Virus record (IMG/VR): IMGVR_UViG_3300025030_000046
Span: 32,001-96,000 of that record
DNA length: 64,000 nt
Direction: 5' to 3' (one strand)
From: a virus
Part shown: in pieces, positions 1-64,000 of the stretch
Numbering within the stretch: the stretch's first letter is position 1
Layout of the letters: each line of letters begins with the position of its first letter
Notes under the pieces: model-generated
What the model saw: only the letters and a program-made list of their open reading frames with translations
What the model was told of the DNA's origin: nothing
Databases searched by the model: none
Made by a program: the position numbers and the translations under genes

Positions 1-633
1 TACTACATCCACTTGAGCTTCGTCAAAATCAATTGTAAACCACTGTTGTTTTCTAAATGCGTTTAAGTGTAGTTGCTTTGGATATATGCCGTATTCATCG
101 TATATTGCCATTGCGTAGAGCGTCATTTGTTTCCAATACTCTTTTGCCTTTGCACTTTTCACACTTTTAGGGTCTGAGGATTTGTGATCAATTATATGTA
201 GATTGCCTTCCTTATCCTTAACAAGCAGATCTATAAAGCCTTTTATATTTAAGTTGTTTATTTTGAAATTGATTTCTTTCTCAACTGCTATAATCTCAAA
301 ATCTCCAAAACCTTCGAATCCCTCGAAATAAGCTATACCACTAGCTAAATATGTTTGATCTAGTTTTACGTACTTATTTGGCGGAGCTTTATGTGGTATT
401 GCTTTTTTAAAGCTTTCTTGAAAAATAGAAGATAATTCATATATTTCAACCTCTCCTTTAGCATATTTTTCAAGTATTTCATGTATTAAAGTTCCATATT
501 CCGCAAAAAAGTTATTTTCGCCCTTAATACAATCTATGTATGCTAATTTCCACGAATATGGACATTGGTGGAAGCTCGATAATCTTGAAAATGACCAAAT
601 CATATCCTCTATAATGAAGCTATATCCTGACAT
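1..633 (-). CDS. PD-(D/E)XK (RecB/Cas4-like) exonuclease, runs off window edge
   Basis: Manual translation from ATG 633 (RBS AAGGAG): WSFSRLSSFHQCPYSW...YGTLIHEILE...KGFIDLL...IIDHKS...QMTLY. Confidence 0.85.
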   Translation of the reverse strand, partial: MSGYSFIIEDMIWSFSRLSSFHQCPYSWKLAYIDCIKGENNFFAEYGTLIHEILEKYAKGEVEIYELSSIFQESFKKAIPHKAPPNKYVKLDQTYLASGIAYFEGFEGFGDFEIIAVEKEINFKINNLNIKGFIDLLVKDKEGNLHIIDHKSSDPKSVKSAKAKEYWKQMTLYAMAIYDEYGIYPKQLHLNAFRKQQWFTIDFDEAQVDVV

Positions 634-647
634 ACAATTCCTCCTTT

Positions 648-1655
648 TTATTCTCTAATTTTATATTTATAGTTATTAAAAAGATTCTGCCATATTTCTA
701 TACCTTTATCATAAGGAGAGTCTTTTGATTTCAGTAAATTGTCTTTATCATAAACATACTGCACATTTGTAAACAAAGAAAAAGGAGTGATTATTTTATA
801 TAATTCCTTCTCCGCAACATCTTTATCAAATGCGAATATGATATTGCATTTTAATGACAATAATAATTCAACCTGTTTTTGTGTCATTATTTTTGTCGAA
901 ATGCTTACCACGTTATCGAATCCAAAACTATCTAAAATCATAACTCCCTTTTCGGCTTCAACCACAATTACTTCATTTTTTAATTTTATATTTTTCATGT
1001 TTTGATTTAACCCAAAAAGAAAATCATTTGTGCCAATAGAGTTATAATATATATATTTTGCAATACCGAGGTCTTGGTAATTTTGGTATAACGTCCTTGC
1101 TTTAATAGCCAATATTTTATGTTCTACATCTTTTATAGGAAACACAATAGCGTTGCTTTTTTCATCATACCTTACCTCATATTTATCTAAAATCTCTTGA
1201 GACATCCCTTCTGTCAACCATTCTTTTATTGGCTTATTAGTATATTGATTCATAATATTCTCTGGTAAATAAATGCGATTTAAATTATCTCTAGGATCTT
1301 TTTTGATGTTGCTTTTGTATAGAAAATCCATAATTTTACTAGGTTCTTTTTCTTCTATATCTATGTCAACCAATTGCAGAACATGTTCTACTGCTTTCGG
1401 GAAAGATAATTTGTGATATTGCATTATAAAATTAATCAAATACCCTTTACTGTCACAGCCCATACACTTATAAACATTTTTTTCTGAATTAAAACTCAAC
1501 GATGGATTAATATCTCCTCCGTGAAAACAACAAGGAGTCCAGTATTCGTTAGATCTCCTGCCCACACCTTGTCTTAATTCTAAATACTGGCTGGCATATT
1601 CTACGATTGATATTGAATTATTAATTTGTGTAATTTGTTCAAAAGCATATTCCAT
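648..1655 (-). CDS. DnaG-type phage DNA primase (CHC2 zinc finger + TOPRIM)
   Basis: CCFH...CMGC zinc finger; IVFPI; VVEAEK; FAFDKD TOPRIM acidic motif. Confidence 0.9.
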   Translation of the reverse strand: MEYAFEQITQINNSISIVEYASQYLELRQGVGRRSNEYWTPCCFHGGDINPSLSFNSEKNVYKCMGCDSKGYLINFIMQYHKLSFPKAVEHVLQLVDIDIEEKEPSKIMDFLYKSNIKKDPRDNLNRIYLPENIMNQYTNKPIKEWLTEGMSQEILDKYEVRYDEKSNAIVFPIKDVEHKILAIKARTLYQNYQDLGIAKYIYYNSIGTNDFLFGLNQNMKNIKLKNEVIVVEAEKGVMILDSFGFDNVVSISTKIMTQKQVELLLSLKCNIIFAFDKDVAEKELYKIITPFSLFTNVQYVYDKDNLLKSKDSPYDKGIEIWQNLFNNYKYKIRE

Positions 1656-1671
1656 AATGCCACCTTTTATA

Positions 1672-3018
1672 TTATAGATTTATTCCTTCTTTTGGCTGTT
1701 CTGGAGCTTGATAAATAGTCATCTTATTACCATCAAATACACAAGAAATACTTTCATCATCATTCATTTGTGCGCCAAGTCTATTTACTTTAATTTTCGC
1801 CTTATAATTGCCAACTTTCTTCCAGTCCATTCCTGCAATTTCGCTATCAGATTTCTTGCTCCAATACACTACTGTACTTACGTATCGTGCAATTTGGTCA
1901 GAATCGCCTATTTCATTTTGTTTATTTAACTGTGCCAATGATAATACTGGTATTTTTAAATCACCAGCGACTTCATTTTTAAGAGTATTGGTTAACGATC
2001 CTAGCTTTAAATAAGTTTCACTAGCGGTTGTAGCACTTGTGCATTTTAGATAATCGTAAACTAAGAAATTCATACCATACTTGTATTTAAGCATTTTTGC
2101 TGTAGTATATATTTTTTCAGAATTCCATGATGGATCGTAAATATGTATTAGTTTTTTAGATTTTATCCATGTAAGAGATTTTCTTAATCTTATTTCTTCT
2201 TCTATGCTATATGAACCGTTTTTTATATCTCTTACATTAACTTGCGCTAAATTTGCCAATGCCCTGACTGTAAATTCTTTGGTTGAGAGTTCGGTATCAA
2301 AATATCCTACAACAGCACCTTGCTCTAGCAGATTAATTGTTTCATTGAGACTGTAAGCCGACTTTCCATTTTTATACCTAGCAGCAACTAATATTAGACT
2401 GGTTGGAGAGTAATCAAAATAATCATTGAATAAAGGTATTTTAGACTTAAAATTATTATTGTTACTATTGCTGTCTGCTTTGATATCTTCCCAAATTCCG
2501 TCAATTATGTCTGCCATAATAGTGATTTCTTCTCTACCTATAATATATTCTTCACTTAGCTTATTTACGGCATCGTATATATCTCCACTTAAAATACTGA
2601 TATTATCTTGGTCTACATCTAAGCAAATATTATCAAACTTTTTTAGCTGTTTATGTAGCTCTCTTTTAAAAGCCAACGCTAAAACTCTATTTACTAGAAT
2701 TTTATATTCTTCTACTGAATTTCTTGAAACACTCTTAGAAAGATTTATATAATTTTCTAAATCTATTCCAAATTTATCGAAAGTACTTTTCATATTTTCA
2801 TTGCTGTTCATTATCGCAGAAAGATTAAAACTATCTATTGTTTCAATTCCCTGCTTAACTAGTTGGTTGATTCCCCAATATAGACTTGCTGATTCTTTAT
2901 TGTAAAAATGTGTATATTTTAATTGGTCACTATGCAAACAGAATGTTGGATTATAAATCAAAGTTGCGATTATTCCTGCCTCTGCTTGAGTGTCTGATAC
3001 AACTGGATTTTTTGACAA
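1672..3018 (-). CDS. DnaB-like replicative helicase
   Basis: AARYKNGKS Walker A, FDTE, VYDYL Walker B, LAQLN; adjacent to primase. Confidence 0.9.
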   Translation of the reverse strand: MSKNPVVSDTQAEAGIIATLIYNPTFCLHSDQLKYTHFYNKESASLYWGINQLVKQGIETIDSFNLSAIMNSNENMKSTFDKFGIDLENYINLSKSVSRNSVEEYKILVNRVLALAFKRELHKQLKKFDNICLDVDQDNISILSGDIYDAVNKLSEEYIIGREEITIMADIIDGIWEDIKADSNSNNNNFKSKIPLFNDYFDYSPTSLILVAARYKNGKSAYSLNETINLLEQGAVVGYFDTELSTKEFTVRALANLAQVNVRDIKNGSYSIEEEIRLRKSLTWIKSKKLIHIYDPSWNSEKIYTTAKMLKYKYGMNFLVYDYLKCTSATTASETYLKLGSLTNTLKNEVAGDLKIPVLSLAQLNKQNEIGDSDQIARYVSTVVYWSKKSDSEIAGMDWKKVGNYKAKIKVNRLGAQMNDDESISCVFDGNKMTIYQAPEQPKEGINL

Positions 3019-3044
3019 AATAACACCTCCTATTTATAATGAGA

Positions 3045-3066
3045 AGGGGTAGTTACCTACCCCTTT
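3045..3066. terminator. Hairpin between ssb and helicase
   Basis: AAGGGGTAG-TTAC-CTACCCCTT followed by T run on +. Confidence 0.55.
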
Positions 3067-3073
3067 TTTAAAA

Positions 3074-3454
3074 TTAAAGTTCAAACGGTTGCTCATCTTG
3101 GTTTGAGCTAGGGCTTGGTTTGTCATTAACTTGATTTGACTTACCATCTGCAAATCCAACTTGATCTGCTATAACTTCTGTTGCAAAGTGTTTTTTCTTT
3201 TCTGTATCTTCCCAACTGCGTGTTTGTAAACTTCCACATACAGACACACGCAAACCTTTTGTAAAATACTTGCTTGAGAATTCTGCGGTTTTCCCCCAAG
3301 ATACAATAGGAATAAAATCTACTTCTGGCTGCCCATCTTTTTTAAATTTTCTATCAACGGCTAGTGTGAAATTACAAACACATGTATTATTTCCACTGGT
3401 GTATCTTGCTTCTGGTTCTTTTGTCAATCTTCCTACTAGGCATATGTTGTTCAT
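3074..3454 (-). CDS. ssb: Single-stranded DNA-binding protein
   Basis: MNNICLVGRLTKEPE...FTLAVDR...GSLQTRSW; acidic PF-like tail; start moved to 3454 behind GGAGG. Confidence 0.95.
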   Translation of the reverse strand: MNNICLVGRLTKEPEARYTSGNNTCVCNFTLAVDRKFKKDGQPEVDFIPIVSWGKTAEFSSKYFTKGLRVSVCGSLQTRSWEDTEKKKHFATEVIADQVGFADGKSNQVNDKPSPSSNQDEQPFEL

Positions 3455-3477
3455 TATTAATCCTCCATTAAAATATT

Positions 3478-4131
3478 TTATATTTTGTTTATGTCTTGCA
3501 AACATTTTGTTGCTTGTTCTACGGTTTCAATTTTGCTAGGGTTTCCACTAACATGATAACTTGCTAAGACATTTTTTATCTTTGTTTTGGTTTCTTCGTC
3601 TTTATCTGCCTTTGTTTTTGCAAGAACCATAATATCTGATACTAATGATTTTAATTTTTCATCTACGGGTTCGCTAGGCTTATTGCTGGGTTTGTTGTTC
3701 GGTTTATTATTTTCTTTCTTTTGTGTTTTTGCTGATTTATCAGAATCAAAATCATCATCATTATCCGCTATGTTAAATGCATTCATCAAACTATATCTCT
3801 TTGCATAAGTAAGCGTTGCTCCACTATTCTGTGCTTTATTTGCTCCCTTAACTTCTGCTTTTTCAATATCGAATTGATAATCAACCTTGTCTTCAGAATT
3901 AGCATCGGCTAGAGTTAATATTGCAGTATAATAACCTTCTTTTGTTTCGTGAGTTTTTAAATTGAAGATTGATATCAATTCATGTTCTTCTAATAGTGGA
4001 TTTAAAGTTTTTAAGATATCGTCAGGCTTAAAATAATCATAATTGCTAAATGTGTTTTTCCCATCTTTTCCAACTCTAAAAGCATTACAAATTTTTACTA
4101 TCCTTTTTTTAACGCTTAATATTTCGCTCAT
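3478..4131 (-). CDS. ERF-family single-strand annealing protein
   Basis: GKNTFSNYDY...AQNSGATLTYAKRYSL...FNIADNDDD ERF signature. Confidence 0.85.
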   Translation of the reverse strand: MSEILSVKKRIVKICNAFRVGKDGKNTFSNYDYFKPDDILKTLNPLLEEHELISIFNLKTHETKEGYYTAILTLADANSEDKVDYQFDIEKAEVKGANKAQNSGATLTYAKRYSLMNAFNIADNDDDFDSDKSAKTQKKENNKPNNKPSNKPSEPVDEKLKSLVSDIMVLAKTKADKDEETKTKIKNVLASYHVSGNPSKIETVEQATKCLQDINKI

Positions 4132-4151
4132 GTTTCCTCCTGTTTTATATT

Positions 4152-4748
4152 TTATTTTATTATTTTTTCAAGTAAATAACTTGATTCAATATCGGCAGTA
4201 TGTAAGGTAATAATTGCTGGATATTTCTCGCTGGATTTATTATAGGCTTGCTTCATTTCATATTCCTCTGGTATCCCCATATGAAACAATATTGCCATTA
4301 CCTCAAGCTCTGATAGTCGCAAAAACTTTTGAAGAAGAATTACTGATTTGCTGCCATGCCCTAAAGGCAATTGGTCTTCAATTTCCCACACTTCTTTTTC
4401 AATCCAGTTATCAACTTCTTTGCCATATCCATTAATTTTTTTACCATCCTTTACGTTCTTTAATCCTTTCTTATAAAAATTACACTTACACAGATCATGC
4501 AGCAATGAACAAATAATTATTGTATCTTGAGATAATCCTAAATTAAAATATCTATTTTTTTCTTCAAAAAGCTCTTTTACTTTCCAAGAATGTTCAGCCA
4601 ATCCACCCTCGTAATTACAATGGTACTTGGTACTCGCTGGAGCTGTGAAATAATCTGTCTTACTCTCAAGGTAATCAATTAGCTTATCAATTCCTTCTCT
4701 TTGAACAGAATTTAAAGCATTGAGTATTTTTTCTTTATATTCGCTCAT
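4152..4748 (-). CDS. HD-domain phosphohydrolase
   Basis: APASTKYH...GGLAEHS...LLHDLCK...HG..S...HM...AD. Confidence 0.9.
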   Translation of the reverse strand: MSEYKEKILNALNSVQREGIDKLIDYLESKTDYFTAPASTKYHCNYEGGLAEHSWKVKELFEEKNRYFNLGLSQDTIIICSLLHDLCKCNFYKKGLKNVKDGKKINGYGKEVDNWIEKEVWEIEDQLPLGHGSKSVILLQKFLRLSELEVMAILFHMGIPEEYEMKQAYNKSSEKYPAIITLHTADIESSYLLEKIIK

Positions 4749-4876
4749 CTTTACTCCTTTCTTTTATTTTTATATTTAAACCCTTTCGGGATTAATAAAG
4801 TAAATCTATGTAAATTTAAAACTTAAAGCAATCTATATTAACCCACCATCCGCCACCATAAATCTCCCCCGTTACT

Positions 4877-5568
4877 CTAATCCCAAACTTTAAAAAGTTC
4901 CTCAGTAATATCAATATTAACTATCTCGTAACCTTCAATTTTATTTTTCCTAGTTTGCATAGTGTCTCGCAATGGAAGTGCGGAATAAATGCATTTGTGC
5001 AAACTATAAATTGTGCTTAATAGCCTTTTGAACGCCTTCCACCCATACTTATAATCACTATATTCTTTTTGTAATCTTAATCCTGATATTTCTTGTCCCA
5101 ATTCTAATGCTTCAGTCTCTAATTTCACGCATAAATTAGAATAATATTCTGGATTATGGTCAAACATTTCTAACAAATTAGTATATTCTCTAACAAGTTC
5201 TGATAAAACTTTCATTTGTTCATCTAAATACTTATATTTATGATGCATTTTTCTATCGTCTAAACTCTTTAAGGCTCCTAAAATTTCATCTTTTATATAT
5301 CTGATTATTTCATATCGAAATAATACATGTTGTTTATTTGCCATATTCCATCCTTCTCTACTTCAATTTCTTCTGGCAATAACTCCTCTTTAACTTCTTC
5401 AATTTTATCTACTATGTATTTAGCGTTTTCGTGTTTGCCATCTTTATTAAACCTAGTTACCCCCATAAATATTCTAACTGCTGATTGTTCATTCAACGCT
5501 TCAACAAAAGTTGTTCTTGTCATTGCATTATACCGAGTGTTTTCTGTGTAAGTGATGTTAAATTTCAT
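4877..5568 (-). other. Two hypothetical CDSs (4877-5344, 5305-5568)
   Basis: ORF track, RBS present, no recognisable motif. Confidence 0.6.
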
Positions 5569-5829
5569 TTTTTATTTCCTCTCTTTATATCTTCAATATT
5601 TTTCAATTCTTCTTGCGTTAATTTTTCTAATTTATACCCATGCAGTTTAGCCATTATTCCCGTGTACCTATCTTCTCCTAGTATTTCTCGAATTGTGAAT
5701 CCTTCTTTTTGCATTGTCATATTCTTCTCCTTTTAATTTTATATTTTACTTAATTGCTATGAAATGAAAATTTTATTGAAATATTGATTTCTACATCCTT
5801 ACTCCTGCAAGGGTTTCATTTTTACAAAT

Positions 5830-6772
5830 TTATTTATTAAGATGTTTTAAAATATGAACAATTACATCAACAGTCCACCCATTACCACATGCTTCATATC
5901 TTTCTTTTTTCTTAATTCCATCAATCAATGTATAATTATCAGGCAATGTTTGAAGCCTTTCAACTTCAATAGGCGTAAACTCACGAATATTATAATTTTC
6001 ATCAATAATACCATTTGGATTAATTCTTCTTAATGTAAAAGCTTTGCCATTACTTCTTACTGCATTTCCAAATTTTTTACTATTTCCTATTTGTGTTGCT
6101 GTATTTTTAAATATACATTTGTTGACTTTTGATTTATCATAATTAGTGTAATCTAATCTAGTCCTCGGCAAGTATGTATGCACAATATTATTTTCAATTA
6201 TGTCATCAATATAAATATGTTTGTCTTTTGGCTGCGTTATATCTGGTATGTTTGTCCAATATAATCTTTCTCTTGATTGAGCTGATACCAATTCACTATT
6301 AATCAATATTGGGCTAACACCTAAAGCATTTGTGATAATTCTCTTCCATTTTTCAGCCATTTTTACATTTTCTAATAAAAAATATTTTGGTTTAACATCT
6401 TTTAAAATTCTTATATATTCCCAAAATAAATATGAATAACCTTCAAATTCAAATCCGTTTTCTTTTAAATCCAAGTATTGGTCTAATGCCGTAATATCTA
6501 TTTTGTCTTTTGTAGACATTCCTCTCATTGACCCTGCAAATGAAAATGACTGACATGGACTACCCCCCAATTATAATATCTATATTTCTATAATCTTTCA
6601 CATTAATATCTCTTACATCACCTATTTCCACCGTATTTGGAAAGTTCTTCTTTGTAATATTAATAGAATAATCACAAATTTCACTTGCATAATATTTTTC
6701 TACTGGAATATCTGCCCTCTGTAAAGCTAATTGCCCACAGCTAATTCCATCAAACAAACTTAATACATTCAT
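5830..6772 (-). pseudogene. C5-cytosine DNA methyltransferase split by +1 frameshift in a G6 tract
   Basis: N-part LSLFDGISCG...IIIGG* and C-part GGSPCQ...LENV...RERLYW...GNGW join if one G is removed from 6563-6568. Confidence 0.88.
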
Positions 6773-7169
6773 TTTTACCTCACTGTTTTATATTTTACTT
6801 AATTGCTTTAAAACGAGAATTTTACTGTATTTTTTCTTCTCATTTTTATACTAATACGGCATCATAACTCCAAAATTCCCTTTTGCAATTAATTTATCTA
6901 CAATAATTGAATCATTATGCTTTAAGTCTTCTTTTCCAAGAACATTAAAACATTGTGCTAATATATCGCATTGGAAAGAAGTAAATTCTTCTTTGTTTTG
7001 TAATATAGCCCGCATATTTTTTTAAATTACCTTTTCTAATTTCATTACTCATTGTTTTTCTCCTTTCTATAAAAATCCGATTTTATTGCAAATTGCATTT
7101 CTGAACACCTACTTTCACTAGGTTTTCAGATTTGCCTATTTTTAAAATTTGCTTATTTTTAAAATTTGC

Positions 7170-7793
7170 TTATTTTATCTCATCTTTCCATGAATTGTCT
7201 ATTTCTCCAACAGATCTGTAACTAGCAACTGATTTACTTAAAGTTGAGTATAATGAATCTGTACCAACACTACTTGCAGTATAATTTGAAGCAAATTGTC
7301 CTTGGATTCCAAAGTTTTGTGCAGTATCAACTGCATCTATATTTGCTCCTAAAAATAAGAACTGCCAATTGTACTGATTAGTTTGAAGCTCAATCATTTC
7401 TTTAACTTTAGCTTGAGTAAATTCTCGGCTTGAATTTTCTTGACCATCAGTAGTAATTACGAATATAACTTTAGATGGTTTGTCATTTTCTTCAGTTTTA
7501 CTTAATCTTTCGCCTACAGTATTGATTGTCTTTCCTATTGCGTCCAATAGTGCAGTCATACCTCTAGCAAAATATTGTTTATTGGTTAACTTTTCTACTG
7601 ATTTAATGTCCACTCCATCATGTAAAACTTCATATTGGTCATCAAATAATACTGTTGTTAGAACCGCTTCTCCATCTTCTTGTTTTTGAGTTTCAACAAA
7701 TGAATTAAATCCACCTATTGTATCATTTGTAAGATTACTCATTGAACCACTTCTGTCTAGAATAAAGACTATTTCTGTTAAATTTTCTTTCAT
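7170..7793 (-). CDS. vWA (MIDAS) domain protein
   Basis: ILDRSGSM, GMTALLDAIG, ITTDGQENSS, FLGAN. Confidence 0.9.
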   Translation of the reverse strand: MKENLTEIVFILDRSGSMSNLTNDTIGGFNSFVETQKQEDGEAVLTTVLFDDQYEVLHDGVDIKSVEKLTNKQYFARGMTALLDAIGKTINTVGERLSKTEENDKPSKVIFVITTDGQENSSREFTQAKVKEMIELQTNQYNWQFLFLGANIDAVDTAQNFGIQGQFASNYTASSVGTDSLYSTLSKSVASYRSVGEIDNSWKDEIK

Positions 7794-7839
7794 TTTGTTC
7801 CTCCTAATTTTATATTTTTATTTAAAAGTCTTATTTTAA

Positions 7840-8253
7840 TTAATTTAAGATAGATTCAATCTCATTAAGTTCTAATTCAACCTTTTTGCCATCTGATAAC
7901 AATTTGATAAGCTTATCTTCCATCAATTTTAGCTTACTCTCTTCTGCTTTATGTGAAATAATTGCTATTCTGGCTTTAATGTCTGTGATCCAATCCTCTG
8001 CTTTATACCCGCTAATTATGTAGTCATCTAATACATCTAAATCTTTTGCGGAAATCACATAGGAGTTTAGCTTAACCATAAGTGAAATCAAATCTGGCTT
8101 CGTTAAAACTTGAATACTATATCTGACAGCATCAATCTCAAGAGAACAATTTGTAATTGGCGAAAACCTCGTTGATTTACTCAATTGAGCCTTCTTACTT
8201 TCTATTTGCTTCTTTAAAAGCATAATTCTTTGGTCATTTGTTTCATTATTCAT
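7840..8253 (-). CDS. Hypothetical phage protein
   Basis: 137-aa ORF coupled to upstream 8256-9356. Confidence 0.7.
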   Translation of the reverse strand: MNNETNDQRIMLLKKQIESKKAQLSKSTRFSPITNCSLEIDAVRYSIQVLTKPDLISLMVKLNSYVISAKDLDVLDDYIISGYKAEDWITDIKARIAIISHKAEESKLKLMEDKLIKLLSDGKKVELELNEIESILN

Positions 8254-8255
8254 AA

Positions 8256-9356
8256 TTAATTCTTATCCTTTCTATATAATTTATTATTTTTTAAATATTG
8301 GCACTTCAATGATGGTTTAAAATTATTATAAATTTCTTCTATAGTTCCGCTAAATAAAGGCTCTATGAAAATGTATTTTCTATTGCCTCTCCAATAATCA
8401 CCTTCGTAAGTATAATCATTTTGACTTTTAGGACGAACATAAAAACCATTTTTATTTTTGAGTTCTGTATTATTTAAGCTGCTATATTCTTTTGCTTCTA
8501 ATTTTTCATAATATCCATTAATATTTCCATAAAAAACACGATCCCACCAATATGAAGTTTTTTCTTTAAATTGCAATTCGAAATCTTCTAATGTTCTTAA
8601 TTCATATATGTCTTTATTTACATCATAAGGCGAATAATATGAATTGCATTCTAACTTATCAAATATTTCCGAATAATTACCTATACAATTATCGTCGATA
8701 CAAGAAATTATTTTTCCGCCAATGCTTTTGTATTTTATAAAATTGTCATCTTTGTTTTGCTTGTAAAACCAAAAATGCAATCCTTCATTTTCTCCATAGT
8801 AACCATACGCATCAAATCTCCCGATATAAATAATCTTTTCATTTTGATTTGTTAAGTATGTCGCCCCTATAATTAAATCTTTTGATTTGATTGAGCTTTT
8901 AGAATGAACTAATTTGTTAAATTCAGTAAGCTCTTTATAGTCTGGCGAGTCCGTTGGGATTAAAACTAAATCCTTTCCATCCCACCCATATACAAAATCG
9001 CCTTCTAGCCCCTTACCTTTTGTAGAGGTAGTGTTTTCTAGAATGTATAGAAGGTTGGGGATGGTAATTTCAAACTCAAATCCCCTTGGATCATAAACTC
9101 TACAATATGTTTGTCTGTGATTCCATCCAGTATCATAACCACCTGCCTTTTTATTAAGGACAAATCCAGATGTTGGGACATTTTCTGTAATAACATTCTC
9201 AATTTTCTTTTCTCTCCAGCTATTCCATGATGTTTCTTTTCTCAATACTCCTTTCTGGTCGTAATAAATTATGTAAGCTAACTTTTTTGTATATGTATCA
9301 CTTCTATTTTGAAAGCCTACATTAATTTTTTCTGGAATAAAAATATTACTTTTCAT
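8256..9356 (-). CDS. Hypothetical phage protein
   Basis: 366-aa ORF with RBS; N-terminal YDPRGFEFEI-type region. Confidence 0.75.
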   Translation of the reverse strand: MKSNIFIPEKINVGFQNRSDTYTKKLAYIIYYDQKGVLRKETSWNSWREKKIENVITENVPTSGFVLNKKAGGYDTGWNHRQTYCRVYDPRGFEFEITIPNLLYILENTTSTKGKGLEGDFVYGWDGKDLVLIPTDSPDYKELTEFNKLVHSKSSIKSKDLIIGATYLTNQNEKIIYIGRFDAYGYYGENEGLHFWFYKQNKDDNFIKYKSIGGKIISCIDDNCIGNYSEIFDKLECNSYYSPYDVNKDIYELRTLEDFELQFKEKTSYWWDRVFYGNINGYYEKLEAKEYSSLNNTELKNKNGFYVRPKSQNDYTYEGDYWRGNRKYIFIEPLFSGTIEEIYNNFKPSLKCQYLKNNKLYRKDKN

Positions 9357-9400
9357 ATATTCTCCTCTCTTTTATATTTTCAATCAAAAGCACATTTGAA

Positions 9401-11378
9401 TTAAATTTTAAATCTATATTCTTCAATGTTGCTTAACGCTTTAGTTAATAATTTTTCTAAATCATTGTCTCCACAAATGTATAAAAAATCTCCATTTATA
9501 TCATTCAAACACATCTCATAATTGTTGTCTTTAAACTTTCTTATTTTGATATCTTTAAGTTTAATTCCTATTTCTCCTCGCATAATTCCTCCTACTTTTG
9601 TTAAAAGAGTTATTTCGTATTAATTTTATTTTTTATATCAAATAAATAACTTGATATATCTTGCAAATTTAAACCTATGTAAACCAATATTCCCAATACA
9701 TTAATTTCAAAATGATTAAATGTATTTACTTTCATTAAATAACTTGTAAGTGCTACTAAAATTATCACATTTGTCAATTGTTTAATTCCATTCGACATAA
9801 GTATCTCCTTTTATTCATTTGGCATTTCATAAACTACAATATATTGATGGTCATGTGCTGGTTGAATATCTCGTAATGTTTCCTGTATATTGTCCATTAC
9901 TTGTAACGCCCTTTCCTCTGTGTCATAAATGCCTAATGTAACAATTATATTTTCTATTGAGCCAACTATTTATTTACTATTATTTTTAGCAAGTGATATT
10001 AATTTAAAATCTCCCAACCCACCTTTACTTTGACTTCTTATCCACATAACTTATCTCCTCCTTATAATAGTCGCTTACACCTTCTTCAAAATTTTCACAT
10101 TCTCCGAACTCATTAATTACTACCAAAGTATTTTCTAAACTATCAGTGCAACTATCTTCCCAATATTTCTTGCATTTTGTATTTCTACAGTGTAAAAACA
10201 TAATTAAAACCCTCCTTTTCAATCAAATATGCGTTTGAATCAAATTTCTCCATTCCAAGTAGCAAACTCTATATAATCGTTTTCCATTTGCTTTGTATCT
10301 TTTATATTTTGTTTTATGCTACTTTCATATATCCGTACTATTAATTTTGTCATATCTACCATATTATAGTTAATTTCTGTTTGCCAATCAGGATTTCGAA
10401 AATATTCTAATTTTATTTTTCCATTATTGTTACTAAAGTGACGCGTAATTAACTGAGTGGAAAATATTCTTCCTTTCTTATTAAGCGTTATGACACAACC
10501 TTCTAAATATCTTGCATCATCTTGACCATATGGTGATATTTCAACTTCATATTTATTTCCTGTTTCTGAGCTTACAATAGGATATTTTGAGTTAATACAT
10601 CCTCTATATGTATAATTTTTCATACATCAGAGCATTCATGATTGTAAGGCTTAAATATAATTTCTCTTTTCCCATCTATCCACCTTTTCCTAGCATTTTC
10701 GAGTTCCGTATTAGTTCTTTCTAGGCACTTTTTGCATTGACATCCATATTCCGTTAACATACAATCCTCCAATCTCATTAAAATGCAAGGTTTATTCAAT
10801 TTCTTTATCTACCCAAATTGGTATAACTCCATTTTTATATCTTTTTTCTGTTTTCATAAATTTCATATAATTCTTCATATGGTAGTTTTTCAAGAAGATT
10901 CAAAAGGTCGGCTTTATCTCCATAATATAAAAGACATTCCTCTTCGCTTATTGTTTTCATTATTTTTTCAACTATATCAAACATATAATCCGCCTTTCTA
11001 AATCAAACACAATTTTTATTTAGATTTTTTATTTAACTCAACAATACGATCAATTTCCTCATCCGACCAATTAGAAGGACTCATAGACTCACCCTCTGGC
11101 TCCCATACAAACTCATTTAATGGTTTATGCATACTGCAAGCACAACAATATGTAGCTCCGTAGAACCAAGGATTTCTCGCATAAGTGGCAGCAATTGTTT
11201 CTGGCATTGATGTAACTGTACCGCATGTTAAATGTTTATAACTTTTACGAAATGGTTTTATATAACCCTTGGTCAATTCTTCTTCTGAAAGCACTAGATA
11301 TGCTTTGTTTTGCTCTACTGGCTTATCATCTATGCCATATTTTAAATCTGGATTATTTATATCCGTAGTCAAACTCAT
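9401..11378 (-). other. Run of small hypothetical ORFs, including a nonsense-interrupted ORF at about 9811-10017
   Basis: ORF track plus manual translation; in-frame TAA at 9970-9972. Confidence 0.6.
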
Positions 11379-11398
11379 CTGTTTTTCTCCTTTATATG

Positions 11399-11878
11399 TT
11401 AATTATTTTCAAAATTATAAATAGTCACATCATAATTCTCAAATATTCGGTTAATCATATCGTAAACAACATTCCAGTCTCCGCCACCTAATCCACAACC
11501 AAGATTATAAGGAATAGCCACTGAGTAACCATTGAGAGAACTATTTGTATTATTAACTGCTTTATATACAATTTTTAAAGCCTTTGCTAATGCTGCATAA
11601 TCTGTCTGTTGAATATGTGTTCCATAATTACTTTGTCCACATAGGTTAGCTATAATTTTATTATCATGTGTAAATACACCAAATATAACTTCTCCTAATA
11701 ATGATTGATTCTCTGACAAATATTCTTTACAAATATGGCGATAATTTGCATAAACGTACGGATATTTCTCTTTAATCTGGTAAGCTAAACCTCCACCCAT
11801 AACACCCATACAATTAACTTGATGACAAATTATATCTTCTGTCGCTTCTAGGATATTGCCTTCAACTATTTTAATCAT
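11399..11878 (-). CDS. Macrodomain protein (TARG1/DarG/Poa1p-like ADP-ribose eraser/binder)
   Basis: IVEGNIL...ICHQVNCMGVMGGGLA...IPYNLGCGLGGGDW. Confidence 0.9.
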   Translation of the reverse strand: MIKIVEGNILEATEDIICHQVNCMGVMGGGLAYQIKEKYPYVYANYRHICKEYLSENQSLLGEVIFGVFTHDNKIIANLCGQSNYGTHIQQTDYAALAKALKIVYKAVNNTNSSLNGYSVAIPYNLGCGLGGGDWNVVYDMINRIFENYDVTIYNFENN

Positions 11879-11900
11879 TTTGTTGCCTCACAATTATATT

Positions 11901-12374
11901 TTACTTACTTAATTTTTCTATTTCGCTTAATAGGTGCTGTATCATTGCCCTATTATATGCAATCTTCAACCCTGTTTTTCTACTGTAATTATCTTCTTTA
12001 TTACACTTGGCAACACCTTTGCTGCCATCTTCCAAAATAACTATGGTGGCTATGTCTTTATGCATAACTTTTCCTCTTGATGCTGGTACATAAAATTTAC
12101 TCGTGTTAACTTCACCAGTTGACGTATTTCTTTCAATAAATTCTTGTGTGTGTCCTTTATACTCTATTATCTTATGTTCTTCTTGTCTTACTCGGTTATT
12201 TTCAGATATCTTCACACTATCAGTCACTATAATATTCATGTTTTCTAATTCCTTTCTGTATTTAACAGCATCATTAAAGTCTTTAAATCCTTTTCTAATG
12301 ATTTTATTTGCTATCTGCAATTTTGCCATCCATCTTTGCTTATATGTATCAAAATAAACACCAGTAACACTCAT
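11901..12374 (-). CDS. AP2-like DNA-binding domain fused to phage domain
   Basis: SVTGVYFD...RWMAKL...F..FNDAVKYRKELE. Confidence 0.6.
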   Translation of the reverse strand: MSVTGVYFDTYKQRWMAKLQIANKIIRKGFKDFNDAVKYRKELENMNIIVTDSVKISENNRVRQEEHKIIEYKGHTQEFIERNTSTGEVNTSKFYVPASRGKVMHKDIATIVILEDGSKGVAKCNKEDNYSRKTGLKIAYNRAMIQHLLSEIEKLSK

Positions 12375-12384
12375 ATTTTTATAT

Positions 12385-13590
12385 TTACCTCAATTCCACT
12401 AAATATTGTATAGTTAATTGCTCTTCTTTATATACTATAATTTCATCATTTCTCAACATTGATCCAGCATGAGCATGTAGACAATTAGCTCCTGCACAAT
12501 TTTTTTGTAGCGATTCGTAATTAAAATTATAATATTTACTATCAAATGAATATGCGTCATATGGTTTTCCATAAGCTACATTGTATAAACTCATAAAAGC
12601 TGAATTAGAACTTCCTCCAGCCCAATATGAGCCATGCAGCGAAGTATATCCTAAACTCTTTTGTGCCGATGGTGCAAAATAAATCCCATGACCAAACATC
12701 TTACCCGTAATTACTGCTGATGGTCTTAAAACTAAGCCAGTATTAATGATTGACCACCAATTTTCATTCCTAGAACCATGCCATAATAGTTTTATATTTT
12801 TGATACTTGCATCTTTAGTAAATTTATTAAACTTTTCTTGAGTTTTTAAATTAATAACTTTCCAAGCTTGATAAAATTTATCACTACATGAGCCAAGATT
12901 TTGCTTAATTAATTGCTTTTCTTGTTGTGTAATTTCCTCAAATCTTAATCCTACAGCATCTAAAATAGTTTGGTTTATAGTTGGAGAATCTTCTTCCTCA
13001 ATATTTTCTTCAACAATAGATTGTTGTACAACTTGACCCTTCATTATATCAAGCAAATCTTGCTCTCTTTGAATTGTTTCTCCAAAGTCTTTTTTATCAG
13101 TAGCTAAATAATCTTTAACTTTTCCCATTTTACGAGGTATAATTCTAAATAATTCAATGAGAACTTTGTTAAACAATTCAATATTGTCAGTAGTAATTAG
13201 ATTATTTAGTGTGACCTGTGCTTCATCTATCATTGTTTTTGTAACTTTGTTTGATGATATTGTGTAATTATCTGCGATAGCCTGTCTTGCCATAGATTGA
13301 AGCCTTGCTACTATAGCTGATATTGACGCATTTTCAATATCCTTATACTCTTTCTTCTTTTGTTTAACAATTGTTTCTGCTACTAGCCTTGTTTGATCGA
13401 GATAGCCTTTTCTTAACTTTTCATTAAGCTTCTTATTCCATTGCGACATAGAATATTGTGCGGTTTGGTATCCTGAATTTCCAACTCTCCCAAATTGAAC
13501 TTCAAACATATCTCCGTTGGGTATCATTCTATAGTATTTATTATTGTTGGCATCCGCTTCTACCATGACTAAATACAACGAACCTTCCAT
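12385..13590 (-). CDS. WGR-domain poly/mono(ADP-ribose) polymerase (PARP family)
   Basis: NNNKYY...FGRVG (WGR); LWHGSR...GKMFGHGIYFA...KSLGY...NDEIIVY (H-Y-E triad); start 13590 after AGGAG. Confidence 0.93.
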   Translation of the reverse strand: MEGSLYLVMVEADANNNKYYRMIPNGDMFEVQFGRVGNSGYQTAQYSMSQWNKKLNEKLRKGYLDQTRLVAETIVKQKKKEYKDIENASISAIVARLQSMARQAIADNYTISSNKVTKTMIDEAQVTLNNLITTDNIELFNKVLIELFRIIPRKMGKVKDYLATDKKDFGETIQREQDLLDIMKGQVVQQSIVEENIEEEDSPTINQTILDAVGLRFEEITQQEKQLIKQNLGSCSDKFYQAWKVINLKTQEKFNKFTKDASIKNIKLLWHGSRNENWWSIINTGLVLRPSAVITGKMFGHGIYFAPSAQKSLGYTSLHGSYWAGGSSNSAFMSLYNVAYGKPYDAYSFDSKYYNFNYESLQKNCAGANCLHAHAGSMLRNDEIIVYKEEQLTIQYLVELR

Positions 13591-13634
13591 ATCTTCTCCT
13601 TTCCACATAAAACATAAATTTTCTTGTAATTTTA

Positions 13635-14354
13635 TCAATTTTCCAACCATTTATTATCAAAATAATAGAACAATGCTACCAATCCTAATATAAATATTAT
13701 CCAGAATATCCAAAAAATAAAAGTACTTGAGTCTGACGTAACCAGCTTCATTGTTTTATCTATTGTCATATCTTTATAAAACATTGCTCCATCTTTACTG
13801 ATATTTCTGTCTAGCAAACAAGCAAATATAGTACCTTTTAATTCTGGCTTGCACCCATAATATTGATATCTTATGTGTGGTGATTCGTTAATTGTAGTAA
13901 TATGATCCTCGCCTTGTCTATTAAATTGAGAATAATTAAAGTTCTGTCCACAAAAAGTAACTTTTTTACCTACAAGTGATTCAGATTGAACCGTATCCCA
14001 CGTCCAGTACGTTTCTGTTCTATGATGCGTACTTTTACCGACCCTATAAGATACTTGTCTGGTGTGCATAGTGTATCGCTCTTTGTTTTTAGCAATGGAG
14101 AGGTATTTACCTGAAATTTCTGGATATGCTACTGCATCTACGGCTTTCAAATCTCCGTATATAAAGGCATTTCCAATACTTGTATCCATGCCATATTTAA
14201 ATAATTCTGCACTCTCTATTTTAGTTGCTTTATTATATTTATCATTCGCATCTATAAGATTATCTGATATCTTGCCAACAATTAGAAATCCAATTAATAA
14301 CATGATTGCAACAATAGATACGCTGGCTATAATTTCTCTTTTTGTAATCTTCAT
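13635..14354 (-). CDS. Membrane protein with two TM segments, LemA-associated
   Basis: Hydrophobic N- and C-terminal helices; directly follows lemA-like gene. Confidence 0.7.
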   Translation of the reverse strand: MKITKREIIASVSIVAIMLLIGFLIVGKISDNLIDANDKYNKATKIESAELFKYGMDTSIGNAFIYGDLKAVDAVAYPEISGKYLSIAKNKERYTMHTRQVSYRVGKSTHHRTETYWTWDTVQSESLVGKKVTFCGQNFNYSQFNRQGEDHITTINESPHIRYQYYGCKPELKGTIFACLLDRNISKDGAMFYKDMTIDKTMKLVTSDSSTFIFWIFWIIFILGLVALFYYFDNKWLEN

Positions 14355-14355
14355 A

Positions 14356-14904
14356 TTACTTACTCTTGAAAAGATTTTGTGGAGCATCTTTAGGGGCATT
14401 ATAGTCAAGATATTTAAATTCAATTATTTCATATCCTAGTAATCCTAAGAATTGTTTATTGGGGAACTTCCTAACATACCTATTATAATTTTTAATTTGT
14501 GTATTATAGTTGCTGCGATGTTGAGCAATCATATTTTCAGTAATACTCAGTTCATTCATTAACTGTTTATAATTTTCATTTGCTTTTAGTTGTGGATACG
14601 CTTCTGCCGTTGCGGATATTAAGGTAGTAACATCTGAAATTAATTTGCCTCCTGCACTTCTACCATCAACTACGCTTTTTAATGTAGTGTACTCATGTTT
14701 GTCATACTCTTTTACTGTGTCAACTAGGTTGTAAATTAAATCAACTCTACGTTTTTCTTGTACTTTAATATCTGAATCTGCTGTTTTAATTTGCTCTTCA
14801 AGGCTAATAGCTTTGTTTTGAACTCCATTAACCATAAATATAGATAATAGAATTAGTGATATAACTCCTGCTATAATAATTGCCGTAAGTTTAAAATTTT
14901 TCAT
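14356..14904 (-). CDS. LemA family protein
   Basis: N-terminal TM; RRVDLIYNLV; EAYPQLKANENY..L..EL...EN.IA..R..YN. Confidence 0.9.
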   Translation of the reverse strand: MKNFKLTAIIIAGVISLILLSIFMVNGVQNKAISLEEQIKTADSDIKVQEKRRVDLIYNLVDTVKEYDKHEYTTLKSVVDGRSAGGKLISDVTTLISATAEAYPQLKANENYKQLMNELSITENMIAQHRSNYNTQIKNYNRYVRKFPNKQFLGLLGYEIIEFKYLDYNAPKDAPQNLFKSK

Positions 14905-14951
14905 TATAAAATCCTCCATTATATTATTTAAATTTTAGGTAAAACAAATTT

Positions 14952-15142
14952 TTAACATAAATTTTCTATTTCAAATCTCCTTAATTCTTCTAGCAGTTCA
15001 CTGTCTTCAAAAAAGAATGGGTCTCTTTCTAATCCGTTTAACCAATTGCTAACAAATTGTCCGAATCTCCAGTCAGGCACTTTATTCCATACTCTCTCTC
15101 AATCTCATCCAAGAATGGCTTTATTCTGTTTGGATCTCTCAT
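14952..15142 (-). pseudogene. Small phage ORF (MRDPNRI...WNKVPDWRFGQ type) broken by an extra GA in a (GA)n repeat
   Basis: Manual translation; removing 2 nt at about 15092-15100 restores a continuous frame. Confidence 0.6.
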
Positions 15143-16154
15143 CTACTTTCTCCTTTACTTTTATATTTTAGATTATAAGCTGTATATAAACTCATAATAA
15201 GTTATTTTTAAAGGGAGGGGTAAAATAATACCCCTAAATAATTACATTTTACGAATGTCCTAATTGCTCCCAATAATCAGCGTCTATTTTTTCTTTCTGT
15301 TGAATACTAAAGCCGTTGATGTCATTGAAATTGAATACTATAACCATATAGCCATTAGCATCATTAAAATCTGTTTTATTTGCTGATAATAGAACGCATA
15401 GGGCTTCTACTGCATCCACAATTTGCTGAGTGTTAACTAACAAAGAACAATTTGTTTTAAACATTTTTTAACCTCCTTTTAATTAAACGTCATTTCAATA
15501 TGGCAGTGGTTATCACTGAGTGAAGACACCAAAACAGTTGAATTTCCAAACTTTATTCGTCTACGATCTCCGTTGACAACCTCCACTTTCTTTAATTCAT
15601 CAATCGTTCCCACAATTTTCATTAATTGTCTGGCTAATTTTCTTTCCACTACGTCTTTATCCGTCATACTTTTCACCTCCTTGAAGTAATAACTTCAATT
15701 ATTTTAAACGACCCACTTAACGTGTAATTTATATTAAAGGCTTGCGCCTATAATCTTTATTGCGACCAATTAATACCCTTTAATTTTTTCATTGTTGAAA
15801 TGTAATTTTCTATATATTTTTTATAATCATAAGGCTCTTTTGGTGGATTTATGTATACTTTAAACGGACTTTCACTCCATATTTCTTCAAATTTGCTTTT
15901 CATTTTAACCTCACTGTTTTATATTTTAGTTTATTGAATTATTTGTAAAATTTTATTTACTGCATCATCTACATTTAGTTTTCTCAGCTGTGCCTTTTTC
16001 TTCTGTATTTTTAAAGCTTTTACTTCTCCGTCAGCATATGAGGCATTAATACTATTGTTTTTCTTTAGCTTTTTAAGCCAATTTGGTTTATAAGTTAATC
16101 TTCTACTCATATATTTTCTCCTATATTGCTATTAAGCTGCTATTTATTAAATTG

Positions 16155-16264
16155 TGCGGTTGGCAGGACTCAAACCTACACGTAACTTGTAGTCAGTTGA
16201 CACATGATATTTAGTATGACACGCCTCATGCTGGCGATGCGTCTATCAATTTCGCCACAACCGC
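16155..16264 (-). ncRNA. tRNA-like RNA (class II/Leu-like scaffold, degenerate, enlarged variable region)
   Basis: Acceptor GCGGTTG/CAACCGC+A; D-arm TGGCGAAATTGATAGACGC; T-arm GTAGG-TTTGAGT-CCTGC; CGCC/GGCG stem with loop AGCATGA. Confidence 0.7.
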
Positions 16265-16490
16265 ATGAAAATAATATTTTTACTTTAATAATACCAATCT
16301 CGAAAGAAAAAATATCTCATGTCATGTTCAGATACATCTGGAAATTTTTTCACTACATACTTACAAAATATTTTATAAATTTTACTAGCTTTTATTCTAT
16401 TTCCAGTTTGTTTTTCGTCTATAATCCAATCCCTTAAATCATTTAAATTAACTTTTTTCATATTTTACTCCATAAAACTATTATTTTATA

Positions 16491-16859
16491 CTAACATGTA
16501 TAAGGTTCGTCACAACCGTTATACCATTGATGAGCCAGTATATAAATATCTGTGGGCTTGAAATTTAGCTTATTTTTATATTGATTAATTATCTTTTTAA
16601 TATCAGCCAAACTCATATAAAATTCGGGATCATTGCCATCAGACCAATCATTACAAATAATAATATCCACATATAATTCATCATTATAATCAATAATTCT
16701 TATATTATCCTTTTCTAATATTTTATTAATTTCATACAAATCTTTACCATCTTCCATATGTACATTTAGCAAGTCTTTATTCATTATAGATAATAATTCT
16801 TTGATGTTTTGAAACTCTGTTTTTAATCTTATACAATTAGTAGTCATATAATCGCTCAT
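16491..16859 (-). CDS. Hypothetical protein
   Basis: 122-aa ORF with RBS, bounded by junction palindromes at 16472 and 16875. Confidence 0.7.
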   Translation of the reverse strand: MSDYMTTNCIRLKTEFQNIKELLSIMNKDLLNVHMEDGKDLYEINKILEKDNIRIIDYNDELYVDIIICNDWSDGNDPEFYMSLADIKKIINQYKNKLNFKPTDIYILAHQWYNGCDEPYTC

Positions 16860-17099
16860 AATATCATCCTTCCTTTAAAATCTGTCTTTTATCTGAAAAA
16901 TTTCCAATAACTTTTATGATAACCACATTTTTTACATGTTACAGAAACTTTATCACCTTCTCTGCTCCCACAAAAATCACTTTTTTCTACATAATATTTT
17001 TCTTCATAATTAAAATCGTGATTGCAAAAACATTCTTTAAAATAATTTATTAGCCACTTCATAACCTTCTCCTTAAAATAAGCATTTCAAATTAATTAA

Positions 17100-17316
17100 T
17101 GTGGCGAGCAGGATTTGAACCTGCACAATACTTATGGCTCTAATAATCTACACTAACGCTTTAATACGTTACGCCTGTCACCTAGGATTCTTGCCACCTC
17201 TGGACTGTGTAAACACATTCCACACCTCGATTATTAGCTGAACCACGTTTGACGACTAATTAGTCCTAGTATCACATTATTGTCTTCAGCGTGTATTTAC
17301 GTTTCACCATCGCCAC
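17100..17316 (-). ncRNA. tRNA-like RNA with about 165-nt structured insert replacing anticodon/variable arms
   Basis: Acceptor GTGGCGA/TCGCCAC+A; D-arm GTG...CAC; canonical T-arm GCAGG-TTCAAAT-CCTGC; internal helix CTAATAATC/GATTATTAG. Confidence 0.75.
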
Positions 17317-17323
17317 ATATATA

Positions 17324-17470
17324 ATTTGTAACTGGTAGGTTGGCAACCCTACATCTCTTTAAGACCATTTCTAATATATATTTTAAAATACACTATTAAA
17401 AATTCCTAACATCATTCCTGAAAATTAGTTTCTGGCGTGGCAGCCGCCCATTCTGCCCTCAGTTACAAAT
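17324..17470 (-). ncRNA. tRNA-shaped RNA with AT-rich insert
   Basis: Terminal stem ATTTGTAACTG/CAGTTACAAAT; D-position hairpin GGCAG/CTGCC; T-position hairpin GTAGG/CCTAC. Confidence 0.6.
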
Positions 17471-17477
17471 ATTTAAT

Positions 17478-17614
17478 TTACAAAGGTAGAACCATTTTAT
17501 ATAGCACGTTCACTTATTAGCTACTTCAACCTACTTCTATATCACTTTTGATCCAAATGCATTTGGCAGATATATATTAAGCCTTAACTCCAAACTTTTC
17601 AGCCACCTTTGTAA
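17478..17614 (-). ncRNA. Putative end-paired small RNA
   Basis: Terminal stem TTACAAAGGTGG/CTACCTTTGTAA; internal CCAAATGCATTTGG palindrome; no ORF. Confidence 0.5.
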
Positions 17615-17633
17615 TTAATTTAAAATTGTCCTT

Positions 17634-18083
17634 TTATTGTATCAGAGTATTTAATATCATCAGAATTCTATTAAATAAATCTCTGTCTTTGGGATTATCT
17701 CTGTCTAACAAATAATCAAATCTTCTCCCATAGCCTTCAAATAAATATATTTCTAGGTTATTATAGTTGTTAACCATATTTCTCATCGAGTCATATACAT
17801 TCTTATTCAATGCATATGCATCCATCATTGCTGTATAATTAAATAAGTCTTTTACAGTATCTTGTAAACTTTCATCTGACACTACTTCTAACGCATTTGT
17901 AAGATCCTTGCCGCTTGTTAATTGACTAATTCTTTTTAACTTATCTTCAGCTCTTACTGCATAAGCTATATCTCCCCATTTATCAAGCGATTCATTAAAA
18001 CTATTACCATACAATTGATTTTTAGCTTTAAAAACTCTGAATTGTTCTTGTACAAATGATTCTTTGCTCATTTCGACCTCCAA
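17634..18083 (-). CDS. DUF1599/nucleotide-modification-associated domain protein
   Basis: KNQLYGNSF...VRAEDKLKRI...DESLQDTVKDLFNY. Confidence 0.75.
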   Translation of the reverse strand: MEVEMSKESFVQEQFRVFKAKNQLYGNSFNESLDKWGDIAYAVRAEDKLKRISQLTSGKDLTNALEVVSDESLQDTVKDLFNYTAMMDAYALNKNVYDSMRNMVNNYNNLEIYLFEGYGRRFDYLLDRDNPKDRDLFNRILMILNTLIQ

Positions 18084-18086
18084 ATT

Positions 18087-18725
18087 TTATATTTTATTTT
18101 TAAGAATATAAACATCTAATTTTTGCACTCCAAAATCCATAGCGTCTGAATTATTTTTCATATAAACATCTATACAATTATTTTTTATTGCTCCGCCTCT
18201 ATCCTCGGCTATAAATATGCCCTCATTTGGATAGTCTTTAAAATATGGTATGTATATTTTAGTTCCAAATGGTATTCGTTTACCTGTTGCTATTGTGTGC
18301 CATTCCTTGACCTTTTCTCCCGATGCAGTAATTCCATATGCAGGACTACTAGGATATTTTTGGCAAGATTCATAAGACAAATCATAAGCAGTAACTTTCA
18401 TTTTACATTTTTCAATTACCTCAAATCTATCAAAATTACCTCTCGATGATAATTCTATTGCTCTTTCTTTTATATTTTGTTTTATTGGGATAGGTTTAAT
18501 TTCTTTTGGTTTATGTGTGTTTATAACCTTTTTAGCTTCGATATTCGGCTTAGATTTTGGTATTGGATTTATTTTTTCTATGCCGCTTTTAATGCTTTGA
18601 AAAACTAGCAACAATGCTGCTGTTAATATGAGTGCTATAATGAATGAAAATCTTTTTAAGTGACGTATTTTTATTCTGTATCTTCGATTTGTTTTGAGAG
18701 ATTTAAATATTAATTTTTTGAACAT
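18087..18725 (-). CDS. Membrane-anchored 3D-domain (cell-wall/lytic transglycosylase-like) protein
   Basis: TM helix; VTAY...GITASG...IPFGTKIYIP...EDRGGAIK...IDVY. Confidence 0.88.
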   Translation of the reverse strand: MFKKLIFKSLKTNRRYRIKIRHLKRFSFIIALILTAALLLVFQSIKSGIEKINPIPKSKPNIEAKKVINTHKPKEIKPIPIKQNIKERAIELSSRGNFDRFEVIEKCKMKVTAYDLSYESCQKYPSSPAYGITASGEKVKEWHTIATGKRIPFGTKIYIPYFKDYPNEGIFIAEDRGGAIKNNCIDVYMKNNSDAMDFGVQKLDVYILKNKI

Positions 18726-18752
18726 TATATATCTTCCCTCCCTTCGTTTAAT

Positions 18753-18798
18753 ATTATATACTATGTGTTTTCTGGTGTCAACAACTATTTTATATTTT
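18753..18798 (-). promoter_or_regulatory. Sigma-A-type promoter with upstream AAAATATAAAA box
   Basis: Minus strand AAAATATAAAA-TAGTTG-TTGACA...TATAAT. Confidence 0.7.
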
Positions 18799-18811
18799 AG
18801 TTTATTGATTT

Positions 18812-19495
18812 TTATATTATTATTCTTTCAAAATCCAGTGTTTCAGTATCTATTGTCCAGCCTCTCAATTCGTTCCTTTCATGTCTACAAGCACAGTTAA
18901 ATACCAGTGTATTGCCTATTTCATCAACTCCTGCTGCTTCATGTATATGCCCACATAGCCATATTTTAGGTTGTTTTTCTTCTATTAGTTTTCTTATACT
19001 CTTACTACCAACTTCTCTACCATCATTACATTTATCTAAACATTGATATGGAGGATCATGAGCAATTACGATTGATTGATTATCTATCTGCAATTTGCTT
19101 AATTCATAAGCTATTTTATTTTCATTAGCCTCTCTATTAGTTGTAAATGGCGTAATATGTACTAACTCAAACGGTACTAAAAATTGTTTTGTATAATGGC
19201 AATTTGGTAAATATCTTAAATCATAACTATCTGCTTCCATCCAGTCGTCGTTTGATAGGATGAAGTGTGTACGATATTTATCTGACTGTAATATATTTAG
19301 TATATCATCTAAATCTTGTTTTTGTTTTTTACCAAACTCAATTAATGTTCCTCCCCAATTTTTACCACCAATATCTCCACAGATTATTAATTCATCTGTG
19401 TCTGAGTTTTCAAGAAATTTTTTAAGGTTACGTGCAATTATTTTATTGCCATGTATATCGCTCGTCGCAAAAATTTTCAATCTATTTACCTCCAT
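18812..19495 (-). CDS. Calcineurin-like metallophosphoesterase
   Basis: SDIHG, CGDI, SNDD (GND variant), AHDPP, CGHIHE. Confidence 0.88.
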   Translation of the reverse strand: MEVNRLKIFATSDIHGNKIIARNLKKFLENSDTDELIICGDIGGKNWGGTLIEFGKKQKQDLDDILNILQSDKYRTHFILSNDDWMEADSYDLRYLPNCHYTKQFLVPFELVHITPFTTNREANENKIAYELSKLQIDNQSIVIAHDPPYQCLDKCNDGREVGSKSIRKLIEEKQPKIWLCGHIHEAAGVDEIGNTLVFNCACRHERNELRGWTIDTETLDFERIII

Positions 19496-19525
19496 TAGTT
19501 CTATACTTTGAATAAATCAGATATT

Positions 19526-22500
19526 TTAATTATAAATTTCTAGCTTTATTTTAACTATTTCTCCGTCCGATTTTTTATAATTTTTATAATCCGCCCACTC
19601 CAAATGCATTCTAGCCATATTCTCTTCGTTTTCATTGTAGAAATAAGCATCTTTTATATTATTTGTAAAATATATTTGATCGCCCTTCCAATACAGATAT
19701 TCTCCTTCTGGATTTTTTATTACTAACAAATTAAGCATAAAATTATTCCTTCTCTTAATAAATTTAGTCTTTTATATATTCATTTACACATCCCTTACAA
19801 GTTGAACTGCTACATTCACCACAAAAAATTCCTTGAGGATTCCATCCTACTCCACCACCATGACATCCACCTACTTCATCAGTAATATCTAATTCCTCTT
19901 CAATTTTTATGTTAACTTCAATTTCATATCCCACTATATTTATATAATGTTCAGCTACAAATGAGTCAAATTCGTTTTCATTCAAGTTATAAAACTTTAT
20001 AGCTTTATTAGTTGCATCTTCTCCATTTACTCCAACTGATATGTAAGTATAAACCATCTGTTCTTTGAAATCCATAGCCTGTATTAAATAAACACCCATT
20101 CCATTTTTAATCATTCCTACGCCTCCTTTATGTGAAAATAATACCATTCTACAAGCCGTTTTAAGCCACTTTTATTTGATAGCCTGTATGATTTAACCTG
20201 CCGAAAATAATTATAATCAATGATTTATTTCACTTCTAATTTTTTCAATTAGATCTTTAATAATAATCGCTTTTTTATAAGTTTCATTAAAAATACATAA
20301 ACTATCTCCTTGATCTTTTTCCCATTGGTCAATTAAATCTTGTGCTTGCAATAATAAAGAACTTTTTGTATCCAGATAACTAAACATATCTTCATACCCA
20401 TCTTCACAATCATCATATATAACATCCATCAAATCGATAGATATGTGCGGGCTGCCCTCTACTGCCCATAAATACTCTGGAATATCTTCTTTTGCAAGTA
20501 TTTTTTCATAAATCCATTCTTCAAGATCGTCTTGTTCTCTTAAATGTTCATCGCTGCCTAAAAGATAATACCCGTTATAATCTTTGTAGTTTATTTTTTC
20601 AGCCTTTTGATAGAGTTCATTATCTCTCTGTATTTGTTTTAATCTAAACTCATTTCGTTCCTCATTTCGTGCTTCTTCACAATAACAACAATCAGTTTTA
20701 TTGCCCTGTCCACAATATTTACATGTGTACAAAACTCCGTTATAACAATGATTACAAGACTGGATGTATCCTTTCCCATCGTTTTCAACATAGATAAAAT
20801 GCAAACCCTTACATTCTGGGCAAAGCGTTGTATCTTCTTTTAAATCAATAATGACTCTTTCCTGCAATTGGGAATATAATTCTTTTGTTGTTAATCTATC
20901 CATAATTTATCTCCTTCATTGAAAATAATATTTTAATTAATTTCTACAAGAGTATATCTATATGATTCTATTATAATTATACCCTCAGAACTTTCACTTT
21001 CGATTTCTTTTACAATTTTATATTTTGCTCCTTCAATTAGAAGTATGTCTCCTACGTTTACAAAGTACGTTTCATCCATCTTGTGTTCTCCTTTCGTTAA
21101 TGTAATGTTTTAAAGTAATTTTCTTTTCACAGCTTCTTCTTTTAATAGTTTATATATTTTTTTATCATTCAACCATTCTTCGTCAGATATATTCATCATT
21201 TCAGCCAACCCTTGTTTATAGGCTAATCCCGCCATGTCACCTCTAGGCTCTGGACACGATATATAGTACATTTCTTCTTGCACTCTAATTTCATCTGCAT
21301 ATGTAATTGCCCTATCTTTTATATATTTGATTGTATTAAGCAAATGTTTATCTTCAAACTCTTCAGGATACAATTTTCTACCATCCAAAGTATTCCAATG
21401 ATCCTTATCAAGAAAACTTAATTCCATTTTATAGCTCCTTTCTATGAAAGAAATATTTCATTTCATTTTATTTTTCTTCCACACTCAGAACAATATTTTT
21501 TGTCATATGTTAATACTGAGTATTTTTGAACTACTTCGCAATGATTAACGTGACATGCGGCATCTTTTTCCTTGGGACAATTTTCTGTTTTGCATGGATA
21601 ATGACATAAACATGGATTTTCATTTACAATTATTTCTTCCTTTTCTTTTAATGGTTTTAAATCACAAGGATTAAAATTAAATGTCTTCTGAATATATCCA
21701 TCTTCATATTTTCTAGGCTTATCAAATTCTACAGTTATTCCTAAATATTCTCCTGAATTTTTAATAACCTTTCCAGCTTCACCATAAAAGAATGTAAAAT
21801 CTACACATGGAGTCATTACTTGCACAGGCATATTAACTTGAAAATCATTAAATTTATAATTTGTTTTTGTTTCTTCATATATCTCATGAATTGTTTTACT
21901 CATAAACACTCCTATAAAATTACTATTTCATCGTGTTTTTAGTTTCTGAACGTCTACTCTCCCAAGGGTTTCAAAATTAAAAGTTCTGATAATTCGTCGC
22001 AACTCTCAATTACCACCTTAATAGTCTCAATATTCAACAATCTACATATTAAGTAGTTTATATATCCATCTTGTAACACATTATCTTTATTAATAATAAT
22101 GTTCTTATCAAACTTACTATTACCTTTGTAATATTCTATCTTGCTTTGAATTTTATCTAATGAAGGGCGTGTATTCCTAAAACAATCTTTAATAATTATA
22201 TCTTCTATTTTAATAAATACCTTTTCTTTGTTAAATTCTTCACATTTAATTTTAGCTTCTTCTTTAGTTGAAAACAAATTATCTTCCGCTCTACTTAAAG
22301 TGACATAATTACAACGACCTTTATATCTTACTGAAATATCCCCACTACTATCAATACTTACTTTTGTTGATGTAATAATAAATGGATCATCACAGACAAC
22401 GCTAATATTTTTATTTGACTTAATTTTACCGACTCCCATACACTCAGGACACTTCATGTCTTTATTATTATATTTTATTTTTCCGTTACCTTCACATACG

Positions 22501-24850
22501 TGACAAGTTATTTCAACTCTTTCTTGTTTTGTTGTATAGATTGTGTCGCCTTTTTGAAATTTTACTGGTATCGCTAATATCTTCATATGAATTTTCTCCT
22601 TTTATTTTTATATATAATTTAAGATGAAAGCATCATCTTAAATTATATATGTCTTCATCATATAATTTTTGTATAACAAACTTATTTTTATCGGATGTAA
22701 TTTCGACAGGTATTATTCCAAAAAACCCATCGTAATTTCCATGATAAAATTCTACTCTAAAACACGCCCATCCAATTTCTTCAAATATATTATCAATATG
22801 TAGTAATATATCATCAATTTTTTGATTAATAGAAGTTTTATAAGAATCAGGCATTGTATTAGTATTCCTCAATATTTTTAATCTTTCTTTAAGTGTATTT
22901 GTGGCTATTTCAATATCTTTGAAATACTCTTCTCCTGCATCTTCCCCCATGAAACTCCAATCTTCATCTGTGTCAACATCAAAAATTACTTTATAGTATC
23001 TCATTTCTAACTCTCCATTTCTATAATTTCTACATTTTATCGTATATTTTAGTTTTTAAAAATTCATCTAACTGCTTGATACTTTTTATAGCTGGCGAAA
23101 TTCTGGCATTTGGATTACAAATATATAACATTGTTCTTCTTAGGTATAAAAGATAATTTAAATGAAATTTATTTGTTCTATTTGCATCTTTATGATGAAA
23201 TTCAAATATTCCTGCATATTCACCATCAAAAACAAATCCATTTTTACAAATAATATCAGCTATTTTATCTCCATCCCATTTTTTAAAAGGAGAATTTAAA
23301 TAATGTCCTATATTTTCTTTTCTCATATTTTTACTCCTTAAAACATTCATTTTATTGACATTTTACTAGCCTTTCATCCTCTATTTGTCTAAATAGCTGA
23401 GTCATTCTATCTAAGTGCGGATCTGGTTTTATTTTAATAGCTAACTTATTGACTCTATTAAGTTTATTAATACTGCTTTCTACTTTGTTTTTAATTTGAA
23501 GTGATTCATTTTTAATTCTAGGAGTATATGTTAGCAGCTTTTGTCTATCTTTTAATTCAACAACCTTATTCTTTATTATTTTTATTTCGGGTAATAAGTT
23601 AATTGATAGTGATTTTATGGATTGCAAAGTCTGGTATTCGTTTTTAATACTTCTCCTTTTAATCAAAGCATCTTGTAGTTTTTTAGCATACTTATATCCG
23701 CTACAAGCATCTAATCCTATATGTTCTTCTAATGCATGTCTAATATCTCCAATTTCTAAATCAATTGTACTTAATTTATCTCTCAATTTACCAAACTCTA
23801 TTTCTATTTCATTTACAAAATCATTAAGTTTTTGGTTTAATCTGTCTGCCATATTTAAACCTATACACATTTTAACCACTCCTTTTATATTTTAGTTTAT
23901 CATTAGTATTTAAATTCTACCTTCCATTTACTCGCAAATGCTTCCAAATACTCTGGTTCTCTAGCCTATAATTTCAATCAAACCTTAATTTTATTGATTA
24001 TTTGAATCTAAAACTAAATTAACTATATCTTGCTTACCTATATTATACGATAGCCTAATCATGTCATATTCCAGCTCAGTTAATTCTCTACTTAGCATAT
24101 TTTTAAAATGTTTAATTATTTTATCCATCTTCTTCTCCTTTTAAATAAAAATTCTATTTCATTTCAAATTTTTTCTTACATTCATCACAAATATTAATGC
24201 TATTTCCGTTAGAATCTTTAATCCAATTTAAGCTGTATTGTGTTTTGTTGCACATATCACACATTATTTTATTACCATTTGGTTTTAAAGCCCATCCTTC
24301 TTGAAAAGTATTTCTGCATATATCAGCACCACATACCGATGGTTTTCTATTTCTGCCTTGTTGCTCCATATTTTATACTCCTTAAAATCTATTAATTACT
24401 TCTTTTAAATCTTTCATATCTTCCTCGGTTAGTATAATTTCTTGAAATCTATGCGTTCCGTGTCTTAATATATACCATATGGTTTTAAGTCTATTCTTCA
24501 ATTTTGAAAAGAACCCCTCTTGTTCAGTAGAAAAAGCATAAATACTTATATCCATATAATATTCTAATGGTTCTTCTCCGTCAAAAAGCTTTCCAATTCC
24601 TATTGATTCTGTTCCGCAATCACATCTTATTACTATTCTTGTGTTATTTTTATCTGTTAATATCATTTTATTTCTCCTTATTTATATTTTTATTTATTAA
24701 TGCCAGTTGATACCAAATAGGACACAACAAACAAGCTAAAAAGAATATTGATATGGTAAAATATTGTGCGTTTATAGACATTTTATTAAATCCTTCTATG
24801 TCATATGATATGTTTAAAATAAACCCAATTATTATAAGTATATAAAACAT
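19526..24850 (-). other. Array of about 15 small hypothetical phage ORFs, several Cys-rich (20217-20903; 21954-22586 with DnaJ-type CxxCxGxG finger and ParB-like C-terminus)
   Basis: ORF track; each with own RBS. Confidence 0.65.
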
Positions 24851-24887
24851 TATTTACCCCTTTCAATAAAACTTAGATTGATCGTAT

Positions 24888-25193
24888 TTAAAAATCTATT
24901 TTCTTCCATCCAATGCTATCGCAAAAATAATACTTATCATCAAGTTTTACAATGTCACTCACTGACATGCTGCGACCTTCAAAATCTTTAGGATGCTCTA
25001 CATTGAAAATATAAAACAATTTTTCTAATAATTGATTTACAATTTTATCTTCGTTTAATTCTCCTTCATACACGATATTGTAATTTTCTAATTCAATTTC
25101 AATCTTACGGTTTAGATTTTTCATCATATCTAAGCCTAGAAATCCACACTGTGTTAACAAATCTCTTTTTATCTGGTAAATTTGATATTTCAT
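24888..25193 (-). CDS. YodL-like domain protein
   Basis: YQIYQ...LEKLFYIFN..HP.DFEGRSMSVSDIV...YFCDSIGW. Confidence 0.85.
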   Translation of the reverse strand: MKYQIYQIKRDLLTQCGFLGLDMMKNLNRKIEIELENYNIVYEGELNEDKIVNQLLEKLFYIFNVEHPKDFEGRSMSVSDIVKLDDKYYFCDSIGWKKIDF

Positions 25194-25263
25194 AACTCCT
25201 CCATTTCTGAACCCTTACTCTCGCAAGGCTTTCAAAATCATAAATTTCAATAAAACTCGTATT

Positions 25264-25722
25264 TTATGCTGTTTTTGTTAAAACTTTAGAATATCTGTCA
25301 TACATTACAATACTTCCTGCTACGCTTACATTTAAACAATGATCTCCAGCAATTTGTATTATATCGTGACATTTAGCTAACGCTTCTTTAGTGAGACCAT
25401 GATCCTCTGCTCCTAATAAATATACACATCTTTCAGGGTGTACATATTTTTCTAATTTTCTAGATTTATCGTCAAGTTCAATTCCAACAAGTCTACAATC
25501 AAAGGGTAAATGATTATAGAAATCTTCAAATGTTTCATAGTGATACAAAGGAATATGTTTAAATGTTTTCATGGTGTCGCTAGATTGTTTTTTATATCTT
25601 TTGCCAATGGTATATATAAAATCTGCCCCAAGTATATTTGCACTTCTCCACAACGTTCCTATATTACTTTCCGTTTTAATATTTTGTATACCTATTCCGA
25701 AAAATCCTCTTTGGTCAATCAT
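25264..25722 (-). CDS. SpoU/TrmH-family RNA 2'-O-methyltransferase
   Basis: NIGTLWRSA...LGAEDHGL...CLNVSVAGSIVMYD SPOUT motifs. Confidence 0.9.
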   Translation of the reverse strand: MIDQRGFFGIGIQNIKTESNIGTLWRSANILGADFIYTIGKRYKKQSSDTMKTFKHIPLYHYETFEDFYNHLPFDCRLVGIELDDKSRKLEKYVHPERCVYLLGAEDHGLTKEALAKCHDIIQIAGDHCLNVSVAGSIVMYDRYSKVLTKTA

Positions 25723-25832
25723 TTTTATCCCTCACTTTTATATTTTCTTTTCTTTGCTGATATTATATTACCAAACTATGGTATTGGTGTCAACATTTAT
25801 TTTATATTTTACTTAATTGAATTTTGAGATGA

Positions 25833-27788
25833 TTAATTAATCATCTCAATAAACTGTTCTTCGGTTATTATTGGCACATTTAATGCTTTAGCCGATTTAT
25901 TCTTTGATGAGCCAGATGTATTGTCATTATTGATTAAGTATGATGTTTTAGCACTCACTGATCCAGAGCATTTTCCGCCAAACTCTTCGATTTTACTTTG
26001 CAATTCTTTTCGATTTGTAAAATGATTTACATCCCCAGTAATAACGAATATTTTACCCTCTAATTTATTTGAGATAGTGGTCTGTATAGGCTTGCTAATT
26101 GTAATGCAATCTAATAATGCATTAACTTGATTTAAGTTTTCGGTATTAACAAAATAATCATTAACTGATTGTGCCGTAATTTCTCCAAAATCCTCAATGT
26201 TAGTCAAGTCATAATTGTCATTAAGTACTTTTAAGAACGTATTCATGTCATTATTAAAATGTTTTGCTAATCTTTTTGCTCCACCCAATCCTATCTGATT
26301 AATTCCTAGAGCATAGATTAATCTATGAAATTCTATTGTTCTCGATTTTTCAATAGCAGCAATTAGATTATTATAAGATTTAACACCGAACCCTTCCATT
26401 GTGATTATTTCTTTTTTATATTGTTCTAATTTATAAATGTCAGTAAAGTCTTTTATGAATTCTTTATCGATAAACTTTTCAATTGTTGCTTCACTCAATC
26501 CTTCAATATCCATTGCATCTTTGGAACAAAAATGAACAAACTTGTTTACTAATTTTGAAGGGCAGCTTTCATTTTCACAAAATAAAAATCTTGCTTCTTT
26601 TGGAGTTTTAATCACAAGCTCACTTCCACATGAAGGACAATGCATATCAATTTTATATGTACCTGAACGTGTAAGATTTTCTTCAATTTGAGGTATTACT
26701 GCATTGGCACGATAAACAGTAATCGTATCACCAATGCCTAATTGTAATGCTTCAAATATATCATAATTATGTAGACTTGCCTTTGACACACTTACGCCAT
26801 CTATATCAACTTCATCAAAAAAGCTTGTTATAGATGTCATTCCCGTTCTTGTAGTGTTTAGTTTAACGCCTCTAAATTTTGTTTCACTACTATCGTCATT
26901 CCATTTTAGTGCGTATAATGCTTTACTATGATGCCCAGTGACCCCTTGCGCCTTACCATATTCAATATCATTAAATTCAAAAATCAAACCATCTGTGAGA
27001 TATGGTAGTTTTTTAACATTTTCTTCAAACATGTTGACCGATTCATTAATTACACTTTTATTAATAAGATTATAAAAAACTACTTCAAACCCCAATGATT
27101 TTAAAAATTCAAACTGTTCGGTTTTATACTTAAATACATCATCGCATTTTACAATTCCAAAAGCTATAAACATTAAATTTCTATCTTTTGTAATTCTAGC
27201 ATCTAATTGTCTTACACTTCCCGCTGCTAAATTTCTAGGGTTTGAATAAGTTTTTTCTCCTTTAAGCATTAATTCAGTATTAATTCTTTCAAAATCTTTA
27301 AATGTAACTAATCCTTCTCCACGAATCTCTAAATATCCGTTATAGTTAATTGTAAGCGGTATATTAGTAAATGTTTTGACTGTATGCGTTACATCTTCTC
27401 CCTCTTCTCCTCCACCTCTGGTAATTGCCTGTTGAAGTTTACCTTCGTTATATTTGAGTACTAAAGTTAACCCATCTAGCTTCCATGATTCAACGCAATC
27501 CTTATCCCCAATAAACTTAACTACATCATTAACATCTTTTGATTTTTCGGCAGATAACATTGATTCAGAATGCTTTACTTTTTGTAGAAAATCAACTACA
27601 CTTCCTTGTACTTTTTGAGTTGGTGAATTTGACAATATGTAATTAGTCTCTACCTCTAATTGTGACAACTCGTCATAAAGCAAGTCATATTGTTTATCAG
27701 TCATAATCGGGTTATCATTTACATAATAACTATTACACGCTTCTACTAGTGTATTAACTAATTCTTTTATTCTTTCTATTTTGTTCAT
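25833..27788 (-). CDS. ligA: NAD-dependent DNA ligase
   Basis: KLDG adenylation motif, EIRGE, NPRNLAAGS, Cys zinc finger, HhH, BRCT; start 27788 after GGAGG. Confidence 0.96.
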   Translation of the reverse strand: MNKIERIKELVNTLVEACNSYYVNDNPIMTDKQYDLLYDELSQLEVETNYILSNSPTQKVQGSVVDFLQKVKHSESMLSAEKSKDVNDVVKFIGDKDCVESWKLDGLTLVLKYNEGKLQQAITRGGGEEGEDVTHTVKTFTNIPLTINYNGYLEIRGEGLVTFKDFERINTELMLKGEKTYSNPRNLAAGSVRQLDARITKDRNLMFIAFGIVKCDDVFKYKTEQFEFLKSLGFEVVFYNLINKSVINESVNMFEENVKKLPYLTDGLIFEFNDIEYGKAQGVTGHHSKALYALKWNDDSSETKFRGVKLNTTRTGMTSITSFFDEVDIDGVSVSKASLHNYDIFEALQLGIGDTITVYRANAVIPQIEENLTRSGTYKIDMHCPSCGSELVIKTPKEARFLFCENESCPSKLVNKFVHFCSKDAMDIEGLSEATIEKFIDKEFIKDFTDIYKLEQYKKEIITMEGFGVKSYNNLIAAIEKSRTIEFHRLIYALGINQIGLGGAKRLAKHFNNDMNTFLKVLNDNYDLTNIEDFGEITAQSVNDYFVNTENLNQVNALLDCITISKPIQTTISNKLEGKIFVITGDVNHFTNRKELQSKIEEFGGKCSGSVSAKTSYLINNDNTSGSSKNKSAKALNVPIITEEQFIEMIN

Positions 27789-28571
27789 ATTGACCTCCAG
27801 TTTTATATTTTGTTTCAATAAATTTCAGATTCTATTATAATTCTTAATTAAAATAAATCTGTAAATTCCATTACCTTACAACCTTCAAATTCTGCTCCTT
27901 TTTGTGTATTATTTGCCTGTAATTGTTCTTTTTGTTCGATGAAAAAATAAGGATATTCCAAATACGTTTTATTATCTATGTCATCAACATTGTAACCCAA
28001 AGTATTTACATAATTAATTACTTGTTGACACTGATTTTCGTCCGTGACATGTATTGCTATTTCTCCATTTTTAAAATTTTCTTCTAAAAACCTATTATTC
28101 ATATAATTACGCTCCATTTTACATATCAAATTTAGTATTTATTTAAAACGCTGTACTTCTTTTTATATTGTATTTGCTTAATATGTCATTTAACTTTGTT
28201 ACATGCTCGCTATTTCCATCCATACCACCTAACTCATCGTCAATATATCCATAGCACATATCAATTAAATATTGCAGATCTTCGTTATCTACTTTTAACT
28301 TAGCTATTATTTCTTTATCGTTGGCTATTATATTACTCGTAGAAAAATCTTTAAATGTCATCACTGGCTTTCCTTCTTTATTTGATATAGTCATCTCGCA
28401 TCCATCTTTTATTTTAAATTTATCTATCATACTATCTCCTTTCTGTATTAATACAACGTTCATTTAATTGCATTTTTAGCATCTTGCTCACACATAAACA
28501 CTGTCTTATTAATTTCATCACTATCTATCTCAATATGACCTTCACAATAACTGTAAGAATCAAATTTAAAC

Positions 28572-28650
28572 ATAAATCCACTATTAGATATAAATCCACT
28601 ATTAGATATAAATCCACTATTAGATATAAATCCACTATTAGATATAAATC
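28572..28650. repeat. 18-bp perfect tandem repeat, about 4.4 copies (ATAAATCCACTATTAGAT)
   Basis: Direct reading; encodes (FISNSG)x4 in a minus-strand frame. Confidence 0.95.
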
Positions 28651-31600
28651 TTATTTCAATAACTACACCAGAATAAACACTAGCTAAAAATCGCCATCTG
28701 CCACAAGTTCATTGTCTTCTTCGGCACAATAAAACAATTTAGTACCAATTTGTATTGGAAGATCTATTAAATAATTTAACATTTTTTTTTCTTACCTTTC
28801 TATGAATTTTAGTTTTATTTTATTTTGTAAATTATTTCATAGTTATTTACCATGTCATCAATATATTTAACTGGAATATTAAAATATCTAGGTGGTAAAC
28901 CCAAACTCTTAATATATGGGTTATCGTCCATTATGTCTATAGCATACTCTGTTTTAATATTTATGTGATCTACACTATCTTCTTCATGTTTTTCATACAA
29001 TAAATCAATAACCTCATATAATTCCATAATTATATCCCCTTAGATAAAACTTAATTTCTATTGACCTTTTACGTTTTGTTTTTGCAAAAATTGTTCAATC
29101 GTTTCTAGATTATTATTAATCTTATATTGGCTCATTATACTAAGCAAACTATCATAACCCACTCTGTATTTATTACATGTTTCTATTAATTTTATTGATG
29201 TTTTTTTATCAAATCCTGCCTTTTCAAAAAAATTATACTCTTCCATTATATCCTCCAATCTAATTAAAACTCAAATTTTATCGTATAACCTCAAACCAGC
29301 AATATGTATAATTCCATTTTTACCTCTATATCCATCAACCTCACATGTGTAATCCTTGCCGTTAGTGACATCTAGACTATGAACATATTTGCTTTTTATA
29401 AAATGCTTGCAAAACCATGTTTTAAACCTTTTTAGCATAAAAAACCTCCCTTTTTAATAAAATTCAAGTTTTGTCTACTTTATTATTGATATATTTATCT
29501 AATATTTCATCTAAATCTGGGCATATCCAATTCCATTTATAGTCACAATCTTCACAAATTAAGTTATAATCAGCTAATTGAACAAGTATATTATCGCTAT
29601 TGCATTTAGGACAATGATGTATACTACCTCTTTTAATCCCAATATCTTCATAAAATGGCATTAATCTTCTTTTACCTCTTATGATGTCATCATTCATAAA
29701 TAAACTCCTTTCTAAATAAAGTATCTCTTTCATTTAAAAATAATCATGACCCATAATTTCTGTATCAACCTCTCTAAATTGAATATTAAATGTATTTTCA
29801 ATAAGCGGTTTGATTTTTCAATGAAACATGTGGGGCAAACATCTATTACATATCCTGTTCTACAATCTCCTTCTGGATAATTACATCCTAACTTTGCATT
29901 AATATTTACTTCAGACTGTTCATAACTTTCTCTATTTGACATATCTATATTACATATGTCGCAAACAACTTTATCTATTACTTCTCTTTCTTTAATTAAT
30001 TGTGGTTCAATCTTTATAAATTTCATAGTATACCTCCATACGAAAGTTTCATTTTATATTAACTTCTTTTCTTTCTGATAATATATCCATAAACCAAAGT
30101 AAATCTTCTTTATTCCTCAATCCTCCAACAAGCTCACAAAAATCACTTCTTTGTTTAACAGATAATATATTCCAAACAGATGCAAAATCTTTAAGTAATT
30201 CGAATATACCTATAAATTGTCTTGGAAAACTAAAACTACATTCTTCTTTTGGTAATGATAATTTAAAAATAGGTAATGTTTCTCCGTTTTCATATAAATA
30301 AGATAATCTTATAGATGCTACATTTAAAATATTATAAATATTAAACTTATTATTCATAATTTTCTCCCTTTCAATAAAGTAATACTTTTATATTAATTTA
30401 CAACCATTTTTCTTTAATCTTTTGCAATCTTTTATCTTCTTCTATGGGTAAGAGACACCTTGTATCGCCATCAGCATAGCCACTATTATAAAAAACTTCT
30501 AGCATTGATATTAATATTTCAAAAGCAGTTTTAAAATCTGGAGATTTTAATAACTGTTTTAAAATATCACAACTACACCAAGCACCACAGTAATCACGAA
30601 TTTCACCATAGGTTTGCTCTATATATTTAATATCTTTGTATAATTGCTTGTATTTACTGGATAAATTTTCCATATGATTCTCCTTAAAATTTCACATTTA
30701 TTGAATCTTCTGTTTGTCACTTCTACAAGCTAATTTCTTATATTTAATTTTTATACAATTATGAGGATTTCCCTTGCATATAGAAACATCTGCTACAAAA
30801 CTATTTTCACAACATGGAGAACTACTTGGAGATTCTTCATAATAAGAACAATTACCGCCTAATCTATTCTGTGGTTTGTCTGGATTATATCTTGGTTTTC
30901 CCTTACTCATCATAAACTCCTTATAAAATTTTTCTTTTATCTAAATTCTTTTCTCACCTTTAGAAAATCTTCCATTACTTTCTGGATTGTATTCATATTC
31001 TTTGTCGCAAACAGTACACTGTAACCAAGATGCGCCATTTACGCCTACGTCATTTAGCTTACTTTTCTTAGAGAGCTTACCGTTTGTTAAAACCTTATTA
31101 CTTTCTTCATAGGTTTTTTCGGCTACTAATTTTAATTGACCACCGCAATCGCATTTAAATTTACTCATCTTCTCACCTCTTTAAACCAATCTGTGAATTT
31201 ATCTTAATTTGTATCTAATATATTCTATTACATCTTCTTGCCTATGCCAATCATCTTCCCAATACTTCGTACCCAACTCTTGTCTTATCATTCCCATAAT
31301 GCATTGAGTTTCTATCCATACTTTATATGGATTTCTTTTCTCTGGGCTGTAAGTAATCGCCATATGACAGCAGTTATAATCAACTACAATTTGAATATAA
31401 TTCTTCTCTGTCTTCAACATATCATTAAAATAATAGACTGGTTTTATAGGCTGCTTATTTGAATTATATGTTGGTTTAGGTTTCTTCCTATTAAGATGCT
31501 GAATAATTTTATCAAACATAGGATATTCATTCATATTATCACTTCTTTCTCACATTCTATTTCGTAACCTTACTCGCAGTAGGGTTACAAATTCACATTT

Positions 31601-32034
31601 CCATATAAAATATCCTTTTCATTTAAACTATAATTTAATATACTTTAATACAACTAATATAAATGCTAAACTATACAAAATTTTTATGCTTATTTCTAAA
31701 TCCTTAATTACGTCTACATTTTCGCTATACTTCTTTAGCGTTTTTATAATTCCAATTAATATTGCGATTAAAAATAAAATTACTGTTACAATTAATATTG
31801 TCATTAAATCTCCTTGTTTAATTTTTCTATCTTTATTATACCATCGCATCCACTACAAAGTTTATAAAAAACTACCATTCCGTTTTCTGAATTGTATTTA
31901 ATTGTTTTTGTTGGCTCGGTTTCACAATCTGGGCAAACTAACTTTCCATCTTTTATAATCGCCATTTTAGTTATTCTCGTCTTTTTAATGTTTTTAGCCT
32001 TTTTATTTATCATCTTTATCTCCTTCATAACTTA

Positions 32035-32063
32035 ATTATACTTTTATATTTTAGTTTTGTCAA
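32035..32063 (-). promoter_or_regulatory. Consensus sigma-A promoter with AAAATATAAAA box in the spacer
   Basis: TTGACA-aaactAAAATATAAAAg (17 bp)-TATAAT. Confidence 0.8.
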
Positions 32064-32482
32064 ACAATAATCTCCCCTTTTATCTTATTATATGTAAGAA
32101 GATTCTTGCCTATGTCTTATTGAATAAATTCATTGAAAATCTCAGTCCTAACACTTGTAAATTCTTCGTGGTTGTTTTTTAGCAAACCTAATCTAATATA
32201 TTCTTTTGCTAAATAATTACCCTTTTCAACTAACTGCAATACCTCATAATCAAAATCAACATCTTCCAATTCCAATCCTGCAATTTCCATTACCGTTATC
32301 AACCTCTTTTTAAATATTTCTTCCATATCACCAAGTAGTCTACTATAGCTGCAAAACATTCCTTCCATTTTTTCTACTGCTTTCGGAGTTGTAATCATTT
32401 CTCTTACTGCTTCTTCAAACAAATTCATACATTGACCCTCACTTTTGTATTTTATTTTTATTACATTTTATTGCATACTTTG

Positions 32483-32660
32483 TTGACTTTTACAAGATGC
32501 ATGATATAATTGCTAAGTATTTACTAATGCCATAAATAAATGTATGATAACTATATTGATTGCGTAAAATAATAGGTTGAAAAAGTTTCTTTTGGTGGGT
32601 ACATATGTATATTATCAATATATTATTAACATGTCAATCGTATTTTTGATATTATCAAAA
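32483..32660. promoter_or_regulatory. Divergent promoter/operator region upstream of CI/LexA-like gene
   Basis: Plus TTGACT-16-TATAAT (32483-32510); minus TTGACA-17-TAATAT; near-palindrome TTTTGATATTATCAAAA. Confidence 0.6.
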
Positions 32661-32678
32661 TAAATTTAGGAGAAAAAA

Positions 32679-33320
32679 ATGACTAATAAATATGATAGAA
32701 TAAAAATATCTCGTGAGAAAAAAGGATTGGAACAAGGAGAACTAGCTAAACTAGTTGGTAAATCACAAAGTATGGTATCTCTTTATGAAAAAGATCCTAG
32801 AAAAACTCCTGTGGATGTTTTGGAAAAACTTTCGGAAATATTTAACACAACAGTTGATTATTTAATAGGACTCACCAATATTGAACAAAAGCCTGATAAT
32901 TTGATTGAAATGAACGATGTAACAAAAGTACCCATACTTGGTACAATTCGTGCAGGAAGCCCTATTTTCGCACAGGAGAATGTAGAGGAGTATTTGCCTA
33001 TACCTATCGGATCAGTTAATCAAAAAGATAGTTTTGCTCTAAAGGTTACTGGAGACAGTATGATAGATGCTGGAATACAACATGGAGACACTTTATTAGT
33101 AAAGAAACAAGAGTGGCTTGATGCTGACGGAGACATAATGGTGGTTCTAGTAAATAATGACAGTGAAGCTACTGTAAAGAGAATGTTTAAAGATAAGGAT
33201 GGCATAATACTACAAGCAGCCAACAAAAATTATAAACCTATTGTTATAAATAAAAAAGACTTAGACTATGTTAAAATACTTGGCAAGGTTATAAAAATAC
33301 TTCTTCGGGACATAAAGTAA
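32679..33320 (+). CDS. CI/LexA-like repressor (XRE HTH + S24 autopeptidase)
   Basis: HTH N-terminus; IRAG cleavage site; VTGDSM catalytic Ser; ATVKR catalytic Lys. Confidence 0.93.
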   Translation: MTNKYDRIKISREKKGLEQGELAKLVGKSQSMVSLYEKDPRKTPVDVLEKLSEIFNTTVDYLIGLTNIEQKPDNLIEMNDVTKVPILGTIRAGSPIFAQENVEEYLPIPIGSVNQKDSFALKVTGDSMIDAGIQHGDTLLVKKQEWLDADGDIMVVLVNNDSEATVKRMFKDKDGIILQAANKNYKPIVINKKDLDYVKILGKVIKILLRDIK

Positions 33321-33342
33321 AAAGATGCATATGCATCTTTTT
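33319..33342. terminator. Bidirectional terminator between convergent repressor genes
   Basis: Perfect palindrome AAAAAGATGCAT-ATGCATCTTTTT. Confidence 0.75.
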
Positions 33343-34284
33343 TTATATATAATCCTCTATGTCTTTTCTTGTTTGATATTGATATTTTATATCTTTTCCG
33401 AATCTTTCATTTATTTTTTCGTATTCTTCTTTTTCTAAATCTCTGCCTAATTCAGCTTTTAATTCTTTCGCCAGCTGTATCATACCACTCATCCATATAT
33501 TTCGAGGGTTCAGATGAGGATTTTTATATTCTTCAGCTATTCTTTTTACCCTGCTATTTATTACTATATGGTTGAGTTTACCATTGTTATCGCCATGCAT
33601 CGCAGGTCTTAAAACATATTCTGTGTCGTGTATAGGCATATATTCACGTCTGCTAGATGTCCCCTTGCCGTTATTGGGATAATACAAATCTTTAACTATT
33701 GCGTCTTTTATAATTTCGATAGTTCTATATTTGACTTCTAGTATGCGTTCTGTACCATCATCTCTCGTTAATATTAATAAATTTCCTTCTACATCTGTTT
33801 TCTTCAAATTTACCAATTCTTCAAAATGTACCCCACTAACTCCTTCAAATAAAAGTGCTATTATAACTTTATCTTGTGGATTTTTACAAATATTTAATAT
33901 TTTATTTAATTCTTCTTCATCTTTTATAAATCTTTTTCTTTTTGCTATTTGATTTACATACCTATCCATATTTTGAGAATTATACTTGTCAAATAAATTA
34001 ATCTTTGTTTCTAAATATCCATGCTGTATACAGAACGCAACATATTTTTTTAAATAACTACTCTGAGATCTTGCTGAATTTGTAGAACCTAATTCCAATT
34101 GATTCATTAGCATCGCCACTTCATCATTGTTGAATTGATAAACGTCTTTATTTAATTGGACTTCCATACTGTTAGTTTTTTGAAATAAATAGCTAACCAT
34201 CTTCTGCGTACTTTTTGCATATTTTAATGTAATAAATCTTTCTTTTAATTCTTTGTTGTACATTGGCTTTTCTTTAATTTTCAT
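33343..34284 (-). CDS. Integrase-fold protein lacking catalytic residues, MrpR/YopR-like phage repressor
   Basis: MYNKELKERFI start; LLFEGVSG (no catalytic Arg), PRNIWMSG (no HxxR). Confidence 0.75.
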   Translation of the reverse strand: MKIKEKPMYNKELKERFITLKYAKSTQKMVSYLFQKTNSMEVQLNKDVYQFNNDEVAMLMNQLELGSTNSARSQSSYLKKYVAFCIQHGYLETKINLFDKYNSQNMDRYVNQIAKRKRFIKDEEELNKILNICKNPQDKVIIALLFEGVSGVHFEELVNLKKTDVEGNLLILTRDDGTERILEVKYRTIEIIKDAIVKDLYYPNNGKGTSSRREYMPIHDTEYVLRPAMHGDNNGKLNHIVINSRVKRIAEEYKNPHLNPRNIWMSGMIQLAKELKAELGRDLEKEEYEKINERFGKDIKYQYQTRKDIEDYI

Positions 34285-34298
34285 TATATTTACCTCCA

Positions 34299-35600
34299 TT
34301 ATATTGCTTTAAAAAACTCAGATATATTTTTAATATCTTTTGGTTTTAATTCTTTTTTAGTAATTCCTATTTCTTTTAATATTTCTGCCTCTATATTTTC
34401 AATCTCTTCTATTTTAGTTTTTAATATATCTCTCCAGTTTGAATCTTCTTGAATTTTAGCAAATAGAGCTATATATCCTATAAACATATTTTGCTTATTT
34501 ATCATGCTTGTGTCCTGAACTTTTTTTATATTATCCCTAAAAGCATCTGGCTTTAAGTATATTAAGTAATCAAAGCATTTATTTAACCAGTCAGCTACGA
34601 TTAGCGCTTCTGCTCTACCAGAATATTTAAAGTTACCTTTTATCGCTTTACTGATTATTTGATTCTCTACTAAGGCTCTCCCTGTATCTATCAATATTTT
34701 ATCTAATACAATCTTGCCCTTCATATCACTGTTTTCATTGATATTTTTAATTATTTCATTCTCAAGTGAGTCTGGATTCATATCTTCCTTATCTGAGTCA
34801 GACATATCATTGCGCTTAAATGATTGGTATATTAATTTTTTCGCCTTCTTTTTGTTATATCTAGTAATATTAACACCAAATTTATATTTTAAGTTTGGAT
34901 TAATTTCTAAGGCAGTTAATATACCTAATGATCTATGATACCCATCTATAATATTCAGTTTTCCAGATATTATTTTTAAAGTTTTGCTCTTATCGTTATA
35001 TTTCCAATCATCTGTTCCGTCTACTAATAAATTAATTGATATATTATCATTTGCTATAAATGTACCATTTAACAGCTCTTCACTTATCTCTTTCAATGAC
35101 CTAGGGTTAGGTCTAATTTCTTCAAAAATCAATCCATTTTTCTCAACTTGATGCATCTTTCTTTGCGTTTCAGGATTATATATTATAACCATGCGGTTAT
35201 ATAGCTCCGCAATTTCTTGCACTGTAAGTTTCACATGATAGTGATCGTTATTCATCTCTTCAGCATCTTTAAAAACTATTGGATATTTTTCTACTTCGTC
35301 TAATTTTTCATAATAATCTGCTGCTTCTGATTTTTCTGAATCCAAAAAGTAATCATCTGGATTTATATTTTTTTCTTCAGTAGCAACATACATAGCATCC
35401 GTAAAATGATATAATAATTTGGATTTGAGAACGCCAAGTGGAGTATTGTTATTTAATATACCTCTTGTATTACCTTCAATTACTCTTTCTTTTAAAAACT
35501 CTACCACTTTAACCTTAACATCTTCATTCCTATTGTATTTTTCAATGATGTAATATAATTCTCTCTCTAGTTCGTATCTTTCTTTTTTCATCTTGGTCAC
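34299..35600 (-). CDS. DGQHR/DndB-ParB-like protein (YopQ-like)
   Basis: YNPETQR...LNIIDGYHR motif; directly upstream of MrpR-like gene. Confidence 0.7.
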   Translation of the reverse strand: MTKMKKERYELERELYYIIEKYNRNEDVKVKVVEFLKERVIEGNTRGILNNNTPLGVLKSKLLYHFTDAMYVATEEKNINPDDYFLDSEKSEAADYYEKLDEVEKYPIVFKDAEEMNNDHYHVKLTVQEIAELYNRMVIIYNPETQRKMHQVEKNGLIFEEIRPNPRSLKEISEELLNGTFIANDNISINLLVDGTDDWKYNDKSKTLKIISGKLNIIDGYHRSLGILTALEINPNLKYKFGVNITRYNKKKAKKLIYQSFKRNDMSDSDKEDMNPDSLENEIIKNINENSDMKGKIVLDKILIDTGRALVENQIISKAIKGNFKYSGRAEALIVADWLNKCFDYLIYLKPDAFRDNIKKVQDTSMINKQNMFIGYIALFAKIQEDSNWRDILKTKIEEIENIEAEILKEIGITKKELKPKDIKNISEFFKAI

Positions 35601-35862
35601 TCCCTAATTTAAATTTTATATTTTTACTTTACTAATTTATCATATTATACACAATTTGTCAACAACTTATGCCTGCTAATTTTATATTTTTTATTTATAT
35701 TAATTTATAATATGTAATTCGACTCTGTCATATGCGAAATCATCGTGTTTTATTTATACTTTTCATATTTATATATTACCATGATATTATATATTTTGTC
35801 AATAATTTTATACCAAGTTTTATATTTAATATTATTGAACAAAAAAAATACTTGCAAATGGA

Positions 35863-38800
35863 TTAACCATCTACAAGCACATCTTCGTCTGTAAAATAAG
35901 GTTCTATTGTAATAGTGATTTCATTTACCTCAAAATCTTCATGCTCAATCATTTCTGGATGCTTTTCTTTCACGATGTTTACCGCATCAATTCTATCTTT
36001 CGCTGAAAGCACTAAGATATTAAATCTTGTTCTTTTGAAAGATACTACATATTTCAACTATTTATCACGCCCTCTCTATTTAATATGTTTTCTCTGATAA
36101 AATCAATAAAATTTTCCTTTGATTGTTTTGGATCGGTAGGATTAATAATCTCACATAGCTCGTACCAAATTATAGGCTGCATTTCATTTAATCCTGATGC
36201 AAATTTAATTAAATTGTTTTTAGCCTCAGTGGTTTTAATAGGGTTTAATTTTGGTATCATATCCCACCATGAAAAATGTAGCTTTTGTGAATTGTCTAGC
36301 GTGGATTGTATTGTGTTGATTGTTGTGTTTAATTGCTGCATAAATAACCTCCAAAACATTATTAATATAGGTTAATTATATTTCATAACCAGTCGCATTA
36401 AGTAGAATTTTGGCTAAATGGTTCGTTTTTGATTACATAAATCTTTAAAATTGTCGTTCACATCAAAAATCGTGCAACATGCAACAATTGTAATATATTA
36501 AGTAATGTCATAAATTGTCGAATGTATGAACTTCATTATTTGATGCATTATTTTATTTTTTAGTTAATTATATTATATTTTAATCAAACTGCTAATAAAC
36601 CACCATGTAATTTTGCATCTGCCATTTTCTTTTCTAACACTTTAACATAATTGACACCTTTATTTATCCGTCTGTGTAGAGCATTTCCCACGTAAGGTTG
36701 CGTTAATAATAGTTCGCTATTATCTTTTATGAAAGCCGTCAACTGATTCAAAATTGCTACCTCTTGTTGCCATCTACTATTTACAAATTCTAATTTAGTC
36801 ATTTATTTGCACCTCATTTTGTATTATATTTTAGTTTATAAACTCATTGAAATTGTTATTTTATTGCCACTTTATTTTTTGACCACATTTAAAACAGTAA
36901 ACATGTTGGTCTGAAATCAATCTTTCTCCACAATTACAATAACCTATTTTAGCATTTGGAATATATTCATCTGCTATATTTATTGTTTTGGATATCTGTT
37001 TATTTAATGCATCTATAGCAATTTCAATATGCTCAGCCGTACCATAATACCCCATATGCTCATCAATATTTCGTCTATCACTTTCTAATCTTTTTATTGT
37101 GTCTTCTATACTTTTAATATGCTTTAAATTACTCATGAAAATTCCTCCCATTTATATAAAATCTATTTTTTGTTACAATGGTTTAATTTTGTTTATTATT
37201 TTTCTTGCTTCAGGCTTCATGGAGTAATTACAAACTCCTCTCTCTGTTAATGCCCTAAGTTTACAGTTATTTTCTTTTTTACAGGTATAGCACGCTTTCT
37301 TTTGAGTATCTATTTGTATTCTATAAATATCCGTCATTTATTTCCTCCTTCTGAAACCCGTAACCCTTGCTGTTACTGGTCTACAAATACGACAAAATAC
37401 TGGTTTATTTAATCTCATCTTCTTTAATTTTTTCATTGTTTCTCCATGTTTCTATAATAATCTTATTACAATAGCTAAAATCAGATACTTTAAAACTATA
37501 AGCCTTTTCTTTATCTGTTCCAACCCATTCATTATTACTTTCATTATACAAACAAGCAACAACAATATAAATTATCATTTGCACCACTCCTTACGTTAAA
37601 ATGTTGATTTTATAATATTATTCATAAGTTGACCAAAAAGTTGTTTTAACATTATTAAAGCTTACGTCAATCATATATCTTTGCTTAAAATAATTTATTA
37701 TAAGATCATGGAATTCTTCTGTTGGGTTAATAATAAAACTTTCTATAAATCTTCTAGAAGATAATGTAATGTCTACTATATTTTCATTTTCTCTCTTTGA
37801 TAATATAATTATTGAGTTACAGATTTCCATATGTTCGTTAAATTTGTCTATCATTTCTATAGTTATTTCTTTTTGCATATTAACAACTCCTTTCAATAAA
37901 TCGTTAGTTTCATTTAATTTATTTATAAAATTCAAATCCCTTTTCTTTACAATAATCTTCAACCCATTTCGGAATTTCCCATATCTGTTCATCAAAATTA
38001 AGACGCTCAACTGAATATTTTTCAATTAAATATCCACATTTCCTACATGCTTCTGCTTTCCAATGGCAACCACCCTCAAAAACATCCACTTCTTCAGAAT
38101 CATGATTACAATCATCTGGAATATCAAAATCATTATTATCCCAATGCTTTGCAACTTCTTCAAAAGATTTCCTAAGTTTAGGAATAAAAATATCAGAACA
38201 TGCATTAAATTTTAGATGCATTATAGTCCCATCATTAAATTTTACTAGACCATTAAAATTTGCCATATCATTCACCTCTCTTAATAAATATCCCAATTTA
38301 TTGCAATTCTTCAATATGTTCTTTTATCCAACTTAAAAACAAATCATAATCTCTTTCATTTATATAGTCATTATCTATTGCCATATTTACCCACCATTCA
38401 GGGACATCTGTTATAAGTATATCTGAAAAGTTCTTTTTAATTTCTTCTATTACTAATCTAAAACTATGAATCATTTTAATCACCTCTTTAATCAATTTTA
38501 CCATACACTTATTTACAATAGAATAGATTTTTTAATCAAACTTTTCTAAATAACTCAATCTATTTTTCAACCATTTTTCATATGCTGTTATTGCATAATT
38601 TAGTGCCTTGCTAATATCTTTAAATTGTTTTGTTTCAATCTCAAGACTCTTTTCACTATCGTCATCAGGATATACTACCCAATAATTATCTTTATTGGAT
38701 TCTGTGTAATTATTAAACCAAAAACCATCTTCATTTCTTGTTATAGTTATTGGCAAATCCCAAGCAATTTCAGTATGAATATATCCTTTAGGATAATTAC

Positions 38801-41800
38801 GTATATTTACCACACATATATTATTTTTTGAATTTATACAATCAATTTCTTCCTGCGTTAATGGTTTTTGCTTATCATAATTCACAACCCTCACCCCTTT
38901 TTCTATTATCTGTTATACCATAAAACACATCTTTCATCTTCTTTCTGGACAATACCACAATGGATTAATTTGTTTTTTACATCTCGGATTATCACAATCT
39001 TCGCAAGGACTAAAACAACTTGTTTTTGCCATAAATTTTAAACTATTTCTAGCTTCTTGAAAATTAATACCATTGATAAATACTCCGTCTTTTAAAGCTA
39101 ATTTTGTTTCTTTGTTTAACTTTTTCTGATATTTGTTCATTAGTTATCACTTCCTAATTTATATTTTCTTTAAAACAAGTCTTTCATTTGGTCTTATCTT
39201 TTAGGTATGCTGTTATTTCATCTTCCAATTCAAAATATGTTATTCCGTAAATGTTTGCCTCTCCTTCATGTCCATCTCTTTCCTCGTCTGGAATATTAAT
39301 GTTATGTTTTTCTAATAAGTCCTCAAACATATCAATAATATCAATTGCCATTTGTCTGATTTTATCATCCATTTTAAATTCCTCCTAATTATATTTTAGT
39401 TTTGTTATATCATAAAACAGTTCTTTCGTTGAATTATTTGTGCCAAATATTATTGATACATGTATCATCTTTGCACTCGTAGCATTTTACACACGCTCTT
39501 GCTCTTTCTAATTTAACCTGCAAATCCATCTTGTCATTCTCGACCTGTTGAAGACGCTTACTTAGATTAAACAATGTGTTTGATAACTCAATATTCTGAT
39601 TTTGAAAATATTGCCTACTCCTTATTAAAGCATCTTTTGAAACATCTTGAAATATTTTAACATTCTCTTTACTCATACTTTCCCAATCTGCATGTTGACA
39701 TCTATACTCTTCTGCCAATTCTAAAGCTTTATTATATTCTTCTTGCTTATTTTTAATATCTCTATTCCATCCTGCACTAATAAAAATAAGCTCATCATCT
39801 TGTTTATCAATCATTGCTAATTGAGATAATAGTCTTGCTTCTTCGATAGTGTCTATACCGCTATATAATATTGCTCTTTCTTGTTTATCAAAATTTATAC
39901 TGAATATCGAATGTCCCACTGTTATACCTCCTCATTATATTTTATATACCTTCTCTTAATTGAATTCTTCCATTAACCTCTTCGTAATTAATGCTGCAAT
40001 TTTCACAAATACAGTGATACGCATCTTTAAATACTACCTCTGGATATTCATCTTCAAAACATTCTCTGTCACAATCTTGACATTTCATATAATTTTCTCC
40101 TCCTGTATTATTATATTTTTGGTTAAAAATAACCTTTTATTTAATCCATAGTTGATTTACAAACGGTATATAAATCTTATGATTATATGGCTTTCCAAAA
40201 ATCCAAATTCCCACCCTATGAAGCTTACCTTTCTTATCATACCTATAATATACCCCCAATTTGAAGGTTTTCTAATTTTATATTTCACTTTATCCTCCAA
40301 TCTTTTAACCAATCAAACCTTTTATTCACTTTCTATTTTTTTAATAGTAGTATCTATTAAATCTCTTAGACTTTCTAACCATCCTGCATCAAAATGAACT
40401 GTTTCATCACTAGATAATTGCTCATCATCTTCGTGCCATAATTCTATTAATGGACTACTGTTTTTTCTAGGTATAATTTTAAATGCATGAACACCATTGA
40501 TATAAATAATATTTTCTTCTTTCCAAAGTCTTTCTTTTCCTTCTTCTGTATAAATACTACCTTCCATATCTCCGTAATAAATACTAGCCATTATAAAACC
40601 TCCTCTGTTATCTAATGAAATAAACTTTTTATATTAATCTACTGAATCAAAGTAAGACAATAACCATTCATCAAAATCTTGGTTTTCTATTTCTGATTCT
40701 TCCTCCACATTCCCTATGTGAGTTTCAATATGTTGTTTGAGCAATTTCAATCTATTCTCAATTAATTCTCCGCAAATTTGGCATTTTAAAACATCTTCTG
40801 TTATCTTAACTTCATTATCTTCAAAATCTATATAGTGATCCGCTTCATTTTCACACCCCTCAACTCCACAAATTCCATTCCCTGCATCCTCTTCGAGATA
40901 TTTAGTATCAATATTATGCTTTTCTGTACAGCATTTACAAATTTGTGACCACATCTTCAATCCGTTGTCATGGTCTGTTATATCATCAAATACAATACCC
41001 TTAAATTTCAATACCTGTGCCATATCAATGACCTCCTGTTATATTATATTTTACTTAATGCCTATTTAAATATTTGTTCCAGAAGCATAATTCCATCAAG
41101 TAATAACTAGCTGCTGTTATAAGTGATCCTGTTATAAGTCCTAGAAGAAACATTTAAATCACTCATGCTTTATAAAATTTATCATCATTAACTGATCATT
41201 CCAACAACTTACTTAATATTCTTTCTATACTATCTATTAATTAATCACCTCGTCACAAATACCATATATTAATTGTGACCAAAAACCTGTTATATTTTCA
41301 ACCAAATAAGTTTTTTATTGTAATTCCTTAAACTTCAAGTATTCCTAATATACAAGCTACATTTCTTATTTCGTCTGTTCTAATACTGCTCTCTATTAAT
41401 TCTTCTCTGGTCGCATCTGTTTTAAATATAATTTCCGCATCGATTTTTTCGATTCTTTCTTTTAAGATTTTAATAACATCGGCTTTTCTCATTTTGTATC
41501 ACTCCTTTTATAATTTAGTTTTAATTTCTTTTCTTAATCGTTCTACTTCTCCAGCCCAATATGATATACTATGAAAGTCAACAGAACCATTTTCATTTTC
41601 TAATAAAAATCTTACTGCAACTTTCGAATATTCTAACTTTTTAATTAAATCAATCATAATATTTATTCCTCCATTATTTTATATTTTCAATATAAAACTA
41701 ATATTTGAATTTAATCAGCGATCTGTAATGATAAAATTATGCTAGCGAAACTTTGTATTGTCTTTACTCTCTGCATATTTGCAATTTCTTTATATATTTT

Positions 41801-44800
41801 ATTTTTATGTTTATAAGATATGTTCCATTTGTCACTCATGTTTACACCTCCCTGTTATATTAGTTTTTGTTCTTTTAAGTTATCATAAATCGTTTTATAT
41901 TCTTCTTCTGTTAAATTCAATTGTTCACTGATTGTTTCTTCGGTATAGCCATCATTAACCATTTGCATAAAATCATATTCATTCTTCATTAATATCATTC
42001 TAATGCCTCCCGTTATACCTTGAAATGCTTCTTTTATTAAAATCCATCCTGCTTAACTTTTTTATTAACTGCAATCATTACCAAATTATCGACTTCTTTT
42101 AAAAGCAAATCAAGCTTTTCGCCATTCTCTGGAGTAATTGTTTCTACTAACTCTCTCACTCCTCTTTTAGCTATTATAAAATCATCCTCTATTCTTCCTA
42201 TTTTCATTTTGTTGCTCCTTTTATAATATCAATTGTTTCCTTTTGCTCTTCTCGTGTTATGCCATTTAAAGCCTCAATTTCAATTTTATTATCTACAACT
42301 TTTAATTTCATCATTGCAATTAACTTTTCACCATTGAAAAAATCAACTCTTGCCCACGTATCAAATTTAGTAATTTGAATTGACTCCATAATAATTCGCC
42401 TCCTGTTATAAGTTAAAATACTTTTTTCATTCAATAATACATTCTTCTAATGTAATCCACGATGTTTTATCTGAATGATATCCTGCTATGTGTTTAATAA
42501 CACTATCTGTTATTTCTTCTTCGTGATATATTTCAGTATCCCAGATTGAAAAATGTGTTCCATATCCTCCAAAAACTATTACAATATTTTCATGTATTTC
42601 CATGCATGAACAACCAAAAACAAATGTGCTGCTTTTAATTTTGAAATTATCCCCTTCTTCCATCTGAATAATTTCATTCAATAAATCTTCCCTCGTCATT
42701 TTATTCTTATCCTTTCACTTAATCAAATTCTAAATTTCTTTGTATCAATTCAATTTCTTCGATATACTCATAAGGAATATTTATCCGATTTTTCCCATCA
42801 TCTAGCCAAATTTCATCAGGTGTTGGGTCAATAGCCACTTCTTTATATGATTTTTTGTAATCTGTCCCATCTGTTTTAATATTTACTATATCCCCTTCCA
42901 TTAAGAATAGTATTTCTCCATTTTGAATTATTGCAACGGCTTCCTGTTGATATGTATTTTTATTAATATTTTTCATCTTTTTATCCTCCTATTTAATTAA
43001 AATTCTAATTCTATTGTTTAATTTCTAATATTATTCCTATGACTGTTACACCATTTTCAAAATGTGCATAAGCTATACCGTCACTATCTTGCGTTATCCT
43101 CACAACGTCTTCAAATATTCTATTACCTGTAAAAATTACTGTCATATTTTTGTACTCCTGTTATACAATTTACTCAAATCTTTGCTTGATATTATTAATT
43201 ATGTCACCTAATTCGCTAACTGTTATGTCTTCCTTTTCCTGCTCCATATCCCTGCTTATATCAATGAAATTTAATACCTTTTCAAACTCTACCGCTTCAA
43301 GTTCTTTTACTGCTATTTTCGCCAGTTCTGTATTTGATACTATCATTTTTATTCGCCTCCATTTATACAATTTTACTCAAAATACGGATTTTATTTGTTT
43401 ATTGAAATATTATAACCTTGTTTTGTTATGTCGGAAATTAATTCTTTAACTTTTACGCTTAAAATTTGCTCAATTGCTCTTTGCATATGATTAATAAAAA
43501 ATTCTAGTGGATTTTCTGAATTAAATAATCTTTCTTGTGTTAAAGGAAGTTCAAAGTATTCTAACATTCTATCTTTTATTTCATATGAGTATACTATAAT
43601 TCCGTTAAATTCTCTTTCTTCTCCGTCAAGTTCCCAGCTTATTAACTTATTAATATCATAGTTGTTATTATCACTAAAAAGTATGTCTAATTCGGGATAT
43701 TTTAAAATCAATCTACTACAATCATTAGTGTTATACAAGAATAAATCTTCTTTAAACAACTTAAAATTTTCATCTTCTACTATTTTATCAATGTAACTGT
43801 TAATTTCATCTTCGGAGAATTTCTTTGTACAATGCAATATATCTCCTATCATTTCAGGTACTAAAAATTTTATCATTTTTTTTATTCCTCCTTAAATTTT
43901 GTCCAAATGCTGATTTTAATTGAATCCCGATATATCCCTGTTATATAAATTCTACAACTTCTTCCATATAATATCCATCTGCAATTAATTCGCCATCATT
44001 ATAAGTCACTAAGCTGTTATATTGATTTCTAGGCGTTCCGTCACTATTTCTTATATTAATAAGATTATAATATTTTCCGTCAATCCATTTTCCATGCGCT
44101 CCACTGTTGCGATCACTTTGGTTTAATGGTATATTCGTTAACTTAATTTCATTCTCTTTTTTCTGTATTCTTTGTATATCTTTTACATCATAACCTTTAT
44201 TAATTGAGTTAATCCAAACTATTCCACCATCAATTAATTCTGCTCCTGTTGAAGCTTTACCTGCTTGATAAGCCCTATTTACGGCAGACATTACAAGACC
44301 ATACTCTCTACCTGTTAAACAATCCACTAATTCTTTACCAACTAATTTTTTAATGTGCGACATTGTTTCTATGCCTTTGTGACCGTCGAAATTAGCCAAT
44401 ATTCTATCTTCTTTTGTGCCCTTCCTGCTGCTCTTGTTATCTGTTATAGGATTATTTGCACAATCTAAACCATAATTTACAAGCGAACACGTTGAGCAAT
44501 CGTTATTATTTTGTGTACAATATGATTTTTTCATATTCCGCACCTCTTAATATTATTCGGCACTTATTCCCCACCGTTGGTTCAGGTATGCTCTTTTAAT
44601 TGTCATACCTAACAATTTTCTGTCATACCTATATAGTAATCTGTTATAACTTATTATTCAATATATTTTACTTACTTTACCAGTCTACTATTATTATATA
44701 CAATTGTCAATAAATTATTACTATTATTTTATATTTTATTTTATTGTTTTAATATTGCTCTACTAATTGTGCTATATTGATATTTAGTACATCGACAAGT

Positions 44801-46997
44801 CTTAAAGCTATCTCAAACGCTATAGAGTGTCGTTTTTTAAACTGTCTATACTCATATAATGTTATTAGCTTTATACCTGCTTTTTCTGCAATTTCTGGAA
44901 TTTCTAGCCCTGACATATCAATATATTTAACTATATTTTTTCTGATTATTGTAGGATCAGTGTTATTGTAGTCTGTTATGAGTTGTATTAGTTCCTTTTG
45001 GTCTTGTATGCTCATTGTATTTTCTCCTTTCCTTGCGGTATTTTTGACGGTCTGTTATATTAATATCCTGTTGCAAGTCTGAAGTTCTTTCTTTGTATTA
45101 TATTCTGTTCGTAATAATAGTCACTTTCTGTTATCTCATTAATATCATAATTGTTTTCCCTTGCTTCAATTTCTGCAATTATAGAATCTTTTTCCGATTC
45201 TTTACAGTAGTAAAAATCTGCTCCAACACTCCTATTATTGATTTTTGTATTACATTCTAATTCCATGATCTGATAATATTTATTATTTTCCATTTTATCA
45301 CCATCCTAATTCAATAGTATATCTATTGCCTATTAATAAATCCACTGCTTTTTTCTTGCTTCTGTATAGCCTTGCCGTTATACCATTCTTAAACTTTTTA
45401 TATACTGTTAGTTTATAATGTCCATTTACCACTATTTTTTGACCTTCTACAATCGTGTTATAAATATCTTCAGTAAATATTGGAACACTTTGTTCTTTTT
45501 CAATTTGTCTTTGTATCTTTTCTTTTAGTTGTGGATAATCTTTTAATATATTTTCATCAACTATTATATTATTTCTTAATGCTCTTTCTATTTGTTCCTT
45601 ATGAAAACATTCAAATTCTATTTTGTCGCCTTCTCCATGATATGATTGAGTGTTATATTGATTAAATGATTTATAATGATCAATCATAATATCAACCCAT
45701 TCTTGTTTTGTTACTTCGTGTACTTCTTTCCCGCTCTTTTCAAATTCATCTAATAATGACATTTTTATTCCTCCAATACTTTTATATTTCTGTTATAAAT
45801 TTAAATTAAATCATGGTTTTATCGTATTCTACCAAGTTATCTAATAATTTCATTTTTATTAATAATAAAATGATCAACTTCTTCAGGTGTGAAATATTTA
45901 TTCATTTCATTAATTGCATTGTAAATTTCATCCATTGGTAAAAATTCATATTCGCTTAATTTGGCTTCTGATTCTTGGTGAGCCTTACTAAGTTTTAAAT
46001 AGTTTATTAATGCCTTTTCTTTCTCATCCATATTAAAACCTCCATGTATTATATTTTGGTTTGTGTTATACCTTAAAATTGGATTTTTATCTTGTTATGC
46101 TTGTCTTTTTAATACCATTTAGTAAGACTTTCCATATATTGTGGCGTATCAATTCTTTTATCAATTTTCCTAATATCTTTATAATTTTCTACAATTTCAA
46201 AATCATTAAAGTTTTTTAGTACTATTTGTAAATCTATATTGTCAATATGTCTAATTTCAATAACTTTATTTGTGTTAGTATATATAATTGTTGTCATTTT
46301 CAATCCACCTCCTGTTATAGTCTAATATGAAATAGTAGTTTTATTATGATTTCTTTGTCTCAATACAGTTAAAACAATAAGTTTCTTTTCCTGATTTTAT
46401 TTTCCATCCTTGTTCTTTCGCCCATTTAATCATTCTTGCTTTACTTAAATCCATTCCAGTAGTATCTGATAATTGCCGATCACAATTATTGCAGGATATG
46501 TCAATCCACTTTTGTATCATTTTTACGCCTCCTATTTACTAATAACATTTTGAATACGTTCTTTAATTGTTTTTAACCTATGTTGTTCTGTAAATTCTTC
46601 ATTATCAATTATATTAATAACGTCTTTTAATTCTCTTTCTAATTGTTCGATTTTAAAAAGTATTTCATTAATATTTGTCATTTTTTTCCTCCTATATATT
46701 CATATCTTTTTTAATTACATTATTAAAATGTTTCTTTAAATAATTATACATTTTCTTCTGTTCAGCTTTTAGTAAATCAATATCCTTTGTTGTAGCATCT
46801 TCTTTTCCAAATCCTTCAGAGTATATATTATTGTTACAATTATCGTATATTTCTATATAATTATTAATTACTTCTTCTCCTTCTTCTAATTCGGCGTGAT
46901 ATGTTCCATCACCATGCCACAATATTAATATAACTTGAAAATCCTGTATTTTCTTAGTTGCCTCAAGTATTCGCTTTTTAATCTCTAAACTTTGCAT
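35863..46997 (-). other. Array of about 35 small hypothetical ORFs, including an HTH protein at 44749-45015
   Basis: ORF track; GGAGG RBSs; IAEKAGIKLITLYEY HTH-like motif. Confidence 0.65.
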
Positions 46998-47051
46998 ACT
47001 CGCCCGCCCTCCTGTATCAAATAACCATTTTAACGTAATTATTCTATCATT

Positions 47052-64000: not shown

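Follow-up and report, generated by a model that had tools for sequence, protein, structure and literature searches.

A palindromic 11-7-11 element in fixed register with the gene-junction core of an SPbeta-like phage is a predicted docking site for a protein dimer

Core sites of tyrosine recombinases have an 11-6-11 layout in dif and a 13-8-13 layout in loxP and FRT, and pdif sites flank modules on Acinetobacter plasmids. In the known systems of this kind, differing centres block exchange between sites. Integron attC sites carry the core words RYYYAAC ... GTTRRRY and go with an IntI-type integrase. The repressors of SPbeta and Phi3T do not cross-react. Repeated intergenic elements of SPbeta-like phages, bound by MrpR (YopR, SroF), have been described as SPBRE and Phi3TRE (PMC10516654). 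They number about ten and frequently lie a short way ahead of a ribosome-binding site; in SPbeta, MrpR binds ten SPBRE sites located in promoter regions. A second report (bioRxiv 10.1101/2025.11.27.690993) presents these boxes as asymmetric, AT-rich, 15-26 bp long, phage-specific and read by a monomer, the SroF/MrpR monomer binding an asymmetric AT-rich box of 24-26 bp. T4-type phages contain PeSLs, or promoter-early stem-loop cassettes (PMC2839356). These are short, conserved and non-coding and sit between accessory genes; they comprise a strong sigma-70 promoter and a working terminator, outlast their replaced neighbours and act as homology patches for module shuffling.

The window analysed here, a stretch of 64,000 nucleotides, is part of the 139,239-bp genome of a large uncultured SPbeta-like phage (G000). 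About 83 gene junctions of this genome are marked by an 18-bp AT-rich palindrome, ATRAAA-N6-TTTYAT, here called the core. Strict cores number 24, whereas simulated sequences (Markov orders 1, 3 and 5) gave 1.5-2.2, with a maximum of 5. About eight of the ~83 cores carry an 11-7-11 partner, together forming a composite of ~61 bp; in every case the element occupies a transcribed gap between genes, immediately ahead of the ribosome-binding site for the next gene. Palindromes were scored out of 22 against TTGAAACCCTT-N7-AAGGGTTTCAA. Five composites and a relative without a core, all listed without strand, are found in the window:

5759..5776, unstranded: core of composite A, strict AT[AG]AAA-N6-TTT[CT]AT, with the same core in the closest relative, G005
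5791..5819, unstranded: 11-7-11 palindrome A, score 15/22, core-proximal arm degenerate
7069..7086, unstranded: core of composite B, directly 5' of a minus-strand ribosome-binding site
7101..7129, unstranded: 11-7-11 palindrome B, in an 88-bp island with 77% identity to G005
21914..21931, unstranded: core of composite C, abutting a ribosome-binding site
21946..21974, unstranded: 11-7-11 palindrome C, overlapping the final codons and stop of the ORF at 21954..22586 (minus strand)
25207..25235, unstranded: 11-7-11 palindrome D, 5 nt 5' of the ribosome-binding site of the ORF at 24888..25193 (minus strand)
25250..25267, unstranded: core of composite D, one arm containing the stop codon of the ORF at 25264..25722 (minus strand)
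31562..31590, unstranded: 11-7-11 palindrome E, missing next to the orthologous core of G005
31605..31622, unstranded: core of composite E, ~440 bp downstream of a promoter match
61059..61087, unstranded: palindrome relative, score 16/22, with no core within 8-21 bp

The promoter match upstream of core E is of the sigma-70 type, fits at 12/12 positions and lies at 32063-32035 on the minus strand.

A first-pass annotation of the window had reported five 29-mers, at 5791, 7101, 21946, 25207 and 31562, and their letters and coordinates are all correct. Against its consensus they have 1, 3, 4, 5 and 6 mismatches, and the next-best sites in the window have at least seven. Its list of copies without a core held up in part: the site at 61059 is a true relative of the palindrome, with a G005 orthologue scoring 20/22, while those at 53459 and 54146 are borderline (seven mismatches) and the one at 37359 is a partial match only. 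Throughout the genome, four palindromes score at least 17/22 compared with 0.08 in simulated sequence, and nine score at least 16/22 compared with 1.4; at 15/22 or above the excess shrinks to 22 over 10.3. The copies at 5791 and 7101 score 15/22 each and are thus credible only through their exact spacing and their better-matching orthologues. In the family as a whole, half-sites TTGWAACCCTT face each other across a G+C-rich 7-bp centre. The form TTGWAACCCTT-N7-AAGGGTTWCAA is present in 22 composites from five genomes, the half-site being almost invariant across the five phages, and we know of no operator consensus that matches it.

A strict core lies at exactly 14 bp from each of the five window palindromes, as had been claimed, to the left of those at 5791, 7101 and 21946 and to the right of those at 25207 and 31562. 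Outside the window, the palindromes at genome positions 22431 and 116233 also have strict cores exactly 14 bp away, and the one at 109509 has a core with one mismatch at that distance. When the five whole genomes were scanned for palindromes of at least 16/22, allowing up to one mismatch in the core, the gap to a core was exactly 14 bp for 19 of 31 and 15 bp for one, compared with 20 of 20,000 random positions. The converse scan started from cores and scored 364 core sides for each gap between 6 and 25 bp; palindromes of at least 15/22 were found 29 times at gap 14, eight times at gap 15, once at gap 24 and at no other gap, yielding 26 unique composites (21 at 14 bp, five at 15 bp). Distances thus cluster tightly at 14 bp, with a smaller group at 15 bp, and the proposal that a second site stands in fixed register next to the junction palindrome is borne out. 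In the eight G000 composites the core is 3' of the palindrome in four and 5' in the other four, which suits two symmetric sites. In our proposal, a symmetric protein dimer would dock on the 11-7-11 element by reading its two half-sites, and proteins on both palindromes would touch across the fixed gap. About eight junctions would thus carry a larger, ~61-bp putative nucleoprotein module. Taken as a whole, that is a dimer site held 14 bp (rarely 15) from the core with an Xer-like protein as its likeliest binder, this explanation is tentative and falls a little short of an even chance.

Comparison with G005 indicates how the composites persist. Composites A, B, C, D and F form islands of 62-120 bp with 77-83% identity to this genome (71 bp and 80% for composite C), and the genes around the islands are mostly unrelated; no homologue in G005 was found for the gene on either side of B, C, D or F. 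In composite A the two phages agree fully at the core, spacer, centre and far arm, but the near arm differs at 6/11 positions. Core B keeps its 6-bp centre unchanged. The G005 orthologue of core E lacks the palindrome, which is therefore an optional add-on to a conserved core. Metagenome contigs break or branch at 21912-21941, at composite C, and in a variant from run X3 the methylase cassette is replaced, with the boundary 4 nt from palindrome A. Moreover, 35 colinear 6-bp core centres are common to G000 and G005, where 2.8 were expected. Conserved islands at junctions of swapped genes, the shared centres and the replaced methylase cassette are all what a PeSL-like cassette would leave, that is a promoter plus stem-loop conserved for transcription and serving passively as a homology patch, and the composites do resemble PeSLs as small non-coding modules that outlast the accessory genes beside them. 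We nevertheless regard this explanation as very unlikely. Neither a promoter nor a terminator is recognisable in the composites: the TTGAAA of the arm has no suitably spaced sigma-70-type -10, the sole promoter match of 10/12 or better is a doubtful one that overlaps a start codon beside composite G, the terminator tail is missing in six of eight copies, and the stem shows no pairing constraint. PeSL function would also need no 14-bp register on either side.

The possibility that the palindrome acts as a terminator or RNA hairpin, raised in the first-pass annotation, was checked by folding, covariation and G-U tests, and the element does not behave so. Across the sites there were 95 one-arm deviations and 10 compensatory changes, the latter equal to chance (shuffle mean 9.9, P = 0.56) in a set selected for consensus match and hence of lowered power. 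On the sense strand, G-U pairs did not outnumber A-C pairs (14 versus 18). The absence of compensatory changes and of a G-U excess fits a protein site with two half-sites on DNA rather than a hairpin or terminator. Folding of the window copies was better than that of shuffled sequences in three of five (z -3.5 to -5.1, minus strand) and no better in two; by eye, a T run follows the palindrome on the sense strand in two of eight G000 copies. An Rfam search gave no family match at the window palindromes. A hairpin in the polycistronic message, working as a processing site, stabiliser, terminator or translational operator of the next gene, would account for the three well-folding copies, the position in transcribed gaps just 5' of the ribosome-binding site, the constant direction of the centre relative to transcription within each genome and, judged by eye, the pairing-preserving changes between the G000 and G005 copies of B. 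Such a role is nonetheless distinctly unlikely in view of the pairing statistics and the scarcity of T runs, and many relatives combine one perfect arm with an inner second arm that does not pair.

The 7-bp centre has a polarity of its own. Its direction relative to transcription is constant in 10/10 sites of the GNGAGAG type, in 4/4 of the CAGCCAC type with a core and in 3/3 in G002. The six GNGAGAG-type centres of G000 all differ from one another, a difference that in known tyrosine-recombinase systems prevents exchange and so speaks against a recombinase site; a common centre is found at two CAGCCAC sites (22431 and 109509) and likewise at three G002 sites. A purely symmetric docking model leaves the one-way centre unexplained. 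The direction of the centre stays fixed while the core switches side, so an accessory site fixed to the polarity of a crossover is not what is seen, and the earlier description of the element as the arm site of an oriented att site does not fit. Nor do the data favour its having marked complete or recently used att sites: among the 15 joints listed of 63, in contigs that drop rare forms, none joins palindrome to palindrome, and when G000 and G005 are compared, their homology extends across entire composites with no break inside the 7-bp centre.

Two genes of the recombinase family in the window are relevant to the identity of the binder:

33343..34299, minus strand: MrpR-like protein with a recombinase fold lacking the catalytic residues (alignment), an unlikely binder
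56257..57336, minus strand: YopP-like protein of the tyrosine-recombinase family, with HSLKK instead of HxxR

The MrpR-like protein matches Pfam MrpR_N_CB (5.7e-20) and MrpR_C_cat (4.4e-15), is 27.8% identical to SPbeta YopR and is encoded next to a YopQ-like protein, as in SPbeta. The locus thus shares with the SPBRE and Phi3TRE systems a repeated intergenic element and a recombinase-fold repressor gene in the same genome, and the palindrome could be read as the operator of an MrpR-like master repressor, the counterpart of SPBRE, silencing the downstream genes. An alignment of seven SPBRE regions gave a short inverted repeat around 7 bp that abuts the ribosome-binding site in three of them, and MrpR_N_CB was found in six of the nine composite-bearing records searched. 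Unlike the asymmetric published boxes bound by a monomer, however, the 11-7-11 site is symmetric, contains CCC/GGG runs and is common to distant phages, including some without MrpR. G002 (98% complete, three composites) lacks MrpR, YopQ and YopP (best tblastn E = 0.11 for the MrpR-like protein), as does G006 (100% complete, one weak composite), and the half-site stays the same among phages with MrpR-like proteins of 30%, 37% and 86% identity to that of G000. A better candidate box is AAAATATAAAA, with 66 copies in G000 (6.6 expected) and 81 in G005 (5.6 expected); it is weakly enriched in G001-G003 (12-14 versus 4-8 expected). The MrpR-like protein, which had been named among the possible binders, is for these reasons an improbable one, and we consider the operator explanation to have very little probability. 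Identity with an SPBRE-type box is likewise disfavoured by the symmetric shape with CCC/GGG in each arm and by the composites of G002 and G006, which have no MrpR_N_CB match.

The layout of the element is that of a tyrosine-recombinase core site, and the genome encodes two such enzymes. One is an Xer-like protein of 327 aa that scores 229.9 bits against NF040815 (cut-off 220), the other the 343-aa Rec343; in alignments both retain R, HxxR, H/W and Y, which we take to be the catalytic residues of tyrosine recombinases. The candidate binder would be one of these catalytically intact Xer-like enzymes, considered likeliest since the 11-7-11 geometry matches them. Like dif, lox and pdif, the element has inverted arms of ~11 bp around a 6-8-bp centre with an asymmetry that gives polarity, lies at the edges of exchangeable gene blocks and occurs with family recombinases retaining catalytic residues. 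It differs from them in that no strand exchange was seen, the centres differ between most copies of one genome, and several same-direction copies per genome are rigidly coupled to a second palindrome on either side. An integron attC site is rejected: the arms do not fit the attC words, and the best score against the integron-integrase model was 105 bits (cut-off 265).

In three of five genomes (G000, G001 and G002) a composite lies ~1 kb upstream of a match to a tyrosine-recombinase catalytic domain, namely the Rec343 gene in G000 and counterparts taken by position elsewhere. The small gene between the two has a weak homologue in G001. This arrangement is missing in G003 and G005, which counts against a recombinase, and a tblastn search with Rec343 detects no similarity in the G001 recombinase at that position (best value 0.22, at another place in G001). 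The ties between the site and any one protein go no further than geometry and this loose co-occurrence; an Xer-like recombinase would possibly bind as a dimer. Relatives of Rec343 are 34-37% identical and the half-site is nearly unchanged, so that a conserved host protein would explain the half-site at least as well. The site might then belong to a global regulator, a nucleoid protein or the host Xer enzymes and be exploited by the phages. Its near-invariance would be accounted for, although just 13/219 G000 proteins, mostly at 25-50% identity, are common to at least three of the four compared genomes and no DNA-binding protein stands out as present in all five phages. Matches to the perfect palindrome in bacterial genomes number at least 120, spread over all phyla and G+C contents, and look like generic hairpins, and a control palindrome with reversed arms was found at five viral loci compared with 21. 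No host regulon is therefore recognisable, and a host protein seems unlikely as the binder.

Under the docking-site explanation, the module may mark junctions open to cassette exchange or may form a stable block controlling the downstream genes. A bolder version sees the composite as the full site of phage gene-cassette exchange, in which an Xer-like dimer would sit on the 11-7-11 palindrome, the private 6-bp centre of the core would serve as an address, and co-infecting SPbeta-like phages would swap accessory blocks slot by slot at the few junctions that have both palindromes. No recombination at a composite was seen, and this version is unlikely.

In large temperate phages of the SPbeta type, small accessory genes stand in long arrays and turn over very fast, and the organisation of that turnover is an open question. 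Here, three easily confused motif classes are set apart, namely the repressor box, the junction palindrome and the 11-7-11 site. The module that combines the last two is non-coding, outlasts the genes around it, keeps its exact 14-bp register in phages with a handful of common proteins and behaves like a putative site for a protein and not like a folded RNA. Binding by a recombinase would open site-directed cassette exchange in phages to a direct test using two oligonucleotides plus three purified proteins; were the binder a host or regulatory protein, the module would be a new control point inside early operons.

The five palindromes (29-bp inverted repeats with 11-bp arms and a 7-bp centre, at 5791, 7101, 21946, 25207 and 31562; copies A to E) and the five cores (the 18-bp AT-rich junction palindrome AT[AG]AAA-N6-TTT[CT]AT) were found letter for letter where the first-pass annotation had placed them, and the 14-bp spacing that it claimed holds in all five palindrome-core pairs of the window. 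Genome-wide, the strict core occurs 24 times against about two in Markov simulations, and palindromes matching at least 16 of the 22 arm positions occur nine times against 1.4 simulated. At a score of 15 or more, palindromes are not clearly enriched (22 in the whole genome versus 10.3 simulated), so the copies at 5791 and 7101 rest on their spacing and orthologues. Outside the window, two further palindromes have a strict core at exactly 14 bp, and the core lying 14 bp from a third deviates at one position, bringing the genome to eight composites.

The fixed register also held when distances were tabulated more widely. When palindromes alone were taken as the starting point in five whole phage genomes, a core was present at 14 bp in 19 of 31 cases and at 15 bp in one, against a background of 20 in 20,000 random positions. 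In the converse test, which took the cores and examined all gaps of 6 to 25 bp beside them, there were 29 good palindromes at gap 14, eight at gap 15, one at gap 24 and none at any other gap, yielding 26 unique composites. In a pattern scan of IMG/VR over 31 gap values, spacings equivalent to 14 and 15 bp were the commonest, with 10 and 9 of 54 loci; smaller clusters at other gaps came from repeated contigs.

The window covers positions 32001-96000 of a single virus record of 139,239 bp, which CheckV rates as 75% complete; judged by eye, the final ~125 bases of the record are the same as its opening ~125. G+C content ranges from 24 to 32% across the window (29% for the genome), and nearly all ORFs between position 1 and ~57.4 kb lie on the minus strand. 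In gene content this is an SPbeta-like phage, with a gene order matching the SPbeta order yopQ-yopR-(yopS); the genes additionally include a primase, a helicase, a NAD ligase, a PARP-like protein and methylases. Features of the window referred to here are the following.

6768-6824, 15899-15955, 18773-18813 and 25785-25825: examples of the oriented box AAAATATAAAA
12385-13650, minus strand: protein of the phage combining a PARP catalytic domain (7.6e-23) with a WGR domain (5.7e-07)
17327-17467, minus strand: skipping-rope RNA (Rfam) in an ORF-free stretch, scoring 57.1 bits (gathering score 36.7)
28566-28655: the 18-bp unit TTAGATATAAATCCACTA, repeated four to five times in tandem inside a 384-bp ORF-free gap, iteron-like and possibly an origin
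32679-33320: divergent LexA-like repressor
33343-34299: MrpR-like protein, both Pfam MrpR domains over cut-off, 27.8% identity to YopR across 97% of the length
34299-35600: YopQ-like protein, 26.7% identity to SPbeta YopQ

No near-identity match was obtained for 25 kb of the window in phage and plasmid collections, nor any close relative of the MrpR-like protein in the viral contigs searched. ARAGORN detected no tRNA in the window, and the skipping-rope RNA, located away from the composites, was the sole Rfam match there at gathering scores. PHROG searches with ten composite-flanking genes returned only families of unknown function.

The ideal palindrome is TTGAAACCCTT-N7-AAGGGTTTCAA, the fourth base of each arm being A or T. 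Its 7-bp centre is G+C-rich against the 29% G+C of the genome and falls into types: read on the sense strand, GNGAGAG is found at six sites in this phage and four in its closest relative, G005; CAGCCAC at two core-linked sites in each of these phages; and GGGGCTG at all three sites of another composite-bearing phage, G002. The direction of the centre relative to transcription is constant within each genome, while the core lies 5' of the palindrome in four of the eight composites and 3' in the other four. When all 64 orientation assignments of seven copies were evaluated exhaustively, the transcription-based assignment ranked second or third and the core-based one 59th to 63rd. The 14-bp spacer is alike within a genome, being identical in the three G002 copies, and unlike between genomes. 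Three ~17-bp direct repeats (TTTGCTTATTTTTAAAA-like) directly adjoin palindrome B (7130-7180).

All composites occupy short gaps between co-directional genes and end 0-30 nt before the next ribosome-binding site; palindrome C overlaps the final codons of the upstream ORF. A Shine-Dalgarno word follows within 12 nt of 13 of the 24 strict cores, and the stop of an upstream ORF of at least 40 codons falls within only four of them. By itself, the core marks gene junctions in general. If one mismatch is tolerated, this phage has 83 cores and G005 has 68; 35 six-base core centres are common to the two, where 2.8 would be expected, with orientation and order conserved throughout, while most genes between these colinear centres have no homologue in the other phage. 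In a blastn comparison of the two genomes, the composites appear as 62-120-bp islands of 77-83% identity. The palindrome is not an obligatory part: beside the G005 orthologue of core E, whose core sequence is identical, there is none. Composite A (60 bp) shows no difference between the two phages in core, spacer, centre or far arm, while its near arm (5791-5801; G005 19033-19043) differs at six of 11 bases. At composite C, the metagenome contigs of the source study break off or branch. In one variant the methylase cassette is replaced, and the boundary falls 4 nt past palindrome A; none of the 15 joints shown, out of 63, is palindrome-to-palindrome. A 1.7-kb stretch without called genes (52501-54234), 74% identical to G005 over ~700 bp, contains two borderline palindrome-like sites at 53458 and 54145.

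An inverted repeat of this kind could act as RNA, and the first-pass annotation had named a terminator or RNA hairpin as one outcome that would overturn its reading. As RNA, good folds are obtained for three of the five copies in the window, and the differences in copy B between this phage and G005 do preserve pairing; the other two copies fold no better than shuffles. Across the 26 composites, deviations from consensus are one-sided in 95 cases and compensatory in 10, against a shuffle expectation of 9.9, in a test weakened by the selection of sites for their match to the consensus. Broken pairs on the sense strand are G-U in 14 cases and A-C in 18, in relatives found via a single arm the inner half of the other arm is often unable to pair, and a T run follows only two of eight copies. 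Because compensatory changes stay at shuffle level, G-U pairs are not in excess, second arms often fail to pair and T runs are few, the palindrome, judged by its sequence, behaves as two half-sites of a protein-binding inverted repeat and not as a selected hairpin. We accordingly regard an RNA element as unlikely.

As to the protein, the first-pass annotation had put forward the MrpR-like protein for footprinting, together with the tyrosine recombinase and the YopQ-like protein. MrpR_N_CB is present in six of the nine composite-bearing records searched; G002, which has three composites and is 98% complete, lacks it, as does G006 (100% complete). A tblastn search confirmed that G002 lacks MrpR, YopQ and YopP. 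Furthermore, the half-site is unchanged among phages whose MrpR-like proteins share 30-86% identity with that of the phage studied here. In PMC10516654 and bioRxiv 10.1101/2025.11.27.690993, MrpR/SroF is described as binding AT-rich, asymmetric boxes, SPBRE in SPbeta or Phi3TRE in Phi3T, which a monomer reads across 24-26 bp and which are not interchangeable between the two phages. The oriented box AAAATATAAAA fits this description better. The genome has 66 copies of it, where 6.6 would be expected, and G005 has 81; enrichment is only weak in G001, G002 and G003 (12-14 versus 4-8 expected). The box adjoins the -35 element of strong promoter matches or sits just before a ribosome-binding site, and is the best candidate for the box of the MrpR-like repressor. 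Given the absence of the protein from G002 and G006, the invariant half-site, the different published boxes and the better fit of AAAATATAAAA, the MrpR-like protein is an unlikely binder, and an MrpR operator is among the readings the one to which we assign very little probability.

Between divergent promoters beside the LexA-like repressor gene (32609-32665) lie a palindrome, TTTTGATATTATCAAAA, and repeats of ATATTATCAA, which are probably the operators of this repressor. Since this separate palindrome (near 32640-32665) appears to serve the LexA-like protein, the core was rejected as its site.

The arms of the 11-7-11 site are 11 bp long with centres 18 bp apart, the geometry of tyrosine-recombinase core sites. 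Four proteins with a tyrosine-recombinase fold are encoded by the genome. In an alignment, the catalytic residues (R, HxxR, H/W, Y) are kept in two of them, which are encoded outside the window: an Xer-like protein of 327 aa and Rec343, of 343 aa. The YopP-like protein reads HSLKK, and the MrpR-like protein lacks all of these residues. In three genomes (this phage, G001 and G002) a composite lies ~1 kb upstream of the catalytic-domain match of a Rec343-type gene; G003 and G005 lack this arrangement. The small gene between composite and recombinase gene has a weak homologue in G001 and G005. The upstream position is suggestive, not more, of a recombinase as binder. Among four further records, three of them 31-72% complete, only one contained Rec343 at an E value of 1e-5 or lower.

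A conserved host protein would account equally well for the near-invariant half-site. The perfect palindrome was found at no fewer than 120 loci in bacterial genomes, across all phyla and G+C contents. A control palindrome with reversed arms gave five viral loci versus 21, and on this result a reading as a universal motif was dropped; most of the bacterial matches are ordinary hairpins, as roughly calibrated by this single control. A host-protein site is retained as a minor possibility. Reading of the sequences against known consensus words led us to reject ECF-sigma and sigma-54 promoters, CcpA, CodY, TnrA and ComK sites, parS, integron attC and tRNA anticodon-arm mimicry.

Short blastn searches of named phages with two composites yielded matches that were all weak and partial. 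The strongest (35 bp, 88.6%, E 0.01) is to an intergenic repeat of Staphylococcus Kayviruses (record L235, 1501-1535; Staphylococcus phage GH15, 39466-39500) carrying TTGTAACCCTTGGTATTAAAGG, which nearly equals the left arm plus centre of the perfect palindrome of G001; the likeness could be due to chance or to a distant relative of the 11-7-11 site. Upstream of yopM, SPbeta has an annotated 16-bp palindrome, TTGTAATGCATTACAA (L001 17856-17871), whose outer bases resemble the arm ends of the 11-7-11 site. This palindrome precedes the yopM SPBRE and ribosome-binding site by 13 bp, a layout that recalls the palindrome-gap-core order seen here.

With slightly less than even confidence, we favour a two-part docking module acting at the DNA level. 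A symmetric dimer, most likely an Xer-like recombinase, would occupy the 11-7-11 site and contact a factor bound to the junction palindrome across the fixed 14 bp; the outcome would be either that cassettes are exchanged at a few 'full' junctions or that the downstream genes are stably blocked. Such docking does not account for the fact that the centre always points the same way relative to transcription; this polarity may have been passed on together with the cassettes, or it may reflect a role linked to transcription. A promoter/terminator cassette resembling PeSL (PMC2839356) seems quite improbable.

Our literature searches found no description of a palindrome-plus-core composite; among the full-text matches listed for the half-site words, all concerned unrelated subjects in which the half-site is a chance substring, probably of primers or probes. 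The composite appears as a recombinase-type inverted repeat that serves as the fixed-register partner of the phage junction palindrome.
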